IMG/VR virus record: IMGVR_UViG_3300028840_003168
DNA: 64,000 nucleotides
Source of the DNA: a virus
Direction: 5' to 3' (one strand)
The notes under the pieces are model-generated. The model was not told the origin of the DNA, did not search any database, and worked only from the letters and a program-made list of their open reading frames with translations. Below, one piece after another: positions 1 through 64,000 of this stretch; within the stretch, counting starts at the first letter, position 1, and each line of letters opens with the position of its first letter. Made by a program: the position numbers and the translations under genes.

Positions 1-321
1 CCTGTTAGAAAGAGAGCCCAGGATGACAAGAAAGACCCTTTCGAGGTTGAGGAATTTGGTACGGAACTGGGGAAGGGTCACGGGGACCTGGACCCCGCGG
101 AGGTTCCCGAAGCGACCCGAGTTCCTTTCGGCCCAGGCAACTACATAAAGCTCAAGAACGAGGTCAAGGTTCCGTTGTGGGGAGGAGCTTCTCGTACCAT
201 ACCCAAAGGTACGAAAGGGTTTGTGGACTCTTTGTATGACGGCCACGGCGACCGTTTCTATATCAGAACTGAAGAAGGCGCTCTGTTCAGCACCGACCGA
301 GATAATTTGGCAAAAGCTTAG
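1..321 (+). CDS. 3' end of a hypothetical protein (truncated by window start)
   Basis: Frame 1 is open from base 1 (PVRKRAQDDKKDPF...NLAKA) to TAG at 319-321 and is followed by a hairpin. Confidence 0.75.
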   Translation, partial: PVRKRAQDDKKDPFEVEEFGTELGKGHGDLDPAEVPEATRVPFGPGNYIKLKNEVKVPLWGGASRTIPKGTKGFVDSLYDGHGDRFYIRTEEGALFSTDRDNLAKA

Positions 322-343
322 TTCCGCTTAGTTCCTCTCTCCC

Positions 344-384
344 GAGGCCCCTGGTTCGCCTTTCGCCAGGGGCCTCAATTATTT
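344..384 (+). terminator. Rho-independent terminator-like hairpin
   Basis: GAGGCCCCTGG (344-354) / CCAGGGGCCTC (366-376) form a perfect 11-bp stem, followed by AATTATTT. Confidence 0.7.
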
Positions 385-386
385 GA

Positions 387-415
387 TTGACGATAACCTC
401 CTCATATTTTAAGCT
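387..415 (+). promoter_or_regulatory. sigma70-type promoter
   Basis: TTGACG-N17-TAAGCT. Confidence 0.55.
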
Positions 416-421
416 CTGATT

Positions 422-517
422 CTCCATTCCGACAGAACTGGGTTGGCCTTCCTGGGCCGTTCAAACTTTTCCATTCGCTGGACAAAAACCGCACTCAGTT
501 CTGTCGGTTCTTTTTTT
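422..517 (+). ncRNA. candidate ~90-nt structured small RNA ending in a U-tract
   Basis: A 15-bp closing stem (429-443/493-507) encloses two small hairpins. T-run follows; promoter immediately upstream. Confidence 0.4.
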
Positions 518-562
518 GACATTGACCTTCGCATATTGATAGCCTATTTTAAGGAGGTCAAT

Positions 563-736
563 ATGAGACGTATAGATGAATCAATAGCAAGGGGCGCAGG
601 CTGTGTGTACATCATGAGTGTTCCACTGCTTAAAGAACTCGCAAAGAGGTATGGTACAATGTCAGCTGCTGAAGTATTTGAGATGGAGAGGAGAAGACGT
701 GAACAAAAAGTCGCAGAGAAAAAAGCGCAAGCGTAA
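563..736 (+). CDS. small hypothetical protein
   Basis: AAGGAGG Shine-Dalgarno before ATG 563 (internal start of track ORF 443..736). Confidence 0.6.
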   Translation: MRRIDESIARGAGCVYIMSVPLLKELAKRYGTMSAAEVFEMERRRREQKVAEKKAQA

Positions 737-902
737 AGAGAAGCGGAGAGCCCAGGATGCTACAGTTCCCATTAAGAAACCCAAGATACAGCCCCCACCT
801 GTTCAGAAGGAACTTTCTGAAGATTTATAGTCCGCTTTAAAAGTTCCAACGGTATATTAGATATGATGGTTTCGTTAACCCAATACTAGGAGGTGTTCGA
901 GT

Positions 903-1592
903 ATGCGAGTTCCGTTGATGTTTGTGTTAGGTTCCGTGCTGGTAATGATGCTGGCTGCGGTGAGTGTAAGAGGTATGACCGATAAGGGCCTTAACCGGCC
1001 CGTTTCTATCGGTCAGTGGACAGAGAAGACAAAAAGGATAGCCGCGCAATCAGTGATCGGTGAAGCAGGGTGGGGCAGTTCAGAACGTCCGCATGAAGTT
1101 ATGAATGAATGGGTTTCAATCATGCAGGTGTATGTGGTCAGGTATAGGGAGATACGGCAGACGGGCAGAAACTGGTCTTTGTCGAAAGTTATCAGAAAGT
1201 ATTCAGCTGCGGTGAAGAAAAGGAGTACTCATGCAAGGCCGTGGATACTTGGAATAGACAGAGAGTGCAAACGTCCGCGAGGGTGGCCTCAGGAACTCAG
1301 GTGGAAGTCTGTACATAAGCCGATATGTGAAAGGGCCTTCCTTACTTTGGATAGGTGGGCCAATGGTGATATCAAGACCTTGACTCCTGAGGCAAATCAT
1401 TATGGCGGCTCAATGGATGCATGGTATGCGGAGAAAGTAATGAAGTGGAAACGTGTACCGACTCCTCCATATTACGGTAACAAGTTTTATGATTCTCGCC
1501 GCCTTACAGGCAAGCCCCTCGTCGCACCCAGAATGGCAGCTCCTGGGATTCCGATGTTCGGGAACCTGGAACTCGTCCGACCGAAGATTTAG
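903..1592 (+). CDS. secreted/membrane-anchored protein, possible SleB-like cell wall hydrolase
   Basis: AGGAGG SD and N-terminal hydrophobic signal. SVIGEAG and TPEANHY resemble the Hydrolase_2 motifs (xxxGEAxG, xTxGAxHY). Confidence 0.45.
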   Translation: MRVPLMFVLGSVLVMMLAAVSVRGMTDKGLNRPVSIGQWTEKTKRIAAQSVIGEAGWGSSERPHEVMNEWVSIMQVYVVRYREIRQTGRNWSLSKVIRKYSAAVKKRSTHARPWILGIDRECKRPRGWPQELRWKSVHKPICERAFLTLDRWANGDIKTLTPEANHYGGSMDAWYAEKVMKWKRVPTPPYYGNKFYDSRRLTGKPLVAPRMAAPGIPMFGNLELVRPKI

Positions 1593-1697
1593 TCCTTCTC
1601 AAAAAAAAGAACCTCGATATATTGACAGGTTCTGAAAAATGTGCAGAATAGTAGTTGTGAATCAATTTCCAAGCCTTTAACGGCAAAGGAGGTTACA

Positions 1698-4046
1698 TTG
1701 ACAAAAACCCTAAACATAGCATGTGAGCTTCAACGGGCGGCGAACGCCTTGTCCCAAGTCTGTGATGGGGCTGTTGAGGATGATGGCATGGGCTACAACG
1801 CCTGTGACACGTCATTCGGCAAGTACATCGCCGCGGTGGACCCTTCGGAGTGGGATGACGAGATCTGCTTCGTAGTTCATCGTATGCTCAAGAAGTACCA
1901 GGAGCAACTCGAATCCTACGACATCATTTATGACGAGCTGCCCAGGCCCGAGGTCAAGTGGGAGAAGGCCCCTAAGCGCGGTGACGTCTCCAAGCGCATG
2001 AAATCCAAGGCTGCTCGGGCCGACTGCCTCAAGGAACTTCAGCGGGAGCGTTCTGAGGGCGGTGGCGCACTGAATATCAAGAATACGTTCAAGAAGGTCA
2101 TGATGTGCGGGTGGAGTGAAACGCATCAGGCTTTCGAGCTGGTGTCGCCTAAGGACTGGGACCTGGTGAACCGTATCAAGGAAGCTAAGTACAAGGACCG
2201 TAAGTGGACCGGCATGGCCTGGTTGATGTCAGGTGCCGGTCTTCTGCTGCTTCCGGCCATATTAAATGACTTCGATTTCGTCATCACGGACGAGGATCGT
2301 AAACGCCTGGACAAGATGATTAAGAAGGTCAAGGTTGAGCTGGCTGAAAAGGCTTCCAAGCCCCAGGTCTGGATCGAGGGCGATGTTGTCGTGACCAAGA
2401 CTGATTACCATCCAGACCTTGTCCAGGTCATGCAGAACATCCAGGGTCGCAAATGGCGCGGTAGGGATGGTGGCCCTAAGGATGAGAACACTTTCCCGCT
2501 TAACGTAATCGCTGGCAGGCAGATTCTTGAGATGGTCGAACAGTTCAACCTCAGGGTTGCTGACGGCGTTAAGGGGCGGCTGGAGGATCTGGGTAAGGCG
2601 GCTGCCGAGCGTGTGAGTGCCAGCAACGCCCTGGATGCGGATCTGGACATCGAGGGCTTTGGTACCGACGAGCTGGTTCCTTATCCCTTCCAGAAGGGTG
2701 GCATCAAGTACGCCATGGGCGCGAAGAACACTTTTATCGCGGATGAGATGGGTCTTGGCAAGACCGTCCAGGCCCTCGGGACCTTGCAGGCCACTAACAC
2801 CTACCCCGCGCTCGTTATCGTTCCTAAAGGTGTCAACCTTCAGTGGGTGCGTGAAGCCGGTAGGTGGCTCCCCGGTCGGAGCTGTCAGCTTGTACGCGGC
2901 ACCAAGCCTGTCGAGTACACCGCAGAAATCGTGGTCATCAATTACGACATCCTTTTGAAGCACCTTCCAGGGCTCTTGGAACGCCCCTGGAAAGCCATTG
3001 TTCTCGACGAGAGCCACTACATCAAGAACCGCAAGGCGCAGCGCACAGCGGCTGCCATGGCGCTCTCAGCACTCGATAGCCTCGAAGTCAGACTGTGCCT
3101 CACGGGTACCCCGGTTCTGAACAGGCCCATTGAGCTGGTTCAGCAGCTTACCTTTCTGGGTACCTTGAACGACATGGGCGGTTTCTGGCATTTCGCCAAA
3201 AGGTTTTGTGACGCTCATGAAGCTGACGGGTTTTGGGATATGAACGGCGCCTCGAACCTGGAGGAGCTGTCTAAGCGGCTCAGGGCCACCTGCTTTGTGA
3301 GGCGCGAGAAGGCCGATGTCATCAAGGAACTCCCGCCCCTGCAACGGACTGTGGTTCCCGTCGAGCTGGACAACCTGGCAACGTATGAGGCGGCTCTCGC
3401 GGATGTTATCTCCTGGATGAGGTCCAAGAAGGCTGATGGCAGCGCCGATGCAGACAAGCGTGAGTACACCATCGAGGCCCTGGCGAAGATTGAGGGCCTG
3501 AAGCAACTGGTTGTCGAGCACAAGTTCAACAGTTGCGTTGAGTGGATTTCCAGCTTCCTGGACAGCGATGGTAAACTGGTGGTCTTCGCTCATCATCGCA
3601 ACGTGCAGGACAAGCTGGCTGCGGCCCTGGCTGACTATAATCCCGCCAGGATCGTGGGCGCGATGAATGATGAGGCTCGTAAAGGCCAGATTGACAAGTT
3701 CCGTAATGACGACTCCTGCCGGGTGGCCATCGTGTCCTTGAAGGCCGGTGGTACGGGCATCGACGGTTTGCAGATCGCTTCCAGCGTGGCCTTCGTCGAG
3801 TTCGGTTGGCACCCCGGTGAGATGGACCAGGCCGAGGCCAGGGTACACCGTATCGGTTCTGATGAAGGTGTGTCTGCGGTCAACTCCTACTGGCTGGGCG
3901 CCGAGGATACCTTTGACGATGACATTATCGGGCTTATTGAGGAGAAGCGGGTAGTCACCGAGGCCATTAATGCGGGACGGGAAATCGAGGGGAATGTGGA
4001 TATCGTGAGCTGGTTTGAGATGCTCACGGGAGTTGAGGAGAAGTAA
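1698..4046 (+). CDS. SNF2-family (SMARCAL1/HARP-like) DNA helicase/annealing ATPase
   Basis: Motifs ADEMGLGKT, LDESH, LTGTP and QAEARVHRIG. The likely start is TTG 1698 after AAGGAGG. Confidence 0.92.
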   Translation: MTKTLNIACELQRAANALSQVCDGAVEDDGMGYNACDTSFGKYIAAVDPSEWDDEICFVVHRMLKKYQEQLESYDIIYDELPRPEVKWEKAPKRGDVSKRMKSKAARADCLKELQRERSEGGGALNIKNTFKKVMMCGWSETHQAFELVSPKDWDLVNRIKEAKYKDRKWTGMAWLMSGAGLLLLPAILNDFDFVITDEDRKRLDKMIKKVKVELAEKASKPQVWIEGDVVVTKTDYHPDLVQVMQNIQGRKWRGRDGGPKDENTFPLNVIAGRQILEMVEQFNLRVADGVKGRLEDLGKAAAERVSASNALDADLDIEGFGTDELVPYPFQKGGIKYAMGAKNTFIADEMGLGKTVQALGTLQATNTYPALVIVPKGVNLQWVREAGRWLPGRSCQLVRGTKPVEYTAEIVVINYDILLKHLPGLLERPWKAIVLDESHYIKNRKAQRTAAAMALSALDSLEVRLCLTGTPVLNRPIELVQQLTFLGTLNDMGGFWHFAKRFCDAHEADGFWDMNGASNLEELSKRLRATCFVRREKADVIKELPPLQRTVVPVELDNLATYEAALADVISWMRSKKADGSADADKREYTIEALAKIEGLKQLVVEHKFNSCVEWISSFLDSDGKLVVFAHHRNVQDKLAAALADYNPARIVGAMNDEARKGQIDKFRNDDSCRVAIVSLKAGGTGIDGLQIASSVAFVEFGWHPGEMDQAEARVHRIGSDEGVSAVNSYWLGAEDTFDDDIIGLIEEKRVVTEAINAGREIEGNVDIVSWFEMLTGVEEK

Positions 4047-5931
4047 TTGAACGCACTAACCAAAGAAGAGGCCCTGGAGATAACTGCTCGACACTGCTAC
4101 GGCAAGTCCTTTTCCGAGTACACCGATCCTGAGAGGGACCAGGTGGTGATTTCGGTCATCACCAAGATTGCCAAGCGCAGGATGGCTGGCAAGCCCGAGC
4201 CTCAATTCCAGGTGGATGACGAAGTCCTGGTGAAGCGCGGCAGGGCTCGTGGTGAGCTTGCAACGGTTACTGCTCTGCGCTGGGACGATTGGGAGTACCG
4301 GTGGGAGGTCATCGTGTACACAGAAGGTACCGAACGCAGGATGGGTCGCAGGATGGGCGGTAAGGAATCTAGCTTTAAGCTGGTTAGCAGGCCTGAACCG
4401 GTTCAGGAGCAGGTATCTGAAGAGACTCGTAAACGCAGTGATGAGCTTATGAAAGCTCTGGAAAGTTTGGAGGGCTAGAATGACAAACGAAAGACAATAC
4501 ACAAAAGCGGTAGATTTTGGCGACATACCTGTTGGCAGGTTGTTTATCTACCACGAAACTGTCTGGGTTAAGGTTAATCGGAAGGACGCAGCTTTCCTCA
4601 ATGCCGAGGGTCCTGGCGTTGCTCAGTTTGATTTGCTCCAGAAAAGCTTTTCCGAGGATGAGTCGAATGAGGATGCTCCTATCCAGCTCCTGGATGGCGG
4701 CATGGTCGCAGAACTCATCATAGAGAAGCACCAGGCCTTGCTCAGGGAGGCCGCGGAGCAGACGGCGCAGGAGACCCTGGACAAGGAAAAGAACAAGATA
4801 ATGGAAGTGTATAAGGGCTACGGTTGGGTGATCACGAGGGAGTTCATCGATTCCCCGGAAGCCGTGGGTAAGATGGGTCCGAGGGATGTGGAGTTCTCTC
4901 AGGAATACATCGAAAAATATGGTGCCGAGTTCCAGATGTATGATGACGATGGGAACCTGTATTTCATCGGCAAGATTCTGGGCGACTACCAGGGCTTTGA
5001 GCCCCTGGACGACTTCGGTACTGCGTGGGCCGGTGCCACGTATATCAAGTACCTCAACCAGGAAACGAACACCTGGGAGATTATTTAGGAGGGCAAGATG
5101 ACTGATTCCCTGGAGAAACCGCAAGTGACAAAAATAATCAAGGGGCATTCTATAACTCTTGAGAAGAGGGTTCGTTATGTAGCGAGTCTGGCGGCGATCA
5201 CGCAAGATCGCAGGATATATCCAGTATCGATACGCAAGTACGATGATTCTGAACTTGAAGTGGTGATTGCTGATCTTGAGTATGACCAAGCGAAAGAGCT
5301 GGTCAATGCTTTTAACAACGGGGCGAAAAGTCGTGATGGTAGGATTTGGTAACATGTGTCTTTCGTTTGAAAGGGCTTTGACGAAAATGGAGGTGTTATA
5401 TGGAGGATACTAAATTACGAATAGGCGACGTTGTAAAAACTGTTTTTGGTGTGACTGGGGCTGTAGTGGGTTCTGTTAATGATTGGGTTATCGTAGAACA
5501 CAATACTGGATTGGCTTATTATAGGGAAAGTGAAGTGGGACATTCAACCTGTCCTATATGCAACACGATAGACCTTGACGGACTTGAAGCTTGCTCTGGT
5601 TGTTATATGCAAGTGGTTACAGAATTAGCCAAAGTCAAAAAAGAGAATAAGGCGCTTCGAGAGACTATTGCAAGAGGCGATCACACCATTTAAGCACGGT
5701 TTGTAAGGAGGAAGACCGATGAACATTTATGATTGGAAATGTCCAAAATGTGATCGAACTTGGCGTATAATTTCTTTTCCTCATCGATGTACTTGCGGTT
5801 ATTTGAATGACAGCGAAGCGTTGCGACTGCATTTAAACGCACAATTTGATGATGATAGCGGAAGCGAAGGCTATTCACATTATCACGAAACAGGAAGTGC
5901 CTGTTATTTGGGATGTAATTTCAGGCGATAA
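4047..5931 (+). other. five hypothetical CDSs (4047-4478, 4480-5088, 5098-5352, 5400-5693, 5719-5931)
   Basis: Contiguous + strand ORFs with SD-like sequences. The last two carry CxxC motifs. Confidence 0.65.
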
Positions 5932-5949
5932 TAGCAAGGAGGAAGTCCA

Positions 5950-6858
5950 ATGAAAGAACGATACGTAGCAAAGAATTTCAGACCGGCCACATTGGATTTG
6001 ATTGAGATCTGTGAGGGCATCCTGAACGATTATGCCGCAGATGGGTATGATTTGACGCTTCGGCAGCTGTACTACCAGCTCGTGTCCAGGGACATCATTC
6101 CCAACAGTCAGAAAGAATACTCCAGGCTGGGTTCCATTGTGAACGATGCTCGACTGGCCGGTTTGCTGGACTGGGAGCAGATTGTGGACCGTGGCAGAAA
6201 AACGGTGGAGAACTCTCACTGGACCGACCCGAGCGCCATATTACGCTCCGCAGCCGCCTCATTCGCCATCGACAAGTGGGAGGCCCAACCCTACTACGTC
6301 GAGGTCATGTGCGAGAAGCAGGCCCTGGAAGGGGTCTTGGCGCCCGTCTGTGAGCGTCTGGATATTCCTTTCTCCTCGAACAAAGGGTACTCGTCCCAGA
6401 GCTTCATGTGGCGCAAGGGTAAGAACCTTTTGAGGAAGGTGCGGAGGGGCAAGGAAATTCTGCTGCTCTATCTCGGTGATCACGATCCTTCAGGATTGGA
6501 TATGGACAGAGACATCAAGGACCGGCTTTCCATGTTCGTGGGTAATAGTGACCGTCTGCATGTGGAGAATCTGGACTTGAATCGGGTGGCTTTGACGATG
6601 GATCAGATCGAAGAGTTCAACCCGCCGCCGAACCCGGCGAAGATTACGGACAGCCGTGCCAAGGAGTACATCAAGAAGCACGGTGACGAGAGCTGGGAGC
6701 TGGATGCCTTGGAGCCGCGGATATTGGCAGCGTTAGTCGAGGACGCTGTTTTCGGGGTGCGGGACGAGGATCTCTGGATGGAAGCTCTGGCGAAGGAGCA
6801 GGCCATGACCGAGAGCCTGAAGGGCCTTGCGGACGAGTATAAGGATAAGGAATGGTAA
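5950..6858 (+). CDS. Toprim-fold protein (Topo VI-A/DUF2399-like)
   Basis: TLRQLYYQLVS winged-helix, CEK, YLGDHDPSG (DxD) and WELDAL motifs. Confidence 0.8.
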   Translation: MKERYVAKNFRPATLDLIEICEGILNDYAADGYDLTLRQLYYQLVSRDIIPNSQKEYSRLGSIVNDARLAGLLDWEQIVDRGRKTVENSHWTDPSAILRSAAASFAIDKWEAQPYYVEVMCEKQALEGVLAPVCERLDIPFSSNKGYSSQSFMWRKGKNLLRKVRRGKEILLLYLGDHDPSGLDMDRDIKDRLSMFVGNSDRLHVENLDLNRVALTMDQIEEFNPPPNPAKITDSRAKEYIKKHGDESWELDALEPRILAALVEDAVFGVRDEDLWMEALAKEQAMTESLKGLADEYKDKEW

Positions 6859-6931
6859 TCACCTTCAACTTTAGAGAACCCACACGGCTTATTGTACACT
6901 GGTGCTTGGAGATTTTTGCCCAGAGGAGCCC

Positions 6932-7585
6932 ATGGAATTATTCTCTGAAATATCGAAGATTGCAAGGAAAAGAGCCATGCGTAAAAAGTCCATGAAGGAT
7001 TACGATATCTTCCTGGAGGTGGCGAAGAGGTACGCCCAGACCACAGATACCACAACGCTTGCCCCGGATGACATTCAAGTAGGTCAATCTGTGTTCGATC
7101 CAAACGATGAGGAGTTCATCGTTTTGGAGTCGGAAGATGCGGCCACCACCAAGGTGCTGATGCCTGCCGAGCAGCTCAACACAGGAGGCCTCCCGGAGAG
7201 CGTCCAGACCGTGGATGACGTTGCTCTTGAGTCAGACTATACTCTACAGCCCAGTGGCGCCCAGACGGGTGTGACGGCCTTCCACAAGGTACTGCCCGAG
7301 TTCCGGGAGAAAAAGCGGGCGGGAGTTTTGAAGGAGTTTCAGAAGAAAGCCCAGGCGACTCCCCAGGACATTATGTTGGAGAAGATCCAGGAGTTGCAGG
7401 AGGAGTTCCAGTATGCAGCCTACGCTCTTGTGGGTGCGTTGGCTGACTACTCAAACAACGGTGATCTCAATAAGCTGGATTTGGAACTTTCCAAGTTGAG
7501 AGTGGAAGGCATCCCGGATGAGGGCTTGGGGGTATCGGACCTGCGGGATCTGGTCGATGATGTCATGAGGGCTGAGGAAGTTTAA
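6932..7585 (+). CDS. acidic hypothetical protein with several basic-x-AQ motifs, possible virion protein
   Basis: GAGGAG SD before ATG 6932. Contains KRYAQ and KKAQ. Confidence 0.65.
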   Translation: MELFSEISKIARKRAMRKKSMKDYDIFLEVAKRYAQTTDTTTLAPDDIQVGQSVFDPNDEEFIVLESEDAATTKVLMPAEQLNTGGLPESVQTVDDVALESDYTLQPSGAQTGVTAFHKVLPEFREKKRAGVLKEFQKKAQATPQDIMLEKIQELQEEFQYAAYALVGALADYSNNGDLNKLDLELSKLRVEGIPDEGLGVSDLRDLVDDVMRAEEV

Positions 7586-7639
7586 GGTTATGTTTAAGAA
7601 ATCGGACATATTCCATTTTATCCTTTATGAGGTTAAACT

Positions 7640-7909
7640 ATGAGGAATCGCAGAAACCCACGCTGCTCAAGCCCCGGAGAGAATCGGGCCGGTTCTAAGT
7701 TTAAGGCTAAGTTTAATTACAGGAGATCCCAGGACGTGGACGGGTTCAGGTTCGGTGAAGATGGCTACATGGAAGTAATGGATGCCATCGTGGAGATGGT
7801 TGAGAACGGATACGGGGTCGTGGACATCATGCTCAACATCGGTGAGAGGTTTCCGCGGGAAATGGCAACAAAGGTGCTTGAGGAAGCACGAGCGCAGGGA
7901 ATCTTATGA
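7640..7909 (+). CDS. hypothetical protein, basic N-terminus and acidic C-terminus
   Basis: GAGG SD. Switches from basic to acidic at RRSQ. Confidence 0.6.
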   Translation: MRNRRNPRCSSPGENRAGSKFKAKFNYRRSQDVDGFRFGEDGYMEVMDAIVEMVENGYGVVDIMLNIGERFPREMATKVLEEARAQGIL

Positions 7910-8184
7910 AACTCAAAGGCCTCACGGATAAGTCGGTAAAGAGGGTGGCCAAGGCTACCAAGACCCGAGAGGATATTTTGAGTATGGCTCAGTCGAATGC
8001 GGAAATGGCAATTGACCAGGCTTATGAACCAGATTTTGAGGATCTCCAGGATGCGATAGACTCTTACTATGAGAATGCAGCAGACACGATGGCGGAATGG
8101 GGTTTTACCGTGTCAGACCGTGAATGGGATCTCATGTACGATGAATACTTTGCTACCGTAGAACGACTTCGGGGAGACCAATGA
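7906..8184 (+). CDS. leader-A acidic protein
   Basis: Starts MKLKGLTDKSVKRVA; ATGA overlap with the previous gene. Confidence 0.8.
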   Translation: MKLKGLTDKSVKRVAKATKTREDILSMAQSNAEMAIDQAYEPDFEDLQDAIDSYYENAADTMAEWGFTVSDREWDLMYDEYFATVERLRGDQ

Positions 8185-8594
8185 AACTCAAAGGCCTCAC
8201 GGATAAGTCTATCAGCCGTATTGCGGACATGTTCGAGGTACCTTATTCCAAGAGCTACAAGAACAAGATGGACGAGCTGGAGGCATACCAGCCAGCTGAT
8301 GAGGAGCTGGTGGACCTGGCAGAGGTACTTTACGGTTGCATCGATGACGAGGATACCTGGGTACCTCAGGTGACGAATTCCAGGATACCGACCAGGAGTG
8401 ATAACAATGTGGAGTCGGTGAGGTTCTACATGAATGTCGCCGCCGACGATATGGGCCGAGGTTTGGATTGGCTGGGTGCTTTGGCGAAACTGTGGGCAGT
8501 ACATTCGGCCACCGGGTACACCCATGCCATAGATGAGCTGCACGGAAGGTGCTGTGTTCAGGAGGAAGAGGATGAGACTCAAGGGATTATCTGA
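8181..8594 (+). CDS. leader-A acidic protein
   Basis: Starts MKLKGLTDKSISRIA. Confidence 0.8.
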   Translation: MKLKGLTDKSISRIADMFEVPYSKSYKNKMDELEAYQPADEELVDLAEVLYGCIDDEDTWVPQVTNSRIPTRSDNNVESVRFYMNVAADDMGRGLDWLGALAKLWAVHSATGYTHAIDELHGRCCVQEEEDETQGII

Positions 8595-8952
8595 TGAAGG
8601 TGTTAAGAGGGTGGCAGGTACCTTGCGAAAGACTGCGGACCTGGCTCCCAAGGACTTCATGACGGATATCGTGGTGAGTGATGACGGTTGGGGGTACTAC
8701 CTGATTTACGAGAAGGCCGACGATTCCTTGTACGTTTTCAGAGATGACAGGGACGCCGAGGAGGATAAGACTTTCAGTCTTGAGGTTGTCTGGGATGGGG
8801 TGGAACTCGAAGGTACCTTGGAGGACTGGGACGCTTTCAATGCGATTGATTGGGAAACCAAGAAAGGTCTCGCCGATGCCTTGGAGAAAGAGCTGAAGGA
8901 TGTTGAGGAGGGGGAGCAGACCCGTAAGGAATATCTGAGAAGAGGTTGGTGA
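8572..8952 (+). CDS. leader-A acidic protein
   Basis: GGAGG SD before ATG 8572; starts MRLKGLSDEGVKRVA. Confidence 0.8.
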   Translation: MRLKGLSDEGVKRVAGTLRKTADLAPKDFMTDIVVSDDGWGYYLIYEKADDSLYVFRDDRDAEEDKTFSLEVVWDGVELEGTLEDWDAFNAIDWETKKGLADALEKELKDVEEGEQTRKEYLRRGW

Positions 8953-9347
8953 TGAAACTTAAAGGATTATCTAACAAAGGTGTGAAGCGGGTAGCTTCTG
9001 TCATTAAAGGATATGGCCAGCGCGATCCTCAGAATGCTGTGGGCATAAGCGCATTTGAGGTCTTCGGAGACTCCGTTGATGCCTACCAAGAGTTTGCCTG
9101 GAACTATTTTGATAGAGGCCCGGAGGGCGGTATTGAGCTTCCGCAGACTTCTCTCGATAAAGAGATGATCATGTATGCCATGCAGGAGCATGTTGACGAG
9201 ACCACCCAGCCGGGAGGTCCTGGGAGAGCTTTGGGGACAGGTGAGTACCTTGAGCTGGAGGACGCTGGGTACTACCTTGAAACTGTCATTGAGGAGCTTG
9301 AAATACTCCCCATGACCGACGAGGAGCTTTACGGGAGCCCGTATTGA
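8952..9347 (+). CDS. leader-A acidic protein
   Basis: TGATG junction; starts MKLKGLSNKGVKRVA. Confidence 0.8.
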   Translation: MKLKGLSNKGVKRVASVIKGYGQRDPQNAVGISAFEVFGDSVDAYQEFAWNYFDRGPEGGIELPQTSLDKEMIMYAMQEHVDETTQPGGPGRALGTGEYLELEDAGYYLETVIEELEILPMTDEELYGSPY

Positions 9348-9580
9348 TGAGCCAGAAGGATAACATCATCGCTACCACTGAAGGGATACTGGACGCCTTG
9401 AGGGCACTCACAGGGCGTCTCTATGATGCTTTGGAGAGGTACCGGGAGGATGATGATGTGGAATCTTTGGGTGAGGAGATAGAGGACCAGGTGGACTATA
9501 TGATACCGGATGTGGCCACGGTCATGAAAGACCTTGCTTTGGACATCAGTCTTGAGGCTGTTGAAACTTTGGAGGATTAG
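9344..9580 (+). CDS. acidic hypothetical protein without leader
   Basis: ORF translationally coupled within the cluster. Confidence 0.65.
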   Translation: MMSQKDNIIATTEGILDALRALTGRLYDALERYREDDDVESLGEEIEDQVDYMIPDVATVMKDLALDISLEAVETLED

Positions 9581-9584
9581 GGAA

Positions 9585-9899
9585 ATGCGTTTAAAAGGAT
9601 TATCAGAAAAGGGTGTCCAGCAGGTTGCCAGGACGATTAAGGGACAGGATACCTATGAGTGGCAGTACGGTACTGAGATAGACCCCCTGGCCACCGCAGT
9701 ACACAACGATTTGAATGATGCCGAGGCTTATGCCAAGGAGCTTGTCTCGGATGTTGACGCTATTCTGTATTCAGCTACCTCACCCCATCAGGAAGTGAAG
9801 GACTGGGTACATGAAGTTCGTTGGGCCGCTGAAAAAGCACAGGCTCTCGTTAACCTTTTGGAGATGGTTGCTGATACATTAGAGGAGGGTAGTCAATGA
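9585..9899 (+). CDS. leader-A acidic protein
   Basis: ATG 9585; starts MRLKGLSEKGVQQVARTIKGQ. Confidence 0.8.
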   Translation: MRLKGLSEKGVQQVARTIKGQDTYEWQYGTEIDPLATAVHNDLNDAEAYAKELVSDVDAILYSATSPHQEVKDWVHEVRWAAEKAQALVNLLEMVADTLEEGSQ

Positions 9900-10372
9900 G
9901 ACTCAAAGGAATCACAGGACAGGGCATTCAACGGGTTGCCAGGACGATTAAGGCTCAGGGTGAAGGGCTTACCATGTTTGACCTGGACACCTTCGCACAG
10001 GCCTATGTAGAAGCCATGCTGTGGTCCTCCTCCACCATGGAGGATGATGCAGAGATGTTCGGTGAGGAGTTTGCCGAGAACCTGGATGACTTGGTAGGGT
10101 TCATTGACATGTCTCCTGAGGCGGTAGCCCAGGTGAAAGAGGACTGTGATCAGTTCCAGGAGGAGAATGCGGAACTTCTCGATCAGGTGTCGGAGGAGTT
10201 CGGGGTTGGCGACGACCAACACGGCCATGATTTCTGGCTTACTAGAGCAGGTCATGGTGCTGGGTTCTGGGACCGCGGTTACGGTGACTTGGGGGAGAGG
10301 CTGTCGGACGCCGCCCGGAAGTTTGGGCATATCGATCCTTATATCGGTGATGACAAGAAAGTCTATTTTTGA
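9896..10372 (+). CDS. leader-A protein with conserved phage HDFWLTRxGHGxGFWDR domain
   Basis: Starts MRLKGITGQGIQRVARTIKAQ. The C-terminal motif is one I recognise from uncharacterised phage proteins. Confidence 0.8.
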   Translation: MRLKGITGQGIQRVARTIKAQGEGLTMFDLDTFAQAYVEAMLWSSSTMEDDAEMFGEEFAENLDDLVGFIDMSPEAVAQVKEDCDQFQEENAELLDQVSEEFGVGDDQHGHDFWLTRAGHGAGFWDRGYGDLGERLSDAARKFGHIDPYIGDDKKVYF

Positions 10373-10447
10373 AAAAAGAACCTAAAAATATATCCAGGTT
10401 GTCAGATCTCTGGTATACCTTCCGTCTGAGTAGGTAAGGAGGTCAGC

Positions 10448-10729
10448 ATGACAATTTTTCAAGAAGGCGGCATCAGGGTTTACGATGAGAACACCAAGGA
10501 AACCTGGGACGGTATCAGGGAGCCTTCAGAGGCATTCTTAGAGAGGCTCTCAGATGTGTCTGTGAACGCCGAGATGGCCTATGCCGAGGTTATCCTGGAG
10601 TTCTTCAAGACCCTGGAACCCGAGGACCGTGATGAGGCCCTGGAATGGTTTGAGAACCATTACGAGAACGATACGGCCATGCTGTCCGAGATAGTAAACT
10701 GGATTCGCCGTGGCCTGAGGGACTGGTAA
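10448..10729 (+). CDS. acidic hypothetical protein with own promoter
   Basis: TGGTATACC and TAAGGAGG upstream. Confidence 0.75.
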   Translation: MTIFQEGGIRVYDENTKETWDGIREPSEAFLERLSDVSVNAEMAYAEVILEFFKTLEPEDRDEALEWFENHYENDTAMLSEIVNWIRRGLRDW

Positions 10730-10740
10730 AGGAGGTTCAA

Positions 10741-11037
10741 ATGAGACACGAGGACTTCATAAAAGGTGTGAACAAGAACGCAGCTAGGGCAGTTCGTAGA
10801 CGTGGTGATGCCTTGAACACTTCATACGAGGCTCAGGTGGATGTACTGAAGGGCTTTCTTGCGGAGAGGCTAGATGGTATTCAACGTGAGTTGAGTGAAG
10901 GTCCCGCAGCTGAACGTCTACCGGAAGTTTTGACAGACATGTCGGAGTTAGCAGAGTCCCTGAAGTCTCAACTGAGCGTCTTGGATATGGAATACGAAAC
11001 CCATCGAGAGATGTCCGATGCCGGGTTCACAGGATAG
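10741..11037 (+). CDS. leader-B protein
   Basis: Starts MRHEDFIKGVNKNAA; AAGGAGG SD. Confidence 0.8.
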   Translation: MRHEDFIKGVNKNAARAVRRRGDALNTSYEAQVDVLKGFLAERLDGIQRELSEGPAAERLPEVLTDMSELAESLKSQLSVLDMEYETHREMSDAGFTG

Positions 11038-11046
11038 GAGTAACCA

Positions 11047-11397
11047 ATGAGACACGAGGATTTCATAAAAGGTGTGAACAAGAACGCTGCCAAGGCCATC
11101 AGGGCTGATGTGGTTCAGCCGAAGGTTACCCAGGCCCGTATCATCTATGACGACAATTCAGACAACCCTGGGTGGTTCGTCCGGTACACTTTGTCGGATG
11201 GTCAGATACTTGATACGTCTTACGGGATGCCTGATGATCCTGAGTACCCCGAGAACGATTTGTACGATGCCGCCGACGATGCTTTATTCTATGAGGGCTA
11301 TTCCCATGATGACGTAATCTATGAGATTGTAGGCGGCAATCCTGGTGAAGGTGATCCCGACCCAGAGGGTGTGTTCCCGGACGACATCTTAGACTGA
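11047..11397 (+). CDS. leader-B acidic protein
   Basis: Starts MRHEDFIKGVNKNAA. Confidence 0.8.
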   Translation: MRHEDFIKGVNKNAAKAIRADVVQPKVTQARIIYDDNSDNPGWFVRYTLSDGQILDTSYGMPDDPEYPENDLYDAADDALFYEGYSHDDVIYEIVGGNPGEGDPDPEGVFPDDILD

Positions 11398-11416
11398 CAG
11401 AGACAAGGAGAGACCG

Positions 11417-11692
11417 ATGAGACATGAAGACTTCATCAAAGGTGTGAAGAAGAACGCTGTGAAGGCCAAGGTTGTGGTGGCCCAGGATGCAGAGAGTGGG
11501 CCTATCTACGACCACGCTTACACGGTGGCCTTCTCTGTCAAGACCCCACACGAAGCCCAGGACGTTACGGCTGAGGAGCTCCTGGATGGTTTGGCTGACC
11601 GGCTCAAGGATCTGGAAGCAACTGGCGAGGTTTTCGAGGCTGTCGGGATGCCCTACGACACTGCAAAAATCGAGGATGGCTTCATCGAGTGA
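11417..11692 (+). CDS. leader-B acidic protein
   Basis: Starts MRHEDFIKGVKKNAVKAKVVVAQ. Confidence 0.8.
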   Translation: MRHEDFIKGVKKNAVKAKVVVAQDAESGPIYDHAYTVAFSVKTPHEAQDVTAEELLDGLADRLKDLEATGEVFEAVGMPYDTAKIEDGFIE

Positions 11693-11758
11693 ACCTCCTC
11701 CTTTAATCCCCCCAACACCGTACATGGTACAATACCTTCCAGGAAAAGGAGGTACTCG

Positions 11759-12457
11759 ATGTACGAGTTCTACCCATTATGGAAACACAAATTCACAGGA
11801 GCGATTCTCCTGGGGATTCTGATTATATTCGTCACCGTGATGATGGTGACCAACGGCGCCAAAGTAAACCCGTTCACCACAACCCAGACACTCACCGCGG
11901 GAGGAGTTCTCTCAGGAACTCTACTGGTAACGACCACCATTCAAGCCATCGCAAGGTACATTCTCAGAAGAGGTATATTCCATTCCCACTTTGTCATTCT
12001 CCGGGATGGCCACACAACCAATGTTGTCTTCAGGTACGGCTCCGGGATAGCTTCCAAGTTGCTCAAGTTATGGGATGTCATACCCAAGGAAGGTGAGATC
12101 CGCCCACTGCTGAGTGAAAGTGAGAAGCTCCTGGGGAAGGCGGCTCCAAGGGTAACCTTGAACAACTTAGACCCTTACATCTTCGTGACGTTCAAAAGGC
12201 AGGGTACTTTGAAGAGTTGGGAATCCAGGGCGTCTCTCCTGCTGTGGCTGGCAGGTCTGAAGAGGTGGCAGTGGTGTGAGCTGGAATGGTTGAATGATGA
12301 CCAGCACAATACCAGGACAGGGATGAGGAACCTTCTGAGACACGAGTTGGAGCATACCATGATTGCAAGGTCATATCCCATGTGGGAGGAGAGCATGCAC
12401 CACAGGGTAATGGAGTTCTCCAGGATGGAGGAGGTCTTGGAGGATCATAATGGATGA
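11759..12457 (+). CDS. membrane protein with HExxH motif (possible zincin peptidase)
   Basis: Two N-terminal hydrophobic segments, LRHELEH near the C-terminus, AAGGAGG SD. Confidence 0.55.
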   Translation: MYEFYPLWKHKFTGAILLGILIIFVTVMMVTNGAKVNPFTTTQTLTAGGVLSGTLLVTTTIQAIARYILRRGIFHSHFVILRDGHTTNVVFRYGSGIASKLLKLWDVIPKEGEIRPLLSESEKLLGKAAPRVTLNNLDPYIFVTFKRQGTLKSWESRASLLLWLAGLKRWQWCELEWLNDDQHNTRTGMRNLLRHELEHTMIARSYPMWEESMHHRVMEFSRMEEVLEDHNG

Positions 12458-12458
12458 G

Positions 12459-12731
12459 CTACTGATCGCAGTGTGAGCAGGGTTCCTTTGCAGTCGCCTC
12501 GTCCATAGGCGTTCCACACACATGGCAGGCGTACCCTCCGATGTCCAGGGCGGTGGTGAGTATCATCCTGCGGACAGGATCGTATGACCTGAGGTAGGTG
12601 ACCTCCTCGTCGCTGGACAGCTCCTCGATGAGATGCTGGGCGGTGAGCTTCCTGATGGTGAGGATAGCTGGCTGGCCGTCGATGGTGGCCGTGTACGGGT
12701 CTTCAAACAATGGTGTGAAGTCCTGGGGCAT
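12459..12731 (-). CDS. hypothetical Zn-ribbon protein, the only convincing minus-strand gene
   Basis: AAGGAGG SD on the minus strand; CHVC...CSHC; fills the gap between + genes. Confidence 0.7.
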   Translation of the reverse strand: MPQDFTPLFEDPYTATIDGQPAILTIRKLTAQHLIEELSSDEEVTYLRSYDPVRRMILTTALDIGGYACHVCGTPMDEATAKEPCSHCDQ

Positions 12732-12799
12732 GGGGTACCTCCTTCCTATGGTAGGTATGACGGGGTGCAGGTACTTTTTCTGACAAATATGTGAATGGC

Positions 12800-12823
12800 T
12801 TCAAACTTTTTTGGTATCTTCCC
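12800..12823 (+). promoter_or_regulatory. phage promoter motif copy
   Basis: TTCAAACTTTTTTGGTATCTTCCC followed by GAGGAGG and ATG 12839. Confidence 0.75.
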
Positions 12824-12838
12824 TATGAGGAGGTACCG

Positions 12839-13552
12839 ATGAGCGAATCAAAACCAGGCAAACTGAAACCTTACAATAAGTGTACGAAGAGTGAACTGAT
12901 CGATCATCTGCGGATACGGGATTTGCAGTTGGGGGAGGAGAAGGCCAACGTCAAGTCCTACACGATAGCCTTGGACAAAGCCCAGGAGGAGCTGGAGGAT
13001 GCCATAGTCGCCAGGGAGAACCTGCTGATAGAGAAGACCCAGATGGGTGTTGACCAGGCTGCGGAACTGCACAAGGTCAGTACAGACTGTGGGGAGGCCG
13101 CGGGGTTTGTCAATAATGTGCTGGACAGGTTGATTGGTCTGGTGGCCGAGGAGAAACTGAACAGAGGGGTGTTCGAGGAAGTTTCCATGAAGCTCCACAT
13201 AGCCATCTCTCTGATGCACAGGGACTCTACTTCAACGTATGTCAAACGGCTTATAGATACCATGGAGAAGGCCAAAGCCGCGGCTGAAGGTACTCCAATG
13301 AAAAAGAGCATATCTGTGGGAGAGCCCAAGCCCATCATCCTGCACCTGGAGAAGGTGGGTAAGAAGAAGATTGATGTTATCAGGCTCATTCGGAATTACA
13401 TGGGACTAGGGTTGCAGGAAGCAAAGGTTCTGGCAGAGGATTGTACCAACTTCGGGAAGTCCATTGAGGTGTACTCACACGTTGACCTTCGGGAGATAGT
13501 CAAGGTAGCCACGGAGTTTCAGGAAGTGGGAGCGAAGGTTTACTACAAGTAG
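12839..13552 (+). CDS. coiled-coil protein with C-terminal ribosomal protein bL12 (L7/L12) CTD-like domain
   Basis: LEKVGKKKIDVIRLIRNYMGLGLQEAKVLAE...FQEVGAKV matches the bL12 CTD pattern. Confidence 0.75.
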   Translation: MSESKPGKLKPYNKCTKSELIDHLRIRDLQLGEEKANVKSYTIALDKAQEELEDAIVARENLLIEKTQMGVDQAAELHKVSTDCGEAAGFVNNVLDRLIGLVAEEKLNRGVFEEVSMKLHIAISLMHRDSTSTYVKRLIDTMEKAKAAAEGTPMKKSISVGEPKPIILHLEKVGKKKIDVIRLIRNYMGLGLQEAKVLAEDCTNFGKSIEVYSHVDLREIVKVATEFQEVGAKVYYK

Positions 13553-13565
13553 GAAGGAAGTTCTA

Positions 13566-14995
13566 ATGGAGATGTCGGGAATTGAATGTCCAAGCTGCGG
13601 TGAGGAGATGGTACTTGTTGAGGATGCAACCATGGTACCGAGGAGGAAGACCCACAAGAGGGTATGTGTCGAATGTGAGTACTTCGAGGAACATGTAGTA
13701 CCCGAGGTTGAGCAACCTGGGTTTGACCCGAAGGATGAGCCCTACGTTGAGGACAGGAGGTAGGTATGTCTGACAGTTCATATGACGAACGCATGGGTAA
13801 GGGCACACCTGATCCTTGTATTCGATGTAAGAACCTCAGGGTGGACCACGACAGGTGGTCGGTGGATATTGATTACAAAGGTCACTGTGACTGGGATGAG
13901 GACGAAGGCCGCTTGTGGGGTCATGCTCACTGCCCAAAGTTCTGTGAGGTTCAGCCTGCTGAGGAACCCGAGACTGAAGTACCTGAGCCAGAGGAAACTG
14001 AATCTACCAAAGACGAGTCCTACAGTCTGACTAAGGATGGTGATCTGCTGCTCTATTATGTATGGGGTATCGGGGGTTCTCTTGAGGAGATGGGCATCGA
14101 TTTCTCATGTGTACCTGAGGAGAAACAGGAGTGGCTTGCAGAGGCCGTTACGGAGATGGTGCAGGCTGCCTACCAGGAAGGTCAGAAGAAGGCCAGGAAG
14201 GACATCAGGAAGGCCCGAGAGGCGTACCTGGAGAGCATGGGGGTGGAAGATGCCGACTGATCCAAAAGACTTGAAGAAGATGACCAAGGCCGAACTCATA
14301 TCGAAGATTACTCGGATGGATATCCTACTCCGCAACCTGGACGAGGTGAAACCTCCTGAGAAGGTTTTCAAGACACCAAACTTCAGAGGTATCCGAAGGT
14401 TCATGGTTACCGAGGTGGCCACCCACGAAGGATCTGGAACTGAAGATGATCCGTCCCGTCTGGTATATTGGGTATATGACGATGAGGGTGAACTCATCGC
14501 CGTGACCGATACTTCTCACGAGATACACCCAAGGTTCAGGTCGCATGCAGAGAGTCTGCAAATGGAGAAATGATGACTGACTACAAACAAGTGTACGTTG
14601 AGCCCGAACCTTTTGGAGAGGTTCCAGAGCAAATCATAAGGCACATCTATTCGGTGGCCAGTATGGGTTTGAGTACTATGGAGATGCTTCCACATTGGAT
14701 TGGTGAGATGCCGCCCTATGAGGAACAGGAGATACCTTGGGTCCAGGTAACCTGTGAAGCTCGGGACGGGAAAATCATCCTTTTTACCGAGTTCCAGTTG
14801 GGTCCGTTGGCTGAGTACCTGCGGGACAAGTTCAGGTTGCCTAAGGGTTTGTCGAAGGAACCCATGTTTCTGACACCTCCTGCGAGGGTGTACTTTCAAG
14901 AGTTGGTTGCCCATGAGCTGAGGGAGCTGCTCGGGGCTGGCAAGTTAGTCAAAGGAAGCGACCGCTGGGTGTTTAATGGAGGAGAAACCAAATGA
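13566..14995 (+). other. four hypothetical CDSs (13566-13763, 13766-14260, 14250-14573, 14570-14995)
   Basis: Coupled ORFs with SD sequences. Confidence 0.65.
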
Positions 14996-15645
14996 AAGTA
15001 ATTGAACCATACATTGAATACATCCTGTTCCACAGACCTGAAGGTTTGTCCATGGAGGAGTGCCTGGAGAGGGCTGGAAGGACCTGCTACAAGTCCGAGG
15101 ACAAGATAACCGATGAGAGCGCACCCAAGTTTGTGAGGATGCTCAGGAAGCGCGGACACCATGCCATGCTGGAACATGCCATCGCCACGGTCAAGTTCGT
15201 GGCTGACCGCGGTCTGACCCATGAGCTGGTCAGACATCGGCTGGCTTCCTTCGGCCAGGAGAGTACGAGGTACTGCAATTATTCCAAGGGCAAATTCAAT
15301 AGTGAGATAACTGTGGTGCAGCAACCAGGGTTGGAGGAGCATAAGTTTCCACGTAGAAGGGCTTTATGGGTTAAAGCCATGGAAGATGCAGAACGTCATT
15401 ATTTTGAGTTAATTGAAGCAAAAGTTCCACCAGAGATAGCCCGTTCGGTACTCCCCATCGGGCTCAAGGCCGAGATAGTGATGACCGCCAACCTCAGGGA
15501 GTGGCGCCATGTGTTCAAGATGCGCTGTGACAAGTATGCCCATCCGATTATCCGAGGTCTGATGTTGCAGGTACTGGCAAGGTTCAATGAGGAGATTCCA
15601 TCGGTGTACGAGGATCAGGCTGAGGAATTCCTGAAGGAGGGCTAG
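14992..15645 (+). CDS. thyX: FAD-dependent thymidylate synthase
   Basis: GHHAMLEH, THELVRHR..SFGQESTRY, ARSVLP and TANLREWRH motifs. Confidence 0.95.
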   Translation: MKVIEPYIEYILFHRPEGLSMEECLERAGRTCYKSEDKITDESAPKFVRMLRKRGHHAMLEHAIATVKFVADRGLTHELVRHRLASFGQESTRYCNYSKGKFNSEITVVQQPGLEEHKFPRRRALWVKAMEDAERHYFELIEAKVPPEIARSVLPIGLKAEIVMTANLREWRHVFKMRCDKYAHPIIRGLMLQVLARFNEEIPSVYEDQAEEFLKEG

Positions 15646-16101
15646 TGTCACTTTTTATCGAAGAGGAAGTTTGCAGTAGGTGTACACATGCGGTGTTCCA
15701 TCAATGTTGTGAAAAGTTTTGTTACTGCCTTTTGGGGGAGGAACCCGATTTGGTGAAAGGTAAGTGCGAGTACTACGCCCCGCTATATGACATCAAGGCT
15801 GAGAAGTCTTTAAAGGAAGGTACCAATGAAGATTAGTTGCGACATCACAGTCATGGTCCTGATACACGGCGACGGGTATGGTCATGACGATATAGTCGGA
15901 GTCTTCAGCTCGGACGCCAAGGCCATTGCGTACCTACAGAAGGAGAATGTAGGGAGGAAATGCTGGAAGTGCAAGGATGGTACGATGTACGTAGGGGATA
16001 ACTTCGGTTCGGAACTGTTTGTGTGTCCAAAGTGTGGGTATGCCCATGATGGCGGTTACTGGACTGAGGACTACGAAATAGATGAGGAGGTTTTGGGATG
16101 A
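15645..16101 (+). other. two small Cys-rich hypothetical CDSs (15645-15836, 15826-16101)
   Basis: Coupled ORFs with CxxC motifs. Confidence 0.6.
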
Positions 16102-16298
16102 CTGAACCTCTCAGGGTGCCTAAGGAGTTTGAGGAGTACTGCATGTCAGCCCGAGAGGTATCCGAGTTCCTTGGCGTACATAGGAACACTGTCTGCAATT
16201 GGGTAAGGGACGGCAAGATACCTTACATCCGCATTGGGAGAAGGAAGTTGATGTTTCGCAAAGTCGATGCAGAAGGGATGCGTGTACAACATGACTGA
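16098..16298 (+). CDS. excisionase-like (MerR/HTH_17) DNA-binding protein
   Basis: MSAREVSEFLGVHRNTVCNWVRDGKIPYIRIG...F. Confidence 0.85.
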   Translation: MTEPLRVPKEFEEYCMSAREVSEFLGVHRNTVCNWVRDGKIPYIRIGRRKLMFRKVDAEGMRVQHD

Positions 16299-17698
16299 AC
16301 TTGACAAGGTATTCAAGAAAGCCCACGGGATGATCACCCGCATCCACCAGGGTATCTTCGACATAGAGAAGCTCAGGTTGCCCGTGGTGGCCATTCTCAT
16401 GGCTCCCGAGGACTACAAGCTATTCCTGACTTATCTGACTAATGAGTACCCTCTGGGCCACGTCATGCTCTCCAGCCACGATACCTTTCGGGACATTCCG
16501 ATTCTGGTGGTACCCGGCGCCAAGCTCAAGGTACTGACCTCGGCCTACGAGGAGTACATGAAGCTCCCCGATGTGGAGCCCTTGCACATGATTAGGAGGA
16601 TGCCTGATGTCTGAAATCAAAGTCGGAGAGGTCTACGAAGAACGGGTACAGGTGGAAGTAGTTGGTGTGTACCCGAAGGACAACGCAGAAGGACCGCGAA
16701 ACGAGGTTCATACCTACGAAGTTGGCACAGGAGCACGAATGCATTTCACCCTTGAAAGTTTCAAGAACAGGTTCAAACCTGTAGATTTTGAAGATGAAAC
16801 CACCGACAGCATCCCCGTGGGAGGTCTCCGTTCATGGGATGATGTCCTGTTCGAGTCCTGCATACCGATCATGAAAGAGGTGGATAGGATAAATGAGATC
16901 TGCAAGAGTACCCGGACAAAGTACACTGCCAAGGAGTTCCACGAAGCTGAACTGGCCGCATTGGAGGTTGCAGTGCGTATCAAGCTCAAAGCCTACAGAC
17001 AGTGGAAGGAGATGGAGGGCGATAAGGTATGAAACGCCGAAAGTTCTTCAAAGCACTGGGAATAGGTTTTGGAGGTGCTGTTCTCCTGAAGGACTGGAAA
17101 CCTCCTGTGGCGGACACCATGAAATACATCAGGTTGAAGCCTGGTGAGATCAGGTCCATGTACCTTCCTCCAAAGGGCAGGGAGGTACTCGGCGTGAACG
17201 TGACCTTCACAAACCCGACAGACCAGACAGTCTCTATTCCGATGGTAACTTTCAAATAACTCATCCACTTCAAACTTTTTTGGTATATTCCTTATAGATG
17301 GAACCCAAAGCACCCATAGAAGTCAGGTTCAAGCCAGCAGAGTTCGGCTTGTGGGAAAATGTGTTTATTGAGTTCATCGTCAAGTTGGAGTTACGTCAGG
17401 CCGGGATACCTTTGGACAAGGGGATCATCCACAGGTGGAGGGATCTCCAGACGGACGAGGAAGTGTTTTTGTGGAGAAACGAATGACCACTAGATTGATA
17501 ATCAGCATAGACCTAGGCGACACCTGTGAAGAACGGGAGAGGGCCTACAAACGTTACCAGGACAGGGTTGCCCGATGCGAGTACAGGTTTCCTGTGAGCA
17601 TTGCAGGAAATTTGGTCATCCAGAGGTTACAGAACAAAGGAAATGAGAGAGTCATTGAGTGTGACTTGGATGGTATATTTATGGAGGAGGACTTTTGA
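16291..17698 (+). other. hypothetical CDSs (16291-16614, 16607-17032, 17029-17259, 17298-17486, 17483-17698)
   Basis: Coupled ORFs. 17029 begins with a twin-arginine-like MKRRKFFKALG. Confidence 0.6.
17269..17291 (+). promoter_or_regulatory. phage promoter motif copy
   Basis: TTCAAACTTTTTTGGTATATTCC; ATG lies 8 nt after the -10, so possibly leaderless. Confidence 0.75.
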
Positions 17699-18128
17699 AT
17701 CCAACCAGGAACAGCTTCAGCGAACCTAAATCAGCCATGAGCGCGATGGTGCCGAGGGGCCGAGGGTCCCTCTCCGACCAGAGTGTTGGAATCCATTAGT
17801 CATGACCGTGTGTTTGGCTGTAACGCTGCTTCAGGGACGCTTGAAGGAAAGAGTAGGTGATGAGGTTCGAGTACGGTATCACGAGGAAGTGCTACCGGAA
17901 AATCCTGATAAGGATGCCTCTTCGGAACTTCTAGCTGTTCCTGGTTGGATTTGAAAGAGGCGAAGAAAGATGATTAACCTTTCATGGGTGGTCTTAGTGG
18001 TATTCATCATCCTGAAATTGGTGGATGTCATAACCTGGAGTTGGGGATGGGTGCTGTCACCACTATGGATTATTATCCTGATAGCGATATTGTGCGGAAC
18101 GTTCAGCAACTCTTCCTGGGAGGACTAG

Positions 18129-18688
18129 GTGGACTACTTCGTTCTATACTTTGCGATAACAATTACTCTGGGAATGCTGGCTGGTCTCTTGTTGGCCAAA
18201 GATGAATTCTACGATGGGATTTCGGTCATGGAGATCCTTTTTCTATGTTGGGTTCATATGGGATTCGGTGTCATACTTGGAATATTCTCACCATTTATCC
18301 TGGTTATTGTTGTACTCCACAACATCAAGGTTGTGGATGGCTGGCCGACATGGAAACCTGGATTTAGCTTGTTGAACTGGAAACAGGGAGTGAAAGAATA
18401 CCTGGGGTCATTGGGATAGAGGAGAACAGAATGTCGAAACTGAAAGAAATAGTTGCTTCATTAATGACGGGCAGCACCTATGATGAACATGGTGCCACCA
18501 AGCAGGCCAGGAAGAGGATCGCTCGGGCTAAACAGTGGGAGAACATCGAGCATGACCGCAAGAACCAGAGATGGTGGAGGAAGTGGCAGCTCACGGTCAT
18601 TGAGGGCAAGACCAAGGAGGAGTTTGAGAAGGCCGAGGAAGTGATCTCAGAGAAGTTCCGCGGTAACATTCACAGGTACAGTACCTGA
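18129..18688 (+). other. two hypothetical CDSs (18129-18419 membrane protein; 18431-18688)
   Basis: GGAGG and AGGAG SDs; hydrophobic segments in the first. Confidence 0.65.
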
Positions 18689-18694
18689 AACTTT

Positions 18695-19050
18695 AAGGGG
18701 TAGTCGTGCAATGTTTTCTTTGCGTGTGTTCAAGAAGTTTTACCCCTGGCTTATGTGTCCGCTTGGCGCAGCTCCGCACACGCAGAATAGGGCCTCCCGG
18801 TTCCTGGGCTCTATGGCTTGGCTGACGAATCATGACTAAAGCGGCATGATGACATTGCATGATGAAAACAGAACGGGTGACCTGGGTAAGGCAGAGAGCG
18901 CACAAGGGTTGGTATTCCCGATGACACTCTTTGGCTGTGTATGTGTGCGTAGGCAGCCAGTACCTGGTTCGACTCCAGGCCCGTTCCCCGAGCGATGCCG
19001 GTGATGCCAAAGATGCCCCCCACATCCCAACCGGTACACCAGCATCGCTC
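18695..19050 (+). ncRNA. structured non-coding RNA region
   Basis: Intergenic, with several complementary pairs (18704-18714/18852-18862; 18990-18998/19042-19050) flanking a tRNA-like fold. Confidence 0.5.
18871..18987 (+). tRNA. atypical tRNA-like element (enlarged anticodon arm, long variable arm; anticodon not assignable)
   Basis: Acceptor GAACGGG/CCCGTTC, canonical T-arm CCTGG-TTCGACT-CCAGG, D-arm-like CCT-GGGTA-AGG, variable stem TGGCTG/CAGCCA. Confidence 0.55.
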
Positions 19051-19057
19051 ACTTCTT

Positions 19058-19080
19058 TAAACTTTTTTGGTATATTACCT
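19058..19080 (+). promoter_or_regulatory. phage promoter motif copy
   Basis: TAAACTTTTTTGGTATATTACCT, then AGGAGG and ATG 19097. Confidence 0.75.
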
Positions 19081-19096
19081 TTGCAGGAGGAAAACT

Positions 19097-20063
19097 ATGG
19101 GAATGAATCCAGACACAAATAGGTTTGAGATGCTCGTTACCGAAAGCCAGAAGAAGTCATTGGCAGAGGCTATCCAGGAGAACCAGGATCGGTTTGCAGA
19201 ACAAGCTGTGGCCAAGTTGATGCGACCAGATGGAACTCCAGTACCAAAGCATTGGTCGGTGTTCAGGGTTGGCGAGAAAGTAGTCATCAAGGACTACACC
19301 TTCAAAGTGGCGTACATTGGTGAGTCCAACATCCTCTTCGAGCCGGTGGGGCCTGTGGTGATCGGTGAGGCTTCCGAATGAGAGCCAAACTCAGTACTGA
19401 CGGTTACCTGAGTGTGCTTCGCAGTAATGGAGGTTACAAACGCCAGGTCTGTCCTTTCAGGGAGAAGTTCTGTGGTGACTCTTGTCCACACTTCAGAGAG
19501 GTTGAGATCGGATGTGACTATGAACATCAAGTGTACCTGACCTGCGGTGTGGGAGGGGCTCAGTTCAGGGTTGAGTCCAGGGGAGGTAAGAAGTGAAGAC
19601 CAAGAGGTACAAATCCCCTGAGGCCGCGTCAGCCGTCTTCTGGGGTATCTCCGAAGAGGAACTGATGGAAGGTAACATCACCAACTTTGACGAGGATGGG
19701 GAACTGTCGGAGTTCCCTGCCGAGCAGGTTATGGAAGGTATCAGGAAGGTGGGCGTGTGGGGCTTTGTAGATCCTGAATGCTGCATCCACTTCTGGTGTA
19801 CCGATGACATCGATATGAAGGATCTCATCGGGTTCTTTGCCCATGAGATAGGACATCGGACGGGCAGGCCCATCTACGACCCGAAGGACTCCCTTGTAAA
19901 ACCTGATGACGTTACCGAGGAGATGCTCAAGGACTTGAAGGAAGAGGATATGGTTGATGAGGAGACCATCCTGGAAGAGGAACTCCGCGCCGAGGACTTC
20001 CGACATGTGGCAGAGAAGGCCTATCTGATGGCTTTGGAGGTGAAGGAGAAACCAAATGACTGA
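19097..20063 (+). other. three hypothetical CDSs (19097-19381, 19378-19596, 19593-20063 with HEIGH motif)
   Basis: Coupled ORFs; HExxH in the third. Confidence 0.65.
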
Positions 20064-20730
20064 AAGAGGAAAGTTCATAGTGATTGAGGGCATCGATGGT
20101 GCAGGTACCACAACCTTGGCCAGGGAGCTTGAAATACATCTCAGAGGAGAGGTTCCTGCTGTCCAGGCCACCTTCGAGCCCACGGCCACCCAGACGGGAG
20201 TGTTTATCAGAGAGTTCCTTAACGGGAAGTACCCGCTGATGGGCTGGAGAGCGATGGCAATGCTGTTCTCTGCGGACAGGTATGACCACTGCGACTGGAT
20301 TGAGGAATGGCTTGAGGCTGGCTCCTGGGTCATCTGTGATCGATATCGCTGGTCAACCTTCGCCTACCAGACAGCATCGGCGGCTGTAACCGAGTGCAAG
20401 GGTCTGGAAGGTCAGGAGAGGATGGCCTGCATGTCCCATCTCCTGGGGTGGTTGGAGAAGATCAATGCAGATGCCCTGGCGCCCGACATGACCGTCATGC
20501 TGGACATCGACCCCAAGGTGGCCCTTAAGAGGGTTGACAAAGGCCGTAAAGCCCCTCGTGAGGTTTATGAGAAGAAAGCCTTCCTGGATGTCGTGGCCGA
20601 GGTCTACGAGCGTCTGGTGGACCTGCACACCCCTTCCATGGACGGCGTACTCACCACCATCGACGCCTCCCAGTCCATCGACACCGTAACCGATGAATGC
20701 TGGGATGAGGTGAAGCGGGTTTTTCTGTAA
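20056..20730 (+). CDS. tmk: thymidylate (dTMP) kinase
   Basis: FIVIEGIDGAGTTT P-loop, FEP, LFSADR, VICDRY, AYQ and PD motifs. Confidence 0.93.
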   Translation: MTERGKFIVIEGIDGAGTTTLARELEIHLRGEVPAVQATFEPTATQTGVFIREFLNGKYPLMGWRAMAMLFSADRYDHCDWIEEWLEAGSWVICDRYRWSTFAYQTASAAVTECKGLEGQERMACMSHLLGWLEKINADALAPDMTVMLDIDPKVALKRVDKGRKAPREVYEKKAFLDVVAEVYERLVDLHTPSMDGVLTTIDASQSIDTVTDECWDEVKRVFL

Positions 20731-20733
20731 CCT

Positions 20734-20810
20734 TGACGAATTGTCAGCACCCACCCCGACCGAAAAAGTTACCTCACGGTATTGACAGGTTGTCAAGCCT
20801 CCTATAGGCT
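20734..20810 (+). promoter_or_regulatory. sigma70 promoter with two palindromic operator-like sites
   Basis: TTGACA(20782)-N17-TAGGCT; TGAC-N5-GTCA at 20734-20746 and 20783-20795. Confidence 0.6.
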
Positions 20811-20816
20811 CCCTGT

Positions 20817-22538
20817 ATGCGTAGGTTAGTGAATATCCCAGAGTTTGAAGTTCAAATCAGGTTAAGAAACAACCTTCTAGTGCAGCGAAGGGAGCAGCTG
20901 GACCTGACCCAGGCAGGGTTCGCCCGCATCCTGGGTATGAGTCAGAGCTCCTACAATCAGTACGAATGTATGCGTACCTCCCCGATGAATATGAAAACCG
21001 GCAGGTGGAAAGAGATACCTTTAAAGATAGCTGAATTCTGGGGCGAGAGTCCAGAGAACCTGTGGCCTGATGTAGTTAGGGCGATAAGGAAGGCTATGGT
21101 TAGGTTCAGGCTGGACGGAGAAGCTGCGCTGATGCTGGTTGGTCAGGCAACTAGGGAAATGTCTTCGTCACCTGAAGCCTTGTTTGAGTTCAAGGAGCGT
21201 GATCATGTTTTGGGTGCCATGGTCAAAACAAGTCTGACCCCTAGAGAGTCTGTGATCCTGTCTCGGAAGTTCGGGCTGGGTGACACAAAAGAACACACCT
21301 ATCAGGAATTGGCTGCCTACCTTGAAGTGTATCATAAAGAAAGACCCAGACAGATTGCCGAGAAGTCGTTGAGAAAGCTGAGGCATCGTGAGTGCTCAGA
21401 ACCTTTGAAAGAATATTTGGATATGGACCGAACGGATTTGAACCTTTTTGGTATATTACCTGATGTAGGTGACGATGCAGGAACCTACGATGAAAGGAGG
21501 TTGAGTATCCCAACTGTAAGTAAGTATTCAGACAGAACGACAAAGTGTCGCTGGTGCAGCAAACCTTTTTTGAAGAGAAGCTGGCTGGCTAGACATGAAA
21601 GAGGCTGTCTGGAACGGAACAAGACTCGTAAAAAAGCGAAACCAAAAGAAAGGAAACGCAAAATGAGTAGTAACAAAACGAATGAAGAGAAAGTCTGGAA
21701 TAATCCAGGGCAGGCGGGTGAGTTTATGTGGGTTCCGAAGGGAGACATAGAGATTGACCACACGTACCAGCGGGATGAGCTGTCTGGGCATGTGAACAAG
21801 ATGGCTAAAAACTTTACCTGGCGGTGGTTCGGAACCCTCTCGGTAGAGCGGAGGTCAAGTGGGAGGCTGTTCGGTATCGACGGCCAGCAGCGGCTCCTGG
21901 CCGCGCTCAAGCGCCCGGACATCACGGAAGTTCCCTGCATGGTTCATGTTTCAAAGGGGGTCAAAGGGGAAGCCGCAGACTATAGTGGGATAAACAATAA
22001 CAGAAGGAACCTCCAGGCTTATGACAAATTCAAGTCTGAGCTCACCCAGAAGATCCCTCTGGCGGTGAGGATCAACGAGATGGTTCAGAAGAATGGCTAT
22101 CACATCAAGTACAAGACCAGTGAACCTTATAGTTTCATGGCTATTGGTACGCTGTGGAGTCTGTCAAAGCGGGACGAAGCCACAACTGCTGAGGTGTTCC
22201 GTTACCTGGCCGCTATTGCCATTGACGGAGAACGCATCCACCAGCGGGTTTTCCACGGCATGTACCTATTCGTGCGCTATCAGCGAAGAGGCGGTTATGA
22301 TTTCCTGGCCGATAAAGAGAGGATGCAGGACTTGAAGATGCTCGGACTCAAGAACATCCCGAAGGCAGCCAAACGGGTATCCCAGGACGAGAGCCTGGAC
22401 TTTGAGGGTCCATCTGCCTACGCCTACGCCATTTTCCAGGAACTGAATCGGGATCTCCCGAAAAATCAGAAGATAAAGTGGTACGGGCCAAAGAACTCTA
22501 AGGAGTCCAAGGCAGAAGAAGCTAAAGAAGCTGCGTAA
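20817..22538 (+). CDS. XRE HTH + sigma70 region-4 + Zn-finger + ParB-like multidomain protein
   Basis: LTQAGFARILGMSQSSYNQYE (XRE); LTPRESVILSRKFGL...ERPRQIAEKSLRKLRH (sigma region 4); CRWC...H; IDHTYQR...IDGQQRL (ParB-like). Confidence 0.75.
   Translation: MRRLVNIPEFEVQIRLRNNLLVQRREQLDLTQAGFARILGMSQSSYNQYECMRTSPMNMKTGRWKEIPLKIAEFWGESPENLWPDVVRAIRKAMVRFRLDGEAALMLVGQATREMSSSPEALFEFKERDHVLGAMVKTSLTPRESVILSRKFGLGDTKEHTYQELAAYLEVYHKERPRQIAEKSLRKLRHRECSEPLKEYLDMDRTDLNLFGILPDVGDDAGTYDERRLSIPTVSKYSDRTTKCRWCSKPFLKRSWLARHERGCLERNKTRKKAKPKERKRKMSSNKTNEEKVWNNPGQAGEFMWVPKGDIEIDHTYQRDELSGHVNKMAKNFTWRWFGTLSVERRSSGRLFGIDGQQRLLAALKRPDITEVPCMVHVSKGVKGEAADYSGINNNRRNLQAYDKFKSELTQKIPLAVRINEMVQKNGYHIKYKTSEPYSFMAIGTLWSLSKRDEATTAEVFRYLAAIAIDGERIHQRVFHGMYLFVRYQRRGGYDFLADKERMQDLKMLGLKNIPKAAKRVSQDESLDFEGPSAYAYAIFQELNRDLPKNQKIKWYGPKNSKESKAEEAKEAA
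21438..21461 (+). promoter_or_regulatory. phage promoter motif copy, internal to CDS
   Basis: TTGAACCTTTTTGGTATATTACCT. Confidence 0.65.
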
Positions 22539-22555
22539 CCTACCTTTCTCACCGT

Positions 22556-22579
22556 TTCAAACTTTTTTGGTATATTCCT
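22556..22579 (+). promoter_or_regulatory. phage promoter motif copy
   Basis: TTCAAACTTTTTTGGTATATTCCT upstream of the methyltransferase. Confidence 0.75.
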
Positions 22580-22607
22580 TTATGTAACCAGCTGATGGAG
22601 GGCTGCT

Positions 22608-23339
22608 ATGAGTGTATCTATTTCGCATGGAGATTATCGCAAAGTTTTGAAGGATGTGGAGGCCGATCTTATCTTCACATCCCCACCTTACAACATTGGG
22701 TCGAAGTCGAAGAGAATCGACGGTTATCGCAGAAAGGGGAAGTACGACCCAAAGAGCTACGGGGCCATACGAGGCTACCCTGACAGCATGCCCGAGGACG
22801 TTTACCAGGACAGCCAGGTGGAGTTTCTCCAATGGGCTGCGGAGCACATGAAGTCGAATGGTGTCCTGGCGTACAACCACAAACCCAGGCGACGGGACGG
22901 TAGGATGGTCCATCCCGTGGAGTGGCTTGTACGTGTGCCTGAGCTTGCTCTGATGGAGGAGATTATCTGGGATCGCGGTTCTACCCACAATCACAGCAAC
23001 CGTCTTATGTGGCCCCATACGGAAAGGGTGTATGTGTTCCGCCTGACAGATGGGCAGTACCCCTTTCTGAATGCCAGGGATCTACGATTCAGATCGGATG
23101 TCTGGAGAATCAACCCGTCGAAGGCGAACGGTCACAACGCACCTTTTCCCGAGGAACTGGCCGAGGCGGTTGTGAAGGCTTGGTCACCTAAAGGAGGTCT
23201 GGTTGTGGACCCCTATTGCGGAAGCGGTACTGTAGGTGTGGTGGCGAAGAGGCTCGGCAGGAGGTTCAGAGGTTCAGAGATACTGCGAAAGTATTACGAC
23301 CTGGCGCAGAACCGGGTATGCGGAGATGTGGCATGTTAG
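22608..23339 (+). CDS. DNA N4-cytosine/N6-adenine methyltransferase (beta class)
   Basis: TSPPY catalytic motif precedes HNAPFP and VVDPYCGSGT. Confidence 0.9.
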   Translation: MSVSISHGDYRKVLKDVEADLIFTSPPYNIGSKSKRIDGYRRKGKYDPKSYGAIRGYPDSMPEDVYQDSQVEFLQWAAEHMKSNGVLAYNHKPRRRDGRMVHPVEWLVRVPELALMEEIIWDRGSTHNHSNRLMWPHTERVYVFRLTDGQYPFLNARDLRFRSDVWRINPSKANGHNAPFPEELAEAVVKAWSPKGGLVVDPYCGSGTVGVVAKRLGRRFRGSEILRKYYDLAQNRVCGDVAC

Positions 23340-24576
23340 GGGCATATCTGCGTAGTGGGTACCGAGCTGAGGACCCCAATCTGGACTACGACAAGCTCAC
23401 CGAGTCAGAGAAGCAGAAAATTGACGCGGCCCGGGAGTTCAACGAGAATCTGGAATTTCATACCAAAAAAGTACCAAATTATCCGCACGACCCTTCTAAA
23501 CATTTTCAGTGTCATTTTGCTGCACTTATAAACAGTAAGCTTGAACGAGGTAATGCTACTATCGGGATCTGGTTTCACTGCTGCATGCTCGATGCCTTGA
23601 TGATTTTTGTAGATCCCGAGACAGGCGCGACATTAGACCCCCACAGGATGACGTTGGACACCCATGTTTGCAAAGATAAAGAGGCGGAAGTGGATATTTT
23701 GATTTGTACCTCCAAGTCTCTTTTAAGGGACGCTGCTCTGGAGGCTGTCAAAGTGCAGATAGACTCTTTTGAAGGAGTACTCAAGTCCAAGGGTGGGAAA
23801 CCTGTTAATTTGCGAGACTTGGAGAAAGAACGCAACCGTCTTTTAAACGTGTGGGTGGGCAGACCTTTTCAGATACACGAAAAAAGGTCTCTCAGAGAGA
23901 GGTGGAAACAGATTGATCGTGACGCTGGTGTTGCCGTGCATATATGTTACCCCAAGCCGATTACAGTTGCCTTGTTTGACAGGGAATATGTTGGTCATTC
24001 TTTGGAGCGATCTAAGGAGCTGGCCTTACATCATCTCCGTCACTCAGTCTATATCGATGAGTTCTACACGGCCAACGATAGTGAGTCGATGTTCGACTTA
24101 TTTTGCCGTATCGTAAACTCATGACAGACCTTGAACAAGCCAGAGCAGCGATGCTTGCCGAGTCAGAGAAAGGTACTAAGTGTCCTTGCTGCGGCCAGAC
24201 CGTGAAGCTCTACAAGAGGAAGTTACATGCAGAGATGGCAGACTTCCTGGTGAAGCTTGTGAGGAAGTATCGCAATCATCAACGGTACTATTCCACCAGG
24301 GAGCTGCTGCCGGATGCGGTTAAAGCTGCCACGGACGGGTCCTACTTGGTGAAGTGGGGGCTCGTCGAGAAAGTTGACAGCTCTAACACTGCCGGCGGTA
24401 AGGCAGGGTTGTACCGACCAACCCCTATGGGAGTGGATTTTGTCATGGGCCGCATCAATGTGGTCTCACACATCCACATGCTCTGCGGAGTCTTTGTGGG
24501 CTACAGTGATACCTACGTGTCTATCAAGGATTGTCTGGGTGAGGACTTTGATTACCCGGAGCTCATGACTAGCTGA
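23333..24576 (+). other. two hypothetical CDSs (23333-24124, 24121-24576 with CPCCG)
   Basis: Coupled ORFs. Confidence 0.65.
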
Positions 24577-24600
24577 TCAGATCCCCAAACCTCACATCCC

Positions 24601-24623
24601 CAAACTTTTTTGGTATATTACCT
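24601..24623 (+). promoter_or_regulatory. phage promoter motif copy
   Basis: CAAACTTTTTTGGTATATTACCT, then AGGAGG. Confidence 0.75.
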
Positions 24624-26772
24624 CTAGGAGGTTCCGCATGAATGTACCTGTCACCAGAGAACAAAAAGCATTGCAGGCCCAACAGATGTTGGGCGAGTCC
24701 TTGGGATTGGGACTGGCCGCTGAGAGAGTTCTGGAAATGGCCAAGGCCAGCTTCGGTAGCTACGACGATAAGATTGCTAAAGTTTTGAGGGAGGCCTCCG
24801 TCCAGCTCAAGGACCAGGCTGCTCGGTACAAGGCCAAGTACGATGTGTACGTCAGTGAGAACGGGATACTCCGGGGGGAGGTTCCCGAGTGACCAACGAG
24901 TCTGCCAAAACAGCTTTCGCTGTAATAGGGGTGATCGCTGTCTCCGTGTTCCTGACGTTGACCGTGATAGCCACCTGGGATCTTGAGACTAAACGACAAC
25001 ATGCCGAGGAGGAAAAGATGAGTGACGGAGCACCCCGCGTAAGTAATCCCGGAATATATACAGGTGGACCCTCACAGGTCATGACCTGGAAGTGGGAAGT
25101 TTCCAATGTCACTTCCAGGTTTCCTGACCCGAAGCACATGGACGACATGGAGGACAAGCTCAAGATGGGGTGGGAACCCTTCGGGGTAGCCATCACTGGA
25201 CCCGGTATGGTCACAACCTGGTTCAAGCGCCAGGTTGAGGTACCTTATGAGAAGCCCAAGGAGAAGCCCGATGAATGAGTTGACTTTGAACAAAGGGGAT
25301 CTTCGTCAGATATGTAAGTTGCTCTCGCAAAACGGAAAGACCCCTGCGATACAGAGGCTGGCAAACCTGGCTGACGCATCCTGTGAGAAGACTCGCGGAC
25401 TCGAAGGAACATTTAAGATCAGCAAGGAAAAACTGGGATACGTAGTCATTGACCCTGCTCTGGTGGAACGAACAGGAGTAAACCGATGCAAAAGATACCT
25501 GAGCATCTCAGGATAGACGACAAGGTGGACACGATTTGGGACTGGTGTTTGGTGAGGTACCAGAAGGGCAACGGCATGTGTTGTGGGCCTCTTTCATTAC
25601 ACGGAGGTTCACCGGACGTGCTGGGGTTCCCCGGAGGATACATAGGCCCGGAGGTTCTTACCTTCGAGACCCCGCAGAAGGCCCAGAAGTTCCTCGATGA
25701 CAACCCTCGCCTGGGCGGTGCCGTGGACAAGGTACAGCGGGTGGACTCTTTAGAGTTCCTTGTGTCCGTGTTCAACAGTTATGATTGCACAACCAAAGTG
25801 ATCTACAGAGGCAGCGACCTGCTGGAGGTTCGGAAAGTCTACTTTGCTCAGGTGGGTCGGATTCAGTTGATAGGCTTTTCTTATCGTAATGTGCAAATCA
25901 GTTTGGTGACCGACTCGAAGCCGAAGGAGAACTCCGATGAGTGACTTGGAGGGTAAAACAGCAATAAAGAGAAGCAATGGTGCGATTGGATCTTATATGT
26001 TTATTGGTGAAATTGGAACAATACTCGAACATGATCTTGAGTTATCCAGAGTTTATATAAAGGGAGAGAACTTTAGTACATGGGTGTACTTGCGTAATGT
26101 AGAAATACTATGTGATAGGGAGAACTCCGATGACTCTTGATACCGACATGGTTTGCTGGGAATGTGGAACAGAGATGGAACCCGAGAAGCGTGTGGGCCT
26201 GTTCCTGAAGTTCTACTGTCCGAAGTGCGTTGATGAGTATGAGGATGGTAAGCTCAAGTTCGATGCTGAACCAATACGCAGACAGTTCGATGAGGAACCA
26301 GAAGCTACTCTCAAAATGGTAACCGCCGAACTTGAAGATACTACTACTCACTGGTCGGAGGACAACGACATCAAGCTGGCATGCCCCTTCTGTAGGGAAT
26401 CGACCATGAATGTGGAAATAGAATCCGATAGAGAGGTAGTTTGGAGGTGTTCTAATTGTGATCATATTGAGAACATGCCGAAGAAGCAGGACGAGACAAT
26501 CATATCATGTACCAGATGTAGCACCGCGCTAGTTGTCCAGAATGTAGGTGATGGAATCACCACGCACTGTCCCAATTGTGGAGGGTATAGTGATTCCGAG
26601 GTGCGTGTGTTACTCACCAAGGACGAACTTACACAACTCCTGGCATCTCACAGGATGGCAGTGGAGTTCCATAAACTTGTTGGTGCTGGACGAGGAGAGA
26701 CCATCAGGCACTTACATATACTGGAAACTCTGTTGACCAAATTGGAAAATGTTCTGGAGAATTTTGATAAAG

Positions 26773-26821
26773 AAAGGCGGGGCGATGGGTAAACCACGAA
26801 CAGAACCAATACTAGGCACTC
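26773..26821 (+). repeat. 49-bp direct repeat, copy 1
   Basis: AAAGGCGGGGCGATGGGTAAACCACGAACAGAACCAATACTAGGCACTC, identical at 28046-28094. Confidence 0.9.
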
Positions 26822-28045
26822 CACAGGATACCATACGACTTTTGAGGTCTAACATAGCTGTTTTACGCGCCGAGCTTGCCGAGGTGAAAAAGGAATTGGC
26901 CGAAACACAAAGGGATAGAAATTACTGGCGCGATAAAGCAAAAGGAAACGGTTAACGAAAGGCGGGGCGATGGGTGATGTAATAAAGTAAGGAAGGGAAG
27001 AAAATGAAACTCGAAACAGGTTGCCGCATTCTCAAATGTGAAAGCGAGGGGTGATGGATGATTTAGACAAGCTGCACGATGAACGGATGCAGTATGCCCG
27101 TGACTACATATCTGACCTTGAGCAAAAATGGAGACAATACGAAATAGACCATATGGCGGAAGTAAATGCGACCCCATGCATGTATAAAGGAGACAAAGGC
27201 AGTGTGCCAAGGCCCCCATTTATTGACACGGCTGTTTTAGATATTGCCCGCCTGGCCGCAGACAAAGCTGTTTTGCAACGACAGCTTGCCTCAGTCAAGG
27301 CCGAGCGTGACGGGCTAAAATACGATTTAAAATGCGCGATGAAATTGAATGTGGATCGCAATGCCGAGGCCGACACGCGGCGGAATAAAATAGCGGCGCT
27401 GGCCGTTGAAAACGCGCGGCTGAAAGTACAGCTTGCCGAGTGTAAGGCGGACCGGGATGCATGGTGTGATAGATGCGCAAACGTTGAGCACGCGTTTGGT
27501 GTATTGCAAAAAAAACACGACACTCTAAAAGGCGACATCGCCAACATGAGCTTCTGATATAGCAGAACTAGAGAAGGAGCGGAATAAGCTGCATAAGCAG
27601 ACTACAAACAAGGAGCGGGGCGATGGGTGAAAATAAATATTACGTAATAACGCAATGTGATACACCAATAGAAATAGTTATAGGTAGCATACAAGAGGCA
27701 GACGAAAGGCTTTTGTCTTGGAGGGAAGGGGACACGTCAGATCATTATGAGTGTTTAGAGGTGGATGTATTCCGGCCACCAAAAGAAAGAAAGGCGGGGC
27801 GATGGCAATTAGTAGCTACATAACATGTCGTGTCTGTAAGGAAGAGGTCAGGGTGATGCACTCTGTGCGTGGCCCTACTCCTACTATCTGTAGAGATTGC
27901 AAGGAAAAAGAGTCTGACAAAGAGAGGACAAAATATCTTGAAGGGCTTAAAAAGTTATCGTTGGAAGATAGAATAGCGCGAATAGAGGAAGCTTTATATG
28001 ACCAGCCTCCAGTTCGTCGTAGTGTGCGAGACATCATAATAGGAT

Positions 28046-28094
28046 AAAGGCGGGGCGATGGGTAAACCACGAACAGAACCAATACTAGGCACTC
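28046..28094 (+). repeat. 49-bp direct repeat, copy 2
   Basis: Identical to 26773-26821. Confidence 0.9.
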
Positions 28095-30298
28095 TAGCGG
28101 ATATGGGGATTGTATGTCTGCGTAAAATGTGGCGACAGGCAGCCGAACACCGTGGCGACTATGTATGAGAAGGAGGAACCATGAAAACGCAATGGCAGTT
28201 GCTCTTGGTAGCTTTAGGTTTGTTTGTCGGACTCTTCATGGAAGAGACTGTGGCTTTGGCTACTACTCTTTGGCTGGTATTGTTCGCTGCTGTTATGATT
28301 GTGCGTGACGCTGTGCGCCACTACCGGTCCATAAAATCATATAGGGAGAAACAATGACCCAAACAAAAGACGAAGGCTACCTAATCCGGTGCACCCGTGA
28401 GAGCGACGGCGAAGTAACCTACTTGCGCCTATCCGCTGGTCGCCACTATCTGTGTGGGATGTTCGGTCCGTGTTTCCGCACTCCCTACGGTGATTTATAC
28501 CCCGTCCTAATCATCCCTGACGAAAGCCGAGACGATGGATAATAATTTAGACATGATGAAACGTGAACCACTGTTAAGGGAAATCGAAAAACTCCGCGCC
28601 GAGCTGGTCGAGGTGAAGGCGGAACGGGATGCGCTGCGGGAAACAAACCGAGCCTTAGAACTAAACGCCACCGAACGGCTGGATAAAAAAGCGGCTAGAA
28701 TCGATAATCTGGAAAATGAACTTGCGCGGGTTGTAGACAAACGGGATGCGCTGCAAGCACGGATTGATGGGGCGGTTAGGGGGTTTGGGCTATTTTCTCG
28801 CGGTATGCCAAAGGATTCGCTAGTGGAAGCACGACCGCGAGATCACTTTTCATTTGATATAAACTACTTCAGGGTTTTCCCCGTCCTAATCCTAAAAGAC
28901 GAAAGCAAGACCGAATGACAAGTCATGTTCAATGGCTGGATGCGGAACCCGAAAGAACGAAACAACAGGAGAAGGAGCGTGTCAAACTACACCTGGCAGT
29001 GGACAGGGCTGTGGACTTGATTCATGAGAGCATAGGCAGCTGTCCTGCAAACGTCTTCAACTGGGACAACAACTGTGAAGAGAAGTGTGGAGCCAGGTCA
29101 GAACGCAGGTTCGCTTGGAAAGAATGTTGGAGAGATTATTTACTAAGGGAGGAGTCATGACCACAGCCGCCTGCCCGATATGTCACCACCCACAGAATGA
29201 GTGCATGTGTACCACTAAGGTCGGTGTTATCGATGTTGCACCCATGCCGCAATGGACCTGTGAGATCTGTGGCAGAATGCAATTAGGGGTCACGCCCAGC
29301 GAGTGTACGTCACCACTATGTTCCAGGATCAAGTTGTTGGAAGCTAAGATAACCTACTTGGAGGGAGGACTTCACCTGATCAGAGGTGAGATGTTGCTGA
29401 AGAGAGAATCCGATGACCAAAGCTAAACTCATAAGTCCTGGCGACGAGTACAACGAGCATACCTGCATCACAGCTGCCGAACTTCGTGAGATGGGGTTCA
29501 AAATTCCAGAGCACATTCCCAACTGTGCATGGGTGCCGCGGGATAGCTTGTTACCTGTCGGTGACTTGAGTATAGAAGCTGACAGTCATGATAACAGCAG
29601 GTTCCACATGTCACTTTTCACCAGGTTCACCAAACCTTTTAAGTGGATTGGTGCTGATGTGGTGATCCCAATGGAGAAAACTGATGAGTGAAAGGTCCAA
29701 GCTCATAGACACCGTTCAGCTAGGTGAGCATGCCTTGAATATCATCACCACAAAAGTTCTGAACCCAGACGAGGCAATCCTAGTCTCTTTCCCGTCCAGG
29801 TACCCTGGCGAATCCTTGGACGACTATCTGGAACGTGTGGCGAGAAGCAAACGTTGGGCAAAGCTGGTGAACCTGGGAAAGAAGAAAACTGATGAGTGAC
29901 GCTTTCAAATGGTTTTGTGAAGAAAGGTGTGAACATCGAACCGTGGCCCAGGCTTTAGGGGAACCCCAGGCCAGACATCCTTACTGCAAACTGAGAAGGG
30001 ATACTCCTCCATTATGTGGCGACATCGGTTGTTCCATCTGGAGGCAAAATAGAATCCATATCGAGATTGCCTACGAGAAGAGAGGGAAACATGAACCTCA
30101 GGAAACTTGAAACAGCCATGGCCGAGGCCAAGAGGTTCCTTGCCAAGGCCAAGGTTCTGAAAGACCGCATGGACGGTGACACGAGCTACTACTGGATGGG
30201 CACCAAGGAGAGTGGTGCTGTCAAACGTTCCAGCATGGATCTTACCCGAGCACTGGCCGAGTTAAGAAAACCCAACTAACCTCTGATAGGATAAGCCC

Positions 30299-30724
30299 AT
30301 GAACCAGTACCAAAAGGGATACCAGAACCCGATTACCAACCGGCAGCGCCAGGTGCTGGATGTCATTGTGACCCACCTGCTCGACAAGGGGTATGCGCCT
30401 ACTCTGCGGGAGATAGGTACCTCCATGAAAATCAACTCCACGAACGGGGTGTCTGACCACCTCCGGGCCTTGGAGCGCAAAGGTTGGATAAGGGTGGCCG
30501 AGATGCAGTCCAGAGGCATCACGCTGACCGAGAAGGCCAAGACTGACTATTACCTAGAACCAATATCACCACTTGAAAGAAGGGCTCTGGAGGAGGTTCA
30601 GGACCTCATCAAAGAGTTCCCATACAACCTGACTCTGGGTACATGCTCGGACCCTGTGGATGGTGCTGAGAAGGTCATCGACAAACTGAAGGGCATCCTG
30701 CAACGAGCCGAGATGGAGGCATAA
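30299..30724 (+). CDS. LexA-like repressor, DNA-binding domain only
   Basis: TNRQRQVLD...GYAPTLREIG...STNGVSDHLRALERKG; no Ala-Gly site or Ser/Lys peptidase domain. Confidence 0.85.
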   Translation: MNQYQKGYQNPITNRQRQVLDVIVTHLLDKGYAPTLREIGTSMKINSTNGVSDHLRALERKGWIRVAEMQSRGITLTEKAKTDYYLEPISPLERRALEEVQDLIKEFPYNLTLGTCSDPVDGAEKVIDKLKGILQRAEMEA

Positions 30725-30726
30725 CG

Positions 30727-31557
30727 ATGGACACTTTGAAACTTACCCTTCCGCACATGCACGGACCCGCGGTGAAGCGGCTCCAGGAATTCGGAGATCT
30801 CCTCGGGTATGACTACGGACCCAATGATGGAATCTTCGGACACGATACAGAGCTGGTTGTGCTGGACCTTCAGAAAGCCTTCGGGCTGCGCCAGGACGGC
30901 GCCTGTGGCCCGAAGACGTGGAAGGCCATACTTGACCACTTAGACAAGGATCATGTCCCTGAAAGCGGTATTATCGACATCATAGGGCAACACCAGAGGC
31001 CCAAGCTCTACGCCAGACCCAGACGTTGGAGCGACATTAAAGGTGTAACTCTTCACCAAACAGGGTGCAAAATGCCTGCGGACCCCCAGAAGTGGAGGAG
31101 GTTGAACGCTCATATCGGACTCCCGCGGGATGGAGGTATTGTCCTGGTGAATGCCATGACCGACATGATCTGGCATGGCCAGGGACTGTCCCAGCACACC
31201 ATCGGTATCGAAATCGAGGGTAACTTCATGGGTGTTGAAGGTAAGCCAAACACCTTATGGAAGGGTGGAGGGCCTGCGGCCAAGCTCACCGATGGCCAGC
31301 TTCTCGCTGCTCATGAGCTGTTCAGGTACCTTCAGAAGCAGTTCAACGACAATGACCAGGTCTGGGTGGTGGTCAGAGGTCATCGGCAGTCCTCCAAGAC
31401 GCGCCACGGCGACCCAGGTTCCGCGATATGGGAAGGCATTGCCATGCCATGGATAAGCCAGCTCAACGCCACTGACGGCGGTCCCAAGTGGTCCACGGGC
31501 TCAGGAAGGCCCATTCCCAGGGACTGGAACCGAACCTATCCAGGTACCTACTGGTAG
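30727..31557 (+). CDS. endolysin: peptidoglycan-binding domain + N-acetylmuramoyl-L-alanine amidase
   Basis: VKRLQ...DGIFG..T...DGACGPKTW (PG-binding); VTLHQTG, IWHG, IGIEIEG, GHR..DPG (Amidase_2). Confidence 0.85.
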   Translation: MDTLKLTLPHMHGPAVKRLQEFGDLLGYDYGPNDGIFGHDTELVVLDLQKAFGLRQDGACGPKTWKAILDHLDKDHVPESGIIDIIGQHQRPKLYARPRRWSDIKGVTLHQTGCKMPADPQKWRRLNAHIGLPRDGGIVLVNAMTDMIWHGQGLSQHTIGIEIEGNFMGVEGKPNTLWKGGGPAAKLTDGQLLAAHELFRYLQKQFNDNDQVWVVVRGHRQSSKTRHGDPGSAIWEGIAMPWISQLNATDGGPKWSTGSGRPIPRDWNRTYPGTYW

Positions 31558-31572
31558 GAATTTTCATAACCC

Positions 31573-31597
31573 TTCAAACTTTTTTGGTATATTACCT
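31573..31597 (+). promoter_or_regulatory. phage promoter motif copy
   Basis: TTCAAACTTTTTTGGTATATTACCT, then AGGAGG and ATG 31611. Confidence 0.75.
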
Positions 31598-31610
31598 CTA
31601 GGAGGTGAAC

Positions 31611-34600
31611 ATGCCTAAGTATGTAGTTAAAAATGCTGATGGAGGTCCAGTCGTCCATAATACCCAGGAGAAAGCCATGCCAGGATTCAAACCTTTCGAT
31701 GAGCAGGATTATCTTGCGGCCATGAAGGAGTGTCATGCGAACAGTGCGCTCAAGAAACACTTTCGAGGATTCAAGGTAAGCGAGGCGCAACGGGACAATT
31801 CCAAACCTCCCAGGTTGCCGGACTTTGATACCCAGGGCTGGTGGAGGCTGGCCAATGCTCATCTGACGGATGACCAGATCAAGGTGTGTTTCAACGAATC
31901 TGAAGGTTACACGAACTGGATATGGGACAGAAGTACCTTCTGCACCTGCGAGAAACCTCACCTTCAGAAGGGTTCATGGGACAAGAACGCAGACCGCGGA
32001 ACCTGTTTCTATTGCCGCAAGGTGCTCACCGCCGAAAGGATGGCCGAGACAAAAGGTGCCGTGGAGGTAAGGCCCTGGACTGATCAGGACTTCCAGGCTG
32101 CGGTTACCTGCTTGGTTCCATCACAGCGGGAGAAGCTCCACCACTTCCACATCTCCAGGCATCACGAAGAACGATGGGTTCACACACCCCAGCATTATTA
32201 TGTGGGGGCGTATCATATCCATACCGCGTGTGTGCCAGACATACACCCCGACAACATCATAATGCACGATGCGGGTCACAATTCGTTGGGCCAGTACGTT
32301 CGGGATTCTTTGGCGGTGCAGGAGATGACCGACAGGGATCGTGCTGCGCTCAAGATAAACGGCGCCGTTCGGGACCGCGCCCAGGAAGCTGTGGACCACA
32401 TTAACAGCAGAAGCTCCGCTTCTCAGGTCAACATGCAGAAAAGGGCCAAGATGAATCCTCCGAAAGACATGGAAGGTATTGAAGAGATCGTGGCTGCATA
32501 TGGTTACAAAAGGCAGGCGTCAGTCAGGATGCCGAAGCCTGCCAAGCAGATCACCCATACCGCCGAGTTCGAGTTCCCCAATGGAGACCGATTCACGATA
32601 CCTGACCCTATCGAACCTGAGTGGAAGGGTTCGGATGTGATTGTGGACCCGTGGAGTAAACCTTTGGTTCACAACACAGAGTATGGCGATAGGTCTAGTC
32701 ATTATGCCCTGTGCGATGGGGATGGTGGGTGTACGAAGATACAAGGACCAAATGGTACTTCTTTGGATTTTGCTCACAAGGAAGGTAAGTTGATTGCCGA
32801 TGAGTACGCACGCAGAGCTGTGAGGGAGAAAGCCAAGGTTCTCTGGTGGAGGGAATGGAAGAGACCTTTATCTAAATCTGTACCACGCAGGAAGTATACA
32901 CCTCCGAGATATTTCAAAAGAGCGACAGAGGTGCTGATGGCAGAGAAAAATGCAATACCCGTTGAGGGGTCTAAAGGGCGACCTGAATGGCCCGAGGGCA
33001 AACATCCTCGCCGCATCATTGAGGAAGGCCGAGAGGAAACTGACGAGAAGTAGCTATGACTGTCATTAACAATTGGTCTTTGGAGCTTTTTCATGACGAC
33101 CCGTTGACGGCACCGGAGTTTAATGCTGGCTGTATACATGGGATGGTTGCGACAGACGATGGAGAAAAGAGTGTCAAAACATCCATAGTGACTTTTATTT
33201 GCAGTTCCGATGGGAGGCACATTGAGACGGCGAACGGCGAGGCTTACGTGTTGGGAACAGTGAACCCGGAATATAAAGAGTTCGTGCGGTCGTACAGTCC
33301 AGATTGGGACGGGACCAATATGTATTGGCCCCTGTTGGATATATTGCTGTGGAAGGGCCGTTTTGATTGTCGCATCAAGCTGAAAGGGATATGATGGATA
33401 AGAACCTCAAGTGTAGAGAGTGCGGCCACTTCCTGGCCAAGTACAACATGAGCAATACTCACATCGGCTGTTGCACTGCCTGTAAGCCAGATAAGAGTGG
33501 CCAGGAGTACATCAGGCCGAAAGATGAGTTTGTTATGGTTCCTGCGGGAATCCCAATCGTAGGTATGTCCGTCACATCGGATAAGCCAAACAAAAATGAT
33601 GATTCCTTTGAGGTGTCTACCTACTCCGACAAGCCATTCGAGTACGGTTCCAAAGAGTGGTTTGAGAACATTGGTAAAGCATTTGCCAAACCTATTCGTG
33701 AGATGTCTCTACCTGCTTCGGCATTCAAACTCTCACCGCACCCATACAAAGCCGAAGCAGAAGCCAACCAGCGGCTAAACGACCAGGCCCTGGCAGACCA
33801 CAGGCGGCACTGGGGTTACGGGACGGACGAGCCGATTCTCCGTGATCCCGTGGACCCGATCAAGGACGACAAGATAGACCTCTTGGGCAAACCAATTACC
33901 ATGCAGGACCTGGAGGACCTCAGTAAAAGCCTGCGAGACCGAAAGCCCTACGCCCATGTAGAGGAGACTCAGAGGTTCAACGAGCAGGTGTTGGCCGAGC
34001 ACAGGGAACGGCTGAAGGACATCGAGGACGGCACCTTCCCAGGCCCGTCGATGGGTGTGGATGTCAAGATGGACACCTGCTGTATCTGTGGACAGTACGC
34101 CTGTGATCATCTGCGGTCCCACGAGAAGCCGGTACCCCCACCCACACTGGCCAATGTTCAGGAAGTAGCCAATGAGGTTCGCAGGTTCATGAATAGTTCC
34201 TCATTGAGAGTTACTGTGAACGGGAAAGACATTGGCAAGATTACAGGATGGACGATAACCAAGTCCATGGAACGCGATGCGGACACGATAAATCTCATTA
34301 CGGAAGAACCGCGTGAGTTCGCTCCTGAAAAGATGAGTTTATCTAAAGCCATTTCGGAAATGATTCAGGCTGACTTTGATGTGGAAGATCGGACGCTTCC
34401 CTTTCACCTTGTTGGCCCCTCGTCAAAAGGCATGCCCATCGAGAAGGGCACCATCCTTTTCGATGTCTTTGTTTATGGTGGGCGTACCGCAGAGCCAGTT
34501 GGGATCGCTGTTGGGCCACCAGCCCAGGACGGTCTTGTGCGGGTTATCATCGACGCGAAGCACCTGGGTTACGGAGTGGCAATGAGAGGTTCGTACAACC

Positions 34601-35330
34601 TGGACCCGGATAGTGTTGACCAGGTACTGAAGGGCTGTTGCACAATTGTGAGCCGCCGAGTGAAGAAGGAATCTGAGGAGGACTGATGGAAACCGGATTG
34701 ATCTACCTGAACGAGTTCACCAAGGCCATGTTCGAGGCCTTCCCCACCTTCCGCATGGAGGTATCTTTCGGTAAACCGTCCACCAGGGCCGACAAGCCTT
34801 GGGTCCACATGCTGAACCTCATGGTACGGCTCTGGGATGACTACACCGAGAGGGTCTACGGCTGGCAGCAGAAGGTCATCCTCTACGAGCTGGAGCAGAT
34901 GAAAGACCCCAAAGGTTATTGGTTGGACTTAGCCAGTAGGGCTCGGCTCGAACTGCTCAAGAGGATGGAGGAAACCGATACCTCCCATGTCCCAGAAGAA
35001 AAATCCCGATGTGTCAAAATAGGTGACGGAAAAGGTATCCTCAATAAAGGGTAATCAGTTCTTAAAACCCCCGACACAACCTGTGGTACCGTATCTTCCA
35101 TGCCAGATACCTACAAACTCATCCTCGTCGAGTGCCTGCTGGCCGAGAACTCCTCTTTCCAGCAGTGGCTGGCCCAAACCATGGGCAGCGAAGAAAAGGC
35201 CCTGGAAGCCCGTAGGAACCTTCCTGCGGTGATCCTGGAAGGTACCTTCAACCAGGTAAACGTGGCCCAGCATGTGGCCCTTCAGGGATGGGCCTGGGGG
35301 TTGAAACTCCTCATGCAGGCCTCAGACTGA
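31611..35330 (+). other. hypothetical CDSs (31611-33053, 33056-33394, 33391-34686, 34686-35054, 35100-35330)
   Basis: Long coupled ORFs with no motif I recognise. Confidence 0.65.
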
Positions 35331-35336
35331 ACCTTG

Positions 35337-35360
35337 TTCAAACTTTTTTGGTATATTCCC
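35337..35360 (+). promoter_or_regulatory. phage promoter motif copy
   Basis: TTCAAACTTTTTTGGTATATTCCC, then AGGAGG. Confidence 0.75.
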
Positions 35361-35375
35361 TTATAGGAGGAGTCT

Positions 35376-35861
35376 ATGTCTGTCTTGAAATCAGAAAGAG
35401 CCTTGTTACTTCACGGGAAGCTCCTGGCCGATATCGAATGTCAGTATAAGGCCTTGTTTGAGTCCATTCCAGTTGATTTGTGTTACGCGGAAAGGATGAA
35501 CGTGATGTTCGCCTTGGCCAATTTCAAGTTGGACCAGGAACGCGCAGCCTACAAGACCGCAGTGGGTGTGGATCTTGAGTACGCCAAGGCCGATGTCGCC
35601 ATGAAGGCCACCGCGTACATGCTCCACAACCAGGGGAAGAAGGATTGAGGAGAGTAACCAATGCCGATAACAATTGAAAAAGCGAAGTGTCTGAAGAAGT
35701 CCGACTCGGGCAAGGCCATTCTGGTGGATGCGCCGATATTCGATAATCCTGAGTGGATACCACTTTCCCAGGTGGACGATGACTCCGAGGTCTACAAAGA
35801 AAACACTGAAGGTGATCTGATCATCAGCGACTGGCTGGCCGAGAAGAATGGGTGGGACTGA
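35376..35861 (+). other. two hypothetical CDSs (35376-35648, 35661-35861)
   Basis: SD-preceded ORFs. Confidence 0.65.
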
Positions 35862-36352
35862 TGATAACTAAAACCAAATCGATTTTTTCGAGTCGTGTCG
35901 TGAGTGCGTTCCCAGGGGTGGGCAAGACCTATTGCGCCGAGCGGACCAAGTTGACCATCCTGGACTCGGACAGCATGAGCTTCAGCTGGTCCAGGCCGGG
36001 TGTCAGGAACCCGCATTTTCCGAGCAACTACATTGACCACATCAAGGCCTCCATGGTGGACGGTTCGGTTGATTTTATCTTCGTGTCCTCGCACGACACT
36101 GTTCGGGCTGCCTTAGTGGAAGCCGGGATAGACTTCACGCTGCTGTACCCGAACCGCAGCATGAAGGAGGAGTACCTCCGAAGGTACCGCAACCGGGGCA
36201 GCAAGGCCGACTTTGTTGAGCTGCTCGACAAGTCCTGGGATGAGTTCATGGACAGCCTGGAAGCGCAGGAGAACTGCACACATATCCAACTAAAACGCGG
36301 CGAACACTTGAGCGACTACATGCCGCTGAATTGGGGGAAAGACGATGGTTAA
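35861..36352 (+). CDS. small P-loop NTPase/kinase-like phage protein
   Basis: VVSAFPGVGKT Walker A, DSDS. Confidence 0.65.
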   Translation: MITKTKSIFSSRVVSAFPGVGKTYCAERTKLTILDSDSMSFSWSRPGVRNPHFPSNYIDHIKASMVDGSVDFIFVSSHDTVRAALVEAGIDFTLLYPNRSMKEEYLRRYRNRGSKADFVELLDKSWDEFMDSLEAQENCTHIQLKRGEHLSDYMPLNWGKDDG

Positions 36353-37672
36353 ACCAGCAAGGTTCTACACAATCAAGTCGGACGGTACGGTCGATGGCGT
36401 CACCATCCTGGACCCGGACGGAAAGAAGCTGGGTTTGGTGACCTCTTTAAACATCGAGGCCAGAGCTGATGAGGCTCTGGTGAAAGCCAGGATCGGGGTG
36501 ATGACCAAAGCGGATGTGAAGGTTCTGGAGGAGTACGTGGAGGTCGTGGAGATTGATATCCTTCAACAGAAACTCAAAGAAGCCGAGGATAAATTGGAGA
36601 AGGTGGAAGCCTGGATGTATTCCTGTATCGAAGCAGAAGGTCCTCGTACAGATTTGCCTCCAATTAACCCTTGGCCAGAGTTGAAAGATATCTTGGGTGT
36701 GAAACCTCAGTATATGTTCAGAGAGGGTCCTGGGATGGCCTGGGGAAACCTTGATGGGAAGATGGTACCTCTTACCCCTGAAACCAGGAGGGTTGCTCGA
36801 CATATGACTTTTGGGGAGATGCTCGGCTATCCTAAATGCAGCTACACCCAGAAGGACTATGAGGAAATCGAGGATCATTGTTGTGAGGGTAGTGACTATC
36901 ATTGGGAAAGAGATTACGAATTGTATTGTAAAACTTCCTCATGAAACCCGAAACCAAAATAATCTGGTTGAAGATTCTCCAAGCTCTGTTGCAGTTCCTG
37001 TTCAGGGACATTTTCAGGATAATCTTCATGGGCCTGATGGTCTGGGCTGTCTGGGCAATGAAGTCCACCTGGAACGCAGACATGCCGATTATGGCCGAAG
37101 ACATGTACGAACTGATGTTGGTATTGGGTCTTGCTACCTATGTTGGTATGTCATGGAAGATGGAGAGCGAGACCAAGGAACTCAAGAAGAGGATAGACCT
37201 CATGGAGACTAAGATGGATTCAATCCTGAATAGGATACTGATTAGTCCGATGAGGGTGGATGTGGACCGCATGTTTAAAGATGCCAGGAAATACCGACAA
37301 TAGATGGTCCATGACTTCCAGAAGAAGCAGGTAGCCGACCTCTTCGCCCAGTTCAACCCACAACCTGAGAAGCCGCCAGAGCCCGAGGAACCGGAGGACC
37401 CTTACGCGGGTGTGAAACCATGGGACATACCGGCCCTCAAGCTGGAGGAGGCTGTCAGTGAGCCTGAGCCTGTATCTGTGGTGATGCTCAAGGGCATGAA
37501 CCCGCATCTTTGTGAGGTGAGGTTCCAGGAGACCATGGCCATCGAGGGCAACTTGAAGATGTGGGCAAAGCGGCCCGAGGCGGAAAAAATTCTTGAAGAC
37601 GCAAATTACTTCTTTCACTCCTGGTATATTAAGGGTGATAGGAAGTTGGGCAAAATCTATATGAAAGGATAG
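36345..37672 (+). other. three hypothetical CDSs (36345-36944, 36941-37303 membrane protein, 37304-37672)
   Basis: Coupled ORFs. Confidence 0.6.
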
Positions 37673-37673
37673 G

Positions 37674-38222
37674 ATGAAGTTCCCAAATAAAAAGTATGAG
37701 GTGCTGTACGCAGATCCACCCTGGCAATTCACCAACAAGAGAACCGGTGGAAGTCTTAAGAGTGGGTCTGCCGATCAGTACCAGGTGCTCAATGAGACGG
37801 AGATTGGTAAGCTCCCGGTACCGGACATCTGCGCCGACAACTGCGTTCTATTCATGTGGTGGGTTGCGGCCAAGCCCGAGGAGGCCCTTGCAGTGATCAA
37901 GGCCTGGGGGTTTACCTTGAAGACGATGACCGGGTTCAACTGGGTGAAGCGCACTCAGGGTGGCAAGCTGGACTTCGGAATGGGGTTCTACACGCGCCAG
38001 GGCAGTGAGCTGTGCCTCATCGCCACCAAGGGCAAACCCAAACGGGTCTCGGCCAGCGTCCGGTCAGTAATCATATCGAAGAAGAGGCAGCACTCACAGA
38101 AGCCTCACGGTGTCCGGGAACGCATTGAGGAGCTGTATGGTGATGTCCCAAGAATAGAACTGTTCGCAAGGGATCGCACCCCAGGATGGGATTCTTGGGG
38201 CTTGGAGTTGGAAGATGACTGA
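37674..38222 (+). CDS. MT-A70 family adenine methyltransferase
   Basis: YADPPW, LFMW, WVK, HSQKP and IELFAR motifs. Confidence 0.92.
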   Translation: MKFPNKKYEVLYADPPWQFTNKRTGGSLKSGSADQYQVLNETEIGKLPVPDICADNCVLFMWWVAAKPEEALAVIKAWGFTLKTMTGFNWVKRTQGGKLDFGMGFYTRQGSELCLIATKGKPKRVSASVRSVIISKKRQHSQKPHGVRERIEELYGDVPRIELFARDRTPGWDSWGLELEDD

Positions 38223-38648
38223 ACTCGAAAGAGCCAATGCCCGAGCTGACGCCTGGAGAGAGGTGGCTAAATGTTTGAATCGCCAACTTCAATGGGAAAG
38301 AGAAGAGGCGCAAGCAGAATGGCTGTCCGATGAGGCGACGTGGAGAGAGTACTGCTATCTTGAGAGGGAGCGAAAAAACGCGAGGTTCTTCTATGTGAGG
38401 TACCTCTACCACACCATCAAGGACTGGATAACAGGAAGGAAAAGCACATGGTAGAAGTTAGAGAAGCGAAAGTGGTTACGTTCACTTTGCAAGAGGCCGC
38501 AGACGCTTTGGCAAAGAAAGCCAGGGAACTGGGTCAGGAGATCCCCAATGCGGTTGAGGGCGTGGAGCTCAAGGTGGACGGACAGAAGAACGTGGTGGTA
38601 TGTACCTTCGTCAGTCCTATATCGATAAAGACCTTGGGGAATGCGTGA
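38215..38648 (+). other. two small hypothetical CDSs (38215-38454, 38448-38648)
   Basis: Coupled ORFs. Confidence 0.6.
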
Positions 38649-38789
38649 GATGCCTGGTATAGTAATGCTTGATTGGAGCATGGAGGGGCGATAGGAATAG
38701 ATGGGAGTTGTAAATTGCACAGACTCAGAACTCTACACCTTTTTGCGCTAAGTGTTTACGTGGTGGTAAATACATGAAATAATGCCGCT

Positions 38790-39287
38790 ATGCCAAGATG
38801 TTCAAAGTGCAAAACAAAAAAGGATCTGTCTGAATTTTACAAAAATCGGACCCAATCAAAAGGGTATTCCTCCAGATGTAAGGAATGTAGTAAAGCTGAC
38901 CAACGAAACTTGTATAAGGACAATCCTGAGAGACGTAAAACTAGAGCGAAAGCCTGGAAGCTACGTTACGCCGAAGATCTAAAAGTAAAGAGAAGGGCTA
39001 ACAGGAAAGCAATCTATATGAGCGAGTCAGCCAGGAAATATAGTACTACTGTCGAGGCAATAAAAGAACTTTTAGAAATTACAAACTGTCAAATCTGTGA
39101 CGCTGAAATAATTTTTGGACATCAGAAATCGCATTACCGACCGAATATAGATCATTGTCACAAAACCCAAAAGATACGTGGGGTCCTTTGTGGTCATTGC
39201 AATAACTTACTGGGACGTGCAAAAGACTCTGTTTCTATTTTAGAGCAAGCAGCGGAATATCTAAGGAAGTTTAATGGTAGTTCTTAA
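38790..39287 (+). CDS. endonuclease VII-like HNH (putative homing) endonuclease
   Basis: N-terminal CSKC..CKEC; CQIC...IDHCH...IRGVLCGHCNNLLG. Confidence 0.88.
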   Translation: MPRCSKCKTKKDLSEFYKNRTQSKGYSSRCKECSKADQRNLYKDNPERRKTRAKAWKLRYAEDLKVKRRANRKAIYMSESARKYSTTVEAIKELLEITNCQICDAEIIFGHQKSHYRPNIDHCHKTQKIRGVLCGHCNNLLGRAKDSVSILEQAAEYLRKFNGSS

Positions 39288-39344
39288 TTGCACCTCCGCA
39301 GAGTTAGACACCTATATGAAGAACCTAAGAAAGGGTTACTTGCC

Positions 39345-39854
39345 ATGCCACGACTCAGAACCCTTCATCTCTTCGCAGGGGCTGGAGGAGGGCTTCTTGC
39401 CGATCTCACCCTCGGTCACCAGTGCATCTGCGCCGTCGAAATTGATACGTATTGCCAGCAGGTCCTCGCAGCAAGGCAAGCAGACGGTATCCTTCCCTGG
39501 TTTCCAATTTTCGATGATGTTGGAACCTTTGACGGAACCCCCTGGAACGGACTTGTTGACCTCATCGCAGGAGGGTTCCCCTGCCAGGACATCTCCTGCG
39601 CGGGTAAAGGTGAAGGCCTCCGAGGAAACCGATCAGGACTTTGGGGACAAATGGCAAGAATCATCAGTGAGGTTGAGCCTCCTCTTGTGCTCGTTGAAAA
39701 CAGCCCACTCCTGCGAAGACGAGGACTCGATCTCGTCTTATCAGATCTGTCCTTTCTGGGGTACGATGCGGAGTGGTGTCGTGTTTCAGCGGAAAACGTT
39801 GGAGCGCCCCATAAAAGGGACAGGATCTGGGTTGTGGCCCACACCAGCAGCTGA
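39345..39854 (+). CDS. DNA cytosine-5 methyltransferase, N-terminal catalytic part (motifs I-VIII)
   Basis: LFAGAGG, GGFPCQD, VENS, HKRDRIW; stops before motifs IX-X. Confidence 0.88.
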   Translation: MPRLRTLHLFAGAGGGLLADLTLGHQCICAVEIDTYCQQVLAARQADGILPWFPIFDDVGTFDGTPWNGLVDLIAGGFPCQDISCAGKGEGLRGNRSGLWGQMARIISEVEPPLVLVENSPLLRRRGLDLVLSDLSFLGYDAEWCRVSAENVGAPHKRDRIWVVAHTSS

Positions 39855-40638
39855 CGAGTCCCAACCGACCGAGGAGTTCATCCGCGAGATGCGCGAGAGC
39901 ACCAAAGCAACCCATGAGCGGCTGTACATGCCTGGACGGAAGTGGCATAGCCAAAGAACTCTTTCGCGGGTGGTGCATGTCTGGCCAACCGTTAGAGCAT
40001 CTGATGCAGACCGTGGTGGGCGCGGCGACCTCTTACAGGCTGTAAGAGGGAACGAGAACAGTCATTTTAAAATGCAGGACCGCTTGATGTTCCCGACTCC
40101 TGTAGATGCCAGCAAGGGGGGCGGCTCAAGTCGTAGCGGGAACCGCATAAACGAGATCCCTTCACTGCAAGGTATGGCAAGAGCGGGTCGGTGGCCCACA
40201 CCGACAAGGCGCGATTGGAAGAACGGCAAAGCCAGCCAGGCGACACATAACAAAAATAGTAGGCCTTTGAACGAGGCGGTTGTAAAATGGCCCACACCTC
40301 AGGCAAATGATTCCAGAACTCCCTGTTTCTCAGGGTCCAAACGTGCGAAGGGGATGCTCCCGACAATAGTTGGCGGGAGCCTTAATCCTGACTGGGTGGA
40401 GCTTCTTATGGGCTGGCCTTTAGGTTGGACCTCCCTGTCGGCAATGTATGAAGAGGACATCTACGCTTGGAGCACAACTGCGGGGTTCTGGGGTAGTGAC
40501 TGGGAGCAGGATGTACCGAGAACCACACTTGACCGTGACAGCAGGGTGGATCGCCTTAAGGCAATAGGTAACGGTCAGGTATCTCTGGCTGCGGTTGTGG
40601 CATGGGAGTTCCTGACACGGAACCTGATCTTCTTTTAA
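39766..40638 (+). CDS. DNA cytosine-5 methyltransferase, C-terminal part in overlapping frame (start uncertain; frame open from 39274)
   Basis: Five [WF]PT[PV] repeats, LNPDWVELLMGWP (motif IX-like), RLKAIGNGQV (motif X). Confidence 0.75.
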   Translation: MRSGVVFQRKTLERPIKGTGSGLWPTPAADESQPTEEFIREMRESTKATHERLYMPGRKWHSQRTLSRVVHVWPTVRASDADRGGRGDLLQAVRGNENSHFKMQDRLMFPTPVDASKGGGSSRSGNRINEIPSLQGMARAGRWPTPTRRDWKNGKASQATHNKNSRPLNEAVVKWPTPQANDSRTPCFSGSKRAKGMLPTIVGGSLNPDWVELLMGWPLGWTSLSAMYEEDIYAWSTTAGFWGSDWEQDVPRTTLDRDSRVDRLKAIGNGQVSLAAVVAWEFLTRNLIFF

Positions 40639-40686
40639 TCCTACTAAAATTCTTGTGATACTATAATCCTCAAGAGGAGGTCCCTC

Positions 40687-41217
40687 ATGAGCGATAAGTT
40701 TAAGATGATTGGTAGCATCACGACGCTGGCACTTACCCTGGTGCTGGCCCTGGTGGGTGCCGTGGGCAACTACCTGGACCGCGGCGAGGAGAAAGCCGAC
40801 AAGGTTCTTGAGGTCATGAAGGTCCAGATAGAGCATACCGAAAGAGTTCAGAAGGCCCTGTCGGAGGATGTGGGCAAGCTCCAGGATGCACTCCTGATGC
40901 TCGGCATGCAGAGCTTAACCGCCAAGAAGGATGCTCCTGTAATGTCCAGCCACCCTCCTGTGGGCCGTTTCCATTCCCGAGGGCTTGGAGTCGGGGGTGC
41001 AGGCTCAGGCAGCTCTGGTGCCGGGAGAGGCTCCTCAGGGAGGAGACCGGCACCTCCTCCTGCGGAACCCGAGGAACCCGCCGAGGAGGGTGCGGATGAG
41101 GAAGCTCCTGAGGAGGAGAAGAAGGAAGCCAAGAAAGTGGTCAAGAAGAAGCTCAAGCTGGATGACATGAAGTCAGCCCATGTTCAGCAACGTCCGATGC
41201 TCCCTGTGGGTCTGTAG
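40687..41217 (+). CDS. membrane-anchored coiled-coil protein with G/S- and P/E-rich tail
   Basis: TATAAT and GAGGAGG upstream; one N-terminal transmembrane segment. Confidence 0.7.
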   Translation: MSDKFKMIGSITTLALTLVLALVGAVGNYLDRGEEKADKVLEVMKVQIEHTERVQKALSEDVGKLQDALLMLGMQSLTAKKDAPVMSSHPPVGRFHSRGLGVGGAGSGSSGAGRGSSGRRPAPPPAEPEEPAEEGADEEAPEEEKKEAKKVVKKKLKLDDMKSAHVQQRPMLPVGL

Positions 41218-41312
41218 GGTAAGAAATCTTACCCAACCATAAGAAAGTTTATGTTTCCGGGTAGGGTAACCCAACATAAGAAATCTTATGTTAGGATAAG
41301 AAATCTTATGTT
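41217..41312. repeat. four palindromic TAAGAAATCTTA-type repeats
   Basis: Copies at 41217-41234, 41238-41253, 41273-41292 and 41296-41309. Confidence 0.85.
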
Positions 41313-41403
41313 TTACCGTAATCATTAAGGAAAATACCCTGTAAATATAAGGAGGCTGGCTTGGCACGGCATGTGCAACCTATCCCAGGCAGGAGGTGGC
41401 GAC

Positions 41404-42285
41404 ATGCCCAAAGTCAGAGTCAATATCCATGAAATCTTCTCCTCACTTTGCAGCTCCAGGGTCAGTGAGGTGATCGGCGGCGATGACCTCAAGAAGGTCC
41501 AGGAACACCTCGGGCGCCATGACCTGATCAGGTGGGGCCAGTACCCCGAACTCATGATGGTCCACGACACGGACCTGAAGGAGACCTACCTCTATTTTGT
41601 GGATGTCTCCTCGGGCGACATCGTGTCGGACCTGGTTAGGTTCGACTCCCGCGGCGAGGCCAAGGTGGCACCGGCCAAGGTCACCGAGGAATTTCTTAGG
41701 CCCCTGCTTAATGAACATGACTAAATTCATATATCTACAGTCTAATTTAAATTCCCTAATGTGTGTACTTTATACTGATCGTCAGGAGAACGTACTTCTT
41801 CATTGATTACAATGGAGTTGGAAAGTAGATTTTCTTGGTATATTAGAGACATGCACATGAGAAAACTTCACAGGCTGGACTTTCTTAAAGACGAGTTTCT
41901 GAGTGACCTACGACGGCTCAAGGGCCAGTCATTCTGGGACAAGCCCGATACCGACATCTCGATACTCATCGCCATCGGAAGTTTCGACTTCGATGTCCAG
42001 AGCTTCTCGGCGGTGCATCCCCAGGAATTTGAACAGTGGAAGAAGGACGTGGCCGTACGGCTGCGTGAGGACTTCATGGAGTTTGACCTTGACCTGGAGT
42101 TTACCTACACCGCGGCAGACCACATCATTGAGTACAAGTCGTGGGTGGATGACGAGCTCTCCACCGAGGACCTGATAAAGCTACAGGATGAGATACTCAA
42201 GGCCATCCCGGAGATAGCCGACGAGTGTTACGAGGACATACAAGAAAACGGGATCTTCGGACCCGATGGACTACTAGGAGAATGA
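41404..42285 (+). other. two hypothetical CDSs (41404-41724; ~41851-42285 acidic)
   Basis: The first has an AGGAGG SD. The second follows TGGTATATT and turns acidic after RRLKGQ. Confidence 0.6.
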
Positions 42286-42286
42286 G

Positions 42287-42721
42287 ATGACAAAGTTCAA
42301 CGCAAGTATTCAGGATGAGGGTCTGAAGCGAATCGCAGGGCAGATGGGCGGCTCCTCCCGGCAGGCGCAGGAAGAATCTGGCGATTACAGATCCTATTGG
42401 GATAATGTTGAAGAGACTGCTCAGTGGGTAAAAGACAACTACAAGGATTATGGCGGTAACGTACACGATGCTCTTAATGAGTCAGTGGAAAGTGATCGTT
42501 GGGTGTTCATTACCTGGAAAGCCCATAAGACCATGGAACACACCGCCAATGAGGATGCTCTCTGGGATCAGATGGGAAGCATGGAAGCGGACAGCTGGAG
42601 CCAAGTAGTAACCCAGGCGGCGTTCTTTGCTCTTTCTCAGGATATTACTGATAAGATGTTTGAAATGGGCTGGGATGGCGGTGAATCCTGGGGTGAAGAT
42701 GACGAAGACGAGGAGTACTAG
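42287..42721 (+). CDS. divergent leader-A acidic protein, Ocr-like DNA mimic candidate
   Basis: QDEGLKRIA...RQAQ leader; VHDALNESVES; acidic tail EDDEDEEY. Confidence 0.6.
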   Translation: MTKFNASIQDEGLKRIAGQMGGSSRQAQEESGDYRSYWDNVEETAQWVKDNYKDYGGNVHDALNESVESDRWVFITWKAHKTMEHTANEDALWDQMGSMEADSWSQVVTQAAFFALSQDITDKMFEMGWDGGESWGEDDEDEEY

Positions 42722-42725
42722 ACCA

Positions 42726-43100
42726 ATGAAACACTCAGACTTCATAAAAAATGTGAACCAGCCTCAACGCACCGCCCAGGAGAAGGGCTACCAGGGCTGG
42801 ACTAACTATGAGACTTGGGCTCTCGCGCTGTGGCAGGACAATGACCAAGGTCTTTACCAAATGATTCAAGAGATGGTGGCTGAAGCAGCACAAACCGATC
42901 CTGGCAGAACTGGTGAGGGTGTTCGTGGTGATGACACTATCGTCCTGGCTGACATGATGAAGGACTTCTGGGAAGAGATGTATCCCGAGAACTTGGATGG
43001 CCCCTGGTCAGACCTGCTTCGGGCGGCATGGGATGAGATAGATTGGTACGATATCGCTGAAAGTGAACTGGCCGAATACAGGCTTCAGAACGAGGAGTAG
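42726..43100 (+). CDS. leader-B protein with conserved phage GWTNYETW domain
   Basis: ATG 42726; MKHSDFIKNVNQPQRTAQ followed by GYQGWTNYETWALALWQDND. Confidence 0.8.
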   Translation: MKHSDFIKNVNQPQRTAQEKGYQGWTNYETWALALWQDNDQGLYQMIQEMVAEAAQTDPGRTGEGVRGDDTIVLADMMKDFWEEMYPENLDGPWSDLLRAAWDEIDWYDIAESELAEYRLQNEE

Positions 43101-43104
43101 ACCG

Positions 43105-43926
43105 ATGAAACTTCAAGGAATTTTAAATCAAGGCATGCAGAGGATCGCCAGGGCCGTGATTGCTCAAGAGGAACCGATGGGACCGCCCATGGATGAACCT
43201 GAAGGCACCACAATGCCCGAGGGTGGTAAGCCCAAGGTGCTGGGGGTAGAGAAGCAGGCTTGGTCCTCTGGCGGATACAGCGGAGAGGTCACAGATATCG
43301 ATGTGTTTTCTTCGGCAGCAGCGGAGCAAATGATGGCTCCTTTTGAGGAGGTTCAGGTGTCCGAGGTTTTACAGTTTCTTCAAGATGAGTATGAGGTCTC
43401 GCCCGAGGAGCTTTTAGAAGAATCTGGCAAAAGTCACCCTGACCAAGGCTTCATCAGAATGAACGCTCCCGAGACTGTGGAAAACATGCATCTGGGAGAT
43501 CTTCGGTTAGCTGTCAGGGGTGCTAGACTGGGTTTCAGTGGGAATACCTACAATACGAGCTGGTGGGGTCCTACCTTCGACTACACAATGCTGCCTGAGG
43601 GAGACTCGGATGAGCCTTATGCGGGAGGTATCCTTCTTATCCGAACCCACGAAAGTGGTGATGTACGAGGAGGTTCTTGGGGTTCTTATAGCGATGACAA
43701 AGCATATCGTATTGGCTCCTATGCTGAAGAGGTTCCTTGGTACGATTTGAGGCTGACTGTCATTCTGAATACGGATAGGGGTGAGGTTCTTTTAGACGCT
43801 GAAGACGACGAGGCCTACCACTTCATTGTTGTGAAGGACGAGACAGGGACTTTCGGGACAGATGATTATGTAGATTACGACAATCTGATGGAGGCCTTCG
43901 ATTGGGAAGGTCAGCATCTCTGGTAA
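43105..43926 (+). CDS. leader-A acidic protein
   Basis: GAGGAG SD, ATG 43105; starts MKLQGILNQGMQRIARAVIAQ. Confidence 0.8.
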   Translation: MKLQGILNQGMQRIARAVIAQEEPMGPPMDEPEGTTMPEGGKPKVLGVEKQAWSSGGYSGEVTDIDVFSSAAAEQMMAPFEEVQVSEVLQFLQDEYEVSPEELLEESGKSHPDQGFIRMNAPETVENMHLGDLRLAVRGARLGFSGNTYNTSWWGPTFDYTMLPEGDSDEPYAGGILLIRTHESGDVRGGSWGSYSDDKAYRIGSYAEEVPWYDLRLTVILNTDRGEVLLDAEDDEAYHFIVVKDETGTFGTDDYVDYDNLMEAFDWEGQHLW

Positions 43927-43993
43927 ACAAAAGGCTCCGATGAGCCTTGACAATATTTGACAACGGACCTGCGGGTCCACGGAGGGAAAGAAA

Positions 43994-45322
43994 ATGGCAA
44001 AGACAATTAGGATCACAAACTTACTGGCAAACCCGATTTCGGTTGGCCCGTATCGGATCATCAAGGGCGGCTACAAAGAGGATGACCTGGCGACAGTCCA
44101 GGCCAATTCCCAGACCATGGCCGACATCCTGGAGTATCTGAATGACAGCTACATCAGCGTTACCATTGACGGCGTAGCCGCAGGCTACAACGAGATGGAC
44201 AACTCGCTGTACGTTCCGACTGCGGACTTCAACCTGGCAGGGAGCATCGCCGCGGCGGCGGACTTCCCGACTGCTCTGGCAGTCACTAAGGGCGACGTGT
44301 ACATGATCACGGCAGACGTGACCGATGACGACGCCTCGAAGACCAACACCGGCCTGTCCTTCCCTGCCAATGGGGAAATCGTGTGGAATGGAACTACCTG
44401 GACCCCATTCGGCGACCAGGAAGGCTTCAAGTCTGTAGCGGCGACCCCGTACACGGTTCTGGATTCGGACGGCGTTATCTTAGTGGATACTGTGACCATC
44501 GGCGCCCCCTCGGTCGTGAATCTGCCCACAGCGGTGGATAAGGCTGGTAAAAGGATTACTGTTCAGGATTCTACTGGTGGTGCTGCTGCAAATGCGATTG
44601 CGGTCACTCCGGATGGTACTGAGGAGATCAATGGTGTGAATGCTCCTGTGAGTATTGCCACTAATTTCGGTCAGGTAGCTCTCATCTCGGATGGTGCCAA
44701 CTGGTTGAATGCCGCTGCTGGTGGAAGTGCTGCGATTGCTGCCAATACCGCTCACCGAACTGGTGATGGTTCGGACCACGCTGACGTTGCAACGAACACT
44801 ACCCACTCTACAGGAGATGGAAGTGACCATGCTAACGTGGCTACTAATGATACTCACGTTGCTGGCGACGGTTCGGATCATGCTGATGTGGCGGCAAACT
44901 CCGCAGATATTGCAACCATTATGCCCAAGTTAGTTCAGGTTGTTATTACGGCCACAGGTGGTGTCGGTGGCGCCACGGCGGGAACCATCTCTGTTCAGGT
45001 CAATGACCTGGACGGGAACCCCGTTACCCGTGCAGTGAAGATCGCGCTCGATTCCAGCTTGACCCAGTTCGCAGGTCCTCTGGCCGCAACGGGTACGGCC
45101 TTCTTCGGCGCGGCGACCACAGGCACCTTGAACATTGGTAGCGGTGCGCTGTCGGCAGTCGTCACCACGGACGCCACAGGCCTGTACGAGGGTGCTCTGG
45201 CCGATGCTGCTGATGAGACGGCCTGGTTCAGCGCCAGGACGGTTCCTGGCGGTGCTGCGGCTCTCACAGAGGGCTGTGTGGTAGCCGAGTGTGTAGCAGA
45301 CGACGCGACCTGGACTGCGTAG
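43994..45322 (+). CDS. putative virion structural/fibre protein with His-containing repeats
   Basis: A/T/G/D-rich; WNGTTW; three HxxGDGSDHAxVAxN repeats. Confidence 0.7.
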   Translation: MAKTIRITNLLANPISVGPYRIIKGGYKEDDLATVQANSQTMADILEYLNDSYISVTIDGVAAGYNEMDNSLYVPTADFNLAGSIAAAADFPTALAVTKGDVYMITADVTDDDASKTNTGLSFPANGEIVWNGTTWTPFGDQEGFKSVAATPYTVLDSDGVILVDTVTIGAPSVVNLPTAVDKAGKRITVQDSTGGAAANAIAVTPDGTEEINGVNAPVSIATNFGQVALISDGANWLNAAAGGSAAIAANTAHRTGDGSDHADVATNTTHSTGDGSDHANVATNDTHVAGDGSDHADVAANSADIATIMPKLVQVVITATGGVGGATAGTISVQVNDLDGNPVTRAVKIALDSSLTQFAGPLAATGTAFFGAATTGTLNIGSGALSAVVTTDATGLYEGALADAADETAWFSARTVPGGAAALTEGCVVAECVADDATWTA

Positions 45323-45325
45323 TGA

Positions 45326-45559
45326 ATGAAGCTCCGAGGCATCTCTGACGGAGCCATAAAGAGGATTGCCGGGACTATGTCAAAAGAGTCCGAAGCATAT
45401 CCCGGCAATCTTGGCTTCGTAGAGATGTTGGAGTTCTTCAAGATAGCCTCTCCCGAGCAGGAGGCTGAGATGGACCGCATGCTCGACGCGGGTGACTACG
45501 AAGGAGTCTGGGATCTCCTCAGGGAGGTTACGGGCCATGACCTGGAGGAGTTGAAATGA
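45326..45559 (+). CDS. leader-A protein with EAYPGNLGFxEM domain
   Basis: Starts MKLRGISDGAIKRIA. Confidence 0.8.
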   Translation: MKLRGISDGAIKRIAGTMSKESEAYPGNLGFVEMLEFFKIASPEQEAEMDRMLDAGDYEGVWDLLREVTGHDLEELK

Positions 45560-45798
45560 AACTTGGAGGACTCTCATCTAAGAGTGTTGGGCGTATTGCT
45601 AAAGCTATTAAGGGAGAGGCTGGTTCGCCTTCCAGTGACCGCATCCTTGAGGTGGCCGGTAAGTTACAGGAAGTTGTCAGTGGCCTGGAGTTCATTGCTA
45701 AAGATAGTACTTTCGCGGATGTTCTCACAGAGAAAGAACTCTCTAAAGCGGAAGAGGCCGCTGAGAGTTTGATGTCTCTCATTTACGAGACACCTTAA
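45556..45798 (+). CDS. leader-A protein
   Basis: Starts MKLGGLSSKSVGRIA. Confidence 0.8.
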   Translation: MKLGGLSSKSVGRIAKAIKGEAGSPSSDRILEVAGKLQEVVSGLEFIAKDSTFADVLTEKELSKAEEAAESLMSLIYETP

Positions 45799-45845
45799 TT
45801 GGAGGATCTCCGATGAAGGTTGGTTCTGGTATATTATAGGATAGC

Positions 45846-46244
45846 ATGAGACTTCATGGGTTACAGGATAACGCAGTCAGAAGGATTGCTAGATCTGTGG
45901 CCCGACAGGCATCCAATGTGGAAGGTCTGGAAGCTCCGATTACTCTTGAGTACCAGGTATGGCCGGGAGATCCCCCAAAGCCGATTGTCATTCAGAATCA
46001 GGAAGCCTTAGATACTTTGGTTGAGGCAGCTCTTTGGTTAGGTGAGGAGTGGGAGCGTCGGACAGTAGCGGTTGAAGATGGTACCTGCACTGACATTTAT
46101 TGGGTAGGCGACGAACAGCGTGTTGGCTGGACAGACGTACACTCAAGGTTCCCCCGTCTGCTGGAATTGCTAGGTGTCGATGCCCGACTCGCGCTCGAAG
46201 GAATGAAGAATAAACTGGGCATTGAACTCAGGGAGATACAATGA
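45846..46244 (+). CDS. leader-A protein
   Basis: Starts MRLHGLQDNAVRRIA; TGGTATATT upstream. Confidence 0.8.
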   Translation: MRLHGLQDNAVRRIARSVARQASNVEGLEAPITLEYQVWPGDPPKPIVIQNQEALDTLVEAALWLGEEWERRTVAVEDGTCTDIYWVGDEQRVGWTDVHSRFPRLLELLGVDARLALEGMKNKLGIELREIQ

Positions 46245-46399
46245 GCCCACAAGAACACCCTTACGACAACCCAGGATACCTGACAAACATCTTCGAGGAG
46301 AAGCGCAAGCACCTGACCCCCGAGGAACGCCAGGACGATGACGAAGCCTTTGCCGCCTTTGCGGATTGGATGCTGATGGAGGAAGACGATGAAACTTAA
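46241..46399 (+). CDS. 52-aa acidic protein (not in ORF track)
   Basis: GGGAG SD, ATGA overlap; MSPQEHPYDNPGY...MEEDDET. Confidence 0.6.
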   Translation: MSPQEHPYDNPGYLTNIFEEKRKHLTPEERQDDDEAFAAFADWMLMEEDDET

Positions 46400-46769
46400 A
46401 GGACTGTCGGACAGGAGTGTGGAGAGGATTGCCAAATCGGTTACGGGTCAGGAAGATGACTTTGAAGATACTGAAGATACTGATGAGTCTTTTGCGGAAA
46501 TCAATCCTGCATTTCCAGAATATGTCCAAAATCTTCAAAGATCGTATAATAGGGTAAGCCCTGAAGATTATGCCCAGCATAAGAACCTATTAAGTAGACT
46601 CGTTCCTCTAAATAAGGACATTGATCGTTTTGCTCGTGATTACGAATGGCTTTTTTCACCAGAAGAATTTAGCGTGTTGCAGGATGCTAGAGTCCTTTTG
46701 GAGAACCTTTCTTACCCTCTTTCTCTTTTAACAGTAGAAGAAGATGATAGGCCGTTAGTATTTTTTTAG
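46389..46769 (+). CDS. leader-A acidic protein
   Basis: Starts MKLKGLSDRSVERIAKSVTGQ. Confidence 0.8.
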   Translation: MKLKGLSDRSVERIAKSVTGQEDDFEDTEDTDESFAEINPAFPEYVQNLQRSYNRVSPEDYAQHKNLLSRLVPLNKDIDRFARDYEWLFSPEEFSVLQDARVLLENLSYPLSLLTVEEDDRPLVFF

Positions 46770-46780
46770 AGAGAAAAACA

Positions 46781-47050
46781 ATGAGACTCCAAGGTCTTCC
46801 AAATAAGTCCATACTAAAGATTGCAAAAGTCATACAAGCTCAGGATCAAATACAACGTGTGGCTCCTGGGTATTATTCTTTCACAAATAATTATGGCACA
46901 ACAGGTGAGATATTTCGTCTTGATGAGGGTGTATGGCGTGGATGGTGGGTAGTTCAAATTGATAGATATAATGTAAGTGATCCTGTCAGAACTCTGTCAG
47001 AAGCTAAAGAAATAGCTTACGAATGGGAAGCCGATACGGGGTTCTATTGA
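46781..47050 (+). CDS. leader-A protein
   Basis: Starts MRLQGLPNKSILKIAKVIQAQ. Confidence 0.8.
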   Translation: MRLQGLPNKSILKIAKVIQAQDQIQRVAPGYYSFTNNYGTTGEIFRLDEGVWRGWWVVQIDRYNVSDPVRTLSEAKEIAYEWEADTGFY

Positions 47051-47452
47051 AAACCAACCGCAACACCTTTCATTCGGGGTTCTGTCTGGAATGCTACACT
47101 AAGACCATGGTCATTCGGTTCAAAGGCAAACCTACCTGTAGGAAATGTCTTGTTCAGTATGATGACTCGCTGGCTGTTGAGGACTACATCTTCACCACAG
47201 ATAACTGCGTGAACTACAGTCGCGGAGAGTTCATCAAAGCCACCAGGAGAGGCTCCCTGCCGGTATGACCTCTACCAAGCAGGAAGAGAAGGACGAGGCC
47301 CAGAAGGAGCTCCGGGCTATCAGGGACAGTGTTTTCGAGGTCATGCAAACCATCGTGGACGGCGAGTGTAAGAACAAAGCTCTCGGCCACTGCGAAGACA
47401 TTGTGGCTCATCTCAAAAAGCTCGGGGAAATCCTAAAAGACAGGTCCTAAAT

Positions 47453-47474
47453 CTTGCAGTTAAAAAACTGCAAG
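47453..47474 (+). terminator. hairpin after the 47265-47450 CDS
   Basis: CTTGCAGTT-AAAA-AACTGCAAG. Confidence 0.45.
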
Positions 47475-47505
47475 AAGAGAGTTTCGATCTTTTTTTGAAC
47501 CTCAC

Positions 47506-47872
47506 TCAGACTTTTTTGGTATGTTAACCAGAGGTTTAACCTTCGAGCGCAACCTCCATATATTTAGAGCCTCCAAAGTACCTCGAACACAGCTGAGGTT
47601 CTTTAGTTCCCTTCCTTTTCCCCCTTTGGAAACCCCCATATCCATCCCTTATTCTCCTCCAATCATTTATGCTATTAAACTTATGGCTAAAACTTAATAT
47701 TATATGTTACACTCTCTATTGGCCTATTAATTGGTACGTTTTTCGTATAATTAGTACTATTTAGAAAAATGTATACGGTGAGAAAAATTGGGAAATTTTA
47801 TGCAAGGGTAAGTATAATCATACAATTTGCATTTTTATGTGAACGGGGCTGAACCTTTTTGGTATGTTACCT
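47506..47872 (+). promoter_or_regulatory. AT-rich non-coding region bounded by two promoter motif copies
   Basis: TCAGACTTTTTTGGTATGTT (47506) and TGAACCTTTTTGGTATGTTACCT (47850). Confidence 0.6.
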
Positions 47873-47887
47873 ATGTGGAGGTGAACC

Positions 47888-48265
47888 ATGTCTGATGCGA
47901 ATGTTTGTTTTTCGGTGGGTGGTGAAGAGATTCTGAAGTTGGAGAAGGATGGGCCAATCCTTCTGCACGGCGAGGAGATCGCCAATGACGAAACTCTGTA
48001 CCGGGATTTCATGAGGCGGCGGGAGATAGCCGAGGAGTCGCCTATCGAGGATGCGGGTGACCTGCCCGAGGACTCGCCCTATGGCCCTGGGACGATTACT
48101 TTCCAGGTTACCGGTGAGGCCGAGCCTCTTATCCGCATGGACCTCGGGGGCATCCGGGTCCGAGGAGAGCTTACCGAGAATCCCAAGAAGATAGTGTCGG
48201 CTTTGCGTGAGTTCCTGGACAGAGCCATGGTGGATGTCAAAGCCGCGGAGGACGCCGATGCCTAA
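47888..48265 (+). CDS. hypothetical protein with internal duplication
   Basis: FSVGGEEILKL..G.ILLHGE resembles FQVTGEAEPLIRM..G.IRVRGE. Confidence 0.7.
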   Translation: MSDANVCFSVGGEEILKLEKDGPILLHGEEIANDETLYRDFMRRREIAEESPIEDAGDLPEDSPYGPGTITFQVTGEAEPLIRMDLGGIRVRGELTENPKKIVSALREFLDRAMVDVKAAEDADA

Positions 48266-49031
48266 GCCGAGTCCCGGATTACGTCTGAACGGGTACCAGC
48301 CCGAGGCCCGGTGCAAGCTCTGCAAATTCTCTGAGGTGGACCTGCCGCTGTGGGTGGAGGTCCATGAGAAGGTACTTCATGAGGGTTTGAGCAACGCCTC
48401 GGTGATGTCCTGGCTGAACGGGCGCATCGATGTGCTGAATGCCCACAAGGAGGACGAGCCGCCGATTACCAAGTTCAACGAAGCAAATTTCTCAAAGCAC
48501 TTTAGTAATCACATATCCGAACGTGATATGATGCTTCAACATGTGAGGAAGCTCATGAAGCAGAGAAACGAGAGAGATTTGAACAAGCTGCCTCCGGTGG
48601 TCCAGGCCGCTGCTGATGGTACCCTTCAGGATGGTGGTCCGGTTATGAGTTCCTATGCCGCTATGCTGGAGGACATCGCGTTCCTGAGGGAACTGTTGGA
48701 TGAATTCAAGAAAGCCCAGCGCAAGAAGACGACGCCGATTTCTCCGGTGGACCTGACGAAGATACAGTCTACCATGGCTACTATTTCCTCGATGACTTCC
48801 AGCATGACAAAGTTCATTGTTACCGGTGGGCTGGCCCGGACTGCGGTGCAGTATGCTCTGGATGCACAGGGCAGGGCGTGGCTTGCCGCGGTTGACAAGG
48901 GGCTGGAGTCCGTCTCGCACAAGCTGACGCAGGAGGACCAGGACTTGTTCAAGCGGTCGGTGTCCGATGACATCAAGATGGCTCTCAGGGGTGTCCACGA
49001 GGACTTGACCCGTAAGTTCAGTTTTAAATAA
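48258..49031 (+). CDS. putative terminase small subunit
   Basis: RCKLC...FSKHFSNHI N-terminal domain, helical C-terminus, located upstream of the large subunit. Confidence 0.5.
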   Translation: MPKPSPGLRLNGYQPEARCKLCKFSEVDLPLWVEVHEKVLHEGLSNASVMSWLNGRIDVLNAHKEDEPPITKFNEANFSKHFSNHISERDMMLQHVRKLMKQRNERDLNKLPPVVQAAADGTLQDGGPVMSSYAAMLEDIAFLRELLDEFKKAQRKKTTPISPVDLTKIQSTMATISSMTSSMTKFIVTGGLARTAVQYALDAQGRAWLAAVDKGLESVSHKLTQEDQDLFKRSVSDDIKMALRGVHEDLTRKFSFK

Positions 49032-49036
49032 GGGAT

Positions 49037-49512
49037 TTGCCAATGGATTATTTTGAGAAGGACGGGCTGGTCAGAAATGCTCAGGGAATCCCTTTGGGCC
49101 GTGTTGTGCTGGCCGAGCCCTACGTGAAGGGAGAGGACATCAAGGTGGCCACGTTGACGGTCCCAAAAAGCCAGAACGGGAGTCTGCTTGGTTCCACGTA
49201 TTATGTTGATGGGCTGCCTTACAAGCTCCCGGCTGACCTGCCCGAGGTGAAGATTACCCGGTACCGGAACCGGTGGGTTGCCGATACCTTTGTTCTGGAG
49301 AGAGTGGAATGATTAGAAAGCTACTCAAGACAATGGTTTCCTGTGTGACTCTCCCATTGGTGCTGGTCAGGTTCGGTCATATTCAACAGGATCTTGACGT
49401 TCTCGAAGGTCGGCTTATCGTGCTTGAAGGACGGTTGGTCAATATAGAGAATGTCTTGTTGCTAAACCAGGAGATACGCGCTGGCACCGCAAAGCGACAG
49501 CCCCAGGCCTGA
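49037..49512 (+). other. two small hypothetical CDSs (49037-49312, 49309-49512)
   Basis: Coupled ORFs. Confidence 0.6.
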
Positions 49513-49534
49513 GCTGGAGTACCACGAGTCTTAT

Positions 49535-51685
49535 GTGAACGAGTGGCAGCTGGGCCGTTCTGCTGTGGTAGACGAGGAACTCACCTATCTTGCCACACCT
49601 GCACCGAACATCATTGAGTGGGTAACTGGAAAGAATTTCTGGAACGTCCCGAGTACGTTTAAACATTGGGGCCAGTACCAGCATCTCCGGGACATGTTCA
49701 ACCTGAGATGCAGGATCTGCAATTCGCAGAAGCCCGAGGACATCTCCTGCTGGGGGAAGTCCCGAGAGTACCTTGAGTCGGAGACTCTTCTGACCTGGGA
49801 TATGGACTACCAGGATTTTGTGTGTCCCTCGTGCAGGACCACGATGAACGAGTTCATCAACGATGGTCTGCTAATTCCCTACAACGATCTGATCCTCATC
49901 ATCGGCATGAGGGCGGGTAAGTCCTACACGGGTGCCCACATCGGTGGGTACGTTGAACACTTTGCCATCTCTCAGGGAGTCAAGGCCAGGGGCGACCTCC
50001 AGCGGCTGCTCGGGGTGGAGAAGTCCGAGTGGCTGGAAGCGACCTTTGCCGCGTCCACCGCCACCCAGGCCCAGGACACCATCTATGCGAAGTACCGTGA
50101 GATGCGGAGGAACTCTCCTTGGATTCAGAGGTATGTTTCCTGGGTGAAGGAGCAGGAGAGAAAGCAACCGGCCAGTCGGGAGATGTGGAAGTACAAGCAG
50201 CTCGATGACAAGATACTGGATGGGTATCTTCAGGTTCGGTTCAACCGGATTGCATCGGACTCGGCAGGTGTTGCCGGTAAGACTCGAATCTTTGCCAGCA
50301 TTGATGAGTGGGCGCGTCTGGTGTCCACAGAGAGTTCCAGGTCTGCTCAGGAGCTGTGGCGTGTGCTGAACCAGAGTCTGAAGACGGTTCGGTCATATAC
50401 CATGCAGCACGGTCTTATCACGTTACCTTTCACCTGGATGGCTAACGTTACCTCCCCTATCAGCCAGGACGATCCAGCGGTGCTTCATTACAGGAGGTTC
50501 GAGGAGGGCGAACTCCAACGGACATATGGACATTGGTGTCCTACCTGGGAGTACAATCCAGGCATGCCTCGGGAGGCTTTTGACGACGAGTATGCCAAGG
50601 ACCCTCTCGGGGCGGAACGGGATTTCGGCGCCAACCCGCCGAATGCAGCCATGCCCCTGATCGACGACCCTATCCGGTTCTGGGGGTGCGTAGACTTCGA
50701 GGCCAAGCCGATTGCTGAGTTCCAGGAGGATTACCGAAGCGATCCCACGGGGAAGATGTACATTTCTTCCAGTGTGGCCGATTGCGCCCTGGTTCCTCGG
50801 ATACCCAGGTATATCTTCATGGACGCTGGGCTGAACTTTGACGCCTTCGGTATTGCCTGCGCCCATCCCGAGTGGGTGCCCACCAATGTGCTGTACGAGG
50901 AGGAAGAGGACGCAGAACCCATTGCACGAGGCCGTATTGAGCCCTCTGGTGTCCGCAGACACACCACTGTAGAGGAAAGGTTCGGTATCCATCCAAGCGG
51001 CCCACAGGCCATGGGGCTGGCTCCTGTGAGAGGCCCCTATCAGAAACCTGGGAGCATCGCGTCCAACGCGCATCCTGGTGAGATGCTGGTGACCGTTCTG
51101 GACTTCGTTATGAGACTTGTCCCGACGCATGATCGGGACATCTGGTTTCAGTCCTTGGTGGACATTGTATCGGTACTCAAACAGAGATTGAACGTAGCCC
51201 TGGTATGCGCGGACCACTGGAGCAGCGACAGTACCTTGCAGCAGATTCGTGACCTCAACATCATGAGCCACAAAGTTTCGTTGAAGGCCGAACATTTTGT
51301 GATGTTTGTCCGGTCTGCCTACAATGGCAGGGTAAGGATGCTTCCACCGGCAGAGAGTGACAAGCTGGCCCTGGACTCCAAAGGAAACCTGCTCCTGGGA
51401 TCTCAGCAACCGGATATGTCGGGGCCTGGGGTGGCTCTTGTAGAGCTTCTCAAGCTCAACAGGTCACCGGATCTGAAGAAGGTGTTCAACCCCAATAAAG
51501 GCCGGGTAAGGGGCGTGGACTCGGACGATCTGGCCTGGTGTGTGGTCGGGGCGCATCACATGGTTCAGGACTCGGTGATAGATCGTCAGGCCGATAGTTT
51601 GAAGCGCAGGGAGAGCAGGAAGCGCCAGGTTGTCAGCCAGGGGGCTTTTCGTGGTGTGGTTCTACCTGGAAGGGGGCGTCGGTAA
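49535..51685 (+). CDS. terL: terminase large subunit
   Basis: IIGMRAGKS Walker A, FASIDE Walker B, ERDFGA; RNase H-like IFMDAG...D, CADHW, SDDLA. Confidence 0.85.
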   Translation: MNEWQLGRSAVVDEELTYLATPAPNIIEWVTGKNFWNVPSTFKHWGQYQHLRDMFNLRCRICNSQKPEDISCWGKSREYLESETLLTWDMDYQDFVCPSCRTTMNEFINDGLLIPYNDLILIIGMRAGKSYTGAHIGGYVEHFAISQGVKARGDLQRLLGVEKSEWLEATFAASTATQAQDTIYAKYREMRRNSPWIQRYVSWVKEQERKQPASREMWKYKQLDDKILDGYLQVRFNRIASDSAGVAGKTRIFASIDEWARLVSTESSRSAQELWRVLNQSLKTVRSYTMQHGLITLPFTWMANVTSPISQDDPAVLHYRRFEEGELQRTYGHWCPTWEYNPGMPREAFDDEYAKDPLGAERDFGANPPNAAMPLIDDPIRFWGCVDFEAKPIAEFQEDYRSDPTGKMYISSSVADCALVPRIPRYIFMDAGLNFDAFGIACAHPEWVPTNVLYEEEEDAEPIARGRIEPSGVRRHTTVEERFGIHPSGPQAMGLAPVRGPYQKPGSIASNAHPGEMLVTVLDFVMRLVPTHDRDIWFQSLVDIVSVLKQRLNVALVCADHWSSDSTLQQIRDLNIMSHKVSLKAEHFVMFVRSAYNGRVRMLPPAESDKLALDSKGNLLLGSQQPDMSGPGVALVELLKLNRSPDLKKVFNPNKGRVRGVDSDDLAWCVVGAHHMVQDSVIDRQADSLKRRESRKRQVVSQGAFRGVVLPGRGRR

Positions 51686-51853
51686 ATGGCTAAAAGACCG
51701 AAAGAAGTAAAGAAAATCGATATAGAGTATCTGGATATGGATGAGGAGGATAAGCCCGAATGCTTTGAGAGCTGGGAGGAGGGCTGCGATGAGAAACTTT
51801 GTGGTCCCTACTTCAAAGAGTGTAAGTATCAAAGTACGACAGAACCTTTCTGA
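51686..51853 (+). CDS. 55-aa Cys-rich protein (not in ORF track)
   Basis: ATG directly after the terL stop; PECF...C...C...C. Confidence 0.55.
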   Translation: MAKRPKEVKKIDIEYLDMDEEDKPECFESWEEGCDEKLCGPYFKECKYQSTTEPF

Positions 51854-51946
51854 ATAATTTCGATTTCGCTTTAGAACCACCAACAAATTTCATTTTATAA
51901 TTCGTTTGATGAGGTACTAGCCTCTATCGAAGGGATTTTTACGATC

Positions 51947-54900
51947 ATGAGTCTGCCCACGGACTTTAGATGGATACGGGTACAGAACCTTCAGCAGCAT
52001 AAGGGTGTTGTGGTTGAGGACAGCAAAGGTATCCCGCGGTTCTCTATGGGGCCTTTGCAGTACGAGACAAAGGATCTAAAAGATGTTCAGCTGAATACCG
52101 GCTGGATAGATGAAGCCTTAAAATTCCTGCGGCAGAACCTTATCAAGGTGTTTCTGGATGATGTGGAGCTGACGGACACTGCGTTGGCTGAACTTAAATA
52201 TATTGATACCGCAGGTTCAGTAACCGGGTATCTCAAGCGGTCTCCGAACGATTTTACCACCTTTCCATCGAAATCGAACTTGGCTGCCGATGATGTCTTC
52301 CTGATTGAGGACAGCGGTGACGGGTTCTCGAAGAAGCAGGTTAAGTTCAGTGACATCGGGCAGCAACCTCTTCGGGTGGACTTTGACCATACTGATGTTG
52401 TGGGTGGTAGCCTGAGCCTGGGTACGGTTATTTCCGGGCATCTTGTGCGGCTGACCGTTGTGGAGGTCTTATCTCCTTTTGATGGGAGTACCGACATCAC
52501 GGTAGGGGATAATGTGGCACAGGGAAGGTTCCAGGACGAGAGGGACAACAATCCCAGAAAGATTGATGTGTACCAGGCTTTCAATCATTACGAATATGCG
52601 GGGGACACAGAAATAAAACTTTTTTTCCCGGCTGGAGCACCTACAACGGGGTCTGGCCGAGCAATCGTCTATGTCGATTAGGAGGATCACATGGGAGTCT
52701 ATGAGAAGCTAAGAGGTATAACGGGTAATCTGTTCCAGTTCCTGAAGGGCGAGGGTTCGCAGATTAAGGATGATGCTGCTGGTGCGTTTGAGATCAGGGA
52801 CAAAGACGATGCTGATTTTGATGCACTGCGAGTGGCAGCTATCAGATCCACCAATACGATAAATGATGTCCCTGCATTGGTCGATCTTCAAGGTCGTATT
52901 GCGGACATCTATTTCTCGTTTGATGGCGCTAGTGCTCCTGCTCCTGGGACCAACACGAATGAGTTTGGGTTTTGCCATACGACAGGTGGATCGTACACGG
53001 CTGGTCAAGTGGTTTACGATGATGGTACTTCTTTGTTGCTGATGCCTGATGAGGTCGTGACTGGCCTTACGACGAGAAGTGCGATTAGCGGGACGATCTC
53101 GTTCAACGCTAATTGTCTCTATGTGCTTGAGGGTGGAAGTTGGATTCTGAAAGGTGTGGCTCCTGACCTTGGTGTGGAGCACATCATTGAGATTCCTTTT
53201 GACTACACGGACACAACCGTTGATTCCACTTCAGTTGTTCCAGATGGTGCAAAGGTAACGAGGGTTGCCGTGGTTGTAACGACTGCTTTTAATGGGTCGA
53301 ATCCAACAGTTGGTGCCGTTGTCAATGGAGGTACTCCGCTTACGATTTGGCAGACCGGAGACTCGAACCTCAAGCTGACGAACCAGTATGAAGACAACGA
53401 AGTCAAGGAAGTTGGTGCAGCTAACGAGGGTGTTGTCAGATTGACTGTCACCCCTGCCGGTAGCACGGCTGGTGAGGGTTTCATGCTTGTTGAGTACGAC
53501 ATTACCAGTTCATAGGTGACGGATGGGTGTGAAGGATAAACTTCTCGGGACGACTCGCACTGATTTTCAGATTGGTCCAGAGGCTACTCACGGCGTCAGA
53601 CATGAGGGTGACGAGATCGCGCTCTATGACCCCGTTAGCGGTCCCGTAAAGCTATCTGAGATGGGTGGCGGTGCTGGAGGTGGCGTAGGTTGGAGACATA
53701 TAGCAAACAGTCAGACGAGAACTATCGCAAACAACTATACGCACACAGTAGACGAGATTGTTATAGAGGATGGCGGGGAGTTGTATCAAGAGGATGATGG
53801 GCATTACATTTTGGTTTAGGAGGCTAAATGCCCCTTATAAATAAAAGCGTTAAGAGCGCACACCCGACAAGACCAGCAGCGGGGACGTTTCACTTCTACG
53901 TGCTGTCAACAGATGGTCATCCGTATTTGCAGACAAACGGTGCTGAGTTTGACCTGACGACAGCGGCAGTGAACGAGCTGATCATTCTGGTTAAGAAGGC
54001 AACGGCAGGAACGATACCGGCTGGTTCTCCGGTTTATGCAAAAAGCTGGAACGCTATCGGTGGGTTTCTGGAAGTCGAGGCGGCTAAAGCAGATAGCCTT
54101 ACTACCATGCCAGCGATTGGTATTGCTGAGGAGGAGATTGGTACTGGCGATCTGAAGCCAGTGGTAATGGGTGGTCACGTTGGCGGTATCAATACGTCGT
54201 CGTGGGCTGTTGGAGATCCTCTGTATGTTAGCGAGGCTACGGCTGGAGCATTACGGAACACGGCACCACAGGGGCCGCATTATATTCAGAAGGTAGCCCA
54301 GGTTGCCAAGAGTGATGGTGTGGATGGGGTGGTATTGGTTTTCGGTGCGGGGCGTGTGAACGCTCTGCCGAATTTGGCAGAGGGTAAATACTGGAAAGGG
54401 GATTCAAACGGTGTTCCACAAGAGGTAACGGCTCCGGTTTACGGTGAGGATTACGATTATCAGGTTGTAGAAGCTAGAACTACTACGGACTTAGATACAT
54501 GGCCGCCACGAGTTACGATCTATATCCCGGCTGGAACCGGAAACAAGTACCAGTTGGATTTCACTTGTAGAATAGATGCCGCCAATAAACCCGGTGGTGC
54601 CAGGGTTTATAATGTAACTGACGCGACGACTTTAGATAGTGCTGTACTGAAACCAGCATCTTCGGATCAGAGAGTGACGTACGCCGGGTTCGTGGAGATT
54701 ACGGCAGGAGCTTCGCAGAAACAGATTGAACTTCAGTGGAGGTCAGAGGCCGGTGGCGACACCATAGGGATTGAACAAGCACGAATGAAGAGGATAAGGG
54801 TGAGTTAATGCCTGTTCTATACAAGAAGACCAAAAGCCCCATAGATCACGATACGCTTAGGCGGGAACTGCTGGCGTCTGCGATAGAGACAGGGTTGATT

Positions 54901-56036
54901 GGGATCACTATCAGGGCAACAGAAGAGGACAACGCAGAAGTGTGGTTTGCGGATACTTTACCCGCTGAAGAGGAGACAATCCTTGATGGAGTTTTAGCAT
55001 CCCATAGCGGAGATCCTTCTTCGATGTATCGTGTATGGTGTGCTGATTGCGGTGATTATGTTGAGGAGTTTTTTGTCGGGTTTCCTTCGGCTTGCCCTAC
55101 CTGTTCTGGTGAGAACATAGAAGACGTAACGGATAAGCAGTTTGCGATTCAGGGGAAGCCGGTTTCAGATGATATGCCAAGTGGGTTCCATACATTCAGG
55201 CTTTCGGATAGAGGTGGAAATAAGTGGACTTTGCATCGTGGATATGTTCAGTTTCCGAGCAAGCTAGACAAGGTTCCAGGCTCGATAAATATCACTAATG
55301 CGATTTTCGACGGTACGGCCAGCCTTACAATTGAGTCGATAAGTAGACATGGTTTTAAGTTTGTAGTCGGCGCAGTCGGCAAGGCTGGAAATTGGGGTTT
55401 TACGTCCGTTGAATTTGATTGGGAGGCAGTGGAATGAGTTTGCAAAATAGTCCTGTGGCAAGAGGGATTTCAAGCGACGGTATTGCGTTTGATACGCTGA
55501 CATCTCATAGCTGGAAAGATCCAACTGCTTGGCCCGCAGTGGACAACAGCGAATGGATTGTTGAACCTGATGCCGGTCAGGTGATTGTGCTTCTTGGTGT
55601 TCTTATCAAGTTCACACATGGCATGGACATACCAGCAGATAGCAAGATGACTCTTGAAGGGATTTTCGATGACGGTGTGGACCCGTATCTAATCACTGAG
55701 TACGACAGTGTAGAGGCACTTTATCGGCGTGGAGATCAGGAGTCGTTTTTGAATTTGAACGATCCGGGTGGAGGGCCGTTCAGAAAACCGATTGTCGAAT
55801 TAAAGTACGAATTCTCTCAGCACATTTTTTTATGGTCTTCGGCTGGATTGACAGGAGATCCGCCACCGAATCATTTGTATGTAGACAAGTTGGGTATTCC
55901 GAAGTTCAAGAAGCTCAGGGTGAAAATCGCAGATAATGTTCCGTACAAATACTACAGCGACGGTGAGGGTGACAGCACATTAGAGATTGCGTGTTCGCGG
56001 TATTTTGCGGCGATATATGCAGATCCTGGAAATTGA
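51947..56036 (+). other. six putative virion/tail CDSs (51947-52681, 52691-53515, 53523-53819, 53828-54808, 54808-55437, 55434-56036)
   Basis: Beta-rich G/T/D/V composition and coupled operon downstream of terL. The first two share a similar C-terminal domain (FD.TD...V...F.G...G.G). Confidence 0.65.
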
Positions 56037-56572
56037 TGAGTGAGCGTGTTCTCATAGTGCCGATTGCAACCAACGACTGGTGGGCTCCAGTTGTGCGTTG
56101 GTTCCTGTGTTCTAAGTACAACCATATTTTCGTTCTCTTTGAGGATTCCACTCTTGGTGGGTGGTGGGCCAGGGAAGCTTTGTTCAATGGTGTTCAGATT
56201 ATTTCTTCAGAGAGGTCTTCGTTGAGCCGAGTCAAACACGCAGAGTTTTACGAGTACAAAGATTCTCTGGTGCCAGGATTGCAAGAATCGAGGAAGTCAG
56301 TGGGAGTGGGGTACGACCGTTGCGGGTTGGTTATAAATATATTTAGGATGTTTCTGTACAAAGTGTTCAAGATTAAATGGTTAAGGCCGGTACATGATCC
56401 TGAGAAGCATACATGTCCCGAGGACATCATGCAGATTTTCGAGGCTGTTTTTGTTCCAGGTATTGATGATCTCAGACCCTCCATGGTGATGCCTGGGGAG
56501 TTGCGAGATTTCATGTTGTTCAGTGAGGATTTTCATACGGTGGAAAATCCAACGACGTTCGGGGGAAGTTAA
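56036..56572 (+). CDS. permuted papain-like NlpC/P60 (YiiX-like) protein
   Basis: N-terminal YNH, central G.GYD, C-terminal TCPE and final P..L motif. Confidence 0.6.
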   Translation: MSERVLIVPIATNDWWAPVVRWFLCSKYNHIFVLFEDSTLGGWWAREALFNGVQIISSERSSLSRVKHAEFYEYKDSLVPGLQESRKSVGVGYDRCGLVINIFRMFLYKVFKIKWLRPVHDPEKHTCPEDIMQIFEAVFVPGIDDLRPSMVMPGELRDFMLFSEDFHTVENPTTFGGS

Positions 56573-56584
56573 GGGGAGTTATGG

Positions 56585-57121
56585 ATGTCTCCTACAAAAA
56601 CGAAGAGTATTTCGTCACCTCCTGGAGAGGTGGAACGGCTGAGAAAAAAGCTCAAGGAGAAGGAAGATCAGGAATGGGAGGGAAGGTTTGCCAGATTGGA
56701 GGAGCGTGTGGACGAATCAATGGATATCTCAAAGAGTGCCATGAAACAAGCCACAGAACATAGGTGTAGTCGGCCACACGATTTCACGCTCATAGACAAG
56801 AGCTTTGCTGAGGGACGCGAGGAGTTCAAGTCTATCAGGGCAAAAATCGAATCCATGTCCAGTAGAAGCTTCTGGTCCATCGTCGGCGGTATCTCAGCTA
56901 TTGTCATCGCAGGTCTGATCGCCATGTACAACTACGGCAGGAACGAGTCCAAGTGGGAACAGACCACTGATCGGGTTCAGAAGGTAGAGGTTTCTGCGGC
57001 GAAAATAGATAAGAATGTGAATGGGCTCACGACTTCATTCAGGTTGATGGAGCAGAAGCTGGAGGAAACCCCGAAGAAGGTTGAAGAGGCTGTTCGCAAC
57101 GGTATGAAAAAGAATTACTAA
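56585..57121 (+). CDS. single-pass membrane coiled-coil protein (holin/lysis-associated candidate)
   Basis: One transmembrane segment (FWSIVGGISAIVIAGLIAMY) flanked by coiled coils. Confidence 0.5.
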   Translation: MSPTKTKSISSPPGEVERLRKKLKEKEDQEWEGRFARLEERVDESMDISKSAMKQATEHRCSRPHDFTLIDKSFAEGREEFKSIRAKIESMSSRSFWSIVGGISAIVIAGLIAMYNYGRNESKWEQTTDRVQKVEVSAAKIDKNVNGLTTSFRLMEQKLEETPKKVEEAVRNGMKKNY

Positions 57122-57197
57122 TTCTCTGTTTTTCCTCCTTCCGTTTTAAAATTCCTACAAGATCTACTTTAGAATGTACCATTGAGGAGGTACCATT

Positions 57198-58463
57198 TTG
57201 CCTATAGTACTTCAGGATGCGATAGAACGGGCCGAGCTGATGGCTGGTAAATCTGGGGATCTGAAGCAGGAATCCTACAATCTGCTTTCCAGTCAGCTCG
57301 ACACGGCTGATGTCTACCCGTTTACGGTTGCCTTGGTTGAGCGCAACATCAATGTACGAACTGGGTCTGGCCGCAGGGCCGATATAGCTGTCATGGAAGA
57401 CCTGGTGTACGATGAGGCGCTTCAGGAGCCCGAGGAGGCCCTTGGAGTGGACATCGTGGAAAGGCTGGCCCGAGCAGCCCAGACCATGCGCCAGCGGGAA
57501 CCTGGTGGCTTGTGGGTGCCTGAGCAGTACACTATGGAGGACGCGGAGCTTCCCATCTACCCAGGCATCCCCGAAGAGGAAGCTTATGAGGAGCTTACCG
57601 AGGAGGATATCGAGTGGATGGGTTCTCCCGAGGAATATGAGGTTCTCGAAGAGGTGGAGGCTCTCCAGGACGAGCTTGAGTTCCTCGGTATCTCATTGAG
57701 TCCTGATGGCCAGGTATCGTTCTACCAGTCCAATCTTCCTGGGGTGTACACCGAGCAGATACCTCTGAGGCCGATGCCTCTTGAGAAGGCATTCAAGTAC
57801 TACGAGCAGTCTTTGGGTGGTGTGGACAGGGAGCAGACCCGCGTGAACCAGCTTCAGGACCTCCTGGCCAGGTTGACTCGGGCCACGGGTGAGGTGGAGT
57901 TCGCGCTGGATGACCTGGACTCGTTCAAGTACTCAGCGGATAGCAGGTCACCCGAGATCCAGGAGATCGCCTACGGCATCGAGGAGGTCAAGGACAGCAT
58001 TGCCAGCGGTGACTGGAACATTGCTGGGCAGTCCATTGACAACCTGAAGGGTATCCTTGAGGGGTATTCAGGTGGGCAGTACGGCAAGTACGAGCAGTCT
58101 TTGGCTACCTTGGAGGCCCTGGACAAGCTCATGGACATCCAGGAGTTCGAGCCTGAGAAATTTCAGCAGATTTCAGAGGGCCTTGGCGCCATTCCCAGGG
58201 CCGCGTACAGGAGGCATGCCATGGCTTTTGAGGATGTGGTTTTCTTCCCTGTGGAGAGTTCCAACGTTGAGGAGTTCGGCTACGACGAGGAGAACAGGAA
58301 CCTGTACGTTCGGTTCCTGGCCAAGGGGGTTTCCCCTAGTTCGTTGTATGTCTACTATGACGTTGAGCCAGAGGTCTATGACCAGTTCTTTGAGGCCCCG
58401 TCCAAGGGAAAGTTCATTTGGTCCCATCTGAGGGGCAGGTACAATTACGAGAGGCTTGAGTAA
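57198..58463 (+). CDS. acidic protein with C-terminal KTSC domain
   Basis: PVESSNVEEFGYD...LYVRF...YVYYDV...FFEAPSKGKF...LRGRY. Confidence 0.8.
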   Translation: MPIVLQDAIERAELMAGKSGDLKQESYNLLSSQLDTADVYPFTVALVERNINVRTGSGRRADIAVMEDLVYDEALQEPEEALGVDIVERLARAAQTMRQREPGGLWVPEQYTMEDAELPIYPGIPEEEAYEELTEEDIEWMGSPEEYEVLEEVEALQDELEFLGISLSPDGQVSFYQSNLPGVYTEQIPLRPMPLEKAFKYYEQSLGGVDREQTRVNQLQDLLARLTRATGEVEFALDDLDSFKYSADSRSPEIQEIAYGIEEVKDSIASGDWNIAGQSIDNLKGILEGYSGGQYGKYEQSLATLEALDKLMDIQEFEPEKFQQISEGLGAIPRAAYRRHAMAFEDVVFFPVESSNVEEFGYDEENRNLYVRFLAKGVSPSSLYVYYDVEPEVYDQFFEAPSKGKFIWSHLRGRYNYERLE

Positions 58464-61400
58464 TGACCACAGTATACCCTGCCAGTAACTACCCGACCGC
58501 GCTGGACAGCTTCCTGCCGCGGCTCATTGACAATACTGATGAGGTCATAGTAAACCACCAGAACACTGGTTTCGAGGCCATAGAAAACATCCAGGCCAAG
58601 CTCGGCATCGACGGAGATCCTATTGTCGGTCTTGGTGGCGTGTCTTTCGACCCAGCAGGTAAAGCGGCGAATCCTGGTGCGCCAGGGTCACCTACTTTAT
58701 GGGTGGACAATTCTGGGGGTCCTGGGTTTCCTCTCAAGTACACTGATGACACAGGGGCTGTCCTTACTGTTGGGGAGAGCAACTGGGACAGGTCTGGTAC
58801 CAAGGTTTTCCCTGCTACGGCTGGAGACTATGCCGAGATAACGATTCCAGATACGACCAACACAGAAGCTTTGAAGCTCATCCAGCAGGACGTGACCAAC
58901 AACCCTGCTGTTCTGATAATCGATAATGCAGGAACAGGACCATCGGTCAGTTTGGAAGGATCTGGTTCCAGGTCGGTGAACTCCGACAGTGCGGATTTGG
59001 AGATAACCACCACGACCAGCGGGGATGTGAAGGTGAATTCCGCAGGCGTGGTGACCTTTGAAGATCAGTACAAGGGAGGTTCTACTTATACAGGTGATTT
59101 CAGAGTCTCGGCCAGCTCTGCTGAGTGGGATACCTTTGAATCCAATATGAGTGGAGAAGTTTCTATACTGGGTGGCATGAACACCCTGTACACTTTGATT
59201 TCCACCGAGGACATATGGGATAGGACTGGAACGGTAATTGATCCTAAGAATACAGGTGACACAGTTCAGTTCAGTGCTGGAACAGTTTCATTGCCAGGTC
59301 TTGCCTTTGTAGGTGATCCTGATACCGGCATTTATCGTTCAGGCACAAACGAATTAGCTATTGCATCGGCTGGTCAACAGGTAGCGATGTTTGCCTCGGA
59401 GCAATTTTTACTTAACTCGGCTGAAGGAACGATCACCTTTGAAAATGATTCCAGTTTGACGGTGACGGCTGGCGACTGGGCTGTAGATGCAGTTGATATT
59501 GATATAACGGCGTCTGCTAATTTGGATTTGTCCGGTATTTCAAGTGTTGATATTGCATCATCTGGTGGTGGTGTAACTGTTATTGCCAGTGGGGATCGAT
59601 TGTTTCTATCTGGTACAAACATCCAGTTGACAGATAGCTACAGACCGTCTTCTACGTATTCGGTTCCTATTAAGTTGGCGAACGATACAGCCGAGTGGGA
59701 TGCTTTTGAGGCTGATTTTGGGGAAGTATCCTTATTTAATGCCCTTGACCAACTTTATGATGCGGTAGTTGCCGAAGACATTTGGCAGGTAAATTCAAAT
59801 GTCATTTCACCCCAGACAGCGGGTGATGGGCTTCTTGTTGACGCTTTGAATCAAAGTGTTTCACTGACAAGCAGTACGGATAATACTAGCCAAGCACTTG
59901 CTAGTATTAATGCCGTTTCTAAGAATGGTGCGGGAAGTGGACTAATTTTTGGAGTTCCACATGCTACCCTTTCTAGTTTAGTAGAAGTGGGTTCTACTGC
60001 TGATATAGGTTACACATGGGTTAAGGCTACAACTGAAGATGATGCAAAGGCCAGGGTAAATATTCGTGCTGAAGGTCATGCTGGAAATGCTGGTGAAATT
60101 GATGTCAATGTTGTGGCCGAGCATATTGATTATACGCAAACAGGTTCTCATGATGGTGGTGACGGTCAGGCGATTTTGACAGATACAGGTGCTTCCTGGG
60201 ATATAAACAGGTTTGTAGGGTATCCTGTTCGTAATCTGACTGATGGCAGTTCTGGAACGATCACGGCCAACACGGCTACAACTGTGACAGCTACTCTTAG
60301 TGGCGGGACTGATAATGACTGGGATAACGGGGATAATTATTCGATTGATTACGTGAGTCCGAACGATGCCTTAGTACAGATTCTTTCGACCACGGCAGGT
60401 ACGGGCCAAGCGACCATGACGATAGATGCCGATCATGGTGTTTCGTCTGGTAGTGAATGGGCAATCACAGCGGCAGACGCCAGCGACAATATCCCGCTTC
60501 ACATAATCCAGAACGATGTGACATCTTCGCCAAGGCCCAATGCGTTAAAGATTTCTGCGAACAATATTGCACCGACAGGGGTTTGGAGTACGACTACAGG
60601 GTATGCAATTGAGATAGATGATTCGGTTGGTTTTGCGGGAATAGCGACAGGAGATCAGACTTTTTATTTCGGTGGGTATGCTACAGCAACCGAACGCACT
60701 ATCGGGATGGGCATACAGGCCGAAGGTGTCGGTCATGCCAATGTCGATTTAGGTGCTATAGCACTAGATGGTTCTGAGGGAAATGCAGTTGCGAGACACA
60801 CCGCAAATGTAGCTGATCTTGGCACAGGCAATGCAGTTGTTTTGTTGCAGGCAGTGAATGACGCATCGACCGATCCAAGTCCAGCGGGAAAGAGTTTGGC
60901 TACCGCGCAGGTCAGGGCATATGGGGACGGTGAGTTTGCTGGCGTCGCTGAAGTACAGATCCTTTCAGAGCAGAGAGATGCAGGTGTAACTGAGGCGTCG
61001 AACATAAATATTCTGGCAAGTAATGCTGGTACGGATGGGGCGGCAACTGCGACAGTCGGGATTCAGGCAAAGACCGCGATTAATATTGGTACGGATACTT
61101 CAGGGGATTATGACGGTGATATTAATATTGGTACAGGTGCTTCAGGCTCAAGAGCAATCGCAATAGGGCATATCACCAAAGCGGCAAACTTGGGATTGTA
61201 TGCAGCATCAGTTTCTATGGGAACGCCCACCATTCAGTTGGTAATGGATGACGTAGGTGCTGGTTTAGATACTGCATTTGCTACCACAACATCCAGCTTT
61301 CCAGTTTGGGGAAGTTTTGCAGACCATGCACATGGAAATGCGCTTATATCATCACTGTCATTTACTGGTAGGGATAGTGCGAGTAATTTTGAAGGCTACG

Positions 61401-64000
61401 GTGCGATAAATGCTTATTGTGTAGATAACACTTCAGGGGATGAAGATGGTTCAGTACAGATTGTTACTGCCCAAAATGGAACAGTATTGGAAACAGCATT
61501 GTTTGCAACAGGCGTAACAATTACTGGTCGTGCTGATTCTAGCTTTACCATTGATGGAAATAATGCTGATCAAAGAACATTAACTATAGCCACAAGTAAT
61601 ATAGGTTCTGGCAATGGCATTGTAAGCATAGATGCAAAAACACGTATTGATATTGGCACCAGCACTCATGCAGATTATCCAGCAAATATAAATATTGGGA
61701 CTAATGTTCTTTCAGGCCAGAGAGACATCACAATAGGTCATGTGAGCAAGGTTGGAACCTTGACTTTGGAAGGTGCTGCGGTTGCCAGTAACAGTACGTG
61801 GGGTATCAATGCACCAGATGTCGCAAATGGTACACATGACGGTGGGGACGGTTCGGCTGTTCTAATCGACAGTGGAGCATCGTGGACAGTAAATGCACTC
61901 GTAGGTCGATATGTTTTCAACGATACGGATGGAAGCTACGGTCTTATTACAGCGAACACAGCGACACAGATAACGGCTACTCTTTCAGGTGGAACAGAAA
62001 ACGATTGGGATGATGGCGACGGTTACTCATTAGATGCTACGTGCCTCACTTTGACCCAGGGCGATTCGGCCACGTATCCAAATGAGCGAAAAGCAGCTTT
62101 AACGATTCACAGTAATCCTGATTTGTCGGCTGGTGAGGCTCCGAGCACAGGTTACGGGATTCTGTTTGATAATCCCGCTGGTGTAGGAAATTGGAATGGT
62201 GCTGGAGCGCAGAAGGGACAGAATTTCGCTTTCTTTGCGACTACCGACACGGCTTCACAGGATGTCACTTGTTTAGTTGGTGCTTTCGGTAATGCCGATT
62301 CAAACCATCTAGCGCATGTTCAGTCTTTGAGCAGATATGTTGGAACAGGGAATCCTGAAGCAAGGGCGTATCTGTCATCCAGTGTTGAAGTTAGTGGGGC
62401 TGATACTCAGGCGATTGCAATTACGAGAGTATCTGCTGCAACGGATAGTGTTAATGATTTAAGTACAGCTTTGACGGAAATCAAAGCCCTGGTTGAAAAT
62501 GCCAGTAATGATAGTGATCCGACCGTCGCAATAGCAGCGACAACGACTGGAGGTGGAACACCCACGATTACTGTAGATGCTTCGGTTATTTCTATCGATG
62601 CAACGGATGATTCCAATTTCTCAATGGTAGCAACGGATGCTGGTACGAAAACACTATTGATCCATGCCGACAATACCGGAGCAGGTGCTGGGATCATAAA
62701 ATTGCAGGCACCATCAGGTGCCTTGTGGATGGATGGGTTAGGGGCTGTTTTTGGTCAGACTTCGGATCTGACAGTGTTCCAAGTGAATTCTGATACGATT
62801 AACTTGAATTTCTCAGGTGATACTGATTTCGCCAACATGCAGGCTAATGACGCATCAAATCAAGAAATGCGTTTTACTGGAGCTAATGCCGGTGCTGGCG
62901 ATGTAGATATTTTATTTAGTGCTGATGGTGCTACGAATTTTGATGCAAAGACAATTTCGATAGACGCAACAGGGGTTGCAAATCTAAATGCTGGTGCGAG
63001 TTCGGATCTCACTTTGGGTGCCAGGGGCGCAACGATTACGCTGAACGAATCTGGTGACACAACGTTAGATGGTGCGTTCACAGCTACCTCAATTATAGGT
63101 GCCTTGAATGAAGTAAAAGGTGAAGTGGTAGCAGAGTCACTTTGGGATCGTGCTGCTTCTATTTTATCGCCACAAAATGCAGGTGATGGGTTATCGATTG
63201 ATGCTACTGTCGCTATTAGCCTTGAGTCAGATGTCAGTTCTTCTTTGAATGTCAATGGAAGCGATGCTGGCGATTTAACATTAACATTAAGTTCATCAAA
63301 TACTGGTGCTGGTGACGGTCTTGTAAAGATAGATGCAGATCAAACAGTTTTCAATGGAACAGCGACACCTTTCGATTTTTCGGCACCACAGATTACTTTT
63401 GCTGGTGATACTGCATCGGGTGTTAGTAATGGTGGCTTTTCTAACGCGATTGCGATGTCTGTTGATGGTGGGAAGGGTTATTTTGTAATTGAGCGTGGAA
63501 TAGGTGTTGCTGACAGTGTACAGATGGCTGTTACGAATACGGAAGTTGGTAATGTTACGTGGGGTTCGCTCCTTGATTATGTTCACGGTGTTGGTGAGGT
63601 TGGTAGGTTCCAATTAAATGGTTCAAGTGATGCAGGTCCATCAACGTACATATCTTACGGTTTAATGCAAGCAAACTGTGTTGACGATACAGATGGTGAT
63701 GAAGAAGGAACGATAAGGTTGGGAACTACAATGGATGGTGTTTGGGGATGGTGGGGCGTTGAAGTTGGAGATACCACAAAGATTGATGGTAAGACAGCAA
63801 TCAATATAGGGACAAAAACAGGATCTACTTTTAATGCTGATATTAATATAGGAACAGATGCCAACAGCACAAGAACGATCACAGTAGGTTCTGTGACTAG
63901 CAGTAAAGTCGATTACCTGTATCTCAGAGCAGATGATGTCCAGATAAATGCAGCGAATGAAATTCTGTTGCAGCAAGATACTAAAATATCTGATGGAAAA
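58463..64000 (+). CDS. giant tail-fibre/adhesin-like protein, >1846 aa, truncated by window end (absent from ORF track)
   Basis: TAATG junction; MTTVYPASNYPTALDSF...AIENIQAKLG start. The frame is still open at 64000 (ILLQQDTKISDGK) and has internal repeats. Confidence 0.8.
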   Translation, partial: MTTVYPASNYPTALDSFLPRLIDNTDEVIVNHQNTGFEAIENIQAKLGIDGDPIVGLGGVSFDPAGKAANPGAPGSPTLWVDNSGGPGFPLKYTDDTGAVLTVGESNWDRSGTKVFPATAGDYAEITIPDTTNTEALKLIQQDVTNNPAVLIIDNAGTGPSVSLEGSGSRSVNSDSADLEITTTTSGDVKVNSAGVVTFEDQYKGGSTYTGDFRVSASSAEWDTFESNMSGEVSILGGMNTLYTLISTEDIWDRTGTVIDPKNTGDTVQFSAGTVSLPGLAFVGDPDTGIYRSGTNELAIASAGQQVAMFASEQFLLNSAEGTITFENDSSLTVTAGDWAVDAVDIDITASANLDLSGISSVDIASSGGGVTVIASGDRLFLSGTNIQLTDSYRPSSTYSVPIKLANDTAEWDAFEADFGEVSLFNALDQLYDAVVAEDIWQVNSNVISPQTAGDGLLVDALNQSVSLTSSTDNTSQALASINAVSKNGAGSGLIFGVPHATLSSLVEVGSTADIGYTWVKATTEDDAKARVNIRAEGHAGNAGEIDVNVVAEHIDYTQTGSHDGGDGQAILTDTGASWDINRFVGYPVRNLTDGSSGTITANTATTVTATLSGGTDNDWDNGDNYSIDYVSPNDALVQILSTTAGTGQATMTIDADHGVSSGSEWAITAADASDNIPLHIIQNDVTSSPRPNALKISANNIAPTGVWSTTTGYAIEIDDSVGFAGIATGDQTFYFGGYATATERTIGMGIQAEGVGHANVDLGAIALDGSEGNAVARHTANVADLGTGNAVVLLQAVNDASTDPSPAGKSLATAQVRAYGDGEFAGVAEVQILSEQRDAGVTEASNINILASNAGTDGAATATVGIQAKTAINIGTDTSGDYDGDINIGTGASGSRAIAIGHITKAANLGLYAASVSMGTPTIQLVMDDVGAGLDTAFATTTSSFPVWGSFADHAHGNALISSLSFTGRDSASNFEGYGAINAYCVDNTSGDEDGSVQIVTAQNGTVLETALFATGVTITGRADSSFTIDGNNADQRTLTIATSNIGSGNGIVSIDAKTRIDIGTSTHADYPANINIGTNVLSGQRDITIGHVSKVGTLTLEGAAVASNSTWGINAPDVANGTHDGGDGSAVLIDSGASWTVNALVGRYVFNDTDGSYGLITANTATQITATLSGGTENDWDDGDGYSLDATCLTLTQGDSATYPNERKAALTIHSNPDLSAGEAPSTGYGILFDNPAGVGNWNGAGAQKGQNFAFFATTDTASQDVTCLVGAFGNADSNHLAHVQSLSRYVGTGNPEARAYLSSSVEVSGADTQAIAITRVSAATDSVNDLSTALTEIKALVENASNDSDPTVAIAATTTGGGTPTITVDASVISIDATDDSNFSMVATDAGTKTLLIHADNTGAGAGIIKLQAPSGALWMDGLGAVFGQTSDLTVFQVNSDTINLNFSGDTDFANMQANDASNQEMRFTGANAGAGDVDILFSADGATNFDAKTISIDATGVANLNAGASSDLTLGARGATITLNESGDTTLDGAFTATSIIGALNEVKGEVVAESLWDRAASILSPQNAGDGLSIDATVAISLESDVSSSLNVNGSDAGDLTLTLSSSNTGAGDGLVKIDADQTVFNGTATPFDFSAPQITFAGDTASGVSNGGFSNAIAMSVDGGKGYFVIERGIGVADSVQMAVTNTEVGNVTWGSLLDYVHGVGEVGRFQLNGSSDAGPSTYISYGLMQANCVDDTDGDEEGTIRLGTTMDGVWGWWGVEVGDTTKIDGKTAINIGTKTGSTFNADINIGTDANSTRTITVGSVTSSKVDYLYLRADDVQINAANEILLQQDTKISDGK

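What the first reader, a model, noticed from the sequence alone, without database searches (positions are those of the whole stretch)
7906..47050. Two families of interchangeable N-terminal leaders on ~17 unrelated acidic proteins: candidate capsid-targeting cargo system
Seen: twelve genes begin with leader A, M[KR]L[KQRGH]G[LI]xxxx[VIM]x[RQK][VI]A (starts 7906, 8181, 8572, 8952, 9585, 9896, 43105, 45326, 45556, 45846, 46389, 46781), plus a divergent one at 42287. Four begin with leader B, M[RK]H[ES]DFIK[GN]V[NK] (10741, 11047, 11417, 42726). After about 20 residues the proteins are unrelated and mostly strongly D/E-rich. They sit in two clusters ~31 kb apart, the second surrounding a structural gene just upstream of the terminase. 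Established: T4 internal proteins (e.g. the anti-restriction IPI*) use a 10-aa N-terminal capsid targeting sequence that the prohead protease removes. Inference: these leaders are a distinct tag that loads a library of acidic effectors (DNA mimics or anti-defence proteins) into the head for co-injection.
Basis: partly seen in the sequence, partly recalled or inferred. Interest (0 to 1): 0.92.

Follow-up and report, generated by a model that had tools for sequence, protein, structure and literature searches.

The report
Shared N-terminal address tag on phage proteins
An uncultured 158-kb phage puts the same 22-residue basic N-terminal peptide on at least 23 otherwise unrelated, very acidic small proteins; it is most likely a removable address tag that loads them into the phage head, as phage T4 does with its internal proteins, but neither packaging nor cleavage has been shown.

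Summary
All 17 stated genes carry the leaders, and the complete 157,936-bp genome holds 23: 17 type A and 6 type B. A third cluster lies just downstream of the major capsid gene.

What I could show:
- Conservation is at protein level. 61% of identical residues use different codons.
- The tag occurs only at ORF N-termini.
- It is an add-on. More than 1,400 homologues of one cargo domain mostly lack it.
- Cargo parts are mutually unrelated and strongly acidic.
- A and B share their second half, and one gene is a hybrid, so they are one tag family.
- The tag is found in related uncultured phages (major capsid protein identity about 62% or more) and on about 72 protein clusters among 1.84 billion proteins. 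The consensus is MKLKGISDKGΦKRIAKxIK-[GAS]-Q-[ED], and conservation stops at residue 22.

Support for a T4-like capsid-targeting propeptide is indirect:
- The head protease has the T4 gp21 fold (Z 8.5).
- The capsid protein has a conserved S-x-E site.
- Two of the three clusters follow a promoter-like motif otherwise seen before structural operons.

No test here shows packaging or cleavage, and a complex prediction gave no verdict. This scan noted analogous tags with different sequences in other large phages. Verdict: a new variant of a known kind, confidence about 0.55.

The parts
7906..8184 (+). leader-A gene, 92 aa, acidic cargo
   Evidence: E 1.3e-12
8181..8594 (+). leader-A gene, 137 aa
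8572..8952 (+). leader-A gene, 126 aa; the tag ends ...RKTA|D
8952..9347 (+). leader-A gene, 131 aa
9585..9899 (+). leader-A gene, 104 aa; the tag ends IKGQD
9896..10372 (+). leader-A gene, 158 aa. The cargo belongs to the phrog_1915 family, whose homologues elsewhere mostly lack the tag.
10741..11037 (+). leader-B gene, 98 aa
11047..11397 (+). leader-B gene, 116 aa
11417..11692 (+). leader-B gene, 91 aa; the tag ends VVAQD
41750..41776 (+). Promoter-like motif AATTCCCTA-N10-TTTATACT at the head of cluster 2. The same motif class precedes the protease-scaffold-capsid operon, the operon after the capsid gene and a tail operon.
41803..42285 (+). Acidic 160-aa protein, first gene after the motif. 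Its N-terminal segment is not homologous to the tag but ends RRLKGQ.
42287..42721 (+). divergent leader-A gene, 144 aa (SIQDEGLKRIAGQ)
   Evidence: E 0.005
42726..43100 (+). Leader-B gene, 124 aa. The cargo is DUF7249 (residues 20-102) and phrog_871. The tag ends RTAQE.
43105..43926 (+). leader-A gene, 273 aa; the tag ends IAQEE
43994..45322 (+). 442-aa structural-type protein with GDGSDHA repeats (PHROG 'baseplate protein'); carries no tag
45326..45559 (+). leader-A gene, 77 aa
45556..45798 (+). leader-A gene, 80 aa
45846..46244 (+). leader-A gene, 132 aa, preceded by TGGTATATTA (extended -10-like)
46389..46769 (+). leader-A gene, 126 aa; the tag ends TGQED
46781..47050 (+). leader-A gene, 89 aa; the tag ends QAQD
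49535..51685 (+). large terminase subunit (context)
   Evidence: phrog_17415, E 5e-44

Best explanation
The leaders are a 22-residue N-terminal propeptide. It has a short MKLKG start, a basic amphipathic helix (ISDKGΦKRIAKxIK) and a boundary motif [G/A/S]-Q-[E/D]. I propose that it works like the T4 capsid targeting sequence.

Proposed steps:
1. The tag docks newly made cargo proteins to the scaffold/core of the assembling prohead.
2. The gp21-type prohead protease then cuts it off at or next to the boundary motif.
3. A changing set of small acidic proteins is left inside the head, to be released with the DNA.

Shown here:
- The tag is modular, strictly N-terminal and under protein-level selection.
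- It is a clade-wide add-on.
- The phage has a gp21-fold protease.

Inferred, not shown:
- Docking, cleavage, virion residence and injection.
- Which bond is cut.
- What the cargo does. DNA mimicry or anti-defence is only suggested by the acidity.
For: 1. One tag sits on 23 mutually unrelated proteins in one genome, always at residue 1.
2. Selection acts on the peptide, not the DNA.
3. The tag is an add-on.
   - The phrog_1915 model starts at residue 26 of the 9896 protein.
   - Of more than 1,400 homologues, most are 115-135 aa and begin directly with the domain.
   - Only close relatives carry the tag, and one carries two in tandem.
   - DUF7249 starts at residue 20 of the 42726 protein.
   - AlphaFold2 gives a helix at 8-22 with pLDDT 64-68, followed by a domain with pLDDT above 90.
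4. The tag is conserved in related phages.
   - It is present in loci with major capsid protein identity of about 62% or more.
   - In the fetched capsid-gene flanks it is always downstream of the capsid gene on the same strand. In whole relative genomes some copies lie elsewhere.
   - There are 3-9 hits per related genome.
5. In 1.84 billion proteins there are 77 significant hits. Of these, 72 match at the N-terminus of small proteins. Column conservation runs through position 22 and then stops. [GAS]Q[ED] occurs in 35 of 72, at position 20 in 26 of them, where 0.016 per protein is expected by chance.
6. The head protease matches PHROG 'head maturation protease' (E 4e-30). Its model aligns to T4 gp21 (5JBL) with Z 8.5, rmsd 3.1 Å and 145 of 165 residues, well above the next rows. 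gp21-type proteases of T4, phiKZ and SPN3US cut after Glu in [LI]/[SAG]-x-E (PMC5694885).
7. The capsid protein has Glu in 23 and Asp in 3 of 27 distinct sequences immediately before its N-arm helix. The motif is S/A-x-E in ten of eleven sequences of the closer, tag-bearing group (the eleventh, L035, has P-P-E), and mostly P-x-E in the more distant relatives.
8. The motif AATTYCCTA-N10-TWTATAAT occurs only in intergenic DNA. It precedes the protease operon, the operon after the capsid gene (cluster 3), a tail operon and the first gene of cluster 2.
9. There is precedent. T-even internal proteins are a diverse set sharing only the CTS (PMC3012670), and giant-phage ejection proteins have targeting propeptides (PMC5694885).
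Against: - There are no virion data, and no isolate exists in this clade.
- Cluster 1 is not behind the late-like motif. It follows a sigma-70-like promoter at the SNF2 helicase gene and contains an extended -10-like site, so those genes may be made early.
- Only about half of the tags have the full [GAS]Q[ED] motif.
- In the polyprotein linkers of this phage the constant part is [AGS]-Q, not the acidic residue. The scissile bond is therefore uncertain.
- T4 internal proteins are basic, whereas these cargos are very acidic, which is an odd property for proteins stored among DNA.
- The tag has no sequence similarity to the T4 CTS.
- The protease model is of modest confidence (mean pLDDT 61.5).
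Confidence: 0.55

Rival explanations
1. The tag is a docking peptide for some other common partner in the infected cell, with no role in the capsid. The partner could be a phage hub protein, a chaperone or a host machine. The tag would recruit many acidic effectors to one place.
For: - Invariant G5, R13 and A15 on a short amphipathic helix suggest a tight peptide-in-groove contact with a single receptor.
- Cluster 1 may be expressed early.
- The acidity suits cytoplasmic DNA-mimic-type inhibitors.
Against: - It does not explain the fixed-length tag ending in a protease-like motif.
- It does not explain the conserved placement downstream of the capsid gene in the fetched flanks of tag-bearing relatives.
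- It does not explain the late-like motif before clusters 2 and 3.
Confidence: 0.2
2. The tag is a propeptide that the head protease or another protease removes, but it serves to keep the acidic proteins inactive or soluble. It would be charge masking or timing control, not a targeting signal.
For: - A basic tag (+0.16 per residue) sits in front of an acidic cargo (-0.17 per residue).
- The same basic-then-[AGS]Q-then-acidic layout occurs with N-terminal segments that are not homologous to the tag: window 6932, 7640 and 41803, and genome 84156.
- It also occurs in the polyprotein linkers.
Against: Charge masking would not need near-invariant residues at fixed positions across about 72 unrelated cargos.
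Confidence: 0.12
3. The tag is the recognition sequence of a modifying enzyme, a RiPP-like leader. An earlier follow-up in this scan read another phage tag this way and linked it to a radical-SAM enzyme.
For:
- A weak, non-significant Nif11 hit on one leader (E 0.06).
Against: - No maturase-like gene was found beside any of the three clusters.
- The one enzyme-like neighbour, an HExxH membrane protein at window 11759-12457, is 125 kb away from the leader cluster in relative G002.
- The cargos are folded 60-250-aa domains, not short core peptides.
Confidence: 0.05
4. The leaders are a relic of gene duplication, or a recombination cassette conserved as DNA, and have no function of their own.
For: - The genes lie in tandem arrays.
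- The first two genes share 29 identical nucleotides.
Against: - Third codon positions are 42% identical and second positions 74%.
- 61% of identical residues use different codons.
- The flanks are at random identity.
- The cargos are unrelated.
- The tag is conserved across phages whose capsid proteins are only 62-72% identical.
Confidence: 0.03

Closest known systems
Capsid targeting sequence (CTS) of phage T4 internal proteins IPI, IPII, IPIII and Alt, removed by prohead protease gp21 (Mullaney & Black 1996, as cited in PMC5694885; the diverse internal proteins of T-even phages share only the CTS, PMC3012670)
   Same: - A short N-terminal peptide is shared by otherwise unrelated proteins.
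- The genes lie in variable arrays.
- The tag ends in a small/aliphatic-x-acidic motif.
- The phage has a gp21-fold protease and a separate scaffold protein.
   Different: - There is no sequence similarity to MKTYQEFIAE.
- The tag is 22 residues, not 10.
- It is a basic helix rather than an acidic/hydrophobic peptide.
- There are 23 tagged genes, against a handful in T4.
- The cargos are strongly acidic, whereas T4 internal proteins are basic.
- Packaging and cleavage are untested here.
Propeptides of ejection and inner-body proteins of giant phages phiKZ, 201phi2-1 and SPN3US, cut at S/A/G-X-E by a gp21-like protease (PMC5694885, PMC10052503)
   Same: - The boundary motif [G/A/S]-Q-[E/D] fits S/A/G-X-E.
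- It is a large myovirus-type genome.
- The terminase is distantly related to those of jumbo phages.
   Different: - Propeptides in those phages are mostly longer than 100 residues and specific to each paralogue, not one interchangeable 22-mer.
- This phage is about 158 kb.
- I saw no virion RNA polymerase.
Encapsulation peptides of bacterial microcompartments and cargo-loading peptides of encapsulins (from my own knowledge)
   Same: A short amphipathic helix at a terminus, joined by a linker to unrelated cargo, directs the cargo into a protein shell. The encapsulin shell has the HK97 fold.
   Different: Those peptides are not removed by a protease, and the systems are not viral. This is an analogy only.
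Polyvalent proteins of phages and conjugative elements (Iyer et al. 2017, PMC5512222)
   Same: This applies to the neighbouring polyproteins. Many modules lie in one polypeptide, and the paper proposes that such proteins are packaged and proteolytically released.
   Different: No domain known from that paper was detected here (Pfam on polyprotein 1 found nothing). Processing here would occur at Arg-rich [AGS]-Q linkers and not by a built-in peptidase domain.

Membership tests
T4-type capsid targeting sequence system | One short N-terminal peptide shared by otherwise unrelated proteins of one phage | tested here: met
   23 genes carry it, always at residue 1, and the cargos are unrelated.
T4-type capsid targeting sequence system | Sequence similarity to the T4 CTS (MKTYQEFIAE) | tested here: not met
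   The consensus MKLKGISDKGΦKRIAKxIKGQE shows no resemblance by inspection.
T4-type capsid targeting sequence system | The phage encodes a gp21-type prohead protease | tested here: met
   phrog_18299 at E 4e-30. The model aligns to 5JBL with Z 8.5, rmsd 3.1 Å and 145 residues aligned. The model's mean pLDDT is only 61.5.
T4-type capsid targeting sequence system | The tag ends at the protease's cleavage motif (x-x-Glu) | tested here: inconclusive
   [GAS]Q[ED] occurs in 35 of 72 tags, at position 20 in 26 of them. The capsid protein has a conserved S-x-E site. The specificity of this protease is unknown, and the polyprotein linkers keep only [AGS]-Q.
T4-type capsid targeting sequence system | Tagged proteins are found, processed, in the virion, and the tag is sufficient to load foreign proteins | not testable with these tools
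   There is no isolate and no proteome.
phiKZ/SPN3US-type processed ejection proteins | Cleavage at S/A/G-X-E of long, protein-specific propeptides | tested here: inconclusive
   The motif is compatible. However, the propeptide here is a short shared 22-mer, unlike the propeptides of more than 100 residues in SPN3US (PMC5694885).
RiPP-like leader recognised by a dedicated maturase | A maturase gene encoded beside the tagged genes, co-occurring with the tag | tested here: inconclusive
   Pfam and PHROG scans of neighbours found no such enzyme. The HExxH neighbour is not syntenic in G002. Many neighbours have no annotation at all.
Polyvalent proteins (Iyer 2017), for the adjacent polyproteins | Several recognised effector or peptidase domains in one polypeptide | tested here: inconclusive
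   Pfam found no domain in polyprotein 1. The other two polyproteins were not scanned.

The most novel reading that the evidence does not exclude
A whole clade of uncultured 130-210-kb phages uses a dedicated 22-residue basic helical address tag. This member also uses a polyprotein format with Arg-rich [AGS]-Q linkers. Together they would load dozens of fast-changing acidic proteins into the capsid for delivery with the DNA: a cargo system much larger than T4's, with a new tag that could be reused to load foreign proteins.
Probability: 0.3. Interest if true: 0.75.

Novelty: new variant of a known kind. Interest (0 to 1): 0.6.

Why it matters
If the tag does load proteins into the head, this clade carries one of the largest known sets of co-injected proteins: at least 23 genes in one genome, and about 72 cargo clusters in public data. 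Almost all of these proteins have unknown function and all are strongly acidic, which makes them a natural place to look for new inhibitors of host defences.

The tag is short, has a sharply defined end, and is unrelated to the T4 CTS. It would therefore be a second, independent handle for packaging foreign proteins into phage capsids.

Together with the analogous tags this scan has noted in other large phages, it suggests that tag-directed cargo loading is a general feature of large phages and not a peculiarity of T4.

Tried and rejected
- Complex prediction. I submitted the tag (32 residues, 28-row alignment) against the scaffold N-domain, the protease and the capsid protein. The result was 'no verdict' (score 0.12, mark 0.32). 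It is not evidence either way.
- Fold search of the 9896 cargo model against the PDB. There was no match at E<=0.001.
- Sequence searches of the protease against the PDB with phmmer and with a profile, and against Pfam. Nothing was found. Only PHROGs and the fold comparison identified it.
It is not supported. BLASTP found nothing at E<0.01. A profile of 88 family members does not hit polyprotein 3, and it hits the other two only at i-E 0.14-0.33.
- I asked whether the polyprotein linker motif is a clade-wide partner of the tag. It is not: relative G002 has the tag but no ORF with two or more [KR][KR]x?[AGS]Q sites.
- I first read F-R-K-T-A-Q at the protease N-terminus as an autocleavage site of the same kind as the tag end. 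The conserved part across the clade is F-x-K-T-A and the Gln is not conserved, so this remains only a lead.
- Virus Rctr197k is the nearest GenBank record (terminase 38% and capsid protein 57% identical). It has no tag.
- Double-glycine (PCAT-type) bacteriocin leaders were considered by eye. The hydrophobic register and the GG end do not fit, and this was not tested further.


Full report
**Context.** The window is positions 3631-67630 of a complete 157,936-bp IMG/VR virus record. Its two ends overlap by 123 bp, and a 1,793-aa ORF reads through the join without a stop. The map is therefore circular and the ends are arbitrary. About 85% of my crude ORF calls are on the + strand.

Identified genes, by PHROG or Pfam:
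- SNF2 helicase, window 1641-4046
- large terminase, window 49535-51685
- portal, genome 69925
- head-maturation protease, genome 73318
- a 650-aa scaffold-like protein, genome 74216
- the major capsid protein, genome 76979-78280

The nearest GenBank record is the uncultured Virus Rctr197k, with terminase 38% and capsid protein 57% identical. More distant head-module relatives are Bacillus phage G, Ralstonia phage phiRSL1, large actinobacteriophages (Mycobacterium, Gordonia, Rhodococcus phage E3) and Erwinia/Dickeya jumbo phages.

All 12 leader-A starts, the divergent one at 42287 and the 4 leader-B starts are as described.
- A profile of the 12 A copies finds 16 copies in the genome, plus 42287 at E 0.005.
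- A B profile finds 6 copies.
- The extra copies form a third cluster at genome 80.1-87.9 kb. It lies directly after the capsid gene and is interleaved with membrane/lysis-type and connector genes.
- In a six-frame scan of this genome and of relative G002, every hit lies at the initiator Met of an ORF and none is internal.
- The cargo parts share no BLASTP similarity at E<0.01.
- The cargos are far more acidic than other small proteins of the phage: net -0.167 against -0.017 per residue, p=2e-12. The tag itself is basic.

**Protein-level selection.** Among the 16 A copies, pairwise identity over codons 2-16 is 0.57, 0.74 and 0.42 at codon positions 1, 2 and 3. Of residue pairs that are identical, 61% use different codons. 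The 30 nt upstream and codons 25-40 are at about random identity, 0.30 and 0.27.

**A and B are one family.** By absolute position, both have A15, K/R16, I/V/L18, K/R19, A/G20 and Q/D21. Genome 80100 (MKHSDFIKGVNRNVAKTLKAQED) has a B first half and an A second half. The B profile weakly picks up the second half of A leaders.

**The tag is an add-on.**
- The cargo of the 9896 gene belongs to phrog_1915, and the model starts at residue 26.
- That cargo has more than 1,400 homologues in public data. Most cover about 80-84% of the query, are 115-135 aa long and begin directly with the domain (M..LDxFTxAYxEAxLWSS).
- Only the closest homologues carry the tag, and one carries two tags in tandem.
- DUF7249 begins at residue 20 of the 42726 protein.
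- AlphaFold2 predicts a helix at residues 8-22 with pLDDT 64-68, followed by a confident domain with pLDDT above 90.

**Distribution.**
- A capsid-protein alignment retrieved 58 related viral contigs.
- The tag, or a diverged form such as MKKGITPEAAQRL or MRRNAGGISDDGFSRL, is present in those with capsid identity of about 62% or more. In the fetched capsid flanks it always lies downstream of the capsid gene on the same strand; whole relative genomes also hold copies elsewhere. One 26-kb contig has ten copies.
- I did not find it in the more distant relatives or in Rctr197k.
- The five further related genomes searched whole have 3-6 hits and G002 has 9.
- A profile search of 1.84 billion representative proteins gave 77 significant hits. 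Of these, 72 have the tag at the N-terminus (residue 1, one at residue 12) of a 47-430-aa protein.
- In those 72, conservation runs M1 K2 L3 x G5 [IL]6 S7 D8 K9 G10 Φ11 x R13 [IV]14 A15 [KRQ]16 x [IV]18 K19 [GAS]20 Q21 [ED]22 and then stops.
- [GAS]Q[ED] occurs in 35 of 72, at position 20 in 26 of them, against 0.016 expected per protein.
- Pfam recognises almost none of the cargos: 2 of 72.

**Link to head maturation (inference).**
- A model of the protease, of modest confidence (mean pLDDT 61.5), aligns to T4 gp21 (5JBL) with Z 8.5, rmsd 3.1 Å and 145 of 165 residues. The next rows (Z 5.5 or less) match only its C-terminal helices.
- gp21-type proteases of T4, phiKZ, 201phi2-1 and SPN3US all cut after Glu, at [L/I]-x-E, S/A/G-x-E or A-x-E (PMC5694885).
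- The tag's [GAS]-Q-[ED] end fits that rule.
- The capsid protein has Glu or Asp in 26 of 27 distinct sequences (Glu in 23) immediately before its N-arm helix (..RR.ILAAA). The motif is S/A-x-E in ten of eleven sequences of the closer, tag-bearing group and mostly P-x-E in more distant relatives.

In this genome a related motif, [KR][KR]x?[AGS]Q, is four-fold over-represented: 39 observed against 9.7±3.2 expected. It is concentrated in three giant acidic polyproteins and occurs once each in the portal, the protease N-terminus and the scaffold. There the acidic residue is not constant, so I cannot say which bond is cut.

Several N-terminal basic segments that are not homologous to the tag also end in [AGS]Q in front of acidic domains: window 6932, 7640 and 41803, and genome 84156.

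**Regulation (inference).** Two promoter-like motif classes stand out in intergenic DNA.
- TTCAAACTTTTTTGGTATATT, an extended -10 type, occurs about a dozen times. Most copies lie in the small-gene region, and variants precede replication and terminase genes.
- AATTYCCTA-N10-TWTATAAT occurs only in intergenic DNA. It precedes the KTSC/1978-aa operon, the protease-scaffold-capsid operon, the operon after the capsid gene that holds cluster 3, a tail operon, one further site near genome 146,684 before a 59-aa ORF of unknown function, and the first gene of cluster 2 at window 41750.
- Cluster 1 has no such motif. It follows a sigma-70-like promoter at the SNF2 gene and holds an extended -10-like variant. 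Its timing is open.

**Rivals.**
- A cytoplasmic docking tag for another partner (0.2) explains the invariant residues. It does not explain the protease-like end or the placement in the head module.
- A charge-masking propeptide without targeting (0.12) fits the basic/acidic layout but not the near-invariant positions.
- A RiPP-like recognition leader (0.05) was considered because an earlier follow-up in this scan linked another phage tag to a radical-SAM enzyme. I found no maturase-like neighbour, and the only enzyme-like neighbour is not syntenic in G002.
- A DNA-level cassette or duplication relic (0.03) is contradicted by the codon analysis.

**What failed.**
- The complex prediction gave no verdict.
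- The cargo fold has no PDB match.
- The proposed homology between a polyprotein module and the 9896 cargo is not supported.
- Relative G002 lacks linker-type polyproteins.

**Comparison and verdict.** In function, the closest known system is the T4 CTS with its diverse, CTS-only-conserved internal proteins (PMC3012670). Next come the propeptides of giant-phage ejection proteins (PMC5694885).

By sequence this is not a member of the T4 CTS family. It differs in length, charge, number of cargos and cargo acidity. I therefore class it as a new variant of a known kind.

This scan has noted analogous tags with different sequences in other large phages (e1-5340821, e1-5379433, e1-5368238, e1-5370560, e1-1195241). 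That makes this case one more example of a recurring theme, and makes the theme itself more interesting. Confidence in the capsid-targeting reading is about 0.55, and interest is 0.6.

Noticed in passing
window 1-321 (C-terminal end of polyprotein 3); the rest is outside the window at genome 148921-153594, 154643-157936+124-2211 and 2215-3951: Three giant acidic polyproteins of 1557, 1793 and 578 aa are built of acidic modules joined by Arg-rich linkers that end in [AGS]-Q (e.g. RRRPARRRAQ|GDD). The second reads through the join of the record's ends. Relative G002 has no such linkers.
   Followed up: partly
outside the window: genome 76979-78280 (L002:9349-10650): The major capsid protein has an N-terminal extension of about 60 residues that is extremely Arg/Pro-rich (RKSRRPAVPSRSARRTSKPRRRPITAARKPRRKP...). 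In relatives this extension is much shorter. A similar RRRPARRRPAR run sits in the scaffold-like protein.
   Followed up: partly
window 12791-13552 (+): A 253-aa phage protein has a C-terminal domain matching the ribosomal protein L7/L12 C-terminal domain (PF00542, E 4.9e-9, above the Pfam cut-off).
   Followed up: no
window 11759-12457 (+): A 232-aa protein directly after cluster 1 has hydrophobic stretches in its N-terminal half that look like membrane helices, and a C-terminal HELEH (HExxH) motif. It may be a membrane metalloprotease. Its G002 homologue lies far from that phage's leader cluster.
   Followed up: partly
window 17281, 19068, 22568, 24611, 31585, 35349 and others: A highly conserved intergenic motif, TTCAAACTTTTTTGGTATATT(A/C)CC, lies about 20-30 nt before start codons. 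It looks like an extended -10 promoter and is probably one temporal promoter class of this phage.
   Followed up: partly
window 57149 and 41750; genome 73241, 79231, 89132, 146684: A second intergenic motif class, TTTAAATTYCCTA-N10-TTTATAAT, is found only before structural operons, before cluster 2, and at one further site (genome 146684) before a 59-aa ORF of unknown function. It is a candidate late promoter.
   Followed up: partly
window 20817-22538 (+): A 573-aa protein combines an N-terminal HTH, a sigma-70 region-4-like segment and a ParB-like region. It may be a phage transcription regulator.
   Followed up: no
window 57198-58463, and from 58463 past the window end: A 421-aa acidic protein ends in a KTSC domain. 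It is followed by a 1978-aa, very acidic (net -162) protein with no family match, and both lie upstream of the portal gene.
   Followed up: no
protein P0004 (metagenomic homologue of the 9896 cargo): It carries two leader tags in tandem, each ending QAQ, in front of the same cargo domain.
   Followed up: no
related loci L011, L038, L046, L063, L067, L070, L074: In the more distant relatives that lack the tag, the protease ORF runs on for at least 494 aa, so the protease appears to be fused to the scaffold. In the tag-bearing subclade, protease (about 302 aa) and scaffold (about 650 aa) are separate overlapping ORFs. The scaffold there has extra conserved regions at 1-90 and 231-450.
   Followed up: partly
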